Virus record (IMG/VR): IMGVR_UViG_3300032373_000001
From: a virus
Taxonomy: Duplodnaviria; Caudoviricetes
Direction: 5' to 3' (one strand)
Length of the DNA stretch: 64,000 nucleotides
Below, piece by piece: positions 1 to 64,000 of the stretch. Position 1 is the stretch's first letter; each line of letters starts with the position of its first letter. The notes beneath the pieces were generated by a model. The model did not search any database, was not told where the DNA came from, and was given only the letters and a program-made list of their open reading frames with translations. Position numbers and translations under genes: made by a program.

Positions 1-256
1 GGTAGTTCGTGCTGTAGAGGCTGCGGAGGATCTCCGCCACTTCCTCGTAGGTGAGGTCGATGCCATCCTGCAGAATGGACTGATGTACCTCCACCGGAGT
101 GAGGTGTCGATCGCTCAGTGCTCGGGTGATGGTCGCCCGCTCCAACCTCTTCTGAGCGGGTTTCTTGATTCCCCGCTCTGCCCAGAACCCCAGGAGCAAC
201 CCGCCCAGGAACACGCCGAGGGCCAAGAGGAGTACATACCCAAAAGTCACTGTCAC
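1..256 (-). CDS. Membrane-anchored hypothetical protein, runs off window edge
   Basis: Manual translation MTVTFGYVLLLALGVFLGGLLLGFWAERG...; N-terminal hydrophobic helix; GTGA overlap with upstream stop. Confidence 0.6.
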   Translation of the reverse strand, partial: MTVTFGYVLLLALGVFLGGLLLGFWAERGIKKPAQKRLERATITRALSDRHLTPVEVHQSILQDGIDLTYEEVAEILRSLYSTNY

Positions 257-828
257 GCCCCCAGTCGAAGGAAGGTCTGCTCGACTACCTGGTCGAACAT
301 CTGGTACCAGCTCCCGAGTCGGCCAGGGCAGAGCCGGATCATAAAGGCTTCTGCCAAGGAGGCAGACCAGTAGGAAGGCCGGATGAGGTGTTGTGCCAAG
401 AGGTCATCGCCCGTTTTCGCCCCTGAGAGACCATGAGCATCCCGGATGAGGTCTTGACGGTTCCTCGACGCCCCCGTCGAGGAACCGGGGGGCATCTGAT
501 CGATCAGTGCGTGCTGTGCGGGACTCGTCCAGTAGAGCTTGGCGGTCTCTTGCCAGACGCGGAACGAGGGGTTCCCCAAGCCCTTCGGCAGACTCCTGCT
601 CAGCTGCGTCCGGTACGCGAGCAACAGGAGGAAGGAGAAGCTCTCTTTGTGGGCCAACCAGCCCCGCGCCTCGTCGTACTCCAGGTAGATGAACTCCCTC
701 GGGATCGGGCGACCCAGCGTCCTGCGCATCTCACCTAACTGAAGGAGCAGACCCCAGTTGATGCTGGCGAGGCGCCCTTGATGCCCGAGCGTCACCGCAT
801 CAAGGTATTGGGTCGCCAGGAGGTCCAT
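253..828 (-). CDS. Hypothetical protein
   Basis: Start placed at MDLLATQ (TGATG overlap with upstream stop). Confidence 0.6.
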   Translation of the reverse strand: MDLLATQYLDAVTLGHQGRLASINWGLLLQLGEMRRTLGRPIPREFIYLEYDEARGWLAHKESFSFLLLLAYRTQLSRSLPKGLGNPSFRVWQETAKLYWTSPAQHALIDQMPPGSSTGASRNRQDLIRDAHGLSGAKTGDDLLAQHLIRPSYWSASLAEAFMIRLCPGRLGSWYQMFDQVVEQTFLRLGA

Positions 829-1091
829 CAGTCGTCGACCTGACCTTTGAGTGCTTTCAGGCGGGCTTCCAGCCGCTGAATTTCTGCCTTTTTGTTGGCT
901 TGGTCCCCGGCGTACTGGGAGAACTCCTCGGGGGTTTCGAAGATCCGAATCTCTTTCGGCTCGGACACCGTGCCCTCTGAGCCCCAATCCCCGAGCTTGT
1001 GCGCGGCCATGCTGCTGGCTGTCTCCGAGTTCCCGGCCAAGTGGGAACCCCGCCTCGGCCAGCGAACTTCCCAGACCTCGATCACCTTCAT
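828..1091 (-). CDS. Hypothetical protein with C-terminal coiled coil
   Basis: Strong RBS AGGAGG; ends AEIQRLEARLKALK. Confidence 0.7.
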   Translation of the reverse strand: MKVIEVWEVRWPRRGSHLAGNSETASSMAAHKLGDWGSEGTVSEPKEIRIFETPEEFSQYAGDQANKKAEIQRLEARLKALKGQVDD

Positions 1092-1134
1092 ATTGGCCTC
1101 CTTTCACCCCCCTTACGGGGAAGGCAATTGAGAT

Positions 1135-1165
1135 GAGGCTGGGGGTAGCTATTACCCCCAGCCTC
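1135..1165. other. 13-bp inverted repeat (hairpin)
   Basis: GAGGCTGGGGGTA-gctat-TACCCCCAGCCTC; no U-tract. Confidence 0.5.
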
Positions 1166-1353
1166 CCTTGTCCGCTTGCCGCGCCGGGGGGTTCCCCCTG
1201 CCTACTGCTCCGGCTCCGAGCGAACTTTGGGTCAGGCCCAGGTTGGGGCCTGCTGCACGAACATGGAACACTCGCGGGGAGGGTGCCGGAGAGCGTTCGT
1301 GCAGTGGACTCTCCGTTACAAGAAGTATTACGGTGAGGTCAGGCCGGGGGGCG

Positions 1354-1623
1354 TCACCCCAGCTCCCCGAACTGACTGAAGGCGCGGAGGATCTCCCACC
1401 CAACCTTGCTGATGTGGGCATGGACCTTCGCGTTGGGGCTTCGGATGGCGTAGGGACCGACCCCACTCTTCCAGCACAGCCTGCAAAACTCGTACTTGGT
1501 CCCTCGGTATTGCCCCGAGGTCTCAGCGTGCGGGAACCCCGGAACACCGCCAGCCTCACAGCAAGAGCAGCACTCGATGAGGACTTCCCCTTCGCGAGGT
1601 TCCATCGGACTTCGAAGTTCCAT
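1354..1623 (-). CDS. Small Cys-containing hypothetical protein
   Basis: CCSCC and CRLC motifs; TGATG coupling. Confidence 0.55.
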   Translation of the reverse strand: MELRSPMEPREGEVLIECCSCCEAGGVPGFPHAETSGQYRGTKYEFCRLCWKSGVGPYAIRSPNAKVHAHISKVGWEILRAFSQFGELG

Positions 1624-1982
1624 CAGATGTAGACGCTCAGGAAGTGGGCCGGGACCGCGCCGCCTGTCTCCAGGTGACGGTCGACCCAGTCTTGGGCCTT
1701 GGCGATCGCACGGATGTCCGCCTTGACCGGAACGAAGTCAAAGTTCTCGTTCGGCAGGATCTTGGGAAGGTTTCGAGGGTGGAGGCCGCACTCGGCCATT
1801 CCAGCGGATACCGTCTGGCCAGGCGGCACCTCCTCCCACTTCTCCAGGACGGCCTCGTTCCCTACGGCCTCCCGCTCCAGCTTGTACGCTTCTTCCGTGG
1901 TCCGTGCGAAGACCCACGTCTCCCCGTCAGTAAAGATGCGCACTGGCCGGTTATCCCCCGACTTTTCGTTCTCGTTTTCCAC
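1623..1982 (-). CDS. Hypothetical protein
   Basis: RBS GAGGAG; operon-like packing. Confidence 0.65.
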   Translation of the reverse strand: MENENEKSGDNRPVRIFTDGETWVFARTTEEAYKLEREAVGNEAVLEKWEEVPPGQTVSAGMAECGLHPRNLPKILPNENFDFVPVKADIRAIAKAQDWVDRHLETGGAVPAHFLSVYI

Positions 1983-1991
1983 GGGCGCTCC

Positions 1992-2552
1992 TCAGCGGTC
2001 GTTTACAGAATTTACCTGAAGGGCGATCCTCCAGGCTACTGCCCCCAGGTCGAGTGCTTCCTCCTCGCAGGCCGGCTGGTGGGAGGGGGAGTACCAGCGT
2101 CGGTATTCTGGGTCGTAGCTGACGACAATGTTCCAGAACCTCGCTTCGGGGCTCAGGCCCGCGTTGAGCAGTGCTTGTTTGTATTCGCGGTAGATCTCAC
2201 CCACTTGGACGGGATCTGCGGAGGCGCACATCGCCTCTACGACCCGGGCAGCTTTTGCTGGGAGCGGCTGACGCTCCCCGAAGTAGCGGGCAAACCAGTT
2301 GCGGAGGAGGTCTTGGCGATGCTCTAAGATTTCGCGCCCGCCCCCAACCCAATACGCCAACGACAGGGGGGCGTGGGACCACGCGGGGTAGCCTTGGGAG
2401 TCCTGGAAGAAGTCGAAGGGGACTTCCATCGCCCTACACAACTCGAAGAACTGGGGCATGAGATCTAACCGGGCCACCCCCAAAGGCCAGCGGCCCTCGG
2501 TGAGGTAGAACACCTCGTCGTACAGGTGCTGAAGGTTCTCTTCAGGGCTCAT
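1992..2552 (-). CDS. Hypothetical protein
   Basis: Start placed at MSPEENL. Confidence 0.6.
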   Translation of the reverse strand: MSPEENLQHLYDEVFYLTEGRWPLGVARLDLMPQFFELCRAMEVPFDFFQDSQGYPAWSHAPLSLAYWVGGGREILEHRQDLLRNWFARYFGERQPLPAKAARVVEAMCASADPVQVGEIYREYKQALLNAGLSPEARFWNIVVSYDPEYRRWYSPSHQPACEEEALDLGAVAWRIALQVNSVNDR

Positions 2553-2566
2553 GATGCTCGAACCCC

Positions 2567-2944
2567 TCAGAGGACCCGGTCCCACTTGGCGGGTATCCCA
2601 CTGGTGGCGGGCAAGTGGACCCGGAAGGTCGAGCCCACAGGAGCCGAGAGGACGTTGTCGGGCAGGTCCATGTAGCTGACGGAGCAGCGACCGATGTGCT
2701 GGATGTCGAAGATGCACATGTCCCCGCCGTCCGAAGGCTCGACCATCTTCGTGGCCTCGCTGTTGTACGGGCGCTGATCGAACTTGGTCGGGTCCTCACT
2801 GAAGCAATTGGTGCAGAGGTCCCAGAACTGAGGCTCCTCTCCGTCTGGGGTCCTCCGCTCCAGCGAGAAGTACTCGTCGTGAGCTTCGTCGATGGTCGCC
2901 CCGCAGCGATCGCAGTAGAGTTGTTCGATGGTGCGTTGACCCAT
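2567..2944 (-). CDS. Zn-ribbon-like hypothetical protein
   Basis: CDRC...CTNC pairs. Confidence 0.6.
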   Translation of the reverse strand: MGQRTIEQLYCDRCGATIDEAHDEYFSLERRTPDGEEPQFWDLCTNCFSEDPTKFDQRPYNSEATKMVEPSDGGDMCIFDIQHIGRCSVSYMDLPDNVLSAPVGSTFRVHLPATSGIPAKWDRVL

Positions 2945-2953
2945 GTAAGTTCC

Positions 2954-3460
2954 TCAGTAGATGTTGTAGGCCGAGGCAGCAACTGCCTCTTCTGGGCAGC
3001 GGCATTTCCTCAGCTGGTCCAGGCCCTTACTGTAGACCATCAGAGAGTTTCGCGGGTGGTACTGGTAGCACTCCAGCTCTCGCGTCAAGAGGTGCCTCCA
3101 GAGGTTGGACCCCCCGCACATCGTGGAGCGGTTCACCTGACCGAGGAATATGACGGTCTCAGCCCGTGACGCCAAGACCTCGATGTCGTTGTTGTAGCAG
3201 GACGGCCATCCCATGAACACCAACCTCGGAGAGGCACCTTTGGGGAGGTCTTGGAAGTAGGATCGGTGCTCGACCACCCCTGGCATCGCCGCCCGAAGAT
3301 CTTTGAGGTCCTTGTCCACCGCGAACACCTTCTTGGCACCCAGCCTCCGGAGCACATTGCTCTGGCGCAGGTCAAGCCCGCAACCCAGGTCCCAGACCTC
3401 TTGGTCCTCCAGGTGGAAGCTCAACGCATCACGGATCTCGGGCGGGAACTTACTGAACAA
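2954..3460 (-). CDS. Minimal class I SAM-dependent methyltransferase-like protein
   Basis: Motif I VWDLGCG and motif II VFAVDKD; TTG start after GGAGAG. Confidence 0.65.
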   Translation of the reverse strand: MFSKFPPEIRDALSFHLEDQEVWDLGCGLDLRQSNVLRRLGAKKVFAVDKDLKDLRAAMPGVVEHRSYFQDLPKGASPRLVFMGWPSCYNNDIEVLASRAETVIFLGQVNRSTMCGGSNLWRHLLTRELECYQYHPRNSLMVYSKGLDQLRKCRCPEEAVAASAYNIY

Positions 3461-4013
3461 GGGGCTCTCCTCGGAGCAGGGTGACCAGCTCCCGCATCGC
3501 CAACACGACCTCGGGGGTCGGCAGCGCACTCCCCAACAGGCAGACGGCCGACCCCAGTCGACCACCTAAGCAATCGAACAGGGCAGTACTGAGCGTGTGT
3601 GCCCGGATCGAGAGGGTCATCAAAGGGGCTGAGGTCCAGGGGGGGAGTTCGCCCGCGCGGGCCTCAGCTTCAAAATAGGGGCCGTAGAGCCGGTCGCACG
3701 TTGACCGGAACATCCCGAGGGCAGCGACATGTTCCCGAGAGCCCGACAGCGGCCCGCACTGACGGATCTTTCTCAGGGTCCTCCGTCCCATGTAGCGGGT
3801 CATCTCCCACTTGAGGGGGTCTGGGAGACGGGTCATCAGGCCACTTTGCCAAGGGCCAACCGCCTTGTCGTAGAACGCGGGAGTGGGTGTGATGCCCAGG
3901 CTCTCGCGAAGCTCCTCTGCCTGATGGAAGAGGTCCACATTGAGCCTCCTGTTTCTGCCTGCCTCCGCGTACAGAGCCAGCAGCTGCTCTCGTTGCTCAC
4001 GGGTCACCTTCAT
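3450..4013 (-). CDS. Hypothetical protein
   Basis: 187-aa ORF, coupled to neighbours. Confidence 0.6.
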   Translation of the reverse strand: MKVTREQREQLLALYAEAGRNRRLNVDLFHQAEELRESLGITPTPAFYDKAVGPWQSGLMTRLPDPLKWEMTRYMGRRTLRKIRQCGPLSGSREHVAALGMFRSTCDRLYGPYFEAEARAGELPPWTSAPLMTLSIRAHTLSTALFDCLGGRLGSAVCLLGSALPTPEVVLAMRELVTLLRGEPLVQ

Positions 4014-4294
4014 CGGAGTCTGTACCGCGCGCCGTTGCCGGGAACGATCTCGACCTCAACTTGACGGTCCATGTTGCCCAGCGCGACGTAGGCCATTGCC
4101 TTGCCCAGCGTCGAGCCCCACCGGACGCGGTACGCCTTGCGGATGTCCTCCACCCTGTAGTAGTCCAGGTTCCCTTCCCGCAGGACAGCCAGGATGCGGT
4201 TCTGAATTCGCTCCATCCGCCTGTGGGTGAACACCAGAGAGAGGGAGAAGGCTGCGAACAGCACGAACAGGACCGAGAAGATGCCGGCCACCAT
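4010..4294 (-). CDS. Membrane-anchored small protein
   Basis: N-terminal TM helix IFSVLFVLFAAFSLSLVF. Confidence 0.6.
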   Translation of the reverse strand: MVAGIFSVLFVLFAAFSLSLVFTHRRMERIQNRILAVLREGNLDYYRVEDIRKAYRVRWGSTLGKAMAYVALGNMDRQVEVEIVPGNGARYRLR

Positions 4295-4638
4295 CACTCT
4301 GCCTCCAGGAACTCGGGGCAGACCTTGGGGAGCAGCCCCGAAAGAAGCCTGTAGGCTTCTTTTTGGTCTTTGCAGCGGTCCGCCAATAGGGCGTGCGAGG
4401 GAAGGGAAGGGTCGTATTCCTTCCGGACCCGGAACCACCGCCGACGGACCTCGTCCATCTCGAAGGTCCCTGTCAGGAGGTAGCGTGCATCCTCGACCGT
4501 CTGGAGGAACATGATCTCCAGGGTGCTTGGGGAACCCCAGCTCCGGGGGTACTTGACCATGTAGGTCAGGCGCTGAACCAGCATGTTCAGCATGGCCTGC
4601 GAGGAAGCGTGCTCGTGGGCCTGGATCTTGTTCGGCAT
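4294..4638 (-). CDS. Hypothetical protein
   Basis: 114-aa ORF, coupled. Confidence 0.6.
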   Translation of the reverse strand: MPNKIQAHEHASSQAMLNMLVQRLTYMVKYPRSWGSPSTLEIMFLQTVEDARYLLTGTFEMDEVRRRWFRVRKEYDPSLPSHALLADRCKDQKEAYRLLSGLLPKVCPEFLEAE

Positions 4639-4686
4639 GGGTCTCTGTTACCTACTGAGGCAAGGACCCCTCTTAGGGGCCTCCGG

Positions 4687-5811
4687 TCAGTCGAGGAGGT
4701 CCCCAGGCTTGGGCATGGTGATGGCCACGCGGACCGGGACTGCGATCAGGGTGTCGTCTCCGTTGATGACCGCTTCGGCCTCCTGCCGGGAGTCGAAGAG
4801 GCTGATCTTGTCGGTCTCTGAGTCCTTCATGCAGGTGCCCCTGCCCAAGAATGCCTTCAGCCCCTTGTGATAGCAGACCATGTAGCGAACGCGCGGGCCG
4901 TCTTCCAGCTCCCACCTGTTGTTACTGCTCATACTTGTACCTCCGCGTAGGGTGTAGTCCACTCGAACCCCTCCGGGCGGGGGCACATTGCTCGGCAGGA
5001 CTTTGAGGGGAACTGTACCCCCCGTGAGGTCTATCTCGCAGTGGGTCGCCTCACCGCGCAGCTGACGCTGGCGAGCGTCTTCGAGGAGTTCCTGTAGGAG
5101 CCCGCTCAAAACCTCGTGGGTCTTCCGAGAGCTGACGACCCAGGCTTTCTCGACGGGCAAGAGGTCCCCCAGTCCCCAGTCTTGGAACCCCTTGAGGGTA
5201 GGCATCTCCGCTTGCCCCCACTCCTCCGCCAACCACCACCGCCAATGCTTGGAGGCAGGGGCGGCTCCGAGCTCCCGGAACCTTCGGGCTTCTTCCTCCC
5301 GGATTTCTTTGAGCTGGTATCGGTTGTAGCGGTGGGGGTCAGCTAACATCGCCTCTTTCTTCAGGCGAAAGTTCTCACCTGCCGCCCACTTCTGCAGGGC
5401 GGCGGCGTCTTGGGAGTCCGGATAATAGCAGTCCTCCCACCGCAGCAGGCCCTTCTGGGTCTTGACTTGGAGGGTCTCGTGGGGGGCCTTGACCGGCTCC
5501 ACCTCCAGGCATGTCAGCAGGCCGTGCTCAGGGTGCCAGACTGGCTTGCCCTTTAGGGCTGCTGCTGCCGCCTTGTGCCATCGGACCTCCCTCTTGGGGA
5601 GCGTGTAGACTCCCCAGAGCGCCAACAGCATCACGGCAGACTCCAGTAGGAGAAAGCCGATGATGGGCAGGACTCCGATGTTCGTCACCACCACCACCAC
5701 CAAGAAGGCAGCGGTGATGTAGTGCGCGCGATCGATGGCCTTGGCCTCCCAGGGCTCATGAGTCCGGAGGGGTCTGCGCCCTTCGCTGAGGCTGGGGAGG
5801 TTCCTGCTCAT
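4687..5811 (-). CDS. Membrane protein; possibly also a separately initiated C-terminal 81-aa product (4687-4932)
   Basis: Two N-terminal hydrophobic helices; internal GGAGG RBS before in-frame ATG at 4932. Confidence 0.55.
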   Translation of the reverse strand: MSRNLPSLSEGRRPLRTHEPWEAKAIDRAHYITAAFLVVVVVTNIGVLPIIGFLLLESAVMLLALWGVYTLPKREVRWHKAAAAALKGKPVWHPEHGLLTCLEVEPVKAPHETLQVKTQKGLLRWEDCYYPDSQDAAALQKWAAGENFRLKKEAMLADPHRYNRYQLKEIREEEARRFRELGAAPASKHWRWWLAEEWGQAEMPTLKGFQDWGLGDLLPVEKAWVVSSRKTHEVLSGLLQELLEDARQRQLRGEATHCEIDLTGGTVPLKVLPSNVPPPGGVRVDYTLRGGTSMSSNNRWELEDGPRVRYMVCYHKGLKAFLGRGTCMKDSETDKISLFDSRQEAEAVINGDDTLIAVPVRVAITMPKPGDLLD

Positions 5812-5812
5812 G

Positions 5813-6223
5813 TCAGTACCAGCCCCTCACCTGCATCCACTCCCGCCAGTGGACCCATCCTTGGGCGGTGTGGAACCCCCAATCTCGGTACTTGGGGCCA
5901 GTCCAGACCACAGTCCACGCAGGACTGTTTTCGGGCAGACGCAGCCGGTGAGCTTCCCCAGCCCTCTTCTGGACCAGGCTACCAGGACCGAACCACTTCC
6001 CTTCAGGATAGTGTGCGGAGTGCTCCCAGTAGCCGCCCCAGAGGATGAAACTCCAGAAGTCGAAGGGGTGGTCGTGGTACTCCCGGTCACTGTCGCTGCG
6101 GAGGATATGATGCAGCCGCAGGTCCCCCCACGAGGTCCGGAGCACCCACCGCCTCATGTACGGCGAGGGGTCTTGCGGGGTGGTGATGTCGTGGCGGAAG
6201 ATGCGGAGGTACTCTCGTTTCAT
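5813..6223 (-). CDS. Cupin-fold protein
   Basis: LHHILRSDSDREYHDHPFDFWSFILWGGYWE and later AHRL cupin metal-binding motifs. Confidence 0.7.
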   Translation of the reverse strand: MKREYLRIFRHDITTPQDPSPYMRRWVLRTSWGDLRLHHILRSDSDREYHDHPFDFWSFILWGGYWEHSAHYPEGKWFGPGSLVQKRAGEAHRLRLPENSPAWTVVWTGPKYRDWGFHTAQGWVHWREWMQVRGWY

Positions 6224-6693
6224 TCTGCGCCCCGGCCATAAGGGCCAGTGAGAGTGAGGACCCGGCGGGACTTCTCATCCGGTCCTCGGATGAATTTGAC
6301 AGCGGAGAGGTGGTCCCCGTTCGCAACCCAGAGGACCTCTTCGGTCTCAGGGACGTCTGCCTTGTAGCGGTAGAAGGCCCACTCGCCTCGAACTTCAATA
6401 CAGACGGCAGGACCCCAGCCGGTTTGGACCCAGCACCCAGGCTCAAGGATATCGGGGAGCATCCGCTCCAAGAAGACGTCTCGGGCCACGTCCCGGAACA
6501 CCACGGCTGGGGACTTGGTGGGGTCGGATGCCCAGCGTCGAATGCTCGGCTGAGGGACTCCCAACAGGGAGGAGGCTTGCTGATCACTCAGGCTCAGAAG
6601 GCGCAATCCCTCCGCGAAGAGAGCACTGAACCTCTCCCCGGAAGTCAGGTCCGCTTGTAGCAGCCGGATGGCGTAGTCTTGCTCTGGGGTCAC
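6220..6693 (-). CDS. XRE-type helix-turn-helix protein
   Basis: LSDQQASSLLGVPQPSIRRW HTH pattern. Confidence 0.6.
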   Translation of the reverse strand: MTPEQDYAIRLLQADLTSGERFSALFAEGLRLLSLSDQQASSLLGVPQPSIRRWASDPTKSPAVVFRDVARDVFLERMLPDILEPGCWVQTGWGPAVCIEVRGEWAFYRYKADVPETEEVLWVANGDHLSAVKFIRGPDEKSRRVLTLTGPYGRGAE

Positions 6694-6884
6694 CTTAGCC
6701 CCCACCGTTCGGCGACCTTTACTGTCAGGTACATCGACCCTGCCCAGACCAAGAACACCACCCAGACGGGGGCCCCGATCAGGAGGAGGTCGCTGTTTGG
6801 GTAGCGGGTGAGCAAGAAGCGTTCGAAGAGGTGCCCCGCGACCAGGGCGGGGAGGATGTTCCAGAGGACCAGGCCCCAAGTCAC
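6690..6884 (-). CDS. Small two-TM membrane protein
   Basis: Two hydrophobic segments; GTG start. Confidence 0.55.
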   Translation of the reverse strand: MTWGLVLWNILPALVAGHLFERFLLTRYPNSDLLLIGAPVWVVFLVWAGSMYLTVKVAERWGLR

Positions 6885-6900
6885 CTTCCGAGATGATGCC

Positions 6901-7350
6901 TCAGTGGATCGACTCACAGCCGACCTCTGAGGCATCGAGTTCCTTGGAGGCCATCAGCTCCGCGTAGCGCTGGAGCAACGCCGGCACATAGGGGTCGTAG
7001 GGCAACCCCAAGCCGCTGTTCAGGCCAAACTCCGTCGCGGCCTTGCGGGCTTCGACATCATCCTCGAAGCCGATCGCCTCTGCCACGGCAGCGGCAGACC
7101 CGTTCGCGAAGGTCATCAAGACCCAAGCATCCTGGAGGTCGTCTTGGCCAACCTGTTTGAAGATGGCGTAGCGGTGGGCACTGCGGAGGGGCCAGGCCGC
7201 TTGGCCCAGGCCCTCCGCAAAGGATTTGGCCGAGGACCAAGCATTGCTCCCGGAAGACCCGACCGCATGGCCTACCTGTTCCCAGGTGAGGTTGCTGAAC
7301 AAGTACAGGAAGTAGGCTCGCGTCCCTTTGGTGTCTGTCAGGTAGTGCAT
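6901..7350 (-). CDS. Hypothetical protein, possible HTH
   Basis: TWEQVGHAVG and AAAVAEAIG helix-turn-helix-like segments. Confidence 0.5.
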   Translation of the reverse strand: MHYLTDTKGTRAYFLYLFSNLTWEQVGHAVGSSGSNAWSSAKSFAEGLGQAAWPLRSAHRYAIFKQVGQDDLQDAWVLMTFANGSAAAVAEAIGFEDDVEARKAATEFGLNSGLGLPYDPYVPALLQRYAELMASKELDASEVGCESIH

Positions 7351-7773
7351 TCAGTTCTCCCAGCCCTTCTTGCCCCACGGGGTGATGAACAGTGCCCCGA
7401 AGGCGTTGTGGTACACGACCTGGAACCCGAATCCCGGCAGCGAGCGGTCTTCGGGGTCGAAGCTGCCCTGGTCATCCCCCGGCAGGTCCGCAGCCTCCCC
7501 GAAAGCCAAGAAGCACTGCTGAACGGATCCTCGCTCCCAGAACAGCTGGTCCTCTCGGACCGCCGCGCTCACTACGCCCCACAACCCTGTCCGCAGTCCG
7601 AAGGGGATGCCCTCGCCCGTGAGCAGCATCCCGTCCTTGAGAGTGAAGGTCTGGTCGACCGGCCACTGATCTTCGATGTCGACCCAGGACCACTCCTGAA
7701 CCTTCTTGCCGGTGTCATCGTAGCGGGTCGCCGAGTGGCCGACCCACAACGTGGTTGTTTCGGCTGCGCTCAT
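7351..7773 (-). CDS. Hypothetical protein
   Basis: RBS GGAGGAGAACCT-ATG. Confidence 0.65.
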   Translation of the reverse strand: MSAAETTTLWVGHSATRYDDTGKKVQEWSWVDIEDQWPVDQTFTLKDGMLLTGEGIPFGLRTGLWGVVSAAVREDQLFWERGSVQQCFLAFGEAADLPGDDQGSFDPEDRSLPGFGFQVVYHNAFGALFITPWGKKGWEN

Positions 7774-8273
7774 AGGTTCTCCTCCAAGAGCACATCGAGC
7801 TCCTGGTCTTCGGTGAGGTAGTAGGTCAGGGAGGACGGCACCCACCCCTGATTCTCCAAGTCGGCCTCAAAGCGGTGCTCGATCGCGTTCCAGCGCACGT
7901 CCTTCACCCGACTGATCCCGCATCTGGTCTGGAGGTGGGTGGGGTGTTCCACCTCATATGCCCACCTCTCCAGGCGGTGGTCTTCTTTGCTGGAGTGGTA
8001 GAAGAGGATGTAGAAGTAACCGCTCAAGAGCAGCAGCAGCATCGAGATGCCCACAGCGGGCCACGCTGTGCCTTCGATCACGCAGGCCACCAGCAAGAGC
8101 GGGGGGAAGACCCATGCCCCGGACACCAACAGCGGTCTTGGCACCTCCTGGAACAAGTCGGCCCAGAAGGTGCAGGCGAAGCGGAAGAAGTACTCGCCGA
8201 ACCGGAGCTGGTCGGGGGTGCGGAATCGGTTGGTTTCGGTAAGGCTTGACATGATCTCCGTTACCTCCCTCAC
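7770..8273 (-). CDS. Membrane protein
   Basis: Two central hydrophobic helices. Confidence 0.6.
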   Translation of the reverse strand: MREVTEIMSSLTETNRFRTPDQLRFGEYFFRFACTFWADLFQEVPRPLLVSGAWVFPPLLLVACVIEGTAWPAVGISMLLLLLSGYFYILFYHSSKEDHRLERWAYEVEHPTHLQTRCGISRVKDVRWNAIEHRFEADLENQGWVPSSLTYYLTEDQELDVLLEENL

Positions 8274-8830
8274 CTCTTCGCGCTGGCAGCCTTCAACAGC
8301 GCCTCCACTCGGGCGATCTCCGCGTCGGTGTGGACGGTGCCGCCCCGATTCAGCCGCAGGTACACCCGCATGATCTCCGCATCCGAGTACCCCTCAAGGT
8401 ACTTGATGGTGAAAGTGGGGCCTCCGATCCCGGTGATCCTCCGGAAGTGCCCCGGTTCCACGTCCCGCGCGAAGAAGGTCAGGTCTCGCTCCGGAATCAC
8501 CGCAGGGATCTCCCCGTTCATCCAGCGGATGATAGCAGTGAGTCGCTGCTTGCCGTCCACAACCTCGTCCGGTTGGAAGTTGCGGTGTCCGGTGGGCCAG
8601 CGCCGCACCCAGATGGGAGGGATGCCGGGGTTGCCTCCCAACATCGAGCCCACGAACAGTGAAGCCTGCTGATCGGTCCAGACGTGACCGCGTTGGTACT
8701 CCGGATACAGGTTGAGGTGCTGGTTCGGATCGTCCGACTCCACCCGCGCCTTCAGCAGGTGAAGGAAGAGGTTCTCCGTCTCGTTGCCTCGGAGGGGCTG
8801 GTAGATGTCGTCTCGGGTGAGCAGGGTCAT
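8270..8830 (-). CDS. Stand-alone DUF262 (ParB/Srx-like, GmrSD N-terminal) domain protein
   Basis: PEYQRGHVW, VVDGKQRL and YLRLNRGG hallmark motifs. Confidence 0.85.
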   Translation of the reverse strand: MTLLTRDDIYQPLRGNETENLFLHLLKARVESDDPNQHLNLYPEYQRGHVWTDQQASLFVGSMLGGNPGIPPIWVRRWPTGHRNFQPDEVVDGKQRLTAIIRWMNGEIPAVIPERDLTFFARDVEPGHFRRITGIGGPTFTIKYLEGYSDAEIMRVYLRLNRGGTVHTDAEIARVEALLKAASAKR

Positions 8831-8838
8831 GCGGTCAC

Positions 8839-9618
8839 TTACTCTTCGTCCTCGTACTCGAATACGTGAGCGACCTTACGGGTCCTGTAAATTTGGAGCC
8901 ACGGAGGTCCCTCGGGGGCAAGGCTGACCCGCGCCACCTTGGAACCGTTCGGCCCCCAGACCCTCCGGGACCGCAAGGTCTGCTTGTAGGTCCGCTCGTC
9001 CACCTTGGCGATGACGTGGCTCCGGCGGTGGGCCTCGTATCGTCCGAGTTGGAGGTTCTCCCACCTCAGCAGGTAGTCGTGGCCGACTCCTTGAGCCCAG
9101 CCTCGGAAGATGAACTCCCGTCCGTTCTTGGTGCGGTACTTCTTCCCAGACTCCAGGTGGCGCTCAGGGATCAAGGCTGCCTGCGCCCCCGGACCCATCT
9201 CCTCGTGCTCCTTCCACTCTGAGCCTCCTTCGTAGAGCAAGCGCATCGAGGAACCCTTCTGGGCCCAAGAGTAGGCCCCCTCGATCCGAGCACCCGCCAC
9301 CCTTGACCCGTACAGTGCCCGCTCGAACACTTCAGGGCGCAGGTCGAACAACCAGCCCTGGGGGGTGATGACCTTGTACACGGTCTTGCCTCCGCGCTCC
9401 TCCTGGTGGTAGAGGTAGAGGCCGTTGTAGGGGAGGTTGGGCCAGTTGTCCCGGACTTCGCACTCCTCGCCGCCCCACTTCAGGGCCTGACGGACTAAGC
9501 TCTCACTCTCTGCCGGCACCGCGAACGCGGGCCGGAACCTGCACATCCGATGGGTGATGCGCTGGGGGGCACCACGCTCCTTCTTGAGCACCAGCAGCAG
9601 CTTCTCAGGCAGGCTCAT
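8839..9618 (-). CDS. Hypothetical phage protein
   Basis: Start placed at MSLPEKL; coupled. Confidence 0.6.
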   Translation of the reverse strand: MSLPEKLLLVLKKERGAPQRITHRMCRFRPAFAVPAESESLVRQALKWGGEECEVRDNWPNLPYNGLYLYHQEERGGKTVYKVITPQGWLFDLRPEVFERALYGSRVAGARIEGAYSWAQKGSSMRLLYEGGSEWKEHEEMGPGAQAALIPERHLESGKKYRTKNGREFIFRGWAQGVGHDYLLRWENLQLGRYEAHRRSHVIAKVDERTYKQTLRSRRVWGPNGSKVARVSLAPEGPPWLQIYRTRKVAHVFEYEDEE

Positions 9619-10067
9619 TCTTCCCCCCACAGGCCCTTGAACGCTTTGTGGGTCTCCGTTGCCTTTTCCTTGAGCCAGTCCGGCACACGCACGGGACGCA
9701 TCACCCGCTTCATGTAGCGGGCGTCCTCCCCGGCTGGGGCTGAGATGTAGATCTTGCCCGTTCGGATGGCACCCATCACCTCACGACCCACGGCAGCGTT
9801 GCCCTCCCGGTCAGTGTCGATGAATGGGTGCTCCTCCTTCATGACTGAAGGGAAGTAGGCAACGGGGTACTTGACTCCCGCGCCGACCAGGTCCAGGGAG
9901 ATCATGCCATCGCCCAAGCTGAGCACCGCGCAGCCGTACTTGCCTCCTCGGTGGAGGCAGTAGCCCTTGGCGAGGGCAGTCAGCTCTTCGAGGTCAGTCC
10001 CTGCCCCCAGGATGTACTGTTCCGCTATGTTGACGCGACCATAGCGGAAGGCCATTGCGACGTACAT
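9615..10067 (-). CDS. Hypothetical protein
   Basis: RBS GGAGGG, TGATG coupling. Confidence 0.65.
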   Translation of the reverse strand: MYVAMAFRYGRVNIAEQYILGAGTDLEELTALAKGYCLHRGGKYGCAVLSLGDGMISLDLVGAGVKYPVAYFPSVMKEEHPFIDTDREGNAAVGREVMGAIRTGKIYISAPAGEDARYMKRVMRPVRVPDWLKEKATETHKAFKGLWGEE

Positions 10068-11536
10068 CAACCCTCCGTGCCCTTGGTGCCACTCAGTTCC
10101 TCGTAGATTTGGCCCCAAAGACCTTCCAGTTCACGGGCCAGGCTATCGACCGCGCCTTCGGGCAGTCGGACGACCTTGCCGCTCGTGAGCAGCTCCTTGA
10201 CGTCACGGGGGAACTCCGCACGGAAGGCTTCGGACTCTTCGGCTCGGCGAAGCTCCAACTGGTCTCGGAGCTGGGCCACCTCTCGGCGCAGAGACTCGTA
10301 AGCGGAGCCCTCCGGCTCGATTGCGGGTTCCGGGGGCGGTGCTGGGGTCGGGTGGGTGCGCAAAGGAAACACGTTCTCGGGCTCCTCGGGGGGCGGGGCA
10401 ACAACGGGCGGAGCAAGAACCTTCTGGGGCTGAAGCCTTCCGCCTCGGCCGAAGAGGGAGTCGAACAGGGTCTGCCAAGCGGGGGAGGTCAGCTGGTCCC
10501 GGCCGAGGCGGAAGGCTTCAGCGTAGATCGGTGCTGCCTTGGCGTGGGTCTCGAAGGCTTCGGGGCCAAGCCGGAACCAAGCCTGCTGGGTCTTGGTCAG
10601 GTCCTCCCACTCGCCCTTCTTGGCCGTGGCCTTCAGGAGCTGCCAGACGGCGGAACGGCACGAGCTGCAGAACTTGCCTCCGTAGGAGGATTCCCGGTCC
10701 GGGTGGCGGACGCAGGGCTGGGACGGGGGACCCTTGGGGGTCTCTCCCACTTCTTCGGTCTCAACCGTATCGATTTCGGTCACGTCTTCCTCGGGGGGTG
10801 GTGGGAACGGTCCCTTGAGCCGGTTGACTGCAACCGCCCTGCGGACCTTTCGAATTACCTCTTGGTAGACTTGGGTGACGCGGGACTCCGTTACTCCCAG
10901 CGCCTGGCCGATCTTCTTGTATGTGGTGCCCCGCAGGATCTCTTGGAGGACGTATCGATCTCGTTCCGAGAACCAACCCACCCGGATACAGGTCCGGAGC
11001 GCTGCTTGAAGCCCCGCCCGCTCTTCGAGGCGAATGACGTCCGTAATCACATCGGAATCCGATGCGATTTCCTCTTCGAGCAAGCGGTTCTCGGCGCCCG
11101 ATTCGCTGGTGGGCTGGCTCAGGCTCAAGTTGTTCTGCAGGATCTCCCGGTGGCGGGCTTCCTCGTACTGGGGGCGGGTGATTCCAGCCCGCTCCAAGAC
11201 CTCTTCGAAGCCCAACTCGGGACGGGTACGGCGCAGCTCTTCGACTCTACGAAGGCGGTCATTGGAGAGGCGGTGGTATCCGGAAGAAGTCGTGTGCTTC
11301 CGGATCACATCTACCAGTCGGTAGTCGAAGAGGGCCTTGAAGTAAGCGGACCAGACCCCTCCCCCTTTCCGGCAGAACTCTCGGTGCAGCAGGACTGCCG
11401 CCAGGGAAGCCATCTGCCCCAGGTCCTCCCACTCAAGTGAGGAGCCCCCGTAGATGGCGCGGGCTCTTGCCTGAGCCCAGAGAATCTGCCGGGATGTCAG
11501 CTTCGGTTGCTTTCTCGGCTTTGCGCAAGGCTGCAT
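10067..11536 (-). CDS. Sigma70-family (FliA/WhiG-like) factor with C-terminal Zn-finger-like and coiled-coil extension
   Basis: Region 2 WEDLGQMA...AYFKALFDYRLVDVIRK; region 4 SERDRYVL...TYKKIGQALGVTESRVTQVYQEVIRK; CVRH-x11-CSSC. Confidence 0.75.
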   Translation of the reverse strand: MQPCAKPRKQPKLTSRQILWAQARARAIYGGSSLEWEDLGQMASLAAVLLHREFCRKGGGVWSAYFKALFDYRLVDVIRKHTTSSGYHRLSNDRLRRVEELRRTRPELGFEEVLERAGITRPQYEEARHREILQNNLSLSQPTSESGAENRLLEEEIASDSDVITDVIRLEERAGLQAALRTCIRVGWFSERDRYVLQEILRGTTYKKIGQALGVTESRVTQVYQEVIRKVRRAVAVNRLKGPFPPPPEEDVTEIDTVETEEVGETPKGPPSQPCVRHPDRESSYGGKFCSSCRSAVWQLLKATAKKGEWEDLTKTQQAWFRLGPEAFETHAKAAPIYAEAFRLGRDQLTSPAWQTLFDSLFGRGGRLQPQKVLAPPVVAPPPEEPENVFPLRTHPTPAPPPEPAIEPEGSAYESLRREVAQLRDQLELRRAEESEAFRAEFPRDVKELLTSGKVVRLPEGAVDSLARELEGLWGQIYEELSGTKGTEG

Positions 11537-12359
11537 AGGTCTTCCCTGGTCCGCAGCTGTTCAAGACATGGACAGGCACCATCTGATACCGGAACCACTC
11601 AGCTGTCTTTTTGCCGTTCTTGTAGGCCCGCACCGACCGCTCCAAGGCGCGATGGCACCCCACGCAGAGCCTGGAGGACCCCTTTGGGGGAGATGCTGGG
11701 TGACGCCAGCACCCCTCCAGCATGCGGTTTTCCAGCAGGAAGCGGTTGACGCTCTTGCGCCAGAGTTCATCGAACCACAGGCGGGATTTGCCCATCCGCT
11801 CCGCGACCTCGACACCGCTGTAGCCCTCCAAGTAGAGGCGGAAGGCTTCGCGGTCGCGGTCGCTCTTCAGGGACTCAAGGAACCGCTGGAGGAGGTTGTT
11901 CCTGACAGGGTCCAAGTATTCGGTGGAAAGACCCCTGTAGGGGTCTTGTTCTTCTTCGGAGGACCTCGGGGTGTAGTAGGAGAGCATGTGGTGGCGGTAG
12001 TAGTCCAGGTCGATCCCCGCCCGCTCGCAGGCGGCAACCTCGGTCGCCGGCCGTCCGAGCCGGAGGAGTTCTTGGCGCTCTCGGTACACCCGTCGGCGAA
12101 GGTGCTGAACCACGTAGGGCTGGCCTATGTTCCTCCGGCGATAGTTCTCGGCTTCTCGAAGGTAGCCCGTGCGCAAGATGTGGTGCCGCCAGTTCTCCCA
12201 GGAGCCCTTAGTCTCGTCCCAGGTATCCCGCGCCTTGAGAAGTAACTCCCAGCCGATCTGGGTCACGTCATCCCAGTCCAGGTCATAGAACATGGCCCAA
12301 GAGGATCTCGCCGTCAGTTCGACCTTACGCTTGTCTGCTGGCGTCGGGCACCAATCCAT
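11433..12359 (-). CDS. Sigma70-family factor with C-terminal Zn-finger-like module
   Basis: Region 2 DWDDVTQIGWELLLKARDTWDETKG; region 4 DRDREAFRLYLEGYSGVEVAERMG; CWRH-x11-CVGC. Confidence 0.75.
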   Translation of the reverse strand: MDWCPTPADKRKVELTARSSWAMFYDLDWDDVTQIGWELLLKARDTWDETKGSWENWRHHILRTGYLREAENYRRRNIGQPYVVQHLRRRVYRERQELLRLGRPATEVAACERAGIDLDYYRHHMLSYYTPRSSEEEQDPYRGLSTEYLDPVRNNLLQRFLESLKSDRDREAFRLYLEGYSGVEVAERMGKSRLWFDELWRKSVNRFLLENRMLEGCWRHPASPPKGSSRLCVGCHRALERSVRAYKNGKKTAEWFRYQMVPVHVLNSCGPGKTYAALRKAEKATEADIPADSLGSGKSPRHLRGLLT

Positions 12360-12399
12360 CGACTTCCTCCCCCCCTATCTTACTTACCGCAAGCACAGG

Positions 12400-13065
12400 C
12401 TACCAGACGCGGGTAGCTTCCCCATCTTCCCCTAAGCCGATGCCGATGAGGGGGACCTGCCTCTGGAGGAAGCTGTAGATGATCCGAATCGCTGGGGTAG
12501 TGGTCTCATTCCAGCAGACCACCATCTTGAGTTCCGGATAGATGCGAACCCCAAGACGGTCGGTGAAGAACAAGATCGGGTGCTCGTCTCCCGCGAGACT
12601 CTGGTAAAGCTCGGCAGCTTGCCTGTCATGACCGCAGTGGACCAGCCGCAGGAGGCACACGGCTTGCTCCTCGCTGATGCCAGTGCAGTACACGAAGCAC
12701 TCAAAGGCGCGAGGTTCTTCTATGCCCAAGCGGTAGTGATCCGTGCCCGCTCCGACCTGGCGGAAGACCATCGGTCGCGCGAGCAAACTCGCATCGCAAA
12801 GGTAGCTCCACCTCTCCGGGGGTGTTCCCAGGCGGTGCTGAAGCCACCGACGGAGCCAGAAGCTGGCCGCATCCCCGCCCATCTTGCGGGTGCGCTTGAA
12901 GAACCAGTCGGGGATCTCTACGTTGAGGTGATCCTGGGGACCCCAAAAAGTAACGGCCTGGTGGGCGCTGATCGGGTTGCGTGGTCCGACCCGCCAACGG
13001 ATCCGCTGACCCTGCAGGCTGTCGAAGAGCCAGTCGAGATGGTATTCCTGTTCAGTTCGAAGCAC
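12400..13065 (-). CDS. Hypothetical protein
   Basis: GTG start overlapping upstream gene end. Confidence 0.55.
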   Translation of the reverse strand: MLRTEQEYHLDWLFDSLQGQRIRWRVGPRNPISAHQAVTFWGPQDHLNVEIPDWFFKRTRKMGGDAASFWLRRWLQHRLGTPPERWSYLCDASLLARPMVFRQVGAGTDHYRLGIEEPRAFECFVYCTGISEEQAVCLLRLVHCGHDRQAAELYQSLAGDEHPILFFTDRLGVRIYPELKMVVCWNETTTPAIRIIYSFLQRQVPLIGIGLGEDGEATRVW

Positions 13066-13624
13066 GGCGCAGGGACTCCAGTTCTTGCTGGAGCTTCCGG
13101 ACCTCGATGGAGAGCTGACCATTGAGGTGTTGGAAGGTGGAAGCCTGCTTCCGTGCTTCGGAGTACTGGCCCCAGGCATGCTTCAGCAAACCCTGGGAGC
13201 GTGCCTGCTCCTCGTGGAGGAGGTCGGTCTGCTTGGTCAAGGCCGTCTGGAGGTTGTCGACGTCCCGCTGGAGCTGGGCTGCCTCGTGGGTCGGGTGCAG
13301 CAGGTGTTCCCGTCGTCGCTGCTCGACCCGCATCAGCTCTTGGCTCAACACCGAGCGGACGGCACTGAGCAGCTCCCGCGCTGGGATGTTGAGGTCGGCC
13401 TTGTTGTCGGCTGGCCTCATCAACGCCAACCCCAGGATTTCGGGGGCCTCCAGGTTGAGCAAGGACCGGAGCTTCTGGGCAGTGGCGTAGGAGGGCTTGC
13501 CTCCGCACTCCAACCGTGAGATGACGCTCCGCGTCAGGCCGAAGCGGCCCCCAAAGACCGTCTGAGAGTCGTAACCTCGCAGGATGCGAAGCTGTCGGGC
13601 GAGCCGGGTCTTGTACTCTTGCAC
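13052..13624 (-). CDS. XRE-family HTH regulator with coiled-coil tail
   Basis: LRILRGYDSQTVFGGRFGLTRSVISRLECG; heptad-rich C-terminus. Confidence 0.75.
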   Translation of the reverse strand: MQEYKTRLARQLRILRGYDSQTVFGGRFGLTRSVISRLECGGKPSYATAQKLRSLLNLEAPEILGLALMRPADNKADLNIPARELLSAVRSVLSQELMRVEQRRREHLLHPTHEAAQLQRDVDNLQTALTKQTDLLHEEQARSQGLLKHAWGQYSEARKQASTFQHLNGQLSIEVRKLQQELESLRRASN

Positions 13625-13628
13625 CAGG

Positions 13629-13649
13629 CACCTCCTTAGTCAGGAGGTG
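13629..13649 (-). promoter_or_regulatory. RBS-sequestering hairpin
   Basis: CACCTCCT-gacta-AGGAGGTG, then 4 nt to GTG start at 13624. Confidence 0.7.
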
Positions 13650-13657
13650 TTACCTGA

Positions 13658-14059
13658 TCAAAGAGTCCGGACACTCCCGTCACCCCAGGGCCAGTTGCCC
13701 TGAGGTTCCTCACATTCTTCCAATCTCTCCAGGAGGTTGCCATCCCACCAGACGGTGAGGTCATAGGGGGCGGGCTCGCCCGTCACATCCTCAGCCATCC
13801 AGCACTCTTGAGCCAGATCCCAGGCATCACAGAGCGCATCACATGCCTGGGGGTCGAAGAAGTCGCAAGCCACGGCGATGTGAGCGCTGATGGAGCCCAG
13901 GCAGTTCGCATCGTACTGGGGGCTCGACCCCCAGTCCTCGCACTCCTCCAGGCGGCCCATCCAATCCCCTACGTCGCCGCTAAACTCCGTAGCGTCAGGG
14001 CAGACGTTCTCGGGGATCATGACAGCTTGAGCCCCGTTGAGCAGGAAAACCAGCAACAT
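13658..14059 (-). CDS. Acidic hypothetical protein
   Basis: RBS AGGAGGTGAG; start MLLVFLL. Confidence 0.6.
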   Translation of the reverse strand: MLLVFLLNGAQAVMIPENVCPDATEFSGDVGDWMGRLEECEDWGSSPQYDANCLGSISAHIAVACDFFDPQACDALCDAWDLAQECWMAEDVTGEPAPYDLTVWWDGNLLERLEECEEPQGNWPWGDGSVRTL

Positions 14060-14102
14060 TCCCTCACCTCCTACTCTTAGAGAGCCTGGATAGCCAGGAG
14101 AC

Positions 14103-14744
14103 CTACATGAGATCCCGGAAAGCCTTCCGGAAGGTGTTCTGCTTGCTCGCCTCGTCGCGGATCTCTCGGGCAAGTTGGGGGTCCAGCGGGTTCCAGGTCG
14201 ACCACCTCTTCAGAGTACCGTTCCGGTCCAACCTCTTGAGGGTTGAGGTCTCCAGACCTGCCGAACGCAAGCGGCCGATCAGCGGGTCATGAGGGCGGTA
14301 GTCATGGCCGCAATTGCCGCAGAAGTTGGCCGCTGCGGGGAAGCGAGTACTCTCGCAGACCGGACACTCAGTGATGGGGTTGCTGAGCTTGTACCCCCGA
14401 CCGCAGCTGTAGCAGTACTGGGCATCGGCAGGAGTCCTCGCCGCCTCACAGAAGCCACACTTCTTGCTCTCTTCCGGGGTCGGCACATATGCCTTGAGCT
14501 GAAGCCTCTCTCCCAGAGCTTCGTAGGCGAGGTTCAGGTCCCGTGTCTTCAGGCCCCTCGCTTCTTTCTCCTCGGGGTCCTGGGTGAAGTCGGGGTGGTG
14601 TTCACGGAGCAGCTTGCGCCACTGAGGTTTCAAGACCTCTTCCTTCCACCGGGCGACCTCTTCGTTAACCTCGGCCTGCTTCATGGTCTTAGAGATCTTG
14701 GGGCGCGGGAGCTCCAGCACCTCCATGGCTCGCTTCAGTTTCAT
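14103..14744 (-). CDS. J-domain (DnaJ-like) protein with double zinc ribbon
   Basis: WRKLLREHHPD...DLNLAYEAL; four CxxC pairs. Confidence 0.75.
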   Translation of the reverse strand: MKLKRAMEVLELPRPKISKTMKQAEVNEEVARWKEEVLKPQWRKLLREHHPDFTQDPEEKEARGLKTRDLNLAYEALGERLQLKAYVPTPEESKKCGFCEAARTPADAQYCYSCGRGYKLSNPITECPVCESTRFPAAANFCGNCGHDYRPHDPLIGRLRSAGLETSTLKRLDRNGTLKRWSTWNPLDPQLAREIRDEASKQNTFRKAFRDLM

Positions 14745-14747
14745 GGG

Positions 14748-14858
14748 CTACTCCTCGCCCAGGGATGCCATGTGGAAGCGGAGTCTCCACCCGTCCCTGC
14801 CTCGGACAGGCACGACCCCCCCGAACGGGACAGGACCGTATCGGGTCCTGTGGCTCAT
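14748..14858 (-). CDS. Small hypothetical protein (36 aa)
   Basis: ATGA coupling. Confidence 0.4.
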   Translation of the reverse strand: MSHRTRYGPVPFGGVVPVRGRDGWRLRFHMASLGEE

Positions 14859-15067
14859 CGGCTCTCCCGCGTAGGGGCGGCGTGGTATTCCCGCTCCAAG
14901 ATGCCCAAGAAGCGGCGAACCTTCTCCGGGTCCTCCCCTCGAACTTCGAGGGTGCCGTCGCGGAAGTGCATGACGGCCACTCCCTCCTGCTCCGCCCGCT
15001 CGTGGATCCGGACGCGCTGCGCGGCGCTTCGCAGGACTCTCCAGGGGATATAGGCGTACTGCCACAT
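14855..15067 (-). CDS. Small hypothetical protein
   Basis: Start MWQYAY after AGAGG. Confidence 0.55.
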   Translation of the reverse strand: MWQYAYIPWRVLRSAAQRVRIHERAEQEGVAVMHFRDGTLEVRGEDPEKVRRFLGILEREYHAAPTRESR

Positions 15068-15075
15068 GGGGACCT

Positions 15076-15519
15076 CTACTTGCGTTGTTGAAGGACGGTA
15101 CACGCCCGGTGCGTGAGCCGCCACCCGAACGGATTACCGCTCCGAGAACACCTGCGGAGGTAGCCTGCACGCTCAAGACGCCCCAAGGGGGCCAGGGCCT
15201 CTTCGGGTCGTGCGCCTGAGCGTGCTGCCAGGTCCTCAGTGTTGAACCCTTCCCAATCCCAGACGCGCCGCAACCAATACGACTCCTCGGACGTGTCCCC
15301 CTTCAGCGCTTCCCGCACCCCACGAGTCTCCCGAGAGAGGCAGGCAGCGCCGATACCCAAGAGGGTAGTCTGCACGGCAACCTGGGTCGGCGACAGACCC
15401 CCCAAGGCACGAATTTCGGCCATCGCCTTCGCGAGGCGGTCGGGCTGGTCGAACAAGCCGTAGAAGCGGTCGGTGAGGTCGAGGGTGTAGCCGCTTCGGA
15501 TCTCCGTTTCCCAGTCCAT
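15076..15519 (-). CDS. Hypothetical protein with C-terminal winged-helix-like segment
   Basis: TEDLAARSG...LGRLERAGYL...WRLT. Confidence 0.55.
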   Translation of the reverse strand: MDWETEIRSGYTLDLTDRFYGLFDQPDRLAKAMAEIRALGGLSPTQVAVQTTLLGIGAACLSRETRGVREALKGDTSEESYWLRRVWDWEGFNTEDLAARSGARPEEALAPLGRLERAGYLRRCSRSGNPFGWRLTHRACTVLQQRK

Positions 15520-15522
15520 CGC

Positions 15523-15702
15523 TCAGTCCTCCAGCTTGTCCTTGATCTTCTCGAAGCGGCTGTCGGAGGTCTGAATCCGCGCCTTGAGTGCGGGGGTCAG
15601 GACCATCATCTCCAGGGGGCCTCGATGCCCGTATCCGGCGAGGTCATGCTCGATGGCGAGGGACTTGATCCGCTCGATCTGCTCCGGGGTCGGCATCTTC
15701 AT
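15523..15702 (-). CDS. Small hypothetical protein (59 aa, not in ORF track)
   Basis: Manual translation MKMPTPEQIERIKSLAIEHDL...; fills intergenic gap. Confidence 0.6.
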   Translation of the reverse strand: MKMPTPEQIERIKSLAIEHDLAGYGHRGPLEMMVLTPALKARIQTSDSRFEKIKDKLED

Positions 15703-15734
15703 GGCCAGAGCTCCAGGGTTGGGGGCTTGGAGGT

Positions 15735-16469
15735 TTAAGGCTTACCGTTGAACCTCCCCGTGCGGGTGAGACCTGCATACCAGGCGGGATTGCAACGGGA
15801 GGCTACCGGTGAGCGAGGGGGATGCCCGGAGGAGCGGAAGTGTACGACCTCGTCCAGGGAAATCATCGCGGAGCGGCGGAGCCGATGGCTCCACCCCTTG
15901 AGCCCGAACCTCTCCGCCAAGTTGGTTTTCTTCTTGTCCCGGCGAGCTTCGGAGAGGTCTCCCGCTTTCTGGCGGTTCTTCTTCGTCAGCGAACGCCGCT
16001 GTTTCCGGTTGAGCAGCGGGTGCCGCAAGAGGATCTTGTAGGAGGATTGGCCGAAGAGGTTCCCACCCTCCAAGAACTCGGCGAGGTCTTGGCACAGCAC
16101 CCGGAGTAGGCGATAGGGGTGATTGGGCGGCTTCCAGTACATCCGCCAGTGTCTCGCCGTCGCGGTCACCTCGTCATACTCAGGGCTCAAGAGGCGAGCG
16201 ATGCTCGCCGCTGAGTCTTCTCCCTCGCGAAGCCACTGAGCGAACTCGGCTTCCTCGCGCTGATGGTGCTTGTACTGGCGCAGTCGCATCTTGAGCCCTG
16301 CCACGATGGATTCCGGATCCGCAGCCAAGATCTCCAGGGCCTGCCGTCGATGGTTGGGGTTTTCACTCAGGAAGAGCTCCTCCCAACGAGCCCAGGCCCT
16401 CCGGTTCTCTTCCTCTACGTCCTTGCGGAGCCTGAATCCGCGCCGCTCATGATTGCCTGGTGTTGTCAT
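15735..16469 (-). CDS. Hypothetical protein (carries recurrent module variant)
   Basis: LFLSENPNHRRQALEIL. Confidence 0.55.
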   Translation of the reverse strand: MTTPGNHERRGFRLRKDVEEENRRAWARWEELFLSENPNHRRQALEILAADPESIVAGLKMRLRQYKHHQREEAEFAQWLREGEDSAASIARLLSPEYDEVTATARHWRMYWKPPNHPYRLLRVLCQDLAEFLEGGNLFGQSSYKILLRHPLLNRKQRRSLTKKNRQKAGDLSEARRDKKKTNLAERFGLKGWSHRLRRSAMISLDEVVHFRSSGHPPRSPVASRCNPAWYAGLTRTGRFNGKP

Positions 16470-16515
16470 GAGCACCCTTACTCGGGGGTACAGCCCACCA
16501 ACCGAGGAGTGCTGG

Positions 16516-17079
16516 ATGACGTGCCCGAAGTGTGGGGGAGGGGATGAGAGATGCCCGGAATGCTTGGGCTACGATTGGCATTCCGACGACGAGGCGGAGG
16601 AGAGGGCAGCTATTTCTTGGCAGATCGAATCCTACGCCGCCGCCGAATCCTTGGCCGACGACCATGAGGGGACCCTGCGGGAAGAGAACCGGGACCTGTT
16701 GGAGCAAGACCTCCTGGCGCAGATGAAACTCATCCTTGGCAGCAACGTCACAACCGAGGCCCTGCAGGATCCTGAGAGTATGACCATCGAGGACGTGCAG
16801 GCGAACGTCCACCTGTATGACCGCCTCTGGGTGGCGCTGGGGTCACTCTCCCGACTCCGGGGCTATGAGCACTCCCCCCGGTGGGTGGCGGACCTCGCCG
16901 ACCGCCAAACCCTCCTGAAGGCGCTGCAATACACGGTCCAAGACCAGCTTGCCCCGCTCAAGATCGAACGTCCGGAGTGGGGCAGTCAGGGCCATGCGGA
17001 GTACAGTCGTCAGCTCGATGAGTATGCCGACTACCTGGAGGGGTTCATCTCCCACCTCTGGCAGAAGCTGGAGGAGTAG
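16516..17079 (+). CDS. Plus-strand hypothetical protein with N-terminal Zn knuckle
   Basis: RBS GAGGAG; CPKC..CPEC; acidic helical body. Confidence 0.7.
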   Translation: MTCPKCGGGDERCPECLGYDWHSDDEAEERAAISWQIESYAAAESLADDHEGTLREENRDLLEQDLLAQMKLILGSNVTTEALQDPESMTIEDVQANVHLYDRLWVALGSLSRLRGYEHSPRWVADLADRQTLLKALQYTVQDQLAPLKIERPEWGSQGHAEYSRQLDEYADYLEGFISHLWQKLEE

Positions 17080-17080
17080 G

Positions 17081-18148
17081 TCAGACCAACCGCTCGTCGT
17101 ACCGGAACACGGCGGAAGAACCGTCGGGACTGCGGAGCAGGGTCACCGTGTAGTGAGCGGTGAGGGTGCGCTGGGATTCGTCTCTGACCTCACTCGACTG
17201 GATGTGGAAGACATAGTCCGCATCCGGGTCGGGGTAGATCGTGCCCCCCGCATCACTGCTGCGGAAGAAGATGCGCCCCTTCCCGTGGGCGCTGGGATGC
17301 CGAATGGCCGACGCCCAGTACAGATTCGTCGTGTAGAAGTCACCCGGCCCACGCCCACGCCCACGCAGGTCACGCGGGTTCTTGAATTCGCTGAGCCATC
17401 CCGCGTTGGCCTTGCCGACCCGACAGAAGAACTGACCGGCGACCTCTTCGGAGGCAATCACCTGAATCAGGCTGCCTTCCTCGAAGTCGCTGAAGAAGCT
17501 GTCGAGGGCAGGGATGCCGAACGTGAACGGGGGGCGCTCTTCGGGGGGCGTAGGGACAGCAGCCGCCTGGGCAATCAGGCTGGGGTCATGGAGCATCCGG
17601 ACCATGTCACGGGCCAGCTCCCCGCCGTTGAGGTCGAAGTTGTCAACGGTCCAGAAGACCTCGTTGCCCTGACCGTCCGAGAGGGCGACCATGTGGAACT
17701 GACCCTCTTCCGTGAGAGAGAAGCTCACCGAGGTGCCCGAGCTGGTAGTGAACTCCTCGATGAAGTCGTTGGTCTGCTCGCCCTGTTCCCTCTCATCTCG
17801 GGGGAACAGGCCCCACCGATCCTTGATCACCTGAACCACGTTGACGTGGGTCGAGGCGAGGACCAGGTCACCATGGTGCTTGGTGTCTTCCGGGCGGTGG
17901 GTTCGGGGGAAGCTGCGCAGCTTGATCCGGCGGTCGGCCAGCTTGCTGTCTTCATGGAAGAACGGGAAGTCCTCCGTGTAGACGCCGTAGCCTTGCCCCC
18001 TCAAGCCGTAGATGAAGTTCGGGAATTTCTCCAGGGCCCCCGGCCACAAGTACCACGTGACGCTCACACGGTCGTGGGCCAGAGCTTTCAGTGCGGCCAC
18101 AACGTCTTCGATGGGAACTTGCTGAGGCAGCCCCAAGATTTTCGACAT
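17081..18148 (-). CDS. Hypothetical protein with degenerate RecA/DnaB-like C-terminal domain
   Basis: FGIPALDSFF...GSLIQVI, DADYVFHI; no Walker A GKT. Confidence 0.5.
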   Translation of the reverse strand: MSKILGLPQQVPIEDVVAALKALAHDRVSVTWYLWPGALEKFPNFIYGLRGQGYGVYTEDFPFFHEDSKLADRRIKLRSFPRTHRPEDTKHHGDLVLASTHVNVVQVIKDRWGLFPRDEREQGEQTNDFIEEFTTSSGTSVSFSLTEEGQFHMVALSDGQGNEVFWTVDNFDLNGGELARDMVRMLHDPSLIAQAAAVPTPPEERPPFTFGIPALDSFFSDFEEGSLIQVIASEEVAGQFFCRVGKANAGWLSEFKNPRDLRGRGRGPGDFYTTNLYWASAIRHPSAHGKGRIFFRSSDAGGTIYPDPDADYVFHIQSSEVRDESQRTLTAHYTVTLLRSPDGSSAVFRYDERLV

Positions 18149-18206
18149 GATTTGGCTCCTTTTAGGCAAGGTTGCTTACTTGCTTCTTTATGGGATGGCA
18201 GTCTGC

Positions 18207-18398
18207 ATGTCGAACAAAGATCCCAGCTACACCGGCAACCCTGGCGGCCAGCCCCTCTACCCCAATGAGATCGACCACGGGTACGAAGAGCCCATTCGTG
18301 GGGGGACAGGGGTGATGAGGGACTTGGTCAAGAGCCTACGGCACGAGCAGGGCAGGACCTCTGCCCTGCGGGTCGCCATCCTTGCGGGAAGGGTCTGA
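18207..18398 (+). CDS. Small plus-strand protein
   Basis: Divergent from 17081-18148; start MSNKDPS. Confidence 0.55.
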   Translation: MSNKDPSYTGNPGGQPLYPNEIDHGYEEPIRGGTGVMRDLVKSLRHEQGRTSALRVAILAGRV

Positions 18399-18401
18399 CC
18401 C

Positions 18402-18611
18402 GTGAGGATTATCGTCGATTTCAGTGACCGACTGGACCTGCGGGAAGAGGTCCGGGAAGCCTTGGTTGATGCTGAGGTGCCATTCCTCCGCGAAGAGGAA
18501 TGGCTGGAGTTCTTCTTGGTCGACGGGGAACTGGACGAGGTCCAACGGCTGCTCGCGGACTTCGAGGGCGTTGCCGTGTTTCAGGATCAGGTCCTGTTCT
18601 TCATGGACTGA
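18402..18611 (+). CDS. Small acidic protein
   Basis: 69 aa, follows 18207-18398. Confidence 0.6.
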   Translation: MRIIVDFSDRLDLREEVREALVDAEVPFLREEEWLEFFLVDGELDEVQRLLADFEGVAVFQDQVLFFMD

Positions 18612-19332
18612 CGGCGCGCAGCCTCCAACACTGCTTTTCCGACTCCCAAGGGAACGGAGTCTGGTCCACGAGGAACCCTGCCACGGGCTCCCGGCTCATC
18701 TTGGCCCAAGCAGCCTTGGCCGCGCCCGACTGGGTGCTCGATCCATGCAGGGCGAGGCCGTCTTCCGCCAGCCAAGCTGCCATGTTCTGGTACAGCTGAC
18801 GCCCCAGCCCTTGGCCCTGGTACGGGTCTGCCGTGCGGACGAACTCAATAGCCGGACGGTCCCGGTGGTTCTGGAGGAATCGGTCTCGGACCTGCCGGGG
18901 ACGCTGCCCGCCTTGGATCCAATCGTTCTCCTCCAGCCAGTCGAGATCCGCTTGGAGGAGCTGCTCTGGGGTGGCGTCCGCCATTTCCTCGGTCACGGAG
19001 CACCTGTGAATGCCCGCCTCCTTGAGCCGGGGTGGGGTGCGTCCGCTGTAGCGCAGGACCCCCTTCCAGATGGTCTGGATGGAGTCCAGCTTGTAGCACC
19101 ACCCTGAGTGGTAGTGCAGGAAGTGCCAGATCGAGGGGAGGCGGGCCATCGACTCCTCGGTGACATAGCACACCCGGATGTAGCCTACTGGATCCTCTTC
19201 CCCGGGGATGTGGGCTTTGAGGCGGCGCAGAACCCAGCACGGGGAAGCGTACTTGGAGGGGTTCTGAGGCCCCTCCTCACGAACCCAACGAATCCGGTTC
19301 GTTGGGGGCAGTGTCTTCTTCGAAGGCTCCAT
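18601..19332 (-). CDS. Protein with C-terminal GNAT acetyltransferase domain
   Basis: VRTADPYQGQGLGRQLY (motif A), AAKAAWAKM. Confidence 0.7.
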   Translation of the reverse strand: MEPSKKTLPPTNRIRWVREEGPQNPSKYASPCWVLRRLKAHIPGEEDPVGYIRVCYVTEESMARLPSIWHFLHYHSGWCYKLDSIQTIWKGVLRYSGRTPPRLKEAGIHRCSVTEEMADATPEQLLQADLDWLEENDWIQGGQRPRQVRDRFLQNHRDRPAIEFVRTADPYQGQGLGRQLYQNMAAWLAEDGLALHGSSTQSGAAKAAWAKMSREPVAGFLVDQTPFPWESEKQCWRLRAVSP

Positions 19333-19555
19333 CGAGTAGCTCCTTGGCTCGGCTCCAGGCGCGAAGGACTACCTGAAGGGCAAAGAAGCATCCCATGGAC
19401 ACCGCGAAGGTGGTCCAGAACCCGCTGAACCCCATTCGTACGGCAGCATCTCCCGCAATGACATTGATGTATACCGCATGCACCAGCAGGGGGTGGGTAC
19501 GGAAATCTTCGATCTGCTCAGAGGTCATGTTTCCTATAGGCGGATTCGAGGGCAA
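19277..19555 (-). CDS. Small membrane protein
   Basis: Hydrophobic segment; start uncertain. Confidence 0.5.
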   Translation of the reverse strand: MPSNPPIGNMTSEQIEDFRTHPLLVHAVYINVIAGDAAVRMGFSGFWTTFAVSMGCFFALQVVLRAWSRAKELLDGAFEEDTAPNEPDSLGS

Positions 19556-19775
19556 CGCGCACCAGCTTCCAGACCGGGTCCGCCTTTCGCCTGTGCCCAG
19601 TTACGCGGGACTCCCGCTGGACCGTCCCTAAAGAGCCCTTGCGGAAGATCTTCACGATGTAGTTGCCGATGTTGGGGTTGTCGGAGGTGCCATCGTTGGT
19701 GATGGTCATCCTGCCGATCTCCTTCTTGAGGTCTTCGGAGCCCCACGGCCACAGTTCTACCTTGACGACGACCAT
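19518..19775 (-). CDS. Small phage hypothetical protein
   Basis: MVVVKVELWP...ITNDGT...GNY pattern recalled from phage hypotheticals. Confidence 0.65.
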   Translation of the reverse strand: MVVVKVELWPWGSEDLKKEIGRMTITNDGTSDNPNIGNYIVKIFRKGSLGTVQRESRVTGHRRKADPVWKLVRVALESAYRKHDL

Positions 19776-20069
19776 TCAACGACCGCCCTTGATGCCGACG
19801 CACTTCCGCTTGAAGGGCTGCCAGATCCAGCGGCTGGGGCACTCGACGTTCTCGGTGTGGTTGGAGGTCGCACCCTCCGCCCGAAGCGCCACTGTGCAGC
19901 GAACACGGCCGTTGCCATCGCTGTCGCTCAGCTCGCAGTCGATGTTCTGGACCTCCTCGCCGCTGAAGTTGTCGCTGGCGTAGGTGGCAGCGAAGCGCTC
20001 GGCCTTGTTGTAGTTGGAGCAGCCGAGGGTCAGCATGAGGGGGGAGATCAGGATCCAGGCGTGCATCAC
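19776..20069 (-). CDS. Putative lipoprotein
   Basis: Signal peptide ending LTLGC lipobox; four further Cys. Confidence 0.65.
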   Translation of the reverse strand: MMHAWILISPLMLTLGCSNYNKAERFAATYASDNFSGEEVQNIDCELSDSDGNGRVRCTVALRAEGATSNHTENVECPSRWIWQPFKRKCVGIKGGR

Positions 20070-20536
20070 GGTTCTCCTTCTTGGTTGGAACCTGCCTTAC
20101 CTTTCGAACCAGGGGTCCGCCGTATTTCGGGGCGGAGGAGTTCGGGGGAGATGTCCCCCTCCGAGGTCAGGATGGGACCCCAGTACCCCAACAACCACAG
20201 GGCTTGGTCCCGGTCCGATACCCGCTCGGGAGCACACGGCATCCGCTCGGATGCGTGAGTGATACAGTCCGTCAAGAACCTCCTGCGACCCCATTGGTAT
20301 GCAGGCTCCTCAACGAAACCTTCATGGAGGTACAGGGCTTGGGAGGCCCACCAACCCACCAACCGGATCGCATCGGGGCCGGAAGATGCGAGAAGCTCTG
20401 CCCCTTGGAGGCGGACGTCGGCGTTGCTGGAGCCCAACAGGGCCAAGACCTGACGCGCTTCAAGGTAGGGGTTTTGGGGACCCTCTCCCATCCGCTCCAG
20501 GATCAGCATCGCCAAGTCAATGTCTACTCCGCTCAA
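20066..20536 (-). CDS. Hypothetical protein (recurrent module)
   Basis: LLGSSNADVRLQGAELL. Confidence 0.6.
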   Translation of the reverse strand: MSGVDIDLAMLILERMGEGPQNPYLEARQVLALLGSSNADVRLQGAELLASSGPDAIRLVGWWASQALYLHEGFVEEPAYQWGRRRFLTDCITHASERMPCAPERVSDRDQALWLLGYWGPILTSEGDISPELLRPEIRRTPGSKGKAGSNQEGEP

Positions 20537-20928
20537 TCTTCCCCTCCGTCGAAGTAAAGGTTGATCTCGGCCACCCGAGGATCACCCACCCCCAACCCGC
20601 AACACCACTTGGAGTCCTTCGGGCTCCAGTGGCAGCGTGCCGTGCCTCTCTTACCCTTCTTGAGGGCGCGCTCGGCCTTGAGTGCTTCGGATCTGTTCGC
20701 ATAGGGTCCGAAAATCGCACGGATTCGCCAGGGCCTCCACTTGCTGGTGTAACGCCCTCCCCCCTTCAGCTCTCCGTTGTGTTGCCGGAGTCTGCGAAGC
20801 GGGTCGGTGGTCATCCCCACATAGTGGAACCCTGGCAGCGGGCGACCCCGCTTGCCAGTCCTGACTTGAAGGCTCTGGATCACATAGACCCAGTATGGGT
20901 TGGACTTCTTCACCTCTCCCAAGGCCAC
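20533..20928 (-). CDS. GIY-YIG nuclease, SLX1/YhbQ-like
   Basis: WVYVI...HYVGMTTDPLRRLRQHNGELKGGGRYT..WRPW...EALKAE. Confidence 0.9.
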   Translation of the reverse strand: MALGEVKKSNPYWVYVIQSLQVRTGKRGRPLPGFHYVGMTTDPLRRLRQHNGELKGGGRYTSKWRPWRIRAIFGPYANRSEALKAERALKKGKRGTARCHWSPKDSKWCCGLGVGDPRVAEINLYFDGGED

Positions 20929-21212
20929 TTCTCCGCGCTGCAGCTCGGTCGTCGCTTCTTGAGGTCCAGAGGGTCTCGATGAAGCCGCTCCCGCCCGCCC
21001 CAGAGGACAAATCGGTACGGGAAGACTCCCGGGATGTTGAGGGCCGCTTGTTCACATGAGGGTCGATGCTGGTAGTGGGCCTCGACCGCCCCCTGGAGGT
21101 TTTCCGGGGCCAATCGCATCCTCTCACCACAGCACCGGCACTGGTACACCCGGTCACGTCCGGGGCCAGGATAGCGACTGAGGCACTTCCAGTCGTAGGG
21201 ACTGAGGATCAT
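20910..21212 (-). CDS. Zn-ribbon protein
   Basis: WKC...YQCRCCG...H..SC. Confidence 0.55.
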   Translation of the reverse strand: MILSPYDWKCLSRYPGPGRDRVYQCRCCGERMRLAPENLQGAVEAHYQHRPSCEQAALNIPGVFPYRFVLWGGRERLHRDPLDLKKRRPSCSAEKWPWER

Positions 21213-21805
21213 GCGCAGGCCGGGCAGCTACGTTCTTGCCGAGGATAGCCGCATGCCGGGCACTTGCCTCGAAGGAGGGCCTCGTCCCAAGCGTCCACCT
21301 TCCGGGAGGTCTCATTGATGACGATGCGAACCACGTGCGGTCCCAGCTCGGGTTCCTCACGCTTGCCAGCGATCGGGTAGAAGACCCCGCGGATCCCCAC
21401 AGGAGTCCCGGATAATCCTCCGAAGGTTCGATGCTTCCGGAGGAAGTAGGACGTGCCTTCCTTGTGGGCTGGGACATCTTCCCCGTGGATCCGCAAGGTG
21501 ATGTTCTTCCTCCTCCGATCGAAGGCGTCTCCTTCCCGGAGTTTGGTCCCGTCGCAGTAGGTGCAAAGGTGTTCGGTCTGTACATGATCGCTATGGCAGG
21601 TCTTCCCGCCTGGGAGCCGGACCTCAAACGGCCAGTGGTTGGCTGCCAAGAGACGAGCACCGTCACCCAAGACCTTCGAGACCTTTCCGATCACCCAAGG
21701 GGCGTCGCCGTCCTTGATCCAGACCTGAGAGCCCTCATAGACCTGCGGAGGGGACCAGGAGACCGCAGTAGACCTCCCGGACCCCCTACACCAAAAGCAC
21801 TGCAC
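21209..21805 (-). CDS. Cys-rich protein with DnaJ-type CxxCxGxG repeats
   Basis: CFWCRGSG, CTYCDGT, CPAC, CPAC. Confidence 0.6.
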   Translation of the reverse strand: MQCFWCRGSGRSTAVSWSPPQVYEGSQVWIKDGDAPWVIGKVSKVLGDGARLLAANHWPFEVRLPGGKTCHSDHVQTEHLCTYCDGTKLREGDAFDRRRKNITLRIHGEDVPAHKEGTSYFLRKHRTFGGLSGTPVGIRGVFYPIAGKREEPELGPHVVRIVINETSRKVDAWDEALLRGKCPACGYPRQERSCPACA

Positions 21806-21810
21806 TCCTG

Positions 21811-22074
21811 TCACCCTTCCCCCTTGCGTGCTGCGAGCACTTCTTCCAGTTCTTGGTACTGGTCTTGCTGGCGGGCTTCGAGCCATGCCAAGAGATCCCC
21901 CTCGACCCACTTGAGGATCATAGCACAGCCCTCATCCAAGGTCTCGCCAGGGTCCAAGAAGAACCCCTGGACGAAGCCGCTGATATGTACGTCCAGGCGG
22001 ATCACCCCCCCGCCATCCCAGGAATGGACCCGGTCGACCAAGGGGTGTCGGACCAACTCTTCGAACTTCGACAT
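21811..22074 (-). CDS. Small hypothetical protein
   Basis: RBS GGGAG; MSKFEEL. Confidence 0.6.
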   Translation of the reverse strand: MSKFEELVRHPLVDRVHSWDGGGVIRLDVHISGFVQGFFLDPGETLDEGCAMILKWVEGDLLAWLEARQQDQYQELEEVLAARKGEG

Positions 22075-22325
22075 GGGACTCCCTACTGAGCGTGCGCCAC
22101 TGCCCATCCCAGGCGGGGCGTGATGTACTCTACTCCCTCGTGGTCGTGGCGCACAGTCGTCATCACGCCACCCAGGAACTTCATCGGAAGTAGTCCCACT
22201 TGAAGTCCACGCAAGCCCCCGAGCCGGGGAACTTGTTCGACCCGACCGGGGGCTTGATGCTGTACGAGGAGGTTCCGTCGACGAGCTGCATTATTCTTAG
22301 GGCTCCAAGCTTGGAGCCCTAACCC

Positions 22326-23258
22326 TTACTTGCCCAGCACAGTCCCCAGGCTCTCCTTCCAGGCATTGGAGGTGACACGCACATACCTCACGGCCTTGGA
22401 GATCTCACGCTTGGAGACGTGCAGTTCCTCTGCCTGCTCCGCGTGGCGCTTGCCCAGGAGCAGGTTCTCGTACACCGTCAAGATGAAATTGGGGTCCCGG
22501 CCATCCTCTTGGGCGCTCCGCTCCAGGTAGCTGGCGAGGTCTCGGACGAGGTTGCGGGCGGCGACGTTGGAGTGGACCTCCTGGGGGGACACTGCGATGT
22601 CACTCTCCGCCACGTCTTCCAGCTCCCCTTCGGCGTTCCGAACACCAAAGCATTCGTTGCGGCTGTGGCGCGACCACTTGCGATGGTAGTTGCTCAGGAT
22701 GCAGCTGGCCACCATGTGGACGTAGTGGGCGAAGCTGGACTTGTTGGCATCGAAAGGGCACTTGCCCTTGTTCCGGACCAGGATGCCCTTGTAGACTTCC
22801 TGGAGGACGTCTTCGGGGTCGTAGCCTCGCCGACGGACGTCTTTGCCCAGGAGCTTGAAGAAGACCCGCCGGACTTCCTCCCCTCGAACAGCGAGGTCGA
22901 TGCCCAGCCCTTCACGTAATGGGAGGGCAGTGATGCCAGGACTGGCCCCCCGCCTCTTCGCCGAGGGGAGTGCTGTTGCCTGACCCGCCGGATCGGGCTT
23001 GAAGAACTCGAAGACGTCCAGCTCATCCACTGCGGGAGTCTGCTTGGCGAACCGGCCGAGGCGGAAGTACCGGTCAAAGGAAAGACCCGGATCCTTGGCG
23101 TCCGGGCCGGGTTCGGGTTCCCTGTTGACCAGGGCGATGATCATCTGACGAGCCGAGCGGTACTCGCGGACGCCGCTCGGCCATTCGACCTTGAATCCCC
23201 GCTCGGGGATCTGCCTCACCGGGTAGTTACCGTGCTCTCGACGCGCGTAGACCTGCAT
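22326..23258 (-). CDS. ECF-like sigma70-family factor with N-terminal extension
   Basis: YDPEDVLQEVY...FDANKSSFAHYVHMVASCILSNYHRK (region 2); HAEQAEELHVSKREISK (region 4). Confidence 0.7.
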   Translation of the reverse strand: MQVYARREHGNYPVRQIPERGFKVEWPSGVREYRSARQMIIALVNREPEPGPDAKDPGLSFDRYFRLGRFAKQTPAVDELDVFEFFKPDPAGQATALPSAKRRGASPGITALPLREGLGIDLAVRGEEVRRVFFKLLGKDVRRRGYDPEDVLQEVYKGILVRNKGKCPFDANKSSFAHYVHMVASCILSNYHRKWSRHSRNECFGVRNAEGELEDVAESDIAVSPQEVHSNVAARNLVRDLASYLERSAQEDGRDPNFILTVYENLLLGKRHAEQAEELHVSKREISKAVRYVRVTSNAWKESLGTVLGK

Positions 23259-23429
23259 TTTCCCCCCGAAGTCCTAATAAGAGACTTATACCCCATCTCG
23301 GACCCAGGCAAAGGTTTTATGCGAGGAACCTACACCCCTACCCCTAAAGCGCAATGAGAAGTGCCGTAACCTACGGCACAGGCTCCGTAGGGCGACCCGC
23401 GGCCGAGGGCTTTGCCGCCCACCGATCGA

Positions 23430-24359
23430 TCATCCTTCCCCTCCCAGCTCCACGTAGATCTCCAGTGCCTGCTGCTGAAGCTCGCGCAGCTTGACGCTGG
23501 AAGGGAAGTCGTTCAGGAGTCCGGGATCCAGCTCCAAGAGGAACTTGGCGTCACCGCCAGGATAGAACTCCGGCTTCATACGCTTCTTCAGCGAGTAGAT
23601 GGTGTTGAGGCAGCTCACACAGAACTGGAACTTCCGGTTCCTCACCGGACGGCGGCGGTGGATCAGGCAAGCGGGCAGCAGCCCCTGCTGGAACTGAAAC
23701 CGGCCCAGAATCTTCTTGAACTGGAGCTCGACTGCCTGGTGGCTACGCGGGGTCCCAGCGGCGATGTCCCGATAGGTCCTCCCTGCCTCGATCTGCTCGC
23801 AGAGATGACGCTCCTCATCCTTGAGGGTGGATTTGAACTCCCCCCACAAGTGTCGGTAGCCTTGCAGGGAAGACTCCTGATCCTGGGTGGCCGGATCAGG
23901 CACGGTGTCCAGAAGGAAGATGTCAGACCCAGATTCCATCGAGAGCTGGGGATTGTCCTCTTGAGGGAAGTAATCCCTCAAGATGCGGTCGTACCATTCC
24001 GGGTCGATGTCGAAGAAAGCGAGGACCTCCCGGCGGGTGGCGGCCGGGTCACGGAGTCGTCGGAGCGCCAATTCCCGTTCCACCCAGCTGAATGCTTCTT
24101 CAGCCTTCCCCTTGTGGCCCCGACTGATGCGGGAAGCCTGGGCGGCGTTCATCAAGCCGTAGCGTATGTGGTAGCCCCGCCACTGCTCCCAGGTCCACTG
24201 ACGGTCAGAATCCAGCCACTTCTGGTGGGCACGGACGAGGATGAGCATGGCCTCTTGTTCCACGTCATCCTCGTCCCAGCCACGGGCGAACTTCTTCGCG
24301 TACAGGCTGACCTTACGTCGGGCGAACTTCAAGTCCTTCTCGGTGAGTTCCAAGCTCAT
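23430..24359 (-). CDS. Sigma70-family factor with C-terminal Zn-finger-like module
   Basis: DEDDVEQEAMLIL...QWRGYHIRYGLMNA; LKDEERHL...GRTYRDIA; CLIH-x12-CVSC. Confidence 0.75.
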   Translation of the reverse strand: MSLELTEKDLKFARRKVSLYAKKFARGWDEDDVEQEAMLILVRAHQKWLDSDRQWTWEQWRGYHIRYGLMNAAQASRISRGHKGKAEEAFSWVERELALRRLRDPAATRREVLAFFDIDPEWYDRILRDYFPQEDNPQLSMESGSDIFLLDTVPDPATQDQESSLQGYRHLWGEFKSTLKDEERHLCEQIEAGRTYRDIAAGTPRSHQAVELQFKKILGRFQFQQGLLPACLIHRRRPVRNRKFQFCVSCLNTIYSLKKRMKPEFYPGGDAKFLLELDPGLLNDFPSSVKLRELQQQALEIYVELGGEG

Positions 24360-24428
24360 GCCTTAGACTACCGGAAGAACAAGCAAAGGGTCCAACCTTT
24401 TGCGGTCAGGAGGGGCGACACCCGCCGC

Positions 24429-24707
24429 TCAGAAGGAGTACTCAACGCCGTGCTCTTCGAAGTACACGCGAACCGATCCGAACCCTGTATCGGCGTGAGC
24501 AAGGTCGAACGGCTCGACTCCGTCCTCTGGGGGCTGCTCCAAACTACCAATCGCGAGGTCGAAGCTCTCTTCCTCTGGGGAACCGTCGGACAGGTGGAAG
24601 GCGATGCTCCGGAACATCTCCGGATCCCGCTCGGCGTAGGCTGTGTAGGTGGAGAACCACTCCTGGCCGGGGTGGTTCGATTGACGCTTCGCGTAGACGA
24701 TCCTCAT
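24429..24707 (-). CDS. Hypothetical protein
   Basis: TGATG coupling; MRIVYAK. Confidence 0.6.
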   Translation of the reverse strand: MRIVYAKRQSNHPGQEWFSTYTAYAERDPEMFRSIAFHLSDGSPEEESFDLAIGSLEQPPEDGVEPFDLAHADTGFGSVRVYFEEHGVEYSF

Positions 24708-24922
24708 CAGATGTTCTCCTCGGCATCCCAGATGTGGCCTCGAATGGGCTGGCCGACTTCTCGAGCGAAGTCGTGCGCCGCCAGGAAGCACAGCAGTGGG
24801 GGGTAGTGGGGGGTGACTGCCCGCATGCGCCGAAACCAGACCAAGGATTCCCTTACGCCAATGGTCTCGGCCAGCTCCCATGCCTGGGCGCGGGCGGCTG
24901 GGGTCCGGATCATCTCCAGCAA
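24707..24922 (-). CDS. Small hypothetical protein
   Basis: 71 aa, coupled. Confidence 0.5.
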   Translation of the reverse strand: MLEMIRTPAARAQAWELAETIGVRESLVWFRRMRAVTPHYPPLLCFLAAHDFAREVGQPIRGHIWDAEENI

Positions 24923-24940
24923 CCGGGCGATATCCGGGGT

Positions 24941-25180
24941 CTATCGGAGGGCCTGGAAGTGGTGCTCGGCTTCGTAGTTCAGGACATGAAGGGGGTGCGT
25001 CCTGTAGGGCAGGTCAATTGGCGGCGGGGTCCACAGGTAGGTGTCGCGGTCATGCTCCGCCTGCTCCCTCTCAACATCCGTCAGGCACAATGGGAGAGAA
25101 GGGGCCGCTCGGGCGGCGGTGCGGAACCACCACTCACCTTTCGGCGGACCCGCCCGCATCAGAACTTCGGGTCGGTCCAT
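24941..25180 (-). CDS. Small hypothetical protein
   Basis: Start placed at MDRPEVL. Confidence 0.5.
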   Translation of the reverse strand: MDRPEVLMRAGPPKGEWWFRTAARAAPSLPLCLTDVEREQAEHDRDTYLWTPPPIDLPYRTHPLHVLNYEAEHHFQALR

Positions 25181-25431
25181 GCGGGGCTCCCATTCTCGGG
25201 AGGGCGGCATGGGAACACCTGCACGACCGTCCACTTGTGAAGGTGGTACTCGTCCCCGAAGAACCGCAGCGGCTCCATCTCCCGGCTGTCTTCCGGAAGG
25301 TTGAAGAAGTACTCGCCGCAGATCTGGGTGAGGTGCCCCATCATCCAGACGTAGCCGTCCGGTCCGTAGAGCCTGAGCCAGAACCAGTCGGTGTTGCTCT
25401 GGCTCAGGCTGCTCTTGAGGTCAGCACTCAT
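25159..25431 (-). CDS. Small hypothetical protein
   Basis: RBS GGAGGGG; MSADLK. Confidence 0.55.
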   Translation of the reverse strand: MSADLKSSLSQSNTDWFWLRLYGPDGYVWMMGHLTQICGEYFFNLPEDSREMEPLRFFGDEYHLHKWTVVQVFPCRPPENGSPAWTDPKF

Positions 25432-25765
25432 CGCAAACCCCTCCCCCGTTCGGACACCGCCCACCGTGGGGTGCGGCCCGCATCTCCTCAAGGGCGAGGG
25501 CGAGGTGATGCCCTTGTCGGGCGCTCCACTTCATTGCCTCCTGGAAGTCTACGAGGAGGACCGCAGCCCGAACGAGCAGGGGGGAGGCGCGACCTGGCGG
25601 GATTTTCGTGACCTCTTCAGCGAACTGCGGGACCTGAGCACTCAGCCCTTCGATCATCTCGATCGTCTTTCGCTGGGCCTCGGCGGCTCGCAGCTCATGA
25701 AGTAGGCCGGGGATCTGGATCCCCGAAAAGCAGGAGCGGGCAGACACGCTGGAGCAAAACTCCAT
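25421..25765 (-). CDS. Hypothetical protein
   Basis: Follows ligase stop. Confidence 0.5.
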   Translation of the reverse strand: MEFCSSVSARSCFSGIQIPGLLHELRAAEAQRKTIEMIEGLSAQVPQFAEEVTKIPPGRASPLLVRAAVLLVDFQEAMKWSARQGHHLALALEEMRAAPHGGRCPNGGGVCDEC

Positions 25766-25771
25766 GGGAGA

Positions 25772-27787
25772 TCACCTCTGGTTGGCTTGTTCCCGACTGA
25801 GTACCTGGATGCCCAGGCTGCGGGCCTTCTTGATCTTGGACGAGGACCCATTGGGGTCCTTGGCAACGAGCACCGTGGTCTTCCCACTCACCCCACTGAC
25901 AATCTCACCCCCCTCGGCTTCGATCTTGGCCTGGAGGGGCTTGTCGCGGAAGCCGGTGAGGCAGACACGCTCCCCTGCCCAGGCCCCAGCCGCGTTGGCT
26001 TCCTTCTTGGGCTCGGGTGGAAGGATGCTCACCCCGTTGGCCAAGAGCTTGTTGATGAGGGGCTTGTGCGCCGCGAGTCCGAACACCAGAGACTCTGCCT
26101 TGGCCGGACCGAAGCCCTTGACCCGCGCCAACTGGTCGTAGGTAGCCGCCCGGAGCTTCTCCAGAGTGTCGTACCCTGCGTCGACCAGGACCTGGATCAT
26201 CTTGCGACCGCAGAGGTTGATGCCCAGGCTCCCCGCGAACAGAGCCAGGGTCAGCTGCTTCTTCCCCTCGATGCTGGCGCAGGCCCTCTCGGCTCCACCG
26301 CCCACCTTCCTCCCACTCATCTCCAGGGCAGCGAACTCGCCGACTTTGGTGGGGAGGGTGTAGAGGTCAGCGATGTCGGCCACCATGCCGGACTCCAGCA
26401 GTGCAGCCAGCTGGGCCCCGCCGATGTGGAGGATGTTGACCTTCTGGACCCAGCGCTTCAGCGCCCCCAGCTTCTGGGCCGGGCAGCTGTCGCTGTTGGG
26501 GCAGATCAGGTACTCGCCCTCGTACTTGAGCCGGGTGACGCACGCGGGGCACTCGGTCGGCACGCCGAGCACGATGGGTTCCTCCGCCCCGTTGGGGTTC
26601 TGGTCTTCGTTGCAGTTGCGGCCAGTGAACCGCTCCACCTTGGGGACCACGTCATTGCGACGGCTGACGATGATCCCATCCCCCTCGAAAGCGTACTGCT
26701 GACCTTGGCCTTCGACCAGCCCGGTGAGGATGCTGACGTTCGCCAAGCTGGCTCGCTTGACCTCAGCCCCAGCCAGCTGAACCGGGTCGAACACGGCAAC
26801 GGGGGTGATGCGGCCTGAGTTGCCCACTTGCCAGAGGATGTCTCGCAGGTGGGTCTCGGCCGTCTCGTGGGCGAACTTGAAAGCGATGGCCCCCTTGGGG
26901 CGCAGGTTCGTCTCGCCGAGGAGATCCCGCTGCTCCTTCGAGTTCAGCTCAACCACCAGCCCGTCGATGTCGTAGCCGATGGTCTTGCGAAAACCCCCTG
27001 CGTACTTCTCGTACAGGACCTGGACCCCCTCAAAGGAGCCCAAGTGGGCCGGCGCGTACTGGTAGGTGGGGGTGTTGAACCCCCATGCCTCCAGCTGAAG
27101 AAGCTCGTCGGAGCGCAAGTTGCAGACCGTGCCTCGGGGCGGGGTCCAGTGAAGGTTGTAGGCCACCACCGTCAGGTAGCGGGCCTTCTGCCAGTTGGAC
27201 TGGCGCTTGGCGGTGCCGCTGGCGGTGTTCCGGGGGTTGCTCTCGTCCGGGAAGTAGGCTTCGAAGTCCTCGTGGGTGCAGATGATCTCCGCACGAACAT
27301 GAACAGTCCCGAGATGCGTGATGACCTGCGGCACCCCCTTCATGACGCGCACGTTCCGGGTGATCTCTTCCCCGGTGGTGCCGTCCCCTCGGGTCGAGGC
27401 TCGGACCAAGACCCCATCCTCGTAGGTGAGACAGAGGCTGATGCCGTCCAGCTTCTCGGTGACGATGACGCCTCGGGGGTTGGAGTCGCCGTGCTGAGAG
27501 CGCAGGTCGCGGTCGCACTTCGCCATCCAGTCCTGCATCTCCCCCCAGGACTGCGCCTTGCTCAGGGAGCCCATCGGGATGGTGTGGGTGACCTTGGGCC
27601 AGCCGCTGCCGTCCTCCGGAGGCGAGCCGATGCGCTTGAGGACGTCTGAGCCGGGATCTACCTTCCGGAGCTGTTCCTCCAGGGCATCGAACTCTGCGTC
27701 CGTCATGACCGCGTTGCCGCCGTTGTAGTAGGCTTGGGCGGCGGTGATGAGGGTGGCCTCCAGGACCCGGATCTCTTGCTCAGTCAT
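25772..27787 (-). CDS. ligA: NAD-dependent DNA ligase
   Basis: YY..G..VMTDAEFD (domain Ia), EKLDG adenylation motif, DIDGLVV, AIAFKF, OB fold, CPAC...CPN..SC Zn finger, HhH repeats, BRCT (GERVCLTG). Confidence 0.97.
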   Translation of the reverse strand: MTEQEIRVLEATLITAAQAYYNGGNAVMTDAEFDALEEQLRKVDPGSDVLKRIGSPPEDGSGWPKVTHTIPMGSLSKAQSWGEMQDWMAKCDRDLRSQHGDSNPRGVIVTEKLDGISLCLTYEDGVLVRASTRGDGTTGEEITRNVRVMKGVPQVITHLGTVHVRAEIICTHEDFEAYFPDESNPRNTASGTAKRQSNWQKARYLTVVAYNLHWTPPRGTVCNLRSDELLQLEAWGFNTPTYQYAPAHLGSFEGVQVLYEKYAGGFRKTIGYDIDGLVVELNSKEQRDLLGETNLRPKGAIAFKFAHETAETHLRDILWQVGNSGRITPVAVFDPVQLAGAEVKRASLANVSILTGLVEGQGQQYAFEGDGIIVSRRNDVVPKVERFTGRNCNEDQNPNGAEEPIVLGVPTECPACVTRLKYEGEYLICPNSDSCPAQKLGALKRWVQKVNILHIGGAQLAALLESGMVADIADLYTLPTKVGEFAALEMSGRKVGGGAERACASIEGKKQLTLALFAGSLGINLCGRKMIQVLVDAGYDTLEKLRAATYDQLARVKGFGPAKAESLVFGLAAHKPLINKLLANGVSILPPEPKKEANAAGAWAGERVCLTGFRDKPLQAKIEAEGGEIVSGVSGKTTVLVAKDPNGSSSKIKKARSLGIQVLSREQANQR

Positions 27788-27795
27788 GCAGTCTC

Positions 27796-28311
27796 TCAGT
27801 ACTTGGCGTTGCGGTAGTTGAGGCGGGACGGAGTCCGACTCGCCCCGGAGTCCGTCCCCTTCTGGAACATGAGGATGGGGAGGTCTTCCTGCCGGGCGAG
27901 TCGCTCCAGCTTCTCAAACCATCGGGCGAACTCAGGAATAGGCTCCTCCGCCCCTTCATCGTAGCCGTAGATGATGACGACATCACTGTCCGCAGCTTCG
28001 ATGGTACGGAGGACTTCCTCATGCCCCCCGTACCAGTAGCTGCCTCGAAGGATCTCGAGGCTGTGGGGGTAGTCGGGATAGTTGCTGAACGGGCTCAGAT
28101 CGTCCCCGCCGAACGCCAGGATGCTGTCGATCAGGGTCACGCCCCCCTTCTGGAGGAAGCGGTCCAGCATGGCAAAGACGGTCTCGCGTCCGTTGATGTT
28201 GCTGCCCTTCGGGATGAAGTGGAGGGATCCGTCATGGAAGCCCCCCTTGGGGTACTTGTCGGTCGCGAACGCCCGGTCGATGTAGGGCATCCCGGTGTAG
28301 ATGAAGCTCAA
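27796..28311 (-). CDS. Hypothetical protein, possibly degenerate RecA-fold
   Basis: TGMPYID...GGFHDGSLHFI; DSDVVIIYG; no GKT. Confidence 0.5.
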   Translation of the reverse strand: MSFIYTGMPYIDRAFATDKYPKGGFHDGSLHFIPKGSNINGRETVFAMLDRFLQKGGVTLIDSILAFGGDDLSPFSNYPDYPHSLEILRGSYWYGGHEEVLRTIEAADSDVVIIYGYDEGAEEPIPEFARWFEKLERLARQEDLPILMFQKGTDSGASRTPSRLNYRNAKY

Positions 28312-28340
28312 AAGATCCTCTCGAGGGGGTGTGGGAGTGC

Positions 28341-28769
28341 TTACCTATCCCCCAAACCCAGCTCTTTCGCGAGCCAATCCGGCCACGTCCAGTCGTCACT
28401 CATGCCCATGAACTCCTTGTGGGAGCACTGGCGGTTCCGCATCAGGCCCTTGTGGGGATCCCAGTCCTCGTACCTCACCAGCTTCTTGGTGACCTTGAAC
28501 GGGCGCACGTACCTGGGCACCCCCCACCGAACGTACACGAGGTCGTCATGAACCTCACGAGGGAATTTGTCTCGCTGGCGAGCCCGTGCCAATTCCCGCT
28601 GCACAGTCGCCAGCGCTTCTCGGTCGTCTCGCTGGCGCAGCTCCAAGGCGTGAAGGTGGGTGCGGGCTTCCGTGACCTCAGCCTTCAGGAGTCGGGCCTG
28701 CTCGACCCTCTCGCGGTGAAGCTCTGCGAGCGCAGCAAGGGTCTTGTATCGCGGTTTCTTATTCGGCAT
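28341..28769 (-). CDS. Coiled-coil hypothetical protein
   Basis: Heptad-rich N-half. Confidence 0.6.
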   Translation of the reverse strand: MPNKKPRYKTLAALAELHRERVEQARLLKAEVTEARTHLHALELRQRDDREALATVQRELARARQRDKFPREVHDDLVYVRWGVPRYVRPFKVTKKLVRYEDWDPHKGLMRNRQCSHKEFMGMSDDWTWPDWLAKELGLGDR

Positions 28770-29157
28770 GGAGCACCTTACCGCGTTGACGCCGGAGCAC
28801 TCGGAGGAGGTCGTCTTCCCCTCCCATGTCAAAGGGATTGCGGTCCAGGTCCAGCCCCTGGATGACCAGGTTGCCGTCCCGGATGAAACCCGCCAACGTA
28901 GCTCCGAGGATAGCAGCACGTTTGCGAGCCTCGACCAGCGAGAGACCCTCGGAAAAGCCGCAGACCGCTCCAATCCCCTCAAGTGTCGCCTGGACGCGAC
29001 ACTTGCCTCGCTGGGGTCCGGAGGTGCGCTGTTCGATCAGGATCACCCAAGTTTCCGCCCCTCTCCGGGAGGTGGGGGTCATGGTGTCGAACAAAACAGG
29101 GCGGTAGAGGTGAAGACGGTTGCGAACCACCCACTCAGGCTTGTTAGTAAGAGACAT
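28759..29157 (-). CDS. Hypothetical protein
   Basis: RBS AAGGGG. Confidence 0.6.
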   Translation of the reverse strand: MSLTNKPEWVVRNRLHLYRPVLFDTMTPTSRRGAETWVILIEQRTSGPQRGKCRVQATLEGIGAVCGFSEGLSLVEARKRAAILGATLAGFIRDGNLVIQGLDLDRNPFDMGGEDDLLRVLRRQRGKVLHAE

Positions 29158-29205
29158 GAGTCCCCTTACCCACTCCCAGAAGCAAGAAGACCCCCCAAGC
29201 GGGGG

Positions 29206-29394
29206 TCAGTTCTCGTAGGAGGGGGGTGCCCCGAACCAACCCGGACTCTGAAGAGCCAGCCATCCCAAGACCTCGGAGGGCAAGGACTCTCGCCCCACTC
29301 GGCTCAGAATGTAGATCCTCGCGAGCTTTCGCTCGGACGAGGAATCGAGGCTCAGGTTGCGGGTGCGGATCCACTCTCGGCCGGTGGAAGACAT
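29206..29394 (-). CDS. Small hypothetical protein
   Basis: Strong RBS GGAGGTG; AT-rich upstream region. Confidence 0.55.
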   Translation of the reverse strand: MSSTGREWIRTRNLSLDSSSERKLARIYILSRVGRESLPSEVLGWLALQSPGWFGAPPSYEN

Positions 29395-29451
29395 TTTTCA
29401 CCTCCCTGCCCACTAATTATCCGATAGTGTAGCGCGGCCAGTAAATTTAGG

Positions 29452-29712
29452 CTAATTGCGGCCCTTTTTGCGACGGGCGCCCTTGGCCTTCCGCCGCCGA
29501 TCGAGCACGGCTTCCCGGAGGTCCACCATTCTCTCGGTGACCTCCGTCGTCCTCTTGCGGAGACGGGTGCCGGGGTCTCCGGCCATCCCGCGCTCCACCT
29601 TGTCGGCATCCCTCATGCAGTCCTCCAGCAGCTCGATGGCAGCCCGGAGTTGGTGCTGGAGGTTTTCCCTCCTGCGAAGACGACGCAGCGTGGGGTGTGT
29701 GCCTTTGCTCAT
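29452..29712 (-). CDS. Small basic Hc1/histone-H1-like DNA-binding protein
   Basis: DADKVERGMAGDPGTRLRK resembles the GNKAAGTRARK family; Arg/Lys-rich ends. Confidence 0.55.
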   Translation of the reverse strand: MSKGTHPTLRRLRRRENLQHQLRAAIELLEDCMRDADKVERGMAGDPGTRLRKRTTEVTERMVDLREAVLDRRRKAKGARRKKGRN

Positions 29713-30497
29713 GAAGTCCCCCTCACCTGATGAAAGGCGTGCAGGAGGAGGTTCTCCGCTGAGTCTCGATGGCCCCGGTCCCAGTAGCTCAGGGCAGTCT
29801 GCTCGGTCAAGATCAGGTTGCTCAGGCTTTCCCGTTGTTGGCCCGGCAGGGGGATCTCCCCGTCGACCGAGTCGGGGCGGGTCGCTACATCTTCGGGTTC
29901 GGCCAAGGCGAAGGCAATCTCTGCGGACATCGTTGACCACCCTTCCCGACCCCCCGAGGCCTCTCGGAAGTCTTCCGAGAGGCTGGAGACCTGAGCCAAG
30001 AGCACTGCCTCACCCATCCCGAAGGATGGGGTCTGGGTCCGGGCTCCGCGAAGGATGGTCTGGAGGTCTTCCTGGATCTCGTCCCGGAACCGCGCCAGGT
30101 TCAGGTAGTGGTCAACCAGGGCATCACCACCCGTGACGGGGGAGTGCTTGTAGTAGGAGAGCCCCTGGAGATGTGGCCTCCAAGGCTTGGTCTGCTTGCC
30201 GACAGGACGACCCCGGAGAGAGATCAGGGCGCAGTGCCGCTCCTTCAAGGGCTCTCGGTAGTCAGGGTTCCCCTGACTCATGATGATGGCCTGGGATGCG
30301 CGCTGACCCTCGAACTGAGGGTGGAAGGTGCGGGTGCCAGGGTGCATCCGGGGGGGACGGTCGTGGTAGACCCAGATATTGCCGACCCCTCCCAGGAGGA
30401 ACCGGCCTCCGGAGAAGGATGCGCCGGTAAGGAGAGTCCCCGCGCCCAAGACACCGAAGCCCATCTTGAGGAAGTCCCGTCTGGTATTTATGGTCAT
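29709..30497 (-). CDS. Twin-arginine (Tat) signal-bearing protein
   Basis: TRRDFLKMGFGVLGAGTLL matches S/T-R-R-x-F-L-K. Confidence 0.7.
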   Translation of the reverse strand: MTINTRRDFLKMGFGVLGAGTLLTGASFSGGRFLLGGVGNIWVYHDRPPRMHPGTRTFHPQFEGQRASQAIIMSQGNPDYREPLKERHCALISLRGRPVGKQTKPWRPHLQGLSYYKHSPVTGGDALVDHYLNLARFRDEIQEDLQTILRGARTQTPSFGMGEAVLLAQVSSLSEDFREASGGREGWSTMSAEIAFALAEPEDVATRPDSVDGEIPLPGQQRESLSNLILTEQTALSYWDRGHRDSAENLLLHAFHQVRGTS

Positions 30498-30766
30498 GGG
30501 TTCTCCTCGACCAGCTCGTAGGTGGCGTGGAAGATTTCGGGCTTGCAGGGGTAGAACTCCCCCTGGATGCCCTTGATGATGAAGTCCCCCAGCCGGGCGT
30601 TCATGACACCCTCCAGGGTGGGGATATGGAGGAAAGCGGCTTCCCCGCCTCCCGTGGCCTTCCCCCAGGTCAAGGTACTGCCCTCGATCATGTCTCGGAG
30701 GGCCTCCTTGTTCTCCCAGGTCAGTTCCCAGGCGTCGATGACCACGGGTTTCTTCTTGTATCGCAT
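30494..30766 (-). CDS. Conserved small phage protein (YRKKPVVIEA...TLEG...GEFYPCKP family)
   Basis: MRYKKKPVVIDAW...IPTLEGVM...GDFIIKGIQGEFYPCKPEIF. Confidence 0.8.
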   Translation of the reverse strand: MRYKKKPVVIDAWELTWENKEALRDMIEGSTLTWGKATGGGEAAFLHIPTLEGVMNARLGDFIIKGIQGEFYPCKPEIFHATYELVEENP

Positions 30767-31107
30767 CAGTCCTCCTTCGAGTCCGCGAACAAGGGGATGA
30801 CGTTCCCTTGTTCGCCGTAGGGGATGGGCTGGACCCAGTAGCCCAACCTGCCTTCCCTCAAGCCTCGACGCTCGTCCAAGATTCGGGCGATGTTGAGAGC
30901 CTTCTCGGATTTCAAGACCCCAGGACTGAAGATCCAACCCTCGGGATCTTCCCGTGCGTCTTGAAATCCAAGCAGCTCGGTGCGTCCGTCGTCATGTTCC
31001 GCCACTGCCAGGGCCAGCCCCAGCGGGTGGAAGAAGAGGCGATTGGCCTCTTGCAAGTAGCCTTCAGCGACGAAATCTCGCAGGTCCATGTAGGGTGTCT
31101 TGGGCAA
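30766..31107 (-). CDS. Conserved phage hypothetical protein
   Basis: GYLQEANRLFFHPLGLAL pattern. Confidence 0.7.
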   Translation of the reverse strand: MPKTPYMDLRDFVAEGYLQEANRLFFHPLGLALAVAEHDDGRTELLGFQDAREDPEGWIFSPGVLKSEKALNIARILDERRGLREGRLGYWVQPIPYGEQGNVIPLFADSKED

Positions 31108-31137
31108 CAGGGCCTCCCGTTTACCCGCACCCTACCC

Positions 31138-31857
31138 TCAAACGCGGAGTTCCCTTTTCAAATCTACCAGGAGCTGATGCCGGTCGCCGGACCAGACCCT
31201 CCGAGGTAGGCCATAGAGGACCTCTTGGCCCCAGAAGTGCTTGCGGTGCTGTGCCAGCACGCTGAGGGCATCGGCATAGGCCAGGGCTGCCTCGTCCGAG
31301 GGGGCCTTGAGGCAGAGGTCCCTGAGCTGATGGTGTTGGTGCTGGAGTGCCTCCGTGAACGCGAGGGAGGGGTCTTGAAGGATGCCCCAGGCGATGTCCG
31401 GGTCTGCGAAGATGCTCGCCAGCCTCCGAAGGTCGTGGTGCTCCCCCTCACCCAGGCTGCCTGCTAAAGCCTGGGAGTGGGCTGTGTTCCAACCCGAGGA
31501 GTCCTTCAAGAAATCGGGCAACCCCCACTCCCCCGCTGGGAGGTTCCCGTGGTCTAAGAGCCCCCGGTACGCCCAACAATGAAGGGACTGGAAGAAGTTC
31601 TCATAGTCCCGCTGCGGGTTTTGGAACTGCTCTCTCGGGAGGTGTCGTTCCATGTGAAGATAGACCCACACCCGGATTTCTTGGTCGGTGAGGTAGGGGG
31701 CGATGGGGGCTGTACCCCACACCTCACGAAGGTCACTGACCCGAAGTCCGGAAACGTGCAGGAGCTCCTGCCCTTGCTCGAATTGCGCCGGGTCGCAGGA
31801 TTGGAGCAACTCCGCCAAGCGGCGGAGACCTTCCGGGTCAACCGCAGTACTGTTCAC
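31138..31857 (-). CDS. Hypothetical protein (recurrent module)
   Basis: LLQSCDPAQFEQGQELL. Confidence 0.6.
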   Translation of the reverse strand: MNSTAVDPEGLRRLAELLQSCDPAQFEQGQELLHVSGLRVSDLREVWGTAPIAPYLTDQEIRVWVYLHMERHLPREQFQNPQRDYENFFQSLHCWAYRGLLDHGNLPAGEWGLPDFLKDSSGWNTAHSQALAGSLGEGEHHDLRRLASIFADPDIAWGILQDPSLAFTEALQHQHHQLRDLCLKAPSDEAALAYADALSVLAQHRKHFWGQEVLYGLPRRVWSGDRHQLLVDLKRELRV

Positions 31858-32174
31858 ACCTCTGCGCCCATGCCCAGCGCCTTCATGGCTGCCTGGATCT
31901 CGGCCTTCTGGGGGCCGGAAGCCGCGAAGACGACTACGGGCAGGCGGGTCTCCCCCCCGGTCGCCAACTCGAAGTCGTGGAGGCTGACCTTGGCTCCGGC
32001 CATCACCAGCTGGGCATTCAGGGTAGGGAGCAGCCGCAGCTTCGCATAGCCGTAGACCACGGCAGTAGCCACTGCCGTGTCGTCGGGCAGGTTGTTCTGA
32101 GTGCGGTGATCCATGCTGGCGAGGTAGTGGGTGCGCTGGATCATCTCCCCGGCAACAGTCAGGTTCTCTTCCAC
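31854..32174 (-). CDS. Hypothetical protein
   Basis: Start uncertain. Confidence 0.5.
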   Translation of the reverse strand: MEENLTVAGEMIQRTHYLASMDHRTQNNLPDDTAVATAVVYGYAKLRLLPTLNAQLVMAGAKVSLHDFELATGGETRLPVVVFAASGPQKAEIQAAMKALGMGAEV

Positions 32175-32225
32175 CTCACGCCCCCGAGTCGAAGGAGAAC
32201 ACAGGGATCTGGATGTCGCGGTCAC

Positions 32226-32444
32226 TCATGCCACGTAGTCCTCGGGGTCGTAGGGGTTAGGGGGACTGAGGCGTCGGGCCTCGGCCAGCTGCAGGGCGAT
32301 CAGCTCTCGAAGCCCCTTGATGCTGTTTTCCAGCTTCTCGATGGAGTGTATCAGCTGGTGAGCTTTTACACGGTGCGGCAAGCCTGGGTGGTGGCCTGAG
32401 ATCTCCTCCCCGCAGTCCGGGCAGACGTAGAATCCGATGTCCAT
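32226..32444 (-). CDS. Small Zn-finger/coiled-coil protein
   Basis: CPDCG...HH...H. Confidence 0.6.
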   Translation of the reverse strand: MDIGFYVCPDCGEEISGHHPGLPHRVKAHQLIHSIEKLENSIKGLRELIALQLAEARRLSPPNPYDPEDYVA

Positions 32445-32448
32445 CGTG

Positions 32449-32769
32449 TTACTCCTGGGCCTTGAGGACCTTGTCGCACATCTTACGCCCCACTTCAGTC
32501 AGAGTGGTCTCGGCCGAGAAGGTGCCAGAGGAAATAGCCTTCCACTTTTCGCAGACCCTCTTCGAGAGGGCCTCGTCAAGGGTTTCGTTCCCGTTTACAA
32601 GATAGGTCCGGACGACGGGTCTACCGGGTTCGATGCGCTCCAATTTGCCCTGAAGCTGAGACGCCACCCCTATCGGATCATCTCCCGACAGGATGATGGT
32701 GTCGGCCCCCAGACACTTTTCGATGTTGGGGGCGTTTTTGGATGCGGCGTCCTTGGGTCCTTGACTCAT
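32449..32769 (-). CDS. Hypothetical protein
   Basis: 106-aa ORF. Confidence 0.6.
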   Translation of the reverse strand: MSQGPKDAASKNAPNIEKCLGADTIILSGDDPIGVASQLQGKLERIEPGRPVVRTYLVNGNETLDEALSKRVCEKWKAISSGTFSAETTLTEVGRKMCDKVLKAQE

Positions 32770-32784
32770 GGGAGAGTTTACCGT

Positions 32785-33207
32785 TCACTCCCCCAGGTCG
32801 TCCCCCTCACGCACCAGCTCTGTTGCCCCAAAGTGGCGGGCGAGGTTGTTCGCCAGGGCTCGGACGTGACGAACCAGCATCACCGCTTCATAGTGAGTCT
32901 GGGGCGGGCGCAGCCCCTCCCCAGGAAGGCCCCGTCGCATGGCCTCCAGGTCCCGGACGGCAGCGTCGAAGGCATAGCTCGTCGGACCCCACACTGCCTC
33001 CACGTAGGCGACGGGATCCGTCTCCCAGTCTCGGTCGTTGCGGAGACGCTTGTCGTCGAAGTGGGAGAGCTTCTCTTCGACCGGCTGGAGGGCCTCCTGT
33101 AAGGCGTCGAGGGCCTCTTGGCTGACAGCAACCTCACCCCGGCCAGGGATGGGCCGAGACTGGGCCAGAAGGGCTTCCAGGAGCTTCTGTAGGGGGCTCG
33201 GGGTCAA
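32785..33207 (-). CDS. Hypothetical protein
   Basis: RBS GAGGAG, TTG start. Confidence 0.6.
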   Translation of the reverse strand: MTPSPLQKLLEALLAQSRPIPGRGEVAVSQEALDALQEALQPVEEKLSHFDDKRLRNDRDWETDPVAYVEAVWGPTSYAFDAAVRDLEAMRRGLPGEGLRPPQTHYEAVMLVRHVRALANNLARHFGATELVREGDDLGE

Positions 33208-33210
33208 GGG

Positions 33211-33573
33211 CTACTCCTCATCTCCTCGATAGAGCTCCAACCTTCGGATCGCCTTGTAATTGACGAAGCCATAGCTCACCCACACCCCACGGGAATCCGG
33301 CCCTCGCTCCAGGAACGTCAGGAGGCCGGGCTCCTGCCCTGGAGCCGCATCCTGAGCATGGGCTCCCTCCGGACCGTTCAGGCCAAGGACCCAGAAGCGA
33401 TAGGTCTTGCCGTCGACGAAACTGACCCCGACCTCTTGGCCTGCTGTGAGGTCCTGATCTGCACTGAGGGGGTTGCCCTCCGCATCCAAGCAGCCAAAGC
33501 CGCTGTGCTCGGTGACGGTGAACTCGACGGAATCCCGGAACTTCTCAATCTTCTCTCGGGAGGGGGTCTTCAC
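33211..33573 (-). CDS. Hypothetical protein
   Basis: GTGA coupling. Confidence 0.55.
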   Translation of the reverse strand: MKTPSREKIEKFRDSVEFTVTEHSGFGCLDAEGNPLSADQDLTAGQEVGVSFVDGKTYRFWVLGLNGPEGAHAQDAAPGQEPGLLTFLERGPDSRGVWVSYGFVNYKAIRRLELYRGDEE

Positions 33574-34145
33574 TTCTTCTCCAGCTTTCGGACGTCGTTC
33601 GCCCTTACCTGAGCTTCGCCCATGCGAAGCCGAATGAGGTGATCCCTCTTGTCTGCGGAGAGCCTGTTGTTGCCGAACAGGGTCATGTCCCCGGTGTCCT
33701 TGTCCTGCCACCGAGAAGTCAGCCCCGTGGCCCCCGGCTTGAACATGCGGACCAGCTTGGGGTTCATGTGCTTCACGGCGATGTCCCAGATGAACATGAG
33801 GTGGGTCCCTGCCGAGATCAGCAGCGGTTTGCCTCCGTACACGGCGCTTTCAGCCTTGCGGAAGAGCGTGATGCCGGAATGGTGCCTCAGCTCCATGTCC
33901 AAGAACCGAACCGGCACTGGAGGATCCGGCGGCACAGGCCGGTTGAAGGTGATGTCCACTGGCACCTGAACCCGAAGGTCACCGAAGGTCACCTTCGGGG
34001 AATGGACGATGCCCCACCCGTGGAGGATGAGGTCGTATGCCCGACTCTCTACGATCCGCGCCAAGACCTCTTGCTCGTCCGGGCTCATCGGGGTGTAAAG
34101 GGAGTTGGCGTTACCGCCGCCAAACATGTTCTTGTCGTCAGCCAA
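33570..34145 (-). CDS. Hypothetical protein
   Basis: RBS AGGAG, TTG start. Confidence 0.65.
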   Translation of the reverse strand: MADDKNMFGGGNANSLYTPMSPDEQEVLARIVESRAYDLILHGWGIVHSPKVTFGDLRVQVPVDITFNRPVPPDPPVPVRFLDMELRHHSGITLFRKAESAVYGGKPLLISAGTHLMFIWDIAVKHMNPKLVRMFKPGATGLTSRWQDKDTGDMTLFGNNRLSADKRDHLIRLRMGEAQVRANDVRKLEKK

Positions 34146-34154
34146 GAAGGGCTC

Positions 34155-34571
34155 CTATTCGAGGGGTCGCACCCAAAGGGCTCTGGGCTTACCGCGCGTG
34201 GTGCCCATGTAGAACTCTACCGGCTGACCAGCCAGCGGCACCCAACTACGCCGACACTCTGCTCGGTGGAAGAAGACCGGATCTGCGCAGTAGTCCAAGA
34301 ACCCCCACCCTCGCGCGGGGTCGAAGCGAGTCACCTCCCCCTGTAGCAGAGGAGGTTCTACGCTGCGGGTCACTTCCAACGCAGCAGGGCGACGACCCCC
34401 ACCCTCTTTGATCCGACCCAGGGTGACGGTTTCCCCCAAGATCGGAAGCGGGCCTCCGGGCCGAACCCTTCGGAAGGCTTCCGCATGAAAGAAGACCTCC
34501 TCAGTGGGGTCGTCTTCCTTCGCGCAGAACCCGAAGCCTTCGGCCGGGTTGTATGCGGATACCCGCCACAT
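34155..34571 (-). CDS. Tandem cold-shock-domain protein
   Basis: Two CSDs: YNPAEGFGFC...VFFH and FDPARGWGFL...VFFH (RNP1/RNP2). Confidence 0.85.
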   Translation of the reverse strand: MWRVSAYNPAEGFGFCAKEDDPTEEVFFHAEAFRRVRPGGPLPILGETVTLGRIKEGGGRRPAALEVTRSVEPPLLQGEVTRFDPARGWGFLDYCADPVFFHRAECRRSWVPLAGQPVEFYMGTTRGKPRALWVRPLE

Positions 34572-34574
34572 GGC

Positions 34575-35144
34575 TCACTCCGCTTCGGCGAGCAGCCCTT
34601 GGCGATCCGCAATGCGGGACTTGGCCCCCTTGCGGTTCTTGTTGCCTTCCTCCGCCTTCAGGAGCGCGTCAAGGTGAGCATCCCACTCACCTGCCTCCAG
34701 AGCCTGCTCCAGAGCCTTGATGCCGCCGTCCAGAACGCTGAAGTCCAGCTCTGCCTCGGAGGCGGAGCTGGGGTCGGGGGCGTCCGCACCAACTTCAGGT
34801 GCGTCGGGGTCTTCTTCGGTGCTGGGCTCTTCGACGGGCTCTGGCTCGACGAAGTTGGCGGCTTCATCAATGGCGAGGAGGTCTTCGGGCTGACCTCGGA
34901 GGGCATCTTCGCCGTCGGCTTCCGGTGCAGGCTCTGGCTCAGGGGTCGCTTCAACGACCGCTTCAGCGACCGGAGTCGGGTCGGGTTGCGGCGTCGAGAC
35001 TGGCGGGGTCGACGGCTCAGGGACTTCGGGGGCTGCACTGGGGGGCTGCTCCTTCTTGGCGCGGTCGAGGGCCTTCGCATCCGGGCGAACACGGCGAATC
35101 TTGCGCCGAGACGCTCCTCGACCATTGATGAACGGGTGAGGCAT
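34575..35144 (-). CDS. Acidic Pro/Glu-rich protein with C-terminal helical (HeH/LEM-like) domain
   Basis: Disordered PE-rich linker; LDALLKAEEGNKNRKG. Confidence 0.6.
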   Translation of the reverse strand: MPHPFINGRGASRRKIRRVRPDAKALDRAKKEQPPSAAPEVPEPSTPPVSTPQPDPTPVAEAVVEATPEPEPAPEADGEDALRGQPEDLLAIDEAANFVEPEPVEEPSTEEDPDAPEVGADAPDPSSASEAELDFSVLDGGIKALEQALEAGEWDAHLDALLKAEEGNKNRKGAKSRIADRQGLLAEAE

Positions 35145-35156
35145 TTTGGTCTCCTG

Positions 35157-35525
35157 TCAGGATCGAATGGCTCGGGGCAATCGTACCCGCACTCCAGCAG
35201 TCACCTGCTTCTTTTGTACGGCGTCTACGAAAGCCTGGTCCGATGTTAGGAGGGCCGTGCGCCGAGGATTCAGCGCAATCAGATCGGCGAGTCGCAGCTG
35301 ACTAATCGGGTCCAGGTCCGGAAAGATCCTGCAAAAGTCGGCCCTGGCAGCAGGGCTGCGCTCGATCCCGTTCAGGATGAACTCATCCTGAAGTAGGGCC
35401 GGCAGGTCTGGGTCCTTGACGACGACAAGCCGACCATCAGGGAGCTCTTCCGCTGTGTTGGGGCCCCCCACCAAGCCGTTGCGGTCTTGGTTGAAAGTCC
35501 AGTACCCGTAAAGCAACGTCGACAT
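35157..35525 (-). CDS. Hypothetical protein
   Basis: RBS GGAGG lies in a hairpin. Confidence 0.65.
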   Translation of the reverse strand: MSTLLYGYWTFNQDRNGLVGGPNTAEELPDGRLVVVKDPDLPALLQDEFILNGIERSPAARADFCRIFPDLDPISQLRLADLIALNPRRTALLTSDQAFVDAVQKKQVTAGVRVRLPRAIRS

Positions 35526-35530
35526 CCGAG

Positions 35531-35562
35531 GGCTTCCTCCGCAGGAGTTGCGGAGAATAGCC
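35531..35562 (-). promoter_or_regulatory. RBS-sequestering hairpin
   Basis: GGCTATTCTCCGCA-actcc-TGCGGAGGAAGCC (7-bp core plus bulged extension). Confidence 0.55.
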
Positions 35563-35564
35563 TC

Positions 35565-36170
35565 CTAAACGCAGTCGGGGCACACCCATCGGGTGTAGCT
35601 GGTTGACCAGACCACCCGCACTCCCCTCTGGAACGGGGTTCCGCACTGACCGCACTGACCCCAGAGGTCTTGGTAGGGCTTCCACGCTGCCCCCTCATAA
35701 GGGATCGGAAGCTGTGAGGGCTCCCCGCCCACGTCAAAGACTGGGAACGAGTCCCACTCCTTGGGCAAGGGCTCCGACACCACCATGGTGTAGCCTCGGC
35801 GGGGATCATGGACCCACAAGGGGGCACCCACGCCTCGCTTGAGCTGCTTTTGGATCTGATCCTTGAACAAGACCACGAGGTTGGCTGGGGTGTGGATGGA
35901 AACCGACTCCAAGGGGCTGTATCGGAGCTGAAAGTTGGCCTCGGCGGGTTCCAGCTCCAACCAAACCCCCATCCACTGAACACGACGCTTCTTGATGCAG
36001 AGGCTGAACGTAGACTCGCCCCAGCGGACCGGGGAGGTGTGGAAGTGCCCCGAGACCCCCTCCCAAGGACTGCCTGGGAACAGCAGCTCCATGATTCCCG
36101 AGGCTGCTTGGTCGGGGGCCTGCGCCAAGAGGGAGCCCAAGTCCGTGCCCTTGAATGGGTTGATTGCCAT
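35565..36170 (-). CDS. Hypothetical protein with C-terminal Zn ribbon
   Basis: CGQCG...CPDC. Confidence 0.65.
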   Translation of the reverse strand: MAINPFKGTDLGSLLAQAPDQAASGIMELLFPGSPWEGVSGHFHTSPVRWGESTFSLCIKKRRVQWMGVWLELEPAEANFQLRYSPLESVSIHTPANLVVLFKDQIQKQLKRGVGAPLWVHDPRRGYTMVVSEPLPKEWDSFPVFDVGGEPSQLPIPYEGAAWKPYQDLWGQCGQCGTPFQRGVRVVWSTSYTRWVCPDCV

Positions 36171-36195
36171 GCCCGATATTACTGTTCCCCAAATC

Positions 36196-36230
36196 AAAAA
36201 AGCCCCTCCCAGTCATGGGAGGGGCTTTTT
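36196..36230. terminator. Bidirectional intrinsic terminator
   Basis: AAAAAGCCCCTCCCA-gtca-TGGGAGGGGCTTTTT with A/T tracts on both sides. Confidence 0.85.
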
Positions 36231-36241
36231 AGGGGGGTCTC

Positions 36242-36439
36242 TCAGCCGAGGCCGTTGCTCCGGCTGAACAGGCGACCGTCACCGCCAGTCGGGGGGACGC
36301 ACATGTTGGGCTTGACTCCGGAGGTCGAGCTGGCATTGGCGACGTTCACGCGGGCCGCAACCTTGCCCGCCTTGCGGGAGTTGAGGCGGCTGATGGGAGG
36401 AGAGGGCTGGTACTCAGAGGTCGAGGAGCGAGTGGGCAT
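36242..36439 (-). CDS. Small basic Ser/Gly-rich protein
   Basis: RBS AGGAGAACCCCC-ATG; own terminator. Confidence 0.65.
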   Translation of the reverse strand: MPTRSSTSEYQPSPPISRLNSRKAGKVAARVNVANASSTSGVKPNMCVPPTGGDGRLFSRSNGLG

Positions 36440-36494
36440 GGGGGTTCTCCTGTAGGGGCCTTACGACCCCTCGGAGGATAGCTCCACTACCGGA

Positions 36495-37751
36495 TCAAGC
36501 CTCCCCCGAGTCCGCCCCCTTGGGGCTGTACTGGAAGGTCAACCCTTCCCTCTGGATGGAGACGAAGCAGCTCTCCCGGATCCCGAGCCCGTGCTGGCAG
36601 AGCTGGGCGTCAGGGAATTCCTCTCGCGCGGCGAGGAGCAGGTTCACGTCCTCCTCGCTCGGCGCGGTGGCCTTGTGGGAAGTCTGCACCTCTGCGAAGA
36701 TCCAGTTCGGGTGGGCGGACTGGAGGCAGCCGATGCGATACTGCTTCACCTCAGTCCGGTAGACCTCCAGGCCCTTCTGGCCCATGCCCTCTTCGAGCAA
36801 GGTGCGCAAGTAGGTGGAGCCTTGACTCCGCGCGAAGGTGCGCATTTCGCGCATCAGGACCTCCTGAGCCTTGGCTTCGACTGCCTGGTTGACCCCTCTC
36901 ATGATGTCCTTCTTGCCGTGGAGGACATCAGTGTCCCGGATGCCGGTATTGGCCCAGAGGCGGGTGGGGTCTTCAGGGGAAGATGCCTCGATGTCCTCCA
37001 TTCGCTGCAGGAGGAGCTGTACCGCTTCGACCTCCGAGAACCAGGGCTCGTTCTTGTACTTGTTGGCCTCGAAGAAGTATCGGATGTCACTCAGGTTGCG
37101 TTGCCGCCGGGCAGCGATGCCGGCAGCTTCCGCTCGTTTCCGCAGGGGCTCCAGCTTGGCCGTCTCGACCTCCTCCAACGCCTCCAGTCGCGCCCGCTCC
37201 TCCGACCGCCACTCCAGCAGGGAGGCGATGTCCTGGAACCAGTCGAACTCCTTGGCATGCCCGTACACCTCTCCCACGAAGGGAGACTCGCCGGGCATCT
37301 GGGCCTCGTAACCAACGAGGCGGGCCTTGTTGTTGGTGAGCAACTGACCCCTCAAGTTCATGCGCGCGCCGACGCCCAGGAAGGCGAGGCCGCTGTTCTG
37401 GTTGATGCTTGCAGCCTTCGCCAGGGCCTCCCAGCACTCCGGCGGGAGTACTTCCGAACGGGTGTTGATGGCCGTCCGGGGGTCCAGGAGGAAGCCCAGC
37501 ATCGTGGCCAGTCGGGTGATCTTGGCGAGAGCTTGGTCCGAGTCCTCGGTCCCCTCGAGACCAAGGGCCACGGCCTGGAGGGCGCGGACGGCTTCCCTCA
37601 ACGCCACCTGACCTTCCTCGCCCTCGGGAACGGCGATGATGTGCTGCTCGCGCCCCGCGTTGACGCCTGCGGCGAGGGCAGCACGCCGCCCCTTCTCGCT
37701 GAGCAGGTACGAGACCCGGATGCTACCGGGGGTCTTGGAAATGTTATCCAC
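36495..37751 (-). CDS. Hypothetical protein (418 aa)
   Basis: RBS AGGAGAACCC-GTG. Confidence 0.7.
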   Translation of the reverse strand: MDNISKTPGSIRVSYLLSEKGRRAALAAGVNAGREQHIIAVPEGEEGQVALREAVRALQAVALGLEGTEDSDQALAKITRLATMLGFLLDPRTAINTRSEVLPPECWEALAKAASINQNSGLAFLGVGARMNLRGQLLTNNKARLVGYEAQMPGESPFVGEVYGHAKEFDWFQDIASLLEWRSEERARLEALEEVETAKLEPLRKRAEAAGIAARRQRNLSDIRYFFEANKYKNEPWFSEVEAVQLLLQRMEDIEASSPEDPTRLWANTGIRDTDVLHGKKDIMRGVNQAVEAKAQEVLMREMRTFARSQGSTYLRTLLEEGMGQKGLEVYRTEVKQYRIGCLQSAHPNWIFAEVQTSHKATAPSEEDVNLLLAAREEFPDAQLCQHGLGIRESCFVSIQREGLTFQYSPKGADSGEA

Positions 37752-37787
37752 GGGTTCTCCTGGGAGTCAACTGGGGTTACGGGCGGG

Positions 37788-39392
37788 TCAATAGTTGGTC
37801 AGCTTGAGTCGTCCGCGATTGAAGTCAACCTCAACGCGGAGGCTCTCGTCGCCGGAGGTGAGAACAGCCCAGGTCGCCTCGTCTTCGACCAGGATGATGC
37901 GCAGGCCCTCTTCGCGGGCCACGGTAGCGAGGTGGCTCATCTCACCCCCAGCGTGGGCAATGACCGCCCCGCGACTCCCAGCGGAAGCAGCGGGGATGTA
38001 GTAGTCCGGGCTGAGGTCGGGAACGATGAGGATCGTTCCCTGTGGGACCTCCTCATCGACCTCCGGGAGGTAGGGCTTGCCGCGAACCATGCCCTGACCG
38101 CCGAAGACCGGGACCTCGAAGCCGCCGACCTGCCGTTGGATGGCGTAGCGTAGGCTGGAAGCTGCCTCCTCAAAGGGCTTGTCCTTGTGGTGAGACCAGT
38201 CCTCGAACACCTGGGAGACCTTTTCTTGAGGCTGGGTGCCCAACATCCAATCGCTGTGGTATGCGCAATCAGATTCCAGCCGCAGGCCCGAGGCGCTGAC
38301 CGGGTCCCACGCAGGCTTCAGCGGTCGGAGTGCGGTGCGGTCCAGCGCCCAGCCGTAGAAAGCGTTCTGGGGGATCTGGTACTCGGCGGGGCGGTCGTCA
38401 CCTTCCGGCCGCTCCACGGTCAGGGTGAGGTAGCCCCCGAAGCTCTCGGCTTGCGCGCGGACCTTCTCGGTACGGCGCTCTTGGCCCTTGGACCACTCGT
38501 TGTCGTAGTGGGTATCCCGCGCATCAGCGACCTCGTACTTGTTCAGCCCGATGTAGTGGCGACCTTCCTGGATGTGAGCCGAGGTCAGCGCCGGATACTC
38601 CTCCAGGATGCCCTCATCATCGGTGAAGGAAGCTGTCATCTGAAGGAGGACCCAGACCGGAACGTCCGTGCCCTCGAAGTAGGCCACTCCGTCCCGCTTC
38701 ACGATGAGGTAGAAGTCGGGCTGGTCTCTACCCCCATCTTCGGCCGAGTTCCCGTCCACGGCAAGGGCTGCCTGAGCGCGCTCCCCGGAGCGGGCGTCTT
38801 CCCCGCCGTAGGCCCGCAGCCCTCCGCACTTGAGGAAGTCGTCGAGGGCTGCCTGGGGGCGTTCGAAGGTATCCAAGAAGAACGGGGGCTCCTCGACCTT
38901 CTCGAACAGGACGTAGAAGAAGCGGTCGTCTTCCCCGACCCGGAGGCACTCGGCGAGGTCACGGTCACGGTCGCGGGAGTAGTACATGGCCTGCTGGCGG
39001 TGGTGTTCCGGGACTGAGACGTAGCTAAGAGGACCCGTTGCGCGCCAGGCCCACTCGCAAGCTGACCGGCTGACGTTCTTCACCACAGCGTAAGGCCGAT
39101 AGAACTTGCCCTGCCGCTTCCACGTGCCTGCGAACATCTTCCGCAGGTTTTGGAGATAGGCTGCGCCGTCCGCGTCACCTTCTGGCACCGGCTCCAAGTT
39201 GACATAGCCAGCCGTCCGGGAGCTACCCGTGAGGTAGTGGGTCCCCCTCAGGATGGAAACCGCCTCTTCGTAGCCCATCCCGAAGCTCTCCTGAAGGAAC
39301 CGCAACGCCCTCAGAGTGCGCCCTTCCAGCATCCACTCCCGTACACGTTCGGTGACGAAATCCCCAGTGATGCTAAACGTCAAACTGCCCAT
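37788..39392 (-). CDS. Protein with internal DUF433-like domain and C-terminal PEP-utilising mobile (phospho-His) domain
   Basis: GTDVPVWVLL...EGILEEYPALTSAHIQE; GTILIVPDL...AVIAHAGGEMSHLATVAREEG. Confidence 0.75.
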   Translation of the reverse strand: MGSLTFSITGDFVTERVREWMLEGRTLRALRFLQESFGMGYEEAVSILRGTHYLTGSSRTAGYVNLEPVPEGDADGAAYLQNLRKMFAGTWKRQGKFYRPYAVVKNVSRSACEWAWRATGPLSYVSVPEHHRQQAMYYSRDRDRDLAECLRVGEDDRFFYVLFEKVEEPPFFLDTFERPQAALDDFLKCGGLRAYGGEDARSGERAQAALAVDGNSAEDGGRDQPDFYLIVKRDGVAYFEGTDVPVWVLLQMTASFTDDEGILEEYPALTSAHIQEGRHYIGLNKYEVADARDTHYDNEWSKGQERRTEKVRAQAESFGGYLTLTVERPEGDDRPAEYQIPQNAFYGWALDRTALRPLKPAWDPVSASGLRLESDCAYHSDWMLGTQPQEKVSQVFEDWSHHKDKPFEEAASSLRYAIQRQVGGFEVPVFGGQGMVRGKPYLPEVDEEVPQGTILIVPDLSPDYYIPAASAGSRGAVIAHAGGEMSHLATVAREEGLRIILVEDEATWAVLTSGDESLRVEVDFNRGRLKLTNY

Positions 39393-39421
39393 TGGTCTTC
39401 TCCGCTTGGTGTGCTTAGTCC

Positions 39422-39450
39422 TTACGGCACCCCCAGGAGGCGGAAATCAA
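39422..39450 (-). promoter_or_regulatory. Putative phage promoter TTGATTTCCG-N14-CGTAA
   Basis: Identical motif and spacing at 40893 and 45323; 30 nt upstream of start 39392. Confidence 0.6.
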
Positions 39451-39524
39451 GGGCAACCGAATTTAGGAGAACTGCTCTCGAAGGGCACCGGCCGACGGCA
39501 AGAGGGCCAGGGTTTTGGTGTAGC

Positions 39525-39737
39525 TCACTGAGCCTCTTTCCAGGTCAGGGCCTTGCGGGCAACGTCGTAGGCTTGTCGAGGACCGTTCTCCTCGGCCTCG
39601 AAGACCACGTTCTCCTTGCCCTCCTCGTCGGGGCTGAACACGACGGTGCGGTCGCTGCCGTTCCAGCGAGCATAGCCGTCGCCGTGCTCGGGGTGAGTGT
39701 ACTTGCCGTTGTTCCAAGGCGGGCGGATGCGAGGCAT
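39525..39737 (-). CDS. Small hypothetical protein
   Basis: 70 aa; RBS GGAG. Confidence 0.6.
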   Translation of the reverse strand: MPRIRPPWNNGKYTHPEHGDGYARWNGSDRTVVFSPDEEGKENVVFEAEENGPRQAYDVARKALTWKEAQ

Positions 39738-39738
39738 G

Positions 39739-40041
39739 TCAGTCTCCAGCAGGGAAGTTGTCGACGAGGACTGCGAAGCCCGCGCCGCGGAGAGCGTTGT
39801 TGGTGGTCCAGTCGCTCAGGTCCACCCAGTACTCACGCCGCTGCTTGGCGGTGAGGGGAGTGACCCGGCCACCGTAGCGCACCACGTGGAGGCCCTCGGA
39901 GCCGTAACTTTCGGTCACCCGGGCGACCCCGCAGCTGGGGGTCTTGCCGGTGCGGATGGCCATACCGGGCTGGGGGACGAAGCCGCCAGAGCGCAAGGTC
40001 TCGGTGAACTCTCGGCAAAATTTCATCTGTTCGTTCGTCAT
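39739..40041 (-). CDS. Hypothetical protein
   Basis: RBS AGGAGAACCC-ATG. Confidence 0.65.
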   Translation of the reverse strand: MTNEQMKFCREFTETLRSGGFVPQPGMAIRTGKTPSCGVARVTESYGSEGLHVVRYGGRVTPLTAKQRREYWVDLSDWTTNNALRGAGFAVLVDNFPAGD

Positions 40042-40348
40042 GGGTTCTCCTGCCCCGTATTACTGAACCCTCAGTCCCCCGAGACCTCAACCACAATCCC
40101 GGTGGCGTTGTCACAGCGGCCCTTGGTCCCCAACGCATAGGCCCGGTCCAGCAAGAGGTCCAGGTCCAACTGCTGGGTCTTGGGCACATAGTTGGGCTCC
40201 GCGAACAGGGTCGCCTGCCTCCAGAGGGGGTCCAGGCAGCTGGGGTTACGGGGCGGTCAGACGATCTCCCGTCCGGTTTGGAGGTCCGCAGGACGACCTC
40301 GGGGTGTTGCCAGCCAAGGGCGGGGAGGAGGGGAAGCGTGCTTGTCGG

Positions 40349-40552
40349 TCATGGTCTCCAGCCTCGACGGAAAGGGTGCCGGGCTCCTTTGCGCTCTCCC
40401 TCTCGCTCGGCGTCCTCCACCATGTTTCGGAGGAGACGGAGCCACTGGCCTGCTTCCCGTTCGTCCATCTCTTCGATGTGTTGGAAGGGCGCGGGCAAGA
40501 CCTGGCTTCCCCGTTGACGGCGCAGCAGGGCGACGAGTGCTCGCTTGTTCAC
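40349..40552 (-). CDS. Small hypothetical protein
   Basis: GTGA coupling. Confidence 0.55.
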   Translation of the reverse strand: MNKRALVALLRRQRGSQVLPAPFQHIEEMDEREAGQWLRLLRNMVEDAEREGERKGARHPFRRGWRP

Positions 40553-40680
40553 GACATCTCCGCGAGCTTCAGCCCCTTCTTGGCGAAGTCCTTCTCATTG
40601 CCGGAGTCTCCCGGCCGGAGCATGCTGTCGAAGATGGTGTTGAGGGTGGGCTCCAGGTTGATCTGGGTCGCATCTTGCAT
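40549..40680 (-). CDS. Small hypothetical protein (43 aa)
   Basis: Manual: MQDATQINLEPTLNTIFDSML...; RBS AGGAG. Confidence 0.55.
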   Translation of the reverse strand: MQDATQINLEPTLNTIFDSMLRPGDSGNEKDFAKKGLKLAEMS

Positions 40681-40689
40681 GGCGGGCTC

Positions 40690-40839
40690 CTATTCGAGTT
40701 CGGCGGGAGTGGGGATCAGGGCGGTGATGTGGGACGCAAACCACGCGCGACCGTACATCATGAAGTCGTTGGCCAGGCCAATGATGATGTTCCACTCACC
40801 GTGGTCGTTGGTCAGCAGGTGAAGGAGGAGGTGATCCAT
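40690..40839 (-). CDS. Small hypothetical protein (49 aa)
   Basis: RBS GGAG; MDHLLLH. Confidence 0.55.
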   Translation of the reverse strand: MDHLLLHLLTNDHGEWNIIIGLANDFMMYGRAWFASHITALIPTPAELE

Positions 40840-40860
40840 GATTGGTCTCCGGAAATGCGT

Positions 40861-40890
40861 TGAGGGGCGAGCCAACTGGCTCGCCCCTCA
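40861..40890 (-). other. Leader hairpin just downstream of promoter motif
   Basis: TGAGGGGCGAGCCA-ac-TGGCTCGCCCCTCA perfect inverted repeat. Confidence 0.65.
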
Positions 40891-40892
40891 TG

Positions 40893-40921
40893 TTACGGCG
40901 CGGAATCCCTTCGGAAATCAA
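40893..40921 (-). promoter_or_regulatory. Putative phage promoter TTGATTTCCG-N14-CGTAA
   Basis: Exact motif and spacing. Confidence 0.6.
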
Positions 40922-41014
40922 CCGAAGCGGAAATTCGACATCGCTGCGGCGGGGTCGCCTGCACCCGAGGCTGGGGTCCTGCGAGCGCCGAAATCCCGGT
41001 AGCCCCTCGGGCAC

Positions 41015-41419
41015 TCAGGGGAAGCCAGGTATGCGGTACAGGCGGCAGCCAGCAAGGTGGCCGAGGGTGCCCGTCTCCGCGAAGGTCTGAGAGCCGATGC
41101 GGTCGACCAGGGCGAAGTAGCGCCCGCCCCAGTACTCCTCCGGCATGAAGGCTCCGACCTCACCCAAGGAGGGCTTGAAGAGGTAGCCAGTGCTGGCCAT
41201 CTGGTACTCGGCTACAAATTTGCAGTCCTTGAACCCGAAGGACACCCGCTCCTGAGCGGGCAAGCCGCTGAACCCTTGGGTGAGGGGGTTGTAGTCGGTC
41301 AGGTCGAGCACCTCCAGCTGGTCCCCCGCCGCACGGACAGGGATGGTTAGGGCGACACGACCAAGGACCTCTTCTTCGCCCAGGCGCTTTATCAGGAGGT
41401 CTGGATGGGGAAGGCTCAT
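41015..41419 (-). CDS. Hypothetical protein
   Basis: 134-aa ORF. Confidence 0.65.
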   Translation of the reverse strand: MSLPHPDLLIKRLGEEEVLGRVALTIPVRAAGDQLEVLDLTDYNPLTQGFSGLPAQERVSFGFKDCKFVAEYQMASTGYLFKPSLGEVGAFMPEEYWGGRYFALVDRIGSQTFAETGTLGHLAGCRLYRIPGFP

Positions 41420-41421
41420 GC

Positions 41422-41910
41422 TTAAATCCCTTGGTTGGCCCAGTAGGTTGCTTGCTCGTCCAGCTGCACGGGGGTGCCGAAGTAGTCTGGGGCGTGATCC
41501 CCCTTACCGACCGCCCACCCCCGACCGGCACACTGCTCGCACCCCTTCATGACGAGGGGGCGAAGCCAGGTCCCGGACTCCCCTCGACCCGAACAGGCTC
41601 CGCAGCAGTGACCCCAGACCTTGACGTCACGGGGCTCCGTGCGGCCAGGGTGGGCTCCGACCAGGGATCGGAGGCGTTCGTCGAGGCGGGGGGACTCGAT
41701 GCAGACGCGGCTGGGGTGGTAGAGGACCCCATCCCGGAGCACCACGCTCAGACGGTAGCCGTCCACGCTGACCCCCACGAGGTCTTCCAGGGTCTTGCCG
41801 CGAACCCGGTTCTCACGGAACTTCTGAACCTGGAGCGTGACATCGGCATGCGCCGAGACCCGCTCCGCGTGCTCCGAGCCGGGGGTGTAGTACAGGTAGA
41901 TCTCGGTCAT
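41422..41910 (-). CDS. Protein with C-terminal DnaJ-type Zn finger
   Basis: CGACSGRG...CEQCAGRG. Confidence 0.65.
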   Translation of the reverse strand: MTEIYLYYTPGSEHAERVSAHADVTLQVQKFRENRVRGKTLEDLVGVSVDGYRLSVVLRDGVLYHPSRVCIESPRLDERLRSLVGAHPGRTEPRDVKVWGHCCGACSGRGESGTWLRPLVMKGCEQCAGRGWAVGKGDHAPDYFGTPVQLDEQATYWANQGI

Positions 41911-41939
41911 CTATCTCTCCGATGCGTCGTCAAGGGTCG

Positions 41940-42269
41940 TTACGGGGTCCACAGGAAGGTCTCGAAGACCTCACCCTTACAGCAAGGGCACCGAGGACCT
42001 TCGGAGGTCTGCTCGGGCTGTTCGCCCGAAGTGATGTTGTTCCATCCGCAGCGGAGCAGCCCACTCTGAGCAGCCTTGCGGGTGTGCTTGCAGCGCTGCC
42101 AGTTGGTGAAGCCAGGGCAGGTGCAGCGGTAGCCCCACTTGCTGCCCTGGAGCTGGGTGGCCCTGCCCTCCAACGGCCCCCAGCTGAGGGTGTAGGTGGT
42201 GTGCCGAGAGGTGCTGGGAATCTCTTGCTCCCAGGCACGGAAACTCTCACAGGCCAAAAACCGCTTCAT
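41940..42269 (-). CDS. SWIM zinc-finger protein
   Basis: YRCTCPGF...RCKH (CxC-xn-CxH) plus CPCC. Confidence 0.75.
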   Translation of the reverse strand: MKRFLACESFRAWEQEIPSTSRHTTYTLSWGPLEGRATQLQGSKWGYRCTCPGFTNWQRCKHTRKAAQSGLLRCGWNNITSGEQPEQTSEGPRCPCCKGEVFETFLWTP

Positions 42270-42287
42270 GGTTCCTCCAGGCCGCTG

Positions 42288-42386
42288 TTACGCGCCGAAC
42301 AGTCTGGACAAGAGCCCCACGAGGCCTGCCGACGCGAAGAGAATACAGAGGATAGCGACGATGGTAAAGAGAACGGTCAGGCCCAC
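42288..42386 (-). CDS. 32-aa hydrophobic membrane peptide
   Basis: Manual: MGLTVLFTIVAILCILFASAGLVGLLSRLFGA. Confidence 0.5.
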   Translation of the reverse strand: MGLTVLFTIVAILCILFASAGLVGLLSRLFGA

Positions 42387-42450
42387 GAGTCACCCCTCAA
42401 GAAAAGGCCCGCCCCGAGCAAGCCCGCGACCGCCGCTGTTCCGAGGGCCA

Positions 42451-42684
42451 TCACCGACCGCCCCGCTTGGGTCGAGGGTCGTTGCTCGGGGGGTGACGCC
42501 ACTCGCCCGCGTTGGGCGGAAGGGTGCCATCCCGAACGTAGAAGTCGACCGTGTCGTTCCAGTTCTGACAGCGGGCATCGTAGTCTGGGACGCCATCCTG
42601 CTCGTAGCGGGCCTTGATGGCCGGGAGGCATCGGGCCTCCCAGACCTCTTCGAGGAAACGCTTCTTGGTCATGTACCGCGACAT
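42451..42684 (-). CDS. Small hypothetical protein
   Basis: 77 aa. Confidence 0.6.
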   Translation of the reverse strand: MSRYMTKKRFLEEVWEARCLPAIKARYEQDGVPDYDARCQNWNDTVDFYVRDGTLPPNAGEWRHPPSNDPRPKRGGR

Positions 42685-42693
42685 CCGGGCCTC

Positions 42694-43149
42694 CTACGCG
42701 CTCTGCTGCTGTTGCTTCTTGTAGGCTTGCCAGCGCTCCAAGAAGGTATCGATCTTGTCCCAGTAGGGCTTGCCGGTGAGGTCTGCCCCCGTCTCGCTCT
42801 GGGAGCCCAGCGGGTGCACCAGCTTTTGGATGGTCTCGGGGTTGAGGATGCGCTTGGCGGCATCCCCTCGGATGCCGTGGCTCCAGACGTAGGCTCCGGC
42901 CCAGCGCCAGCCCGCCTCGAACCTCTTGCGGGGGTCGGTGTCGACGCCCAGCAAGTAGAGGTAGTTGCCCTCGAACTGGAGGGCCAAGCTCAGTACCCGC
43001 TGCCAGTTGGGACCGCCTTCGCGGGCCTGCTGCTGGTAGGAGGCCATGAGCCGCAGGGCTCGGGCGCGGGCTGCGTCATTCTTGAGGGGAGCCGTCCAAT
43101 CGAACTCCCTCAAGTTCCATGCGAACTGCTCCAGGGTCACACCGCTCAT
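42694..43149 (-). CDS. Hypothetical protein, paralog of 44771-45292
   Basis: Shared GWRW.GAY.W.HG and DLTG.P.W motifs. Confidence 0.7.
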   Translation of the reverse strand: MSGVTLEQFAWNLREFDWTAPLKNDAARARALRLMASYQQQAREGGPNWQRVLSLALQFEGNYLYLLGVDTDPRKRFEAGWRWAGAYVWSHGIRGDAAKRILNPETIQKLVHPLGSQSETGADLTGKPYWDKIDTFLERWQAYKKQQQQSA

Positions 43150-43174
43150 CCGTCACTCCTCATCAGGAGTACGG
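43150..43174 (-). promoter_or_regulatory. RBS-sequestering hairpin
   Basis: CCGT-ACTCCT-gatg-AGGAGT-g-ACGG then ATG. Confidence 0.6.
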
Positions 43175-43204
43175 TTACGGTACTGACAAGCCTGGGAAGG
43201 CTGA

Positions 43205-43648
43205 TCAGCCCGTGATGATCACCCGATCAGTGGCGCTGGACTGGACCTGGATAAACTCGACAGCGGCGATGCGCAGGTCCGGCACGACCTCGCACCCGGC
43301 TGCGCGCATGGCGATGTGAATCGCGCGGACATGAGTGAAGGTGGCCCGCATGCCGTCGATGCGCCACGCGGAGTCGTGGTTGGACGCCAGGGTGTAGTCC
43401 TCGTCTGCGGGCTTCTCCCACTCAGAGGGGGTGTCCGCCACCCAGACCTCCGTGTACTGCATCGGGCGCACGAAGATGTAGTGGATGCAGCGCTGGATGC
43501 AGTGATCCTTTTCCGACCCCTCTTCGTATTCGTAGTGGTCGGCGCGCACGACGACGCGGACCACGAGGGCCTTGTCCGGCCCAGACTCGCGGGGAAGGAC
43601 CCCCTCCACGACAGCGGCAACGGAGCAGTTCAGGTTGGTGGGGTTCAT
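43205..43648 (-). CDS. Hypothetical protein
   Basis: Start MNPTNL. Confidence 0.55.
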   Translation of the reverse strand: MNPTNLNCSVAAVVEGVLPRESGPDKALVVRVVVRADHYEYEEGSEKDHCIQRCIHYIFVRPMQYTEVWVADTPSEWEKPADEDYTLASNHDSAWRIDGMRATFTHVRAIHIAMRAAGCEVVPDLRIAAVEFIQVQSSATDRVIITG

Positions 43649-44022
43649 CGGCCAGTCTCCAGGTAGTCTCGGTGTGAGTAGATAAGGGTTTCGACCAGGT
43701 CCCAGCAAATGCGGTGGCTCTCATCCAAGAGGTGAGACGCCTCGGAGAACGGGATTCTTATCCCGTAGGATTTGAGCAAGCTGCTGAGGTAACCGCAAGC
43801 CACGATGCGGTTTGTCTCGTCCGCGAAGGGGAAGTGGTGGGAACCGTGGTAGGCGCGGGCAAAGTTGTAAGCCGCCTCCCCTCCAGGAACCGCCCGCACT
43901 TCATCCAAGAAGGTTTCATCCAGTTTGTCTCTTGCTTCTTCGGCCGAAGAAGCATCCTTGAAGTAGCGGTCCCAGCGGATGGACTTCAGCAGCGTGTGGA
44001 CACATCTAAGCGTGCGTGCCAT
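43645..44022 (-). CDS. Hypothetical protein
   Basis: RBS AGGAG. Confidence 0.6.
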   Translation of the reverse strand: MARTLRCVHTLLKSIRWDRYFKDASSAEEARDKLDETFLDEVRAVPGGEAAYNFARAYHGSHHFPFADETNRIVACGYLSSLLKSYGIRIPFSEASHLLDESHRICWDLVETLIYSHRDYLETGR

Positions 44023-44401
44023 CAGTCTCCTCCTGGAAAATCAGGCTCTCGCGGCCGGCGGTCAGTGCCCTGACCAGGCCCCAGTTGATGCAACCGTTGG
44101 GTTGCAGGAAGGTTCGGAGGCCGTCGTACTCAAGAATGACTCCCCACACCCGAAAGTGCAGCTGAAGGTAGAGCAGCGCGGAGTGCTCCCCATCTTCCCA
44201 GAGGCAAGTCTCCACCCAGCGTCGGCGAGCACAGTAGTAACCCTGTGCCTGCGACCACAACATACGCAACAGCGGGGAGTAGTCGTCCCATTCCGGGGGT
44301 GACCACACGGCCAGCATGGGCTTCCCCGACTCAGGGACCGCCTTCCTCCAGTAGTCGGGGATGCTGAACTGGTCAGCGAGGTACATATCTTCGGCGTTCA
44401 C
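44006..44401 (-). CDS. Hypothetical protein
   Basis: 131-aa ORF. Confidence 0.6.
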   Translation of the reverse strand: MNAEDMYLADQFSIPDYWRKAVPESGKPMLAVWSPPEWDDYSPLLRMLWSQAQGYYCARRRWVETCLWEDGEHSALLYLQLHFRVWGVILEYDGLRTFLQPNGCINWGLVRALTAGRESLIFQEETDGTHA

Positions 44402-44404
44402 CGG

Positions 44405-44659
44405 TCAGCCCTGAAGGTCGGCGTACATGGCCTGAGCGCGGTCGCTCAGGCTCGACCAGCCCGCCTCCTCAGCTTCGGCCCAGATCTCATCCAGGATGGA
44501 GCTGAGAGGCTGGCCCCACCGTTCTTCGATGCGGTCGATGGCATCGTCGTACCGGGGCCCGTTGAGGCGGTTGGCCCGGTCGATGGCGTCGAGGGTGCGG
44601 CAGAGGGAAGCCTTGCGACCGGCGGCGCGGATGCCGGGTTCGCGGCGAGGGAAAGCCAT
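44405..44659 (-). CDS. Small hypothetical protein
   Basis: RBS GGAG; downstream of promoter motif. Confidence 0.65.
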   Translation of the reverse strand: MAFPRREPGIRAAGRKASLCRTLDAIDRANRLNGPRYDDAIDRIEERWGQPLSSILDEIWAEAEEAGWSSLSDRAQAMYADLQG

Positions 44660-44689
44660 GGGGGGACTCCGAGTGCGGGTTCATAGTCG

Positions 44690-44718
44690 TTACGGGCAAA
44701 AGCAGAATCAGAAAGCAA
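44690..44718 (-). promoter_or_regulatory. Promoter variant TTGCTTTCTG-N14-CGTAA
   Basis: 8/10 match with identical spacing. Confidence 0.5.
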
Positions 44719-44754
44719 GCAATCCTCCAGCTTTGGGAAAAGCTGGAGGATTGC
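44708..44754 (-). terminator. Intrinsic terminator overlapping next promoter
   Basis: 16-bp stem GCAATCCTCCAGCTTT/AAAGCTGGAGGATTGC with T-rich tail TTGCTTTCTGA on minus strand. Confidence 0.7.
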
Positions 44755-44770
44755 GGCAGGGCCGAGACTA

Positions 44771-45292
44771 TCAGGCAGAGGCCATCATCGCGCGGCACTC
44801 CTCGGTGAGGGTGACGGCCTGGGCAGCGGCAACGAGGTCCATCGGCTTCTTGCAGATGGCTTCGATGGCCTCCCAGATGGGCTGACCTGTCAGATCCCAG
44901 TGCTCGGGCTTGGTGGAGTACCCGATGGGGCGGGTGAGGCTCTGAGCGACTGCCACGCTGGGCTTGAGGCCGTGAACCCACAGGTACGCGCCGACCCAGC
45001 GCCACCCCTCTTCGTAGCGAGCAGCCCGCTTGTCGTCGTCGTGGCGGCGGGGACCTTCCGACGGCCAGCACGACCAGGTGAAGTTGCCGTGCCACGCACG
45101 CCCCAACCCCCAGAGCCGACGGTAGTTGGGGTTCCCCTGCGCGACGGTGGCCTCGACGATGGCCTCCATTTCCACGACCCGTGCGCGGTGGCGGCGAGAA
45201 GGGTACGGGCTATCGGACATGCAGGACGACCAGTCCATCCGGCGGATGCGGGCGGCGAACTCCGGGAGGGTGGGGATATCGACGTGGCTCAT
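44771..45292 (-). CDS. Hypothetical protein, paralog of 42694-43149
   Basis: TLPEFAARIRRMDW; RYEEGWRWVGAYLWVHG; DLTGQPIW. Confidence 0.7.
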   Translation of the reverse strand: MSHVDIPTLPEFAARIRRMDWSSCMSDSPYPSRRHRARVVEMEAIVEATVAQGNPNYRRLWGLGRAWHGNFTWSCWPSEGPRRHDDDKRAARYEEGWRWVGAYLWVHGLKPSVAVAQSLTRPIGYSTKPEHWDLTGQPIWEAIEAICKKPMDLVAAAQAVTLTEECRAMMASA

Positions 45293-45322
45293 GACTCAGC
45301 TCCGTGTAAAGGGTCACCTTCA

Positions 45323-45351
45323 TTACGGCAGCGAATTTGAGCGGAAATCAA
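45323..45351 (-). promoter_or_regulatory. Putative phage promoter TTGATTTCCG-N14-CGTAA
   Basis: Exact motif and spacing. Confidence 0.6.
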
Positions 45352-45372
45352 CCCGACGACAGAAATTCCGAA

Positions 45373-45849
45373 TTAGCCGAGCAGCAGGGGGCGAAGAAGG
45401 GCCAACATCCCCCTGCCGCCCCGGAGCCTCCCTCGTAAATCCGGGGTCCGCTCGTACAGGCAGTCTTCTTGTTCCGCCCACTGTCGCAGGGTGCCTCCGC
45501 GCACGCAAAACAGGGTCATCCGTATCCTCGGAGGCAATGCCTTGAACATGCAGTTCCGGGGCAGGTTCAGGACCCGCTCCCGTTCTTCAGAGGAGAGGTC
45601 CCGGTTAGCCAACATCTCTGCTACTGCCACCCGGTAGCGATCCCCGGCTTGGTGGTACCACTCTTGACCTCGGATGCCCGCAGCCCAGGCGTCCTGAACG
45701 CTGGCTTGCCATAGGGGGTCGTTCTTCGCCGGAAGAGGCACCTGACCCAGCTTCGTGCACCCCAGAGCTATGGCCAGCTCCACGCCTTGCTGGGCGTCAG
45801 CTGCCAGGGTTTCTTTCAGGGTGGTCTCTTGATGCGGTGTAAGGTTCAC
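45373..45849 (-). CDS. Hypothetical protein (recurrent module variant)
   Basis: LAADAQQGVELAIALG; RBS GAGGAGG. Confidence 0.6.
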   Translation of the reverse strand: MNLTPHQETTLKETLAADAQQGVELAIALGCTKLGQVPLPAKNDPLWQASVQDAWAAGIRGQEWYHQAGDRYRVAVAEMLANRDLSSEERERVLNLPRNCMFKALPPRIRMTLFCVRGGTLRQWAEQEDCLYERTPDLRGRLRGGRGMLALLRPLLLG

Positions 45850-45873
45850 AGCCCCTCCTCTGTTTAGAGAGCC

Positions 45874-46275
45874 TTACTTCTTCCTCAAGCGGAGGAGGTC
45901 TTTGAACTCGGGGTCTTGTTCGGCCCGCTGCCTTGCCAAGAGCCGGAGGGAATTCGCCAGGGCCTCGACAGCCTCTTCTCGGCTGCCGAACCCCTTCGAG
46001 TATCCGAGGTGCCAGGGGAGAGTCCCCGAGGAGGTACGGGTGGTGAAGGTGATGCCGAATTCCCTCCGGGCATGCCAGCCTATGAAGAGATAGATCCTGG
46101 CCCCGTCCGGGACGTCTCGAGGGAGGCCCAAGAACCTCTCCACCTCCGCCCCGCAGTGGCGGAAGCCCCCATAGCTCTTCGGGACGAGCCTCTCAGCGAA
46201 GCCCCGGTACACTGCGGGGACTTCGGGTTGCGCGGGCTTCCTTGAGGTGAAGAAGTCAAGGATTCGACTCAACAT
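45874..46275 (-). CDS. Hypothetical protein
   Basis: 133-aa ORF. Confidence 0.6.
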   Translation of the reverse strand: MLSRILDFFTSRKPAQPEVPAVYRGFAERLVPKSYGGFRHCGAEVERFLGLPRDVPDGARIYLFIGWHARREFGITFTTRTSSGTLPWHLGYSKGFGSREEAVEALANSLRLLARQRAEQDPEFKDLLRLRKK

Positions 46276-46285
46276 TGGAAGCCCC

Positions 46286-46585
46286 TTAGCAGTCCGTCGC
46301 AGCCCTCCACTTCATGTGGCGGCGTGCCCGCTCGACTGCAACAGCTTGGCTTACGGTGCTGGAACCCACCGAGGCAATTCGCCACCACTCGGGATCAGGA
46401 TCCTTCCCGCCGACCCGCTGGATTTGGATTTGCATGCCCTCCCGGATAACGAGCTTCCCCTTCCGCTCGGGGAGCCATGTCACCAGTTCATGCTCGCCGT
46501 ACTCGCTCTCTCGCTGGAGGGTGAACTGGCGATAGAGGACGTTGCCCCCATTTGAGGACCCAGACTTAGAATCAAACACGCGCAC
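46286..46585 (-). CDS. Hypothetical protein
   Basis: Start uncertain. Confidence 0.55.
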   Translation of the reverse strand: MRVFDSKSGSSNGGNVLYRQFTLQRESEYGEHELVTWLPERKGKLVIREGMQIQIQRVGGKDPDPEWWRIASVGSSTVSQAVAVERARRHMKWRAATDC

Positions 46586-46596
46586 CTCATTGTAGT

Positions 46597-46632
46597 GAAC
46601 CCCAGTCCCCTCAAGGCTGAGGACTGGGGTTC
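46597..46632. other. Bulged hairpin in non-coding gap
   Basis: GAACCCCAGTCC(CC)TCA-aggc-TGAGGACTGGGGTTC. Confidence 0.55.
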
Positions 46633-46758
46633 TGGGAGCTTGTTCTTCCGGGTCACCAGGCTCAACTCCCTCTTGCCCGGTGGTGACCTGCCTGCCCTCT
46701 AAGGAGCAGGGACCCAGGAGGGGGCTCTTGCCCGCGCTGGGTCAGTGTTCAGCATCCC

Positions 46759-46932
46759 TTACCCGGTCCCAACGAGTCTACAAATTCCGGCGACCTTTGA
46801 CCCAACCTTGCCCCAAAAAGGAGGGGAGGTCCCGCAGATAAACTTGCTTGGGGCGGCATCCAGGCTTGGAAATCCATCGATGTAAAATTTCCCATTCAGA
46901 AGGTTGGTTGTCTTGTAGACCGTAAACCGCAT
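46759..46932 (-). pseudogene. Truncated GIY-YIG (seg-like) homing endonuclease remnant, 57 aa
   Basis: Manual translation MRFTVYKTTNLLNGKFYIDGFPSLDAA...; N-terminus matches the Y(K)TTNLxNGKxYIG signature; RBS GGAGG. Confidence 0.7.
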
Positions 46933-46975
46933 GAATCCTCCGAGGGTAACAACAGTTGTTACCCTCGGAGGATTC
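46933..46975 (-). promoter_or_regulatory. 21-bp perfect inverted repeat occluding the endonuclease RBS
   Basis: GAATCCTCCGAGGGTAACAAC-n-GTTGTTACCCTCGGAGGATTC directly followed by ATG. Confidence 0.85.
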
Positions 46976-46988
46976 CTTAGATACGAGA

Positions 46989-47406
46989 TGGAGATGTCGG
47001 GAATCGAACCCGAGTCCTCAGCGAATCGTCAGCGTGCGTCTACGTGCGTATCCTCAGTTGATGATGCCCGGACCCCGTCGAGGAACCCCTTGGTACAGGC
47101 ATGGCCAGCTACAGCATTAGAGCGTCAGCGAGTATTGTATTCTCGTCCCTCTCCACCGCTTTGCCAGAGCGGCTTCCTGGGACTATCCAGGTCTTGATGC
47201 GCCCGAACCTAAGACCCTGACATCTACAGGACGGACGGAGGCTCCAGTTAAGGAGCTAAGAGGCTCACGCCGCGAGGCGTACACCCCCCTCAAAGTAGTT
47301 GACGTTGTTTGCATCTACCGTGTTGACTGATTGTTCACAGGGGTTGAGTCTTCCCCTGGCACGCGGCAACCCTCGATCTTCACCGAGTCGAAACCAGTGC
47401 ATCCCC
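46989..47406 (-). ncRNA. ssrA: tmRNA (418 nt), tag ANNVNYFEGGVRLAA at 47265-47312
   Basis: 5' GGGGAUG pairs with 3' CAUCUCC-A including G3.U; D-loop-like CACUGGUUUCGAC; T-arm CUCGGGUUCGAUUCCCGAC; GCACGUAGA element; tag begins GCA after UAGAU and ends LAA-UGA; CCA not encoded. Confidence 0.95.
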
Positions 47407-47429
47407 ACAATGTCAAAGAGCAAGAGTCC

Positions 47430-47891
47430 TTACCGGATAGGCAAGCTATCCAGACTCAGCGCTTGGCTCACGGCTGCGTCGAGCAAGTCTTCCGCCACGG
47501 TGCTGTCTTCCTCCAGGCAGGCTTCCCGGATAGCACCGACCAGCATCTCCACTCGCTGAGCCTGAAGCTGCTCTCGCCGGATCTGGTTCTGGAGGTCTCG
47601 GTGAACCGCCCTCAAGTCCTCCTTGAGGGCCGCCTCGCGGGTCATGGCTGCGGAGATGATGTAGCGGACAGCCTGTTCCGCGAAGAACAGAGGCCCGACG
47701 TAGGAGCGGACATCTTGAAGCTGCTGCACAGAATAGGCAGTGACCCCATGACGCATGAACGCCTGACGGGCCTGGGCAGCGTTCGGCAGCACCAAGGCAC
47801 CGCAGACCTTATCCGCTGCGTCGGCCAGGTAGCTCAGGTATCCAGACCCGGCACGACTCGACAGAAGATCGAAGAGGGCATCGAATTTCAC
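47430..47891 (-). CDS. Hypothetical protein
   Basis: 153 aa, helical. Confidence 0.65.
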   Translation of the reverse strand: MKFDALFDLLSSRAGSGYLSYLADAADKVCGALVLPNAAQARQAFMRHGVTAYSVQQLQDVRSYVGPLFFAEQAVRYIISAAMTREAALKEDLRAVHRDLQNQIRREQLQAQRVEMLVGAIREACLEEDSTVAEDLLDAAVSQALSLDSLPIR

Positions 47892-48022
47892 GGTGACGGC
47901 TCCTCGTCTGACTTCTTGAGGTCTTCCAGGGCCTGACGCAGGAGCCCCTTACTGGCACGGGACCGCCCCCGTGGGAAACCCCCCAAGATCCCCAGCAACC
48001 TGTCAAAGTAATCGTCTTCCAT
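47888..48022 (-). CDS. Small hypothetical protein (44 aa)
   Basis: Manual: MEDDYFDRLLGILGGFPRG...; coupled at both ends. Confidence 0.55.
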   Translation of the reverse strand: MEDDYFDRLLGILGGFPRGRSRASKGLLRQALEDLKKSDEEPSP

Positions 48023-48025
48023 TCC

Positions 48026-48220
48026 TCACTCCTTGTCGAACCGGGAGAGCTTGCGTCTGGTCCGGCGGATTACCTCTTCGAGATCCACTTTCCCCTGGGG
48101 GCGTATGGAACCCTCAGTCACCCCCAGAGTCCGGGCCATCTCAAACCCTTGTGCTTCTTGGCCTCGGTCGAAGCTCAACAAGAGCCGGATGAGGTTGTCT
48201 GGTACGTCCAAAGGGTTCAC
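48026..48220 (-). CDS. Small protein (recurrent module)
   Basis: LLLSFDRGQEAQGFEMARTLG. Confidence 0.6.
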   Translation of the reverse strand: MNPLDVPDNLIRLLLSFDRGQEAQGFEMARTLGVTEGSIRPQGKVDLEEVIRRTRRKLSRFDKE

Positions 48221-48486
48221 AGGTTCGCCTTGACGTGATCCCGAAGGAAGCTGTGCAGGATCTGAGGGATCTGGCCTTGGTCCAGCACATACTGCCCGAG
48301 ACTGCCGCGGAACACGAACATCTGCCCGTGGAGTTGCACGAAGGAGTCCAGATACGCTGCCTGCTCTGGGTAGAGGGGGCGTAAGGTATCCAACATCTCC
48401 TGCCCTTGCAGAAACTGGTCCCTGTCACCACTGAAAAGCAACTCCAGCAGCGTCACGGGCAGGAGGTCCTGGTTCACTTCAGGCAC
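48217..48486 (-). CDS. Small protein (recurrent module)
   Basis: LLFSGDRDQFLQGQEMLDTL. Confidence 0.6.
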   Translation of the reverse strand: MPEVNQDLLPVTLLELLFSGDRDQFLQGQEMLDTLRPLYPEQAAYLDSFVQLHGQMFVFRGSLGQYVLDQGQIPQILHSFLRDHVKANL

Positions 48487-48517
48487 ATGGGCAACGGATC
48501 CTCCGGATCAAGAAGGT

Positions 48518-49144
48518 TCAGACCAGCCTGAACTCGTCGAGGGCATCAACCAGGGTCCTGCTCTCGGCCTGCCTCTTGAAGTGGTCGTTCACCACCCGGA
48601 AGCGCTCCTGCATCCAGAGACGACCCAGCCAGTTCTCACCGACCCACTCCCCCGTCGCAGTCTTCGCAGCGCCCCAGAACACCCCAGAGCCCCGCGCCCG
48701 TCGGGTGCAGTCCTCGATGATGGGGCGACCCCCGGTGGCTATCAGCTTCTCTCGGAGCACTGGGTGCTGTTCCAGCTTCATGCGCAGGATCTGCCGCATG
48801 TTCTGGAGGTCCTTCTCGCTGAGAGGCTTCACCGTCATGAAGGGGGTGTTGCCCCCATTCTTGGCGATCATCTTCGCCTTCATCGGGTTCTTCTCAGCGC
48901 GGACTGCCTTTTGAACATCGGAAGCACGGCAGAAGAAGTCGCGCTCTTCCTGAGAAGCCTGCACATCGGAGCGCACCATCTTCAGGCCCAGCTCTTCAGG
49001 AACGAAGTAGCGCATGCACTGGAAGAGCTGCTCCGCTCTCGGGTAGACGAGGCCCTCGTGGGTGATGGCGTGCGGGCTCATGTTCGACATCCAGCCGAAC
49101 TCGTCTCGCACCTTCCCGATCAAACACGGCCCTACGGGTCCCAT
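48518..49144 (-). CDS. NADAR (YbiA-like) family N-glycosidase
   Basis: FGWMSN, YPRAEQLFQ, K..QHPVLREKLIATG.RPIIED, FWG, GENWLGRLWM. Confidence 0.9.
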   Translation of the reverse strand: MGPVGPCLIGKVRDEFGWMSNMSPHAITHEGLVYPRAEQLFQCMRYFVPEELGLKMVRSDVQASQEERDFFCRASDVQKAVRAEKNPMKAKMIAKNGGNTPFMTVKPLSEKDLQNMRQILRMKLEQHPVLREKLIATGGRPIIEDCTRRARGSGVFWGAAKTATGEWVGENWLGRLWMQERFRVVNDHFKRQAESRTLVDALDEFRLV

Positions 49145-49653
49145 TTCTTCCTCCCCACGTCGCTGGCCTTCAAGGGCCTCCATTTACCCTGGTCCAAGAC
49201 CCAGTAGTTGCCCGTGCTGCGGTCGAGGAGCTTGTCTCCAGCCATGAAATCGCAGGGCAGGTAGCCTGCCTTGAGCGTGTTGTAGCGGCGGTTCAAGGAC
49301 AACTTGAACACGCCATTCGTCGAGGCGACCAGCTGGTTGACCATCAACACCAAGTCACCCGCCTTAACGCCATCGAGGCTGAGGTTGTTGCGGTTCGCCG
49401 GCTTGTCGATGACGCAACCCACGTGAGTACGCAGTCGTCGGACCCGCACCCCGCTCTCTACGTTGAGAGACTGGTCCACCACCTCAAGGTCGCCCTTCGC
49501 GATGAGCCGCTGGGCGGTTTCGGGCAGGATCAGCGAGAAGAACTCCTCGTCAAAGTAGACGAGGACGTCCCCGTTTTCCATGTAGACGATCCGCTGAGGC
49601 TGGATTTCCAGCTCAGGGCTACTCCTCGCCTTCTCCTTGAAGACGTCCCGCAT
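49132..49653 (-). CDS. Hypothetical protein
   Basis: Start MRDVFKE. Confidence 0.6.
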   Translation of the reverse strand: MRDVFKEKARSSPELEIQPQRIVYMENGDVLVYFDEEFFSLILPETAQRLIAKGDLEVVDQSLNVESGVRVRRLRTHVGCVIDKPANRNNLSLDGVKAGDLVLMVNQLVASTNGVFKLSLNRRYNTLKAGYLPCDFMAGDKLLDRSTGNYWVLDQGKWRPLKASDVGRKKWDP

Positions 49654-50116
49654 ACTTTCGACGGGTTTTCTCCCCACGTACCGACCCCCGGAAATTCTTT
49701 TGAAGGCGAGTTACCCTGCCCTTCAAGGTGGAGATCTCCCTGCGGGCGTTCCGGAGGTCTGAGCGAGCCTCGGCCAAGTCGCTGACTGTTCGATTCAGGA
49801 CCCGGAGGACCTGGCTCAGGTCCTGCTCCATCCCCCCAACCCGTTCGTCGAGCTTCGGGGGTTCTGGGGGCTCGCTCCGGGGAGGTCCTGCCTGGGCTGG
49901 CCGTGGAGTGACTGTCCGAGAAGGGACGCGGCGCACCTTCTTGCGGGGAGGGCGGGTGGGCTGCACATGCACCTTGCGCTGACCGACCAGCACTGCGAGG
50001 CACTGGGAGCCGTCTTTCTGCTCTTGGGTGATGAGCGCAGGGGCGTCTCGCCGTACCTTCAGGTCGAGGTCTTCGACCGGGATGTACTCTTCGCTGAGGG
50101 TCAAGATCTTGTACAT
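49619..50116 (-). CDS. Coiled-coil hypothetical protein
   Basis: LDERVGGME...LKGRVTRL heptads. Confidence 0.6.
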   Translation of the reverse strand: MYKILTLSEEYIPVEDLDLKVRRDAPALITQEQKDGSQCLAVLVGQRKVHVQPTRPPRKKVRRVPSRTVTPRPAQAGPPRSEPPEPPKLDERVGGMEQDLSQVLRVLNRTVSDLAEARSDLRNARREISTLKGRVTRLQKNFRGSVRGEKTRRKYAGRLQGEGEE

Positions 50117-50125
50117 GACCTCGTT

Positions 50126-50479
50126 TTACCCTTCCTTGCGAAGAACCCCCCGGATACTGAACACTCGATTGTTGAGGGGGTCGTACACGTAGGCTGAGCC
50201 ACCCTCATAGGAGCAGGCGTTTTGGAGGTGCTCTTGTACGCTCCCAGGCCACACATCCACCAAGTTCCCGCAGTCCAGCGGAAACTTCCAGCCCCCGAAC
50301 TTGTTGGTCCTTGCCCCTGGGGGGATCAACAGCGCCACGGTGTTCCACCGCTCGAAGGGAACCAGCAGGTCCCAGTCGTCGGGGGTCTTGGTCGAGACCC
50401 CTGCGAAGACCCGTGCAGTGCTGCCCGCGATCAGCGCCCCCTCCCGGCACATGCGGTAGACCAGGCCAGGGAGCTTCAT
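50126..50479 (-). CDS. Minimal nucleotidyltransferase-fold protein
   Basis: LIAGSTAR...DDWDLLV (hG[GS]...DxD) and third acidic residue in VDVW. Confidence 0.6.
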   Translation of the reverse strand: MKLPGLVYRMCREGALIAGSTARVFAGVSTKTPDDWDLLVPFERWNTVALLIPPGARTNKFGGWKFPLDCGNLVDVWPGSVQEHLQNACSYEGGSAYVYDPLNNRVFSIRGVLRKEG

Positions 50480-50901
50480 TCCTCACCCTCGACGGGGAAG
50501 TGCGCCCTCATCTCCTGGTCGTAGCGTAGGAGCTGCATTTCCGCAGCATCCTGAGCGATCTGACCCAGCTCTCGGAAGAGAGAGCGCACTCGCAGGGCCT
50601 GCCCTGCGTTGAGGGCGACGGATTCCCGTGGGGAACCCTCACTCCTGTCCTTCGTGCTCTCGACGTAGAGGTAGCCGGGTTGCGGGGGGTCCATATGGAA
50701 CCGGACATGAAAGAAGAGGTCCCTGTAGGCCCAGCGGTGAGCATCAGGGTCGACGGGTTCCTTGGGGTCGCGACCCCAGACATACCTGCAAAAGGTCCCG
50801 GCCGTCTCTGCGAAGTGCCTCAGCTTGCCCAAGGACTGGGCCTGGGCAATGAACTCTTGCAGCTGTTGGTTGGTAGAGAACGCTTCCAAGAAGCTCTTCA
50901 T
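50476..50901 (-). CDS. Hypothetical protein
   Basis: RBS GGAGG lies in a hairpin. Confidence 0.65.
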   Translation of the reverse strand: MKSFLEAFSTNQQLQEFIAQAQSLGKLRHFAETAGTFCRYVWGRDPKEPVDPDAHRWAYRDLFFHVRFHMDPPQPGYLYVESTKDRSEGSPRESVALNAGQALRVRSLFRELGQIAQDAAEMQLLRYDQEMRAHFPVEGEE

Positions 50902-50904
50902 TCG

Positions 50905-50924
50905 ATCCTCCCTCTGGGGAGGAT
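50905..50924 (-). promoter_or_regulatory. RBS-sequestering hairpin
   Basis: ATCCTCCC-caga-GGGAGGAT, then cga ATG. Confidence 0.65.
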
Positions 50925-50928
50925 TTAC

Positions 50929-51510
50929 CTATCGGAACAGGTCCAGCTCCCCCGCCAGCAAGCCTTGAAGCAGCTCAGGGATCAGGGCGGCCAGGGCCGC
51001 TTTCTGGCCTCGGCGCAGGCCTCGCTCAAGGAAGAGGTACTTCCGGAAGCCGGGGTGGATCCAGTACTTGCCTCCCGCCAATAGATCGGGCGTCGCCCTG
51101 ACGATGACCTCTCCGTCCTGGAGCACGATCCTCGCAGCCGGAACCTTCTTGCGGGTCAGCCACCTCATCTCAAAGGGCTCGGCGGGGCCTGGAGTCTTGC
51201 GCTCAGGGTCCAGAGGCGTGGTGGTGTGGTTGCGGGCAGTGGGCCAGTCTGACGTGATGATCAACGTGTTCCTACCCTGGACCCGGAACTTGAAGCTCTT
51301 GGCGAAGTCTGCTGTCTTGGGGATGGGTGCGGGCTGACCCCTCTTGCGGACGGCAGCAGCCTTCGCCGTGTCGGCGCGGATCTCTTCTTGGATCGCCTTA
51401 ATGATAATCGCCCCGGCACGCCGAAGCTGTGCCGGGGTCAGTATGATCTTCTTGCCGCTCAGGCTGCTGAGAGGGTCATCCCCTGTACTGAGCGTGACAT
51501 CATCGGGCAT
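50929..51510 (-). CDS. Putative virion morphogenesis / tail-completion protein (HK97 gp10-like)
   Basis: Position among structural genes; C-terminal WIHPG...FLERGL pattern. Confidence 0.5.
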   Translation of the reverse strand: MPDDVTLSTGDDPLSSLSGKKIILTPAQLRRAGAIIIKAIQEEIRADTAKAAAVRKRGQPAPIPKTADFAKSFKFRVQGRNTLIITSDWPTARNHTTTPLDPERKTPGPAEPFEMRWLTRKKVPAARIVLQDGEVIVRATPDLLAGGKYWIHPGFRKYLFLERGLRRGQKAALAALIPELLQGLLAGELDLFR

Positions 51511-51548
51511 CAATCCCTCCACCCAGTCAGCGAGGGATTGATGCCCGA
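51503..51548 (-). promoter_or_regulatory. 17-bp hairpin burying both RBS and start codon
   Basis: TCGGGCATCAATCCCTC-N12-GAGGGATTGATGCCCGA. Confidence 0.8.
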
Positions 51549-51555
51549 CCGGATC

Positions 51556-51930
51556 TCAGAAGTGGTCCCAGATCTTGACGCAGAACTGCATGGAGCAGCT
51601 CTGGCCGGAGCCGGAGCAGTTGCCGCTGCAGCTCCCGTCCAAGCTCCCCGACAGGTCGTGGGAGATCGACACCTTGCAGCCGTTGTTGCTACAGTTGCCG
51701 CCCGTGCACATGCAGCTGTACATGGTACCACCGCCCGGCGCACCGTGCGCCACGCCCACCCACTGCATCCCAGGGCCGAGGACGACCGGCACATCGGTGG
51801 GGCCGTTGACGATGATGTCGGGGCTGCGCATGTTCGCGCCGTCGGGGGCCTCGATGACCTCCTTCTGGAGGGCGGTGTCGAACTCGTTCATCTCAGGGGC
51901 GCACGCCAGCGCCAAAGTCAGGAACAGCAC
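51556..51930 (-). CDS. Cys-rich putative lipoprotein
   Basis: MLFLTLALAC lipobox; eight Cys in Gly/Ser-rich C-terminus; RBS AAGGAG. Confidence 0.7.
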   Translation of the reverse strand: MLFLTLALACAPEMNEFDTALQKEVIEAPDGANMRSPDIIVNGPTDVPVVLGPGMQWVGVAHGAPGGGTMYSCMCTGGNCSNNGCKVSISHDLSGSLDGSCSGNCSGSGQSCSMQFCVKIWDHF

Positions 51931-52103
51931 TCTTGTCTCCTTGGGTAGGTGCCTGAATGTCTCAGGACTGGGATTCTATTACCCTATTATTTTGCGTGGG
52001 CGGAAGGAGTTTCTTTGGCTTTGGGGGCGGGCAGTCGAATTTGTGCGAAGAGGGGGGCGTTGACTCCCGAATATACCTCAAGCGCTCGTACAACAGGTCC
52101 CTT

Positions 52104-52337
52104 TCATCCCACAGAGGGCTTTGAGGCATCGACTGCTTCCTGTAGCAAGCGCTGGAGGTCTTCATAGTTGGCGTTGGGTCCGTACATCCAGCGCCGCATA
52201 GCCTTGATCGCCTTCCAGCGCAATCCCTTCGGCATCAGCGGATACAAGACCTTGTGCCCCAGGGCGTAGTGGAGCCAGTGCTGAAAGCGACCCCAGCGGG
52301 TCTCCTCCAGCTCATCAAAGCGCTTGGCCCAGGTCAC
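52104..52337 (-). CDS. Small hypothetical protein
   Basis: GTGA coupling. Confidence 0.6.
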   Translation of the reverse strand: MTWAKRFDELEETRWGRFQHWLHYALGHKVLYPLMPKGLRWKAIKAMRRWMYGPNANYEDLQRLLQEAVDASKPSVG

Positions 52338-52510
52338 TTCAGGCCCTCCTGCTTCTTCTTGAGGAGGAGGTCTCGCTTCTTCACGGACTCTGGGCGGTAG
52401 TCCCACCCACCGCAGCGAGAGGGTTGAGTCATGGACTTCGCCATCCTCTCAAGGCCCCCTGGAGTCTCGAGGTACTTCGCTATGAGGTCGTGCTTTTTGT
52501 CTTGTCCCAT
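52334..52510 (-). CDS. 58-aa protein (not in ORF track)
   Basis: Manual: MGQDKKHDLIAKYLETPGGLERMAKSMTQPSRCGGWDY... Confidence 0.55.
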   Translation of the reverse strand: MGQDKKHDLIAKYLETPGGLERMAKSMTQPSRCGGWDYRPESVKKRDLLLKKKQEGLK

Positions 52511-52564
52511 AAGGGGCTATACTCGCAGTCGTCTGGAAGAAAAGACCACGCAGGGGGCTTCCCC

Positions 52565-54706
52565 CTACGGCTTCTTTGTTCCCCCGCCGTAGGTGATATT
52601 ACCCCACACGGGGGTGCGACCCCGTTGCTCCCTGTTGTCGGGGATGCGGGCAACCTCAGTTGCCATCGGAGTGGCCTGATAGTCGTGACCTACCGGGTAC
52701 GGGGGCGAGTCCTCGCAGTCTGCATCCTCTGGCCGGGTGTATCGGGTCTCGGGCCAGGGCAGCTCTTCCAACTCGATGCGGTTCAGCGGCACCCCATAAC
52801 GGATGTCGTTGACGTCCAGGTGCGAGATGGTGAAGCTCTGTTGGAGCGTCCTACCTCGGTGTTGGGTAGGGGTCACAGGACCGATGCTGTACCGTTCCCC
52901 GTTCTGTTTAACGATGAAGTCGTACTGGGTCACCCGAGGACTCGGGCCGATCCAGACCTCATAGGAGTTCTCCAGCACCCGACCCATGACGGTCTGGGTC
53001 ACCTGCCGGGAGCTCTCTTGGGGACCCACGATCATATCGTAGGGGCCTTCGTAGCCGCCCCTCCAGCCCGTACCGTAGCACTGCAAGCAGCGGTTGAGGG
53101 GCTGCTTGGTGTACTCCTGAAGGCGAGCATCCCACACGCAGTCGCAGGGGACGCCGTTCATCCTCTTGATGTAGAGCTTGACTCGCTCTCCCCCCTGCTC
53201 CAGGATCCACCTGTTGCGGGCAATCATCTCCCGCTCTATGTAGGTGAACTGCTCCGACTCCATCGGAGAAACTGGCTCCGAGTACTCCAGCGGGGTCTCT
53301 ACGAGCCCGGAAGGACTCGTACCTGTCTGGTCGATGGCGACCGAGGTGATCCTGTAGAAGACCTTGTTGCGTCGGTCCAGGGTGTTCTCGAGCTTGGGTC
53401 CCTTCCTGTACCAGTAGCGGACCACCACCGTGGAGGTCTCAGTGGGAGTCGGCGGGTCTACCCAAGACTCAGTGCTCGGATCCCAGACGCGCTCCCGGCT
53501 CAGGTCAATCTCCCCCGCGGGGCCGAACACTGCCCGCACTGGTACTTGGGCCCCATCCACATAGACCTGAACATCATTGGGGGCATTGGCATGAACCGCA
53601 TTGAGGGTGGGGACGATGCCAGGATCCTTCACGATGGGTCGATAGCGGGTGCGGAGCCGATAGCCCTTGTTGTTGGGGGAGTTGCCTTGGAAGATCCAAC
53701 CCCCCTCCCAAGGGATGACCTCATTGGGGACCTCCGCCACGTCCGTGCGGTCCCTGTAGAAGAGGCCCTGGACCGGCACCCGGTTCACCCGGTAGTAAGG
53801 TCCCCGCTCCCCGGTGTCGCTACGGTAGATGTTGACGCCGACGATGTCCCAGACAGAGTTGTTCTTGCCGGGAGGGCACGGATAGCCCGCGCCGCCTTGG
53901 GTGGCGGGCTGACCCAGGACCAAGGCTGTAGAGTTGGTTGCCAGGGCGATGCCGTTGCCCAAGACGCCTTCTGGGACTGCCAGAAGGTTCACGCAGTTGA
54001 CGCTGCCCTCGGCTGTGACCAGCTTAGTGAAGGCGTTCAGCGGGTCATTGAGGGCAGCCGCGATGCTTGGCCCCGCATCGTTGATGTTGAAGTCGTTCCC
54101 GCCCGGAGTACGAGAGGTGCCCCCCGTCAGGACGAAGCCGCCGATGCTCAGGTAGGCTTGGTCGGTGCCCCCCGTCAGGGTGGTGTTGGAGGGAATGATG
54201 CTGGCCGAGGTCGAGGAGAGAGTGATGCTGCTCCCCGCCGCACCGGCAGCCGAGGCCGTGAGCTGAACCTGAGTGCCAGCCGCTACAGCTGTTGCGGTGC
54301 CCCACCCGGCCACTGAACCGTCATTGATCGCATCGGTGATGTTGGAAGCAACCACGGCAGGGTCCGCCGAACTGCCATCGAACTCATCAGCGAAGCCCGG
54401 AGGACCGTCCGTTGCGGTGAGGATGACCCCATCAACCTCCAGGGTCCCCCCCGCAGCGATAGGGGCGGAGATAACCGTGAAGGAGCCTGTTGCAGTTGCC
54501 TCGACTGTAGGAACGCCGTCGATGACCACCGAGGCATACGCAGGGCTCGGTGGCACCGTGTTGACGGTCGGGCCGGTGTCGAGCGTAGACGGATCATCCC
54601 AGCGCAGGTCCGACTCCGATGAGCGGAAAGCGCTCATCGCCATGAAGTTCTGCGGGGGCCACGGCCACTGCCCCGTCAGATCAGAACACCCTGCTTGCTG
54701 AGACAT
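52565..54706 (-). CDS. Virion protein: neck/head-completion-like C-terminal domain plus N-terminal Ala/Gly/Thr-rich repeats
   Basis: GERVKLYIK...CDC...CLQCYGTGWRGGY; duplicated N-terminal module; FN3-like GVNIYRS. Confidence 0.55.
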   Translation of the reverse strand: MSQQAGCSDLTGQWPWPPQNFMAMSAFRSSESDLRWDDPSTLDTGPTVNTVPPSPAYASVVIDGVPTVEATATGSFTVISAPIAAGGTLEVDGVILTATDGPPGFADEFDGSSADPAVVASNITDAINDGSVAGWGTATAVAAGTQVQLTASAAGAAGSSITLSSTSASIIPSNTTLTGGTDQAYLSIGGFVLTGGTSRTPGGNDFNINDAGPSIAAALNDPLNAFTKLVTAEGSVNCVNLLAVPEGVLGNGIALATNSTALVLGQPATQGGAGYPCPPGKNNSVWDIVGVNIYRSDTGERGPYYRVNRVPVQGLFYRDRTDVAEVPNEVIPWEGGWIFQGNSPNNKGYRLRTRYRPIVKDPGIVPTLNAVHANAPNDVQVYVDGAQVPVRAVFGPAGEIDLSRERVWDPSTESWVDPPTPTETSTVVVRYWYRKGPKLENTLDRRNKVFYRITSVAIDQTGTSPSGLVETPLEYSEPVSPMESEQFTYIEREMIARNRWILEQGGERVKLYIKRMNGVPCDCVWDARLQEYTKQPLNRCLQCYGTGWRGGYEGPYDMIVGPQESSRQVTQTVMGRVLENSYEVWIGPSPRVTQYDFIVKQNGERYSIGPVTPTQHRGRTLQQSFTISHLDVNDIRYGVPLNRIELEELPWPETRYTRPEDADCEDSPPYPVGHDYQATPMATEVARIPDNREQRGRTPVWGNITYGGGTKKP

Positions 54707-54764
54707 CTATGCTCGCTCCCTACGGAGAGGGCAGGATAAAGCCCCTAACGGGTAACAGGCCCTC

Positions 54765-55007
54765 ATGAGAAACACCAAAGACTTCAGCAAGAACGAGCTC
54801 GCCTTCATAGACCAGAAGACTCGGCACTTCTGCGCCGAGTGGGCCGAGTACCAGATCCTCTACGGAGAAATCGATGCGCCCTTCAACCGTGCCCCGGAGC
54901 CCTATCGGGAGTGGGCTCTGACCAAGGGCTGGGTCAGCAAGAAGACGCCCCGGAAGCTGCTGGCCTCCGGGTTCAAGCGCGCTGAGATGGTGCTGAAGGG
55001 CAGCTGA
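54765..55007 (+). CDS. Small plus-strand hypothetical protein
   Basis: 80 aa filling the gap between minus-strand genes. Confidence 0.6.
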   Translation: MRNTKDFSKNELAFIDQKTRHFCAEWAEYQILYGEIDAPFNRAPEPYREWALTKGWVSKKTPRKLLASGFKRAEMVLKGS

Positions 55008-55340
55008 TCAGCCCTCTCCAGGCTCCGTCGCATCTTCGAGCACCTTTCCGGGCTTCGCTGCCTGGGCAGCAATCTTTGCTACCCGAACGAAGCGGTCGAC
55101 ATAGGCGATGCCCAGGATGGCCCCGACCTCCAGGAACACCGTACATACGGTGAGGACGCACATCCACCACCACAGTCCGGTGCCCTCTGCTCCGGGGTGG
55201 CCCATCAAGACCCAGAGGCCAGCGCCCAGCAGGACCTTGGAGGTGATCTCCGAGAGCAAGAACGCCAAGAACTTCTTGCTCTCCAGCGGAGAGGGATCGC
55301 GGACTTCAACTTTGGCCGGCGCTTCTACGGGAGTGCTCAT
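55008..55340 (-). CDS. Small two-TM membrane protein, holin-like
   Basis: SKKFLAFLL, two TM helices, charged tail; late-gene context. Confidence 0.5.
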   Translation of the reverse strand: MSTPVEAPAKVEVRDPSPLESKKFLAFLLSEITSKVLLGAGLWVLMGHPGAEGTGLWWWMCVLTVCTVFLEVGAILGIAYVDRFVRVAKIAAQAAKPGKVLEDATEPGEG

Positions 55341-55352
55341 GCACTCCCGTAG
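55325..55352 (-). promoter_or_regulatory. 12-bp hairpin with RBS in stem and ATG in loop
   Basis: CTACGGGAGTGC-ATGA-GCACTCCCGTAG. Confidence 0.8.
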
Positions 55353-55371
55353 GCATAAGCATTTCAGTGAG

Positions 55372-55998
55372 TCAGCGAAGGTAGCCGCTGAGGTAGTATT
55401 CCTTGGAGCCCATGACCGGCCCGCCGTTGTACCCCACCTCCCAGAACATCTCGGGGACCTCTTTCTCCAGGCGGGAAAGCATCTGCTCATCTTCCCAGGT
55501 CAGCTCGGAATCCCGCTTGCGGACCACGGCCCCTCGGTGCAGCCCCTCTTCGACTTCCCGTGCGCTTACCACGTCGCCGAGGATTGCCCCGACCGCCTCA
55601 GCCAGCTCTGCCGGAGTGCGGGAACCGCCGACCTGCTTGTCGAAGATCTTCTGGAGCTGGTAGCCCGAAGGGACCGAAGTGGTGCTGCGCGGGCGACCCT
55701 TGTGCTTCGAGCCGAAGTAATACTTCTTACCGTTGGCTTCGATCACCATGGAGTCGAGGAGGGTGCCGGAGCTCTGCTCGAACTCCAGGACCTTCACCTT
55801 CTTGGTGGGTATGATCTCAACCTCATCCCCGAACATCTTCTCGTAGGGGTAGAGACGCCCGTTGGGGCTGAGATAGATGATCGGGTCATTCCCTCGGGGG
55901 TAGAGGCGGAGCGCCCCCTTGAGGGTCCAAGTCTGGCCAGGGGCCAACTTGGTGTCCAGGTACATCGCCAAGACCCGAAGCGCTGAAATCCGTCGCAT
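55372..55998 (-). CDS. Hypothetical late protein
   Basis: RBS AGGAGG; MRRISALRV. Confidence 0.65.
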   Translation of the reverse strand: MRRISALRVLAMYLDTKLAPGQTWTLKGALRLYPRGNDPIIYLSPNGRLYPYEKMFGDEVEIIPTKKVKVLEFEQSSGTLLDSMVIEANGKKYYFGSKHKGRPRSTTSVPSGYQLQKIFDKQVGGSRTPAELAEAVGAILGDVVSAREVEEGLHRGAVVRKRDSELTWEDEQMLSRLEKEVPEMFWEVGYNGGPVMGSKEYYLSGYLR

Positions 55999-56084
55999 TC
56001 TCGACCTCCTGCCCAGCTGCGCAGATAAACTACCGAGCGGGATACCAATACGGGCGACATTTACGGAAATCCACGCCTTCGGGC

Positions 56085-59000
56085 TCACTGATCCTCGTCG
56101 TAAGTGAAGAGGAACTCGCCTTCACTGACGTACTGAGCTGCGCCAGGGTCCACGTTTTTGGCTCCTCCAGCGGGGTCGGTCGTCACAACATATGTGACCG
56201 CATAGCTGAAGGAAGGGGGGGCCGAACCTACAGCGAGCGAGACCAGGACGCGGTTCGCCGTCAGCTCCTTCCGACGAGCATCGAGGGCTTCGGATGTGGT
56301 GTAGCCTTGAGCCTGGAGCGTGGCATCATCCGAGACCCCTTCGATGCTACGCCCGTCCAGCCCAAGGATGTATGCCCGGCTACTGGAGACCCCCAAAGAA
56401 CTCAGGGAAGCTGACGCCTCCAGCAAGGTCAGGGCCGCATCATCTTGGAACACCCCACGGAACTCCCCCTCCGGACCCCCTCCGTCCGTGGTGGCGAACT
56501 GGAGCCCCTTGTTCAGGAGGTACACCGAGCTCTGGTTGGTGCTCAGAGAGGTCACGAAGGTGCTCTCGGAGGCAGTGTCTGTTGAGACCGCTTCCCGGAT
56601 GAGGAGCGCTCCCTCTTCCGGGAGCACGACCGAAAGCGGGACCACCACATAGCTCACGCCTTCTGTGTTCTCGATCACCCGGATCAGGTCACTCTGACGC
56701 ACTGCCTCGCTCAGGCGGAGGTTGTTGAAGTAGTTGGTCAGGTTGGTGCGCAAAGCAGCATCGACCGTAGCGCGGTCCCGGCCTTGAACCAGGACCACTG
56801 TTGCCTGAACCCCCAACGGGACCGCAGGAGACTCTTTGGCCAAGACGTCCGCCGTGGCATGCTTCTTCGTGTCGATGGCATCTTGGGTCTGAGTGACGAT
56901 GAGGTTGGTGGTGTAGGTGACCGTGAAGTTCTCGTCGTGCTCGTAGGAGACCAAGACCGTATCGCCGCTGACGATGCTGCCACCCTCAACGCGAGTGATG
57001 CTCAGAGCAGTGGTCTGGGTGCCCAGCGTGATGGTGTAGTCCGGAGAGCCGGAAGGGTCATCAGGACCCTTGTAAGTAGTGACGCCATCTGCACTCTTGA
57101 CCACAACCGTCAGGAAGTTGGCCCCCAGATTGTCCACCGACTCCGGGTAGGTGCCCAACAGGACATGGGACTCGTCCGTGACCGGAATCGGGTCCCCCGA
57201 AGGCAGAGTGCTCCCATCCTCTCCGGTGAAGCTGGAGATCTGGATGTAGGCCTGAGCAAGAATACTGCGACCTTCCTGCAACGGGGCATCTGGCCGGATC
57301 AGAGAAAACGCCGTGGAAGGAATGTCTCCCGTCTGAACACCGACCACCGAAGTCACAGAGTTGACTGGCTGACGGGGAAGAACGAAGGTGTTCCCAGCCC
57401 TGCGCCGATAGCTGCCCAAGACGACATCAGTGACGGCCACGGAGGGCTGGGTGATGGAAGTGTCGAGCTGGATGGTGTTGAAGGAGGTGACTGTCACCCC
57501 GGTCAGGTCAAACACTTCTCCGGAAGAGGCATTGCGGAACTCATAGCCTGCATCGGGGTCGTCGAGCATCTCGATGATAGGGTTAGACTCGCTGAGTAGC
57601 GAGTCCACCGCCTGGAAGGTGAGATCTTCCGGGTCCCCGATGACCTCGAACTGGATGTCTTGGCCGATCTCAAAGGTGAACGCGAAGGTGTCGGTCACGG
57701 TTGCCAGGTTGGTCCCCTGGACCCAGACGTCAACCTTCCCCCCTCGGTGAACCCCCCCATCGTCCAGGTCTCGCTGCATGAGCGGATCGCCAGCGGCGAC
57801 CACTTCCGCTTGGGTCACTCCGGGTTGGTCTGCGGCGGTCTGCAAGTACCCTTGGGCAGTCCCAGAGTCCACGCTGGCGAGGGCGTTGCGCACTCGGACC
57901 GTCAGCTCCAGGTTGCTCTCCCGGTCCCTTCCCGGAGACGGGGCGGCAGCGTTGACGACGCTGAGTGATCCAGGGAGGTTGCTCACGACCGAATTGATCT
58001 GGCCTCGGCCAACATTGCCTGCCGTGCCCAGCGTCAAGCACTTCACCGGGACCGTGACCTCGTAGCGGCCCGTCACGGGGTCGAAGTAGCTGGCGAGGTT
58101 GGCGAACTCGATCGAAGAGGCGCGGGTGGTGCTGAACTGAACACCGCCGCCGCTCACGATGGTGCCCAGGGGGAGAGGCAGCGTCTGGGTCGGGCGACGG
58201 GTGGTGAAGAAGGTCACCTCACCCTGGCTGGCAGTCCCCGAAAGTCTCTTCTTGCCGTAGTTACTGGCGGCAGCTTCGAAGGCGGAGTCGATGAGGTCTT
58301 GAGCGGCCTGGGACGAGTTCAAGAACAGGGCAGCCTGGAGCGCTTGCTTATAGGGGCTCTGGGAGACTGGGAGGCTTTCGTTGGAGCCGCTCGGGTCATC
58401 GATCTGAATCAAGAGGTCAGGCGTCCGTGCTCGGTTGAAGAAGTCCTGAATGAACCGCAGACGCAAGTTGGCCTGGGCGAACGGGTCGATGACCGTATCC
58501 CGCAGGGCACTCCCCGCCTCCACCTTGACCTGGGGGTTGCTACGGAAGACCGCAGTGATCCACTCCTGGACGATCTCTTGGCGGTTGGCGACGGGGATGC
58601 TCTGGAGGGTGGAGGTCACCGAGACCGGCCGACCCACCACCTCTTCGCTGAAAGAACTCTCGTACTCGATGTTGAGGGTGGCATCGTAGTACAAGCCCGT
58701 CACTACATAGTAGAGCGGCACGCTGTCGTCCAAGACCGCGAAGCTGCCGACCCGAACCGTGGCCGGAGTAGAAGTCGGCCCGGCAGTCCGGCTGTGGTCG
58801 AAGGAGTACTGCGTGAAGCTCCTCACCGATACCAGCGTCGAGGTGATCTTCACGGTGCGGGCTGTCTCGGGGGCCTCATACCTTTGAGTGAAGTCCGACT
58901 GGAGGGTGGTGCCGCCCTCATCCTCTTGAGAGCCCGCCAGTCGGTAGTAGAGGGGATCCGCGAGGGGATTCCCCTCTCCGTCCACCGGGACCTCCGCACT

Positions 59001-59552
59001 AACTTCCAAGGAACCGAACTCTTCATCCTCAGTTTCCGTGGTGCCTTCAGCGACAGGACTCACGTTGACCTGAGTGTAGCCCTCAGCACCTCCTCCGGGA
59101 AAAGCCGACGCATAGAAATTCAGACCCTGGAACCCAGTCGCGGCAGTGACCTCCGCTCGGACTTCAACGCTGGCGTTCTTCTGGTTCACGGAGATGTTCG
59201 TGGGCACTGCTGCCACCACCCCCGCAGCGTCAGGATCTACGATCCTGACCTGAGCGGCAGCGCTGGGCGTAACGGAGCCCGAAGGGAGGATTGCACGGAT
59301 CTCTACAGTGTTGAGTCCCTGGCTGAGGTACAGCCCCTCCGGCTCGGCAAGCGGGTTCGGGACAGTCCAGGCCCCGTCCCCCCACTGGACCAAGTCGGGG
59401 TCCGAGCTGAATCCAGAGCCGTCGATGCTGACCTGAACATCTACAGCATCGACTGGGATGGTCCCACTGAAGAAGCGCACTGACAAGCTGGTGCTGAAAT
59501 ACACCGACTCGCGGGCAACGCCATCGGGGCCAGTGACAGTCGGGTTCGCCAT
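56085..59552 (-). CDS. Large baseplate J/gp47-like wedge protein with accessory Ig-like domains
   Basis: GSALRDTVIDP, RLSGTASQGEVTFF, GTAGNV, GRDRESN.EL..R, GGKVDVWV baseplate-J pattern. Confidence 0.8.
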   Translation of the reverse strand: MANPTVTGPDGVARESVYFSTSLSVRFFSGTIPVDAVDVQVSIDGSGFSSDPDLVQWGDGAWTVPNPLAEPEGLYLSQGLNTVEIRAILPSGSVTPSAAAQVRIVDPDAAGVVAAVPTNISVNQKNASVEVRAEVTAATGFQGLNFYASAFPGGGAEGYTQVNVSPVAEGTTETEDEEFGSLEVSAEVPVDGEGNPLADPLYYRLAGSQEDEGGTTLQSDFTQRYEAPETARTVKITSTLVSVRSFTQYSFDHSRTAGPTSTPATVRVGSFAVLDDSVPLYYVVTGLYYDATLNIEYESSFSEEVVGRPVSVTSTLQSIPVANRQEIVQEWITAVFRSNPQVKVEAGSALRDTVIDPFAQANLRLRFIQDFFNRARTPDLLIQIDDPSGSNESLPVSQSPYKQALQAALFLNSSQAAQDLIDSAFEAAASNYGKKRLSGTASQGEVTFFTTRRPTQTLPLPLGTIVSGGGVQFSTTRASSIEFANLASYFDPVTGRYEVTVPVKCLTLGTAGNVGRGQINSVVSNLPGSLSVVNAAAPSPGRDRESNLELTVRVRNALASVDSGTAQGYLQTAADQPGVTQAEVVAAGDPLMQRDLDDGGVHRGGKVDVWVQGTNLATVTDTFAFTFEIGQDIQFEVIGDPEDLTFQAVDSLLSESNPIIEMLDDPDAGYEFRNASSGEVFDLTGVTVTSFNTIQLDTSITQPSVAVTDVVLGSYRRRAGNTFVLPRQPVNSVTSVVGVQTGDIPSTAFSLIRPDAPLQEGRSILAQAYIQISSFTGEDGSTLPSGDPIPVTDESHVLLGTYPESVDNLGANFLTVVVKSADGVTTYKGPDDPSGSPDYTITLGTQTTALSITRVEGGSIVSGDTVLVSYEHDENFTVTYTTNLIVTQTQDAIDTKKHATADVLAKESPAVPLGVQATVVLVQGRDRATVDAALRTNLTNYFNNLRLSEAVRQSDLIRVIENTEGVSYVVVPLSVVLPEEGALLIREAVSTDTASESTFVTSLSTNQSSVYLLNKGLQFATTDGGGPEGEFRGVFQDDAALTLLEASASLSSLGVSSSRAYILGLDGRSIEGVSDDATLQAQGYTTSEALDARRKELTANRVLVSLAVGSAPPSFSYAVTYVVTTDPAGGAKNVDPGAAQYVSEGEFLFTYDEDQ

Positions 59553-59554
59553 GA

Positions 59555-60721
59555 TTACCTACCGAAGAGGGAGTGGGTTCCGGTCAATCCTACCCCCTGG
59601 ATGCCCAGCGGCTGACCGTTACTGCCGCCCAGAGCAACGGCTCCAGGCACCGTGAACACAGTGGTCAGGCTCACTGGCTGGTTGGAGCCGTTGCGGACCA
59701 CGACCTCCACAAAGAACACCGTAGGGTCTTCCGCTGAGGGGGCCACGTCCACGTTCTGAATCTGGAACAGCTGCTCGCGCGAAGTCACCGACTGGTAACG
59801 TCGCTGCTGGTTTTGGAGCGCCTGAACTCGCTGGAGGGCATTCTGCACGTCCTCTCGCACCAAGGCTGCGGAGGCCGAGGCGAGCTTCTTGTTGAGGCGA
59901 GAGATGAGCTTGGAGCCGTAGCTGGGATAGAAGGGGTTGCTGCCCTGAACCGTGAGGATCGCCTTCAGGCAAGCCTGGTACAGCAGGTCCTCGTTCTGGA
60001 TGCGGATGACCTCGCCTTCCGGGTCGAAGCGCCAGTCGTTCTCCACCCAAGTCGCACCGCACCGAACACAGCGTTCTGGGGGCGAAGTGTAGCTGACCTT
60101 CAGGTCGGGGTTGTTCAGGAGCTTGGACCGGAATCGCGGATATCGCTTGGGCTGGAGACCCAGCTGCTGCAAGGAGGGATAGACGTCCTGTTGAGCGATC
60201 AGGTCCCACCCAGGATAGACGTTCTTGCCTCTCGTCCCCCGCTGAACGAAGCCCAGAGACTTGGACCCCGCGCCGCTGACCCGAACATAACTTGAGGGGC
60301 CGAGTTCGTTGCGGTCCTGGAGGTAGAGGGCACTGTTCTCGGAGCCTACTTCAACGAGGTTGTTCGCTGCAGTGTTCAGGCGGAAGGCACTGAGGACCCG
60401 GCTCAGGGGGATGCGGGTCCCCACGGGCAGGGAGACCGCGGAGGAACCTGACGAGGTTGTCACAGTGATCTGGTTGCCCGTCGACCCGATCAAGTCTTGG
60501 CACTGGCGGATTCGATAGGGGCCGAAGCCCCCCACCAGCCTCGCGGGAGCATCCAGCCCCGAAGAGGGGATGTAGAGGGAGTCGTTGGCCAGGATGCGCA
60601 CCGAACCTGCCCCCGCGACCGGAGACCGAGGAATGAGGCTCCTGCGGTCGGTGCTCAGAGCAACAGGCTCTTCCCGAATGTAATGGGGGCATTGCCACCC
60701 CAGCCGGATCTCAGTACTCAA
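59555..60721 (-). CDS. Baseplate wedge protein with C-terminal GPW/gp25-like domain
   Basis: LYQACLKAILTVQGSNPFYPSYGSKL; adjacent to baseplate J. Confidence 0.75.
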   Translation of the reverse strand: MSTEIRLGWQCPHYIREEPVALSTDRRSLIPRSPVAGAGSVRILANDSLYIPSSGLDAPARLVGGFGPYRIRQCQDLIGSTGNQITVTTSSGSSAVSLPVGTRIPLSRVLSAFRLNTAANNLVEVGSENSALYLQDRNELGPSSYVRVSGAGSKSLGFVQRGTRGKNVYPGWDLIAQQDVYPSLQQLGLQPKRYPRFRSKLLNNPDLKVSYTSPPERCVRCGATWVENDWRFDPEGEVIRIQNEDLLYQACLKAILTVQGSNPFYPSYGSKLISRLNKKLASASAALVREDVQNALQRVQALQNQQRRYQSVTSREQLFQIQNVDVAPSAEDPTVFFVEVVVRNGSNQPVSLTTVFTVPGAVALGGSNGQPLGIQGVGLTGTHSLFGR

Positions 60722-60727
60722 CTGCTT

Positions 60728-60750
60728 GACCCCTCCTGCCAGGAGGGGTC
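60728..60750 (-). promoter_or_regulatory. RBS-sequestering hairpin
   Basis: GACCCCTCCT-ggc-AGGAGGGGTC, then 6 nt to TTG start. Confidence 0.7.
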
Positions 60751-60775
60751 AGATAGTCCTGTTAGCGGAAACAAC

Positions 60776-61846
60776 CTATTCGTTGAGGATAAGCCTACTC
60801 ACAGTGAGGTCTCCCGACACAACCTGGTAGGAATGGGCCAACCTCCTCAGAGAGTCGTTGTTCTGGCCGAGCATGATGACGTGGAGCTTAATGTTGGCCC
60901 GGTCGAACATGTACCGCAGGTCCTGCCAGTTGAGCCCCTCGTCCTCCCCATCCGACACCAAGATCACGTCCCCCTTGTCGTACTCGACCTTCTGGAAGTC
61001 GCTGAGGACAGTGGTGAGAGCGCGGGTGGTGTTCGTCCCGCCCATGTCCGGGAACCCCTGCTGGAGACGAGCCTGCCTCCAGTGAAGCGCATCGCGGGTG
61101 GAGTTGATCTTCGTCAGGGGGGTGACCTCGGTGCCGAAGCACCGCAAGTAGAACGGGACTTCCGCCCGCACCGCCTTGTCCAGTAGGCGGAAGATGACCC
61201 CCATCCACACCGGAGGACGCCAAGCGTTCTCTCTTCCATGCATAGAGCCCGAACAGTCCAGCAAGGGGTACAGGACCTGAAGCTCTTCCCGATACTTCGG
61301 CTTGTGTATGTCTTCCATCTTGACGTGGCGCTCGACAGGGACCCGCACCAGGGCTTCTCCGCTGAACACGCGAGCGCGTCGGATGGCTGGCGTGAAGCAC
61401 TTCTCCTGCTCCAAGAGGTACATCTGCTCCTCCGGGGAGCGGATGGGGCGGACGGCGAACTCCCCCGTGGGGTAGGGGACCTCCCGCTCGTGTACGCTCA
61501 CCTCTCCCGAGGGCAGGTACTCGTAGCCGATGAGCACCTTCTTGCGGGTGAACCGGACGTGGCCGGTGACCTCTTCGATCACATCTCGCAGGCGGAAGTC
61601 CTGCTCGGCTTCCCTCGCCTCCAGCTCCGCTTGAGCCTCCGCCAGCTGCTCCGCCTCCTCCGCTTCTGCGATGAAAGAAGTCGGGGGTGGGGGAACCTCC
61701 TCGGCCTCCTCGATGTCCTCCGGGAGAGGGTCCTCCTCGATCATGAGGCGGCGGAACCCGGGGAACTTCTTCACCCCATACCAGCCCAGCAAGAGCAGGA
61801 TTGGGGGGGCGGCGGCTCCGACGGCCCAGAGAATCGGAAGGGGCAT
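60776..61846 (-). CDS. Membrane-anchored VWA (MIDAS) protein, ViaA-like
   Basis: N-terminal TM helix; LLDCSGSM, GGTN, VILVSDGED. Confidence 0.85.
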   Translation of the reverse strand: MPLPILWAVGAAAPPILLLLGWYGVKKFPGFRRLMIEEDPLPEDIEEAEEVPPPPTSFIAEAEEAEQLAEAQAELEAREAEQDFRLRDVIEEVTGHVRFTRKKVLIGYEYLPSGEVSVHEREVPYPTGEFAVRPIRSPEEQMYLLEQEKCFTPAIRRARVFSGEALVRVPVERHVKMEDIHKPKYREELQVLYPLLDCSGSMHGRENAWRPPVWMGVIFRLLDKAVRAEVPFYLRCFGTEVTPLTKINSTRDALHWRQARLQQGFPDMGGTNTTRALTTVLSDFQKVEYDKGDVILVSDGEDEGLNWQDLRYMFDRANIKLHVIMLGQNNDSLRRLAHSYQVVSGDLTVSRLILNE

Positions 61847-63324
61847 CAGCCCCAAGCCTTCAGGAGGTCATCGACCTCCTTGCCGGCGAAGCGCCGCATA
61901 AAAATCTCCTCGGCCAGACGGATGCGCTCCATGACGCGGGAATGTGCCGTGATCACCTCGTGACTCCCCAGATTGACCCGGTCGAGCAGCGCCTTGGCCT
62001 TCTTCAGCTCATGCTGGGCCTGAGTCAAGGCGTCGGTGGCGACCCCTGCAGGGTCCTTCGGGAGAACCGACTCCACCAACCGGACGATGTGGACGTCGGC
62101 CTGAGCCGAGACCAGCAGGCAGGTCTCCTTGGCCTTGCGGGCTGAGGAGGCTGCTTCGAGGCTGTCGGCGTCGAACTTCTCCAGCTCGTTGAAGAGGTCC
62201 GCCACGGCCTTCTTGAGGGCCAGCAGCTCCTTGCTCCCCATCGGGGGGAGGTCGAGGTTCTGGGGAATCTTGCAGGTGATGACCTCCAGCTCCGCAAGCT
62301 CGACCTCGATGGAGTGGCGAGCCGACTTGGCAGACCACTTCTTGACAGACTCCGTGGTGACCTTTTCCAGGATCGGCTCATCCTCCATGACTGCAACCAA
62401 GACGTCCTTGGCCCCCCAGAGGTCATCGAAGGTCACCTCCTGTCGGCCAGCCAGCAGTGCCTTGACTTCAAGCAGCTGGCTGGCGCGGGTGGAGCGGCGG
62501 TTGCTGATGGGAGGCAACCCCTTGGCGACCCGCTGCTTGCTCAGCTCCCGCTTCAGCTCCACGTAGGCTTCAAGCACATACTTGTTGCTGAAGATGTTGG
62601 GGTGGTGCCCGACAACCAGACCGCTGATCATCTCGACGTCGGCGAGGTGCAGGGTCGGCATCGGCCGGTCGAAGTCCCCCGCCAAGAACGCCTCATGCAG
62701 CTCGAAGTCCTTGCGGGGGTCTTGGATGTTGTCGACCTCTTCCTTGAACAGGAAGCGGTCAATCACCGCCCCGATCTGGTGGGCACGGGAGGGCATGTCT
62801 TCCGGCCGGAAGTTGGTGTCGGCCACTGCTGTGAGCAGGGGGCTCTTGATGAGCTGAGGACCTTTGCGGGCCTCTCGGTCCAAGAGGATCCCCAGCATCG
62901 CTCGGAGCAGCGGGTCGTTCGAGTCGAAGAACTCCCCGAGGTGAACGAAGTGGGCCTCGGGCATCATGCCCTCGACCATGTGCTTGAGGTGGCCAGTCTT
63001 CTCCATCTCGCGCTGATCGTAGGCTCCGAAGATGTCTGCAGTGGTGTCGAACTTGGTCAGGTCCCGCGCCCAGTAAGTCCCGCCTTGGATGCCCCCGAAG
63101 GCGGTGCGGAAGAGACTGGTCTTGGCGGTGCCGGGGGGCCCGATGACCAGCAGGTGCTCCCGCATGAGCATTGCGGCTTCCAGCTTGTCGATCACCGAGT
63201 CCCGTTCGAAGAAGCGAGCCCTCAACGCATCAAAGTAGACGCTGGCGCGCTCCACGCCCTCGAACACCTGCTTCCAGGTCGTAGGCTTACGGCGACGGTG
63301 TACGTCCAGGTAGGTGATGGTCAT
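61846..63324 (-). CDS. MoxR/RavA-like AAA+ ATPase
   Basis: HLLVIGPPGTAKT Walker A; DIFG; Walker B variant FVHLGE; AVIDRF; coupled to VWA gene. Confidence 0.85.
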   Translation of the reverse strand: MTITYLDVHRRRKPTTWKQVFEGVERASVYFDALRARFFERDSVIDKLEAAMLMREHLLVIGPPGTAKTSLFRTAFGGIQGGTYWARDLTKFDTTADIFGAYDQREMEKTGHLKHMVEGMMPEAHFVHLGEFFDSNDPLLRAMLGILLDREARKGPQLIKSPLLTAVADTNFRPEDMPSRAHQIGAVIDRFLFKEEVDNIQDPRKDFELHEAFLAGDFDRPMPTLHLADVEMISGLVVGHHPNIFSNKYVLEAYVELKRELSKQRVAKGLPPISNRRSTRASQLLEVKALLAGRQEVTFDDLWGAKDVLVAVMEDEPILEKVTTESVKKWSAKSARHSIEVELAELEVITCKIPQNLDLPPMGSKELLALKKAVADLFNELEKFDADSLEAASSARKAKETCLLVSAQADVHIVRLVESVLPKDPAGVATDALTQAQHELKKAKALLDRVNLGSHEVITAHSRVMERIRLAEEIFMRRFAGKEVDDLLKAWG

Positions 63325-63382
63325 GCGTCTGGCAGCTCCGGTTAACTCTGTACCATAGGCATTACGTGCCGCCCCAAGACCC

Positions 63383-63949
63383 CTATTCGACACCCCACGC
63401 ATATTCCATCAGCCGATCGGACTGCCAGGTCTTCTCCGAAATCCGGTTGTCGGCAGCATAGTGCGAGGCATGCACGCTATTTTCCGGAGAAGAGCACAAG
63501 GTTAACCCGGTCATGTGACTCCACCACCCATAACTGGAGCCCCCCACAGGAGACGAAGCCCCCGCTATGAGGGAGCGCGCTTCCGGAGAAACCTCTTGTC
63601 CGGAAGCCACCTTCCTCAAGATCTCCAAGCAGTGGTGTTCCTCAGAGGCGCTCTCCGGGCCCCCGTAGTTCTCCGAGAACAGAGGGAAGGCATGCAGGAC
63701 GCAATCGGCCGCATACTTGTAGCAACACTGCTCCCAGTCCGGTCGGGTGACCCTCAAGAGCACGGCGGGCATCCACCAGAACACCGACACCCCGTCCGGG
63801 GAGCGCCAGTCGGGGGCCTTGACCTCGATCCCCAGGGCCATGCCAAGCTCTACAGCCTGTGCCCAGATATCCGCCTTGGCATGAATCGGAACACCGTCGC
63901 CCCACTCGAAGGCAGAGTCCACCAGCTCTCGGAGGGCTTCGGGCAGCAT
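63383..63949 (-). CDS. Hypothetical protein
   Basis: 188-aa ORF, TAGATG coupling. Confidence 0.6.
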   Translation of the reverse strand: MLPEALRELVDSAFEWGDGVPIHAKADIWAQAVELGMALGIEVKAPDWRSPDGVSVFWWMPAVLLRVTRPDWEQCCYKYAADCVLHAFPLFSENYGGPESASEEHHCLEILRKVASGQEVSPEARSLIAGASSPVGGSSYGWWSHMTGLTLCSSPENSVHASHYAADNRISEKTWQSDRLMEYAWGVE

Positions 63950-64000
63950 CTACAGCTCGAACAGCTTGGCGGTGTACCAGATCAGGGCGCGTCTCCAGCG
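63950..64000 (-). CDS. C-terminal fragment of an upstream gene
   Basis: ...RWRRALIWYTAKLFEL-stop. Confidence 0.45.
   Translation of the reverse strand, partial: RWRRALIWYTAKLFEL

Follow-up and report, generated by a model that had tools for sequence, protein, structure and literature searches.

Hairpins that mask Shine-Dalgarno sequences exceed chance in a minority of genes of a GC-rich huge phage

The locus analyzed here raises the question of whether a phage uses hairpins that bury the Shine-Dalgarno (SD) sequence as a general means of gating translation. The window, meaning the whole stretch of DNA analyzed, is 64,000 nt of the 411-kb genome of an uncultured phage, with 62% GC and ~100 genes. 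The gene starts used here match public gene calls (49.5-64 kb of the phage contig). We found that hairpins masking ribosome-binding sites are clearly more frequent than chance, in about nine of the ~100 genes. An initial annotation had listed eight, and all eight fold as it stated on the minus (sense) strand, in perfect or near-perfect stems of 8-20 bp with a ΔG of -13 to -35 kcal/mol. At these sites the SD and/or the start codon is paired in a stable local helix. The hairpins, with one more strongly locked SD (25186) that was absent from the initial list, are given here and are named below by their first coordinate.

13629..13649, minus strand: 8-bp stem, -13.3 kcal/mol, with an anti-SD 5' arm and the SD in the 3' arm
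25186..25216, minus strand: the additional locked SD, upstream of gene 24941-25180 (12.3 kcal/mol)
35531..35562, minus strand: 13 pairs with one bulged base, -19.2 kcal/mol, burying the SD of gene 35157-35525
43150..43174, minus strand: 10 pairs with one bulged base, -13.4 kcal/mol, anti-SD ACTCCT against SD AGGAGT
46933..46975, minus strand: 20-bp perfect stem, -35.1 kcal/mol, whose 3' arm carries the SD of a 57-aa GIY-YIG remnant (ATG at 46932)
50905..50924, minus strand: 8-bp stem, -12.8 kcal/mol, burying the SD of gene 50476-50901 (10.0 kcal/mol to open)
51503..51548, minus strand: 20 pairs with one bulge, -35.1 kcal/mol, which enclose both the SD and the ATG of gene 50929-51510
55325..55352, minus strand: 12-bp stem, -22.7 kcal/mol; the 5' arm contains the SD, the loop contains the ATG, and codons 2-5 form the 3' arm
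60727..60751, minus strand: 11-bp stem, -18.5 kcal/mol; the buried SD belongs to gene 59555-60721 (gp25-like, sheath initiator; TTG start)

The locked SDs have opening energies of 10-14 kcal/mol, compared to shuffle means of 3-7. Opening the SD costs 14.1 kcal/mol at 60727 and 13.6 kcal/mol at 13629, whose target is a weak-HTH gene (13052-13624) with a GTG start; none of the shuffles (0/40) left the latter SD as inaccessible. The cost is 12.9 kcal/mol at 55325, which targets a two-TM, holin-like gene (55008-55340), 12.5 kcal/mol at 51503, 11.8 kcal/mol at 43150, which ends at the ATG of gene 42694-43149, and 10.2 kcal/mol at 35531, where the SD is in the inner stem. An endonuclease remnant was rightly named among the targets, as one hairpin (46933) does precede the GIY-YIG remnant. 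A "weaker" hairpin described before 54706 is present, but its opening energy is only 5.6 kcal/mol, and this leader (54707..54760, minus strand, leader of a 713-aa gene) is weakly structured in this phage.

We compared SD accessibility in 103 genes with flank-shuffled controls. Nine genes had an SD opening energy of at least 10 kcal/mol, compared to 1.67 ± 1.39 expected (maximum 5 in 60 shuffles), and five genes reached at least 12 kcal/mol, compared to 0.42 in shuffles. These are enrichments of five-fold and twelve-fold, respectively. The remainder of the distribution was similar to the controls. At least 6 kcal/mol was needed for 20 genes (17.7 in shuffles), the mean opening energy was 4.25 kcal/mol (3.86 in shuffles), the mean SD unpaired probability was 0.348 (0.360 in shuffles), and 24 genes had an unpaired probability <0.1 (19.5 in shuffles). 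The comparison with shuffled controls is therefore split: the high-energy tail is enriched and the bulk distribution is unshifted. Because the bulk of genes is unshifted, the trait is limited to ~8% of genes and is not widespread as had been claimed. The broad, unified gating system proposed for this phage fares no better, since SD accessibility over all genes is the same as in shuffles. The window is also rich in hairpins generally, with 83 perfect hairpins with a stem of at least 7 bp, compared to 38 ± 7 in dinucleotide shuffles.

We found a similar excess in other phages. In 95 related huge-phage loci, 45 SDs were locked (17.3 ± 2.3 expected). In the Caulobacter phage phiCbK, a GC-matched large phage that is a distant relative (~26% amino acid identity), 10/170 genes were locked (2.3 expected). 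The excess of locked SDs is ~7% of genes in the window, ~2% on average in the 95 relatives and ~5% in phiCbK, and the device is not special to one phage. Like the window, phiCbK has anti-SD arms right after a promoter-like -10 box. Unlike the window, where the hairpins share no common cassette, phiCbK has one repeated cassette (TTGACA-N17-TAGAAG, arm, CGACGACAAC, SD) in at least 13 copies per 100 kb. This promoter-leader cassette is not mentioned in the phiCbK genome paper (PMC3556154).

Retention of individual hairpins across orthologous genes is patchy. The copies in the window itself lack close relatives; those from other samples are 100% identical. Changes that preserve pairing in related phages were found in part: the stem is kept despite sequence change at two orthologous genes, the gp25-like gene and the 713-aa gene, but only rarely at gene 50929-51510. 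For the gp25-like gene, a stem of different sequence is retained in 4/9 relatives (L003, L062, L076 and, more weakly, L011), and all four likewise use a TTG start. Among ~53 orthologues of gene 50929-51510, only 2/53 reach at least 8 kcal/mol; the orthologue in L001/L002 has an SD-burying hairpin of different sequence.

The leader of the 713-aa gene was the most informative in relatives. In 22 of them, a promoter-like motif is followed after 0-2 nt by an 8-bp SD-burying hairpin. All distinct relative sequences fold (15/15), and the stems contain G-U wobble pairs and compensatory changes (GC/AT, CG/TA, CG/GC). In a model-based alignment, 85% of cells pair, compared to 41-52% with the partner slid. 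The covariation is modest, with double changes at 2 pairs and a score reached by 38/500 shuffles, and a covariance model of the relatives' leader did not match the window's own leader at E <= 1. These patterns suggest that the 713-aa leader hairpins act at the RNA level, on the sense strand.

Phage T4 has hairpins that sequester the ribosome-binding site and contain a nested late promoter, in genes e, soc, 49 and I-TevI; segB and Aeh1 mobE are further cases (PMC3014915). The likeness to T4 drawn in the initial annotation holds: SDs are buried as in these T4 genes, at the RNA level and more commonly than by chance. As in T4, the SD and/or AUG forms part of a local helix with its 5' strand just upstream, and the targets include a homing-endonuclease (GIY-YIG) gene and a holin-like lysis gene. 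On balance, we lean towards SD occlusion in cis, of the T4 type, which would throttle particular genes or protect them from read-through RNA. The hairpins would occlude the SD, plus the start codon at two sites, in a minority of cistrons (~9/103). The anti-SD arm would sit in the short spacer behind the previous gene, so that RNA reading through from upstream would fold and the downstream gene would be poorly translated. For an opening cost of 10-14 kcal/mol, thermodynamic models put the reduction in translation at about one to two orders of magnitude, and we infer a drop here from the folding energies.

Relief of T4-type occlusion would probably be site-specific. At some sites a promoter may abut or overlap the 5' arm; the gene's own transcript would therefore lack that arm, which is the design of T4 e, soc and I-TevI. 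Two hairpins in the window have a promoter-like motif next to the 5' arm.

43175..43202, minus strand: degenerate copy of TGATTTC-N15-CCGTAA with 3 mismatches and an exact CCGTAA box, directly adjoining the 5' arm of hairpin 43150
60753..60767, minus strand: one-mismatch copy of the family motif CGGTA-N6-CTAT, 1 nt upstream of the 5' arm at 60727

This placement, also found at many relatives' genes, is a possible likeness to the nested promoters of T4. A [CG]GTAA box adjoins four hairpins; at 13629 and 50905 a GGTAA box adjoins the 5' arm without a -35 box. Unlike T4, five of the eight sites (13629, 35531, 50905, 51503 and 55325) have no recognizable full promoter, and no promoter-like motif of any kind was seen at 35531, 51503 or 55325. 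Neither of the promoter motifs here, TGATTTC-N15-CCGTAA and CGGTAG-N5-CTAT, is related to TATAAATA of T4, and the stems in this 62% GC genome are much stronger than those of T4. Only a handful of such hairpin genes are documented in T4, and the share of genes affected here (~8%) seems to be above T4's.

In the relatives, locked SDs cluster right after the conserved promoter-like motif CGGTAG-N5-CTAT. Of the genes with this motif within 75 nt, 7/66 were locked (1.1 expected). In two orthologous genes (starting at 20877 in L055 and at 20618 in L077), the anti-SD arm falls within the variable spacer of the motif and covaries with the flank of the SD. T7-like and AR9-like promoters fire right after their motif. 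If CGGTAG-N5-CTAT fires right after CTAT, then the hairpin would be within the gene's own transcript and there would be no relief by promoter choice. The 50905 stem could be melted by a ribosome that terminates 4 nt upstream of it, and the hairpins at the other sites may do no more than keep translation low.

Alternatively, the hairpins could be intercistronic terminators, attenuators, 3'-end stabilizers or ribosome termination structures (RTS), with SD burial a by-product because gaps are short in a compact genome. We consider this unlikely, although several observations fit it. Seven of the nine locked SDs are in same-strand gaps of 20-60 nt directly behind a stop codon, and 7/22 such junctions are locked. 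Seven hairpins do, as first described, shortly follow an upstream stop codon, at stop-to-base distances of 2-30 nt: four start within 8 nt (35531, 2 nt; 50905, 4 nt; 51503, 7 nt; 13629, 8 nt), and three start at 19-30 nt and hug the start codon (55325, 19 nt; 60727, 24 nt; 43150, 30 nt). Stable structure shortly after stop codons is reported to be general in bacteria where the gap is at least 25 nt, and an RTS is such a fold with its center about 9 nt past the stop (bioRxiv 10.1101/2020.02.10.941153). The excess in 20-60 nt gaps resembles this arrangement, as does the expected outcome, insulation of the distal gene. Hairpin 46933 has no upstream ORF and trails, by 10 nt, the 3' end of a tmRNA gene.

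46986..47406, minus strand: phage-encoded tmRNA gene (ARAGORN; Rfam RF00023, 118.6 bits)

The 46933 stem is likely a terminator or processing stem of the tmRNA, plus a lock on the endonuclease gene. The window also contains T-tailed terminators, one at 52549-52569 and two that also have CCTCC/GGAGG stems.

36197..36230, minus strand: 15-bp hairpin with A5 on one side and T5 on the other, a canonical intrinsic terminator for both directions, whose stem also reads CCCCTCCC/GGGAGGGG
44719..44754, minus strand: 16-bp hairpin with a T-rich tail, terminator-like and not an SD lock, followed directly by a 1-mismatch copy of TGATTTC-N15-CCGTAA at 44690-44717

In relatives, some locked SDs are classic T-tailed terminators abutting the ATG, and in phiCbK the annotation gives some of the equivalent hairpins as rho-independent terminators that immediately precede a CDS.

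The eight claimed hairpins are GC-rich stem-loops at gene ends, like rho-independent terminators, but they have no U-tract even though canonical U-tailed terminators occur in the window. The initial annotation's remark that most sites lack U-tails was borne out at all eight: a T-rich tail was present at 0/8 sites, and none appeared among the terminator-scan matches over 34-54 kb. Hairpin placement points to the start site and not to the stop. Where there is slack of 19-30 nt after the stop codon, or extension into the ORF (43150, 60727, 55325 and 51503), all four hairpins still finish at the SD and start codon or over them, and 51503 and 55325 reach into the ORF to cover the ATG. An RTS is set by the stop codon, whereas several of these hairpins are set against the start codon, always with the SD core. 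In addition, SD burial at 10-14 kcal/mol would lower translation whatever the origin of the hairpin. The hairpins are not the uniform set that had been supposed: one is a likely tmRNA terminator, some abut promoter-like motifs and others are within operons.

It is also possible, but improbable, that translation is coupled: the stem would be melted, and the SD freed, by a ribosome finishing the upstream gene, and the downstream protein would be made only when the upstream one is, and in proportion to it. A terminating ribosome holds about 9-10 nt of mRNA 3' of the stop codon. With its base 4 nt past the stop, the 8-bp stem at 50905 would be mostly opened by such a ribosome. Release in this way had been suggested as one option, but the geometry clearly fits at 50905 only. 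At 13629, at 51503 with its 20 pairs and at 35531 with its SD in the inner stem, the ribosome would melt just a few of the outer pairs; the stems at 55325, 60727 and 43150 are out of reach; and 46933 lacks an upstream ORF to terminate on. Most stems are thus too far from the stop codon, or too long, for a terminating ribosome. As at coupled genes, the hairpins are within short, operon-like same-strand junctions with the distal SD in the 3' arm, and ribosome-mediated unfolding is an established mechanism (review, PMC12548453; modeling study, PMC4538824). The relatives speak against coupling, as their genes with long or divergent upstream gaps have more locked SDs than expected too (12/265 genes, 3.6 expected).

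We are very doubtful of a phage-wide timing switch, in which anti-SD hairpins and abutting [CG]GTAA/CTAT boxes would silence ~8% of genes on early read-through RNA until their joint release by a stem-internal class of phage promoter or by an RNA chaperone such as the tandem cold-shock-domain (CSD) protein. The genes in such a set would be a regulator, the holin-like gene, baseplate genes and the nuclease remnant. Still harder to credit is a dedicated trans-acting gate, in which all of the hairpins are opened at a set time by this CSD protein or by a different RNA chaperone or helicase of the phage. The gene for the two-domain protein (34155-34571) exists in the window as reported, and TGACT is common to three hairpin loops. 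However, beyond the SD and anti-SD the stems have no common sequence or loop signature, they vary in length (8 to 20 bp) and stability, the set is mixed in function and position, and nothing links the CSD gene to the sites. TGAC loops were found in 0/86 locked hairpins of relatives, the loop extraction covering leaders other than those of the 713-aa gene, and phiCbK has the same excess in a different, promoter-linked cassette. Finally, chance pairing of G-rich SDs with C-rich flanks in a 62% GC genome would suit the unshifted bulk of genes, but is extremely improbable given the enriched tail, the replication of the excess in two independent data sets (the 95 relatives and phiCbK), the perfect stems across 8-20 bp, and the structure retained at two orthologous genes despite sequence change.

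Our results reveal no new mechanism; this is a device known from T4, in a GC-rich huge phage. Because the same trick is long known in T4 and is found also in relatives and in phiCbK, it is not a new genome-wide gating system. Rather, hairpins that occlude ribosome-binding sites recur, to a measurable extent, in large and huge phages with GC-rich genomes, where they are often linked to phage promoter motifs. Annotation of these genomes should not treat short intergenic stem-loops as terminators by default. In this phage, expression of the gp25-like baseplate gene, the holin-like gene, the HTH regulator and the homing-endonuclease remnant is probably insulated from upstream transcription.

We found all eight Shine-Dalgarno (SD) hairpins proposed in the initial annotation, in the sense (minus-strand) orientation of the window, at 13629, 35531, 43150, 46933, 50905, 51503, 55325 and 60727 (each named by its start coordinate). 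They have stems of 8-20 bp, perfect or nearly so, with a dG of -13 to -35 kcal/mol. Six of them have a CTCC-type anti-SD as the 5' arm and carry the SD in the 3' arm. In hairpin 51503 the ATG is paired as well, and in hairpin 55325 the 5' arm holds the SD, the loop holds the ATG and codons 2-5 make the 3' arm. The short spacing after an upstream stop codon was also borne out: the distance from stop to hairpin base is 2, 4, 7, 8, 19, 24 and 30 nt at seven sites. No ORF lies upstream of hairpin 46933-46975, which is found 10 nt past the 3' end of a tmRNA. In gaps with room to spare, the hairpin is placed next to the start codon, and at every site the stem includes the SD core. Based on this placement, we argue that SD occlusion is a selected property and not an accident of geometry. 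On balance, we lean toward the view that the hairpins are cis-acting SD occluders, which would shield certain cistrons from read-through RNA or act on them as a throttle.

The hairpins might instead be terminators, stabilizers or RTS elements. One site lends itself to this reading. Hairpin 46933-46975 may be a tmRNA terminator or processing stem since it directly follows the tmRNA gene, and it also holds the SD of the next gene:

46986-47406, minus strand: phage tmRNA gene (Rfam 118.6 bits; tag peptide ANNVNYFEGGVRLAA)
46759-46932, minus strand: GIY-YIG homing-endonuclease remnant, 57 aa, after the tmRNA gene and a 20-bp hairpin

Canonical T-tailed terminators are present in the window at 36197-36230, 44719-44754 and 52549-52569, two of the three with CCTCC/GGAGG stems. 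The polymerase acting in this region therefore uses ordinary terminators. The SD hairpins lack such tails, as the initial annotation had stated for most of them (T-rich tail at 0/8), so they are poor terminator candidates, and we consider this explanation unlikely for the set.

Apart from occlusion itself, the initial annotation had suggested that a terminating upstream ribosome could release the SD. A terminating ribosome covers roughly 9-10 nt of mRNA past the stop codon. Judged by spacing, only hairpin 50905 (4 nt from the stop, 8 bp) would open. Hairpins 13629, 35531 and 51503 would lose only a few outer pairs, and 55325, 60727 and 43150 are beyond reach. Translational coupling thus clearly fits only one site, and as the general means of release we regard it as quite improbable. 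Still less credible is a trans-acting gate in which the tandem cold-shock-domain protein (34155-34571) opens the hairpins.

To see whether SDs are buried more often than by chance, we folded the span from -45 to +18 around 103 starts. The controls kept the SD-to-start segment fixed and had dinucleotide-shuffled flanks. The gene starts came partly from self-trained gene calls, which were the same as the public gene calls on the contig across 49.5-64 kb, including the starts behind four hairpins. The bulk of the genes did not differ from the controls. Mean SD unpaired probability was 0.348 (0.360 in shuffles), mean SD opening energy was 4.25 kcal/mol (3.86 in shuffles), and counts at >=2, >=4 and >=6 kcal/mol were the same. 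In contrast, the high-energy tail was enriched. Nine genes had an opening energy >=10 kcal/mol (hereafter, locked), compared to 1.67 +/- 1.39 expected, and five reached >=12 kcal/mol, compared to 0.42 expected. The tail includes a gene missed by the initial annotation, 24941-25180. It is hardly conceivable that the locked SDs are a product of chance. SD locking is therefore a real feature, but it covers only ~8% of genes, and the description of it as widespread does not apply.

Locked genes were concentrated in short gaps. Same-strand gaps of 20-60 nt hold 7/9 locked genes, or 7/22 of such gaps, compared to 2/72 genes in the other same-strand gap classes and 0/24 in longer gaps. The SDs of locked genes are slightly stronger than those of unlocked genes (family p = 0.006). 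The ratio of observed to expected locking is equal for strong and weak SD classes, so SD strength cannot separate a switch from a throttle.

The window (62% GC, nearly all genes on the minus strand) lies in a contig of 410,989 bp from an uncultured huge phage. It encodes an NAD-dependent ligase, a sigma-like protein, baseplate J, gp25-like genes and a bpMoxR ATPase with its VWA partner:

60776-63324, minus strand: bpMoxR-type AAA ATPase (492 aa) and VWA-domain protein (356 aa), overlapping stop/start, directly upstream of baseplate genes

The nearest cultured phages, the Caulobacter phiCbK group, have only ~26% amino acid identity, and a megablast of 8 kb of the window against phage records gave no match. 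Contigs from two other samples (ERZ27251191 and SRR9045848; L149, L151 and L152) were 100% identical over 2.4-11.7 kb, and we found neither strain variation nor close relatives of the window. A scan of viral contigs with one protein returned no relatives; an alignment-based scan was needed. We fetched 147 relatives' loci through a conserved 713-aa protein, whose gene starts at 54706 in the window.

We found that the excess of locked SDs recurs in these relatives. Among 95 non-redundant loci (1,781 genes), 45 genes were at >=10 kcal/mol (17.3 +/- 2.3 expected) and 23 at >=12 kcal/mol (4.2 expected); the bulk was unchanged. In 100 kb of GC-matched phiCbK, 10/170 genes were at >=10 kcal/mol (2.3 expected). 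Because the same excess is found in relatives' loci and in phiCbK, the locked-SD trait is common to GC-rich large phages. The phage studied here is at the high end, with 8.7% of genes locked compared to 2.5% in the family (observed). phiCbK also carries a repeated cassette:

NC_019405.1, 100001-200000 (L153/L154): phiCbK cassette, at least 13 copies per 100 kb

The cassette consists, in order, of TTGACA-N17-TAGAAG, a short variable arm, a conserved CGACGACAAC box, the SD and the ATG. In many copies the variable arm is complementary to the SD. Some carry an annotation as rho-independent terminators, and neither the phiCbK genome paper (PMC3556154) nor the XRE paper mentions cassette hairpins.

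Conservation of individual hairpins was variable. The leader of the 713-aa gene in 22 relatives, representing 15 distinct sequences, has the motif C-GGTA[G/T]-N5-CTAT, then 0-2 nt, then an 8-bp anti-SD/SD stem. This leader folds in 15/15 sequences; the stems include G-U wobbles and a small number of compensatory changes. When the leaders are aligned with a covariance model, 85% of cells pair, compared to 41-52% with the partner slid. However, double changes occur at only 2 pairs, so support from covariation is modest. As for the weaker hairpin proposed before 54706, the window's own leader is degenerate (opening energy 5.6 kcal/mol), and the covariance model had no match in the window at E <= 1. 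The SD of the gp25-like gene (59555-60721, minus strand) is also buried in L003, L062 and L076, by a hairpin whose sequence differs, and more weakly in L011. The gene starts with TTG wherever the SD is buried (the window and these four relatives), and five relatives with ATG or GTG starts have no hairpin. The hairpin before 50929-51510 is not generally conserved (2/53 orthologues at >=8 kcal/mol).

We also noted other features of the hairpins. TGACT is present in three window hairpin loops (13629-13649, 36197-36230 and 51503-51548), and in the relatives the 713-aa leader has the conserved loop GTATGACTGA. TGACT/TGAC was rejected as a general loop motif; it was absent from 86 locked hairpins extracted from relatives. 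Palindrome orientation (CTCC...GGAG vs GGAG...CTCC) was uninformative, at ~10 vs 9 in the window. A 13-bp intergenic hairpin at 1135-1165 (minus strand; core CTGGGGGTA...TACCCCCAG), with no SD overlap, is also found at 15206-15234 of L003, a relative at ~50% amino acid identity.

Several hairpins adjoin promoter-like motifs. Among the fetched loci L006-L147, C-GGTA[G/T]-N5-CTAT is strongly recurrent, with 111 distinct exact copies (e.g., L055:9945-9959 and L021:3696-3710); those listed are on the coding strand, ~15-45 nt upstream of the start codons of structural-region genes. It is likely a late-type promoter of this huge-phage family. Relatives' genes with the motif were the most enriched in locked SDs (7/66, 1.1 expected), compared to 38/1,715 locked among genes without it (both at >=10 kcal/mol). 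The window has only one exact and one near copy (36478-36492; 60753-60767), and the copy at 60753-60767, one mismatch from CGGTA-N6-CTAT, stops 1 nt short of hairpin 60727. GGTAG-N4-ACTAT with <=2 mismatches was no commoner in the window than expected (17 vs 17.7).

A second motif, TGATTTC-N15-CCGTAA, has exact copies on the window minus strand at 39422-39449, 40893-40920 and 45323-45350 and a one-mismatch copy at 44690-44717 (minus strand). In these four copies the CCGTAA box is on the coding strand, 29-53 nt before the start codon. Exact GATTTCCG words in the window are all intergenic and on the sense strand (5/5). A three-mismatch copy with an exact CCGTAA adjoins the 5' arm of hairpin 43150. 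One exact copy precedes a hairpin without an SD:

40861-40890, minus strand: non-SD hairpin, 13 bp, its start 2 nt past the CCGTAA box of an exact promoter-like motif

Transcription from this motif would probably begin within the stem, and the hairpin is possibly a terminator/promoter overlap. A [CG]GTAA box adjoins the 5' arm at 13629, 50905, 43150 and 40861, an adjacency with a chance of ~4e-5 in a test picked post hoc. At 13629 and 50905 the box has no -35 box. A fifth case, built like these two, lies roughly 7 kb past the window end in this phage's DNA (L148, ~2650-2684): a CGGTAA box, 1 nt, the stem TGCCTCC...GGAGGTG and then a 467-aa gene, with an SD opening energy of 13.4 kcal/mol. Hairpins 35531, 51503 and 55325 are intra-operon and have no recognizable motif. 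The set is therefore mixed, with a likely tmRNA terminator, promoter-abutting hairpins and intra-operon hairpins.

Among known systems the nearest is found in T4, where the hairpins at genes e, soc, 49 and I-TevI contain late promoters in their 5' strand (PMC3014915). The window hairpins share the SD-burying helix, and the nested promoter may have a counterpart in the candidate motifs at some sites. T4 uses locks of the hairpin-46933 kind on the same class of gene (GIY-YIG). In orthologous genes of two relatives (L055, start 20877; L077, start 20618), an anti-SD arm that covaries with the SD flank lies inside the C-GGTA[G/T]-N5-CTAT spacer. If the motif is a promoter, the arm would be absent from the gene's own transcript, as in T4. 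The design is thus already known from T4. If the hairpins are SD occluders, release would be site-specific: by the gene's own promoter at some sites, by a terminating ribosome at one, and possibly not at all at others. The targets of the hairpins fit low-dose or time-critical products: they include an HTH regulator (weak Pfam match), a two-TM holin-like protein, the nuclease remnant and a baseplate protein of low copy number that starts with TTG.
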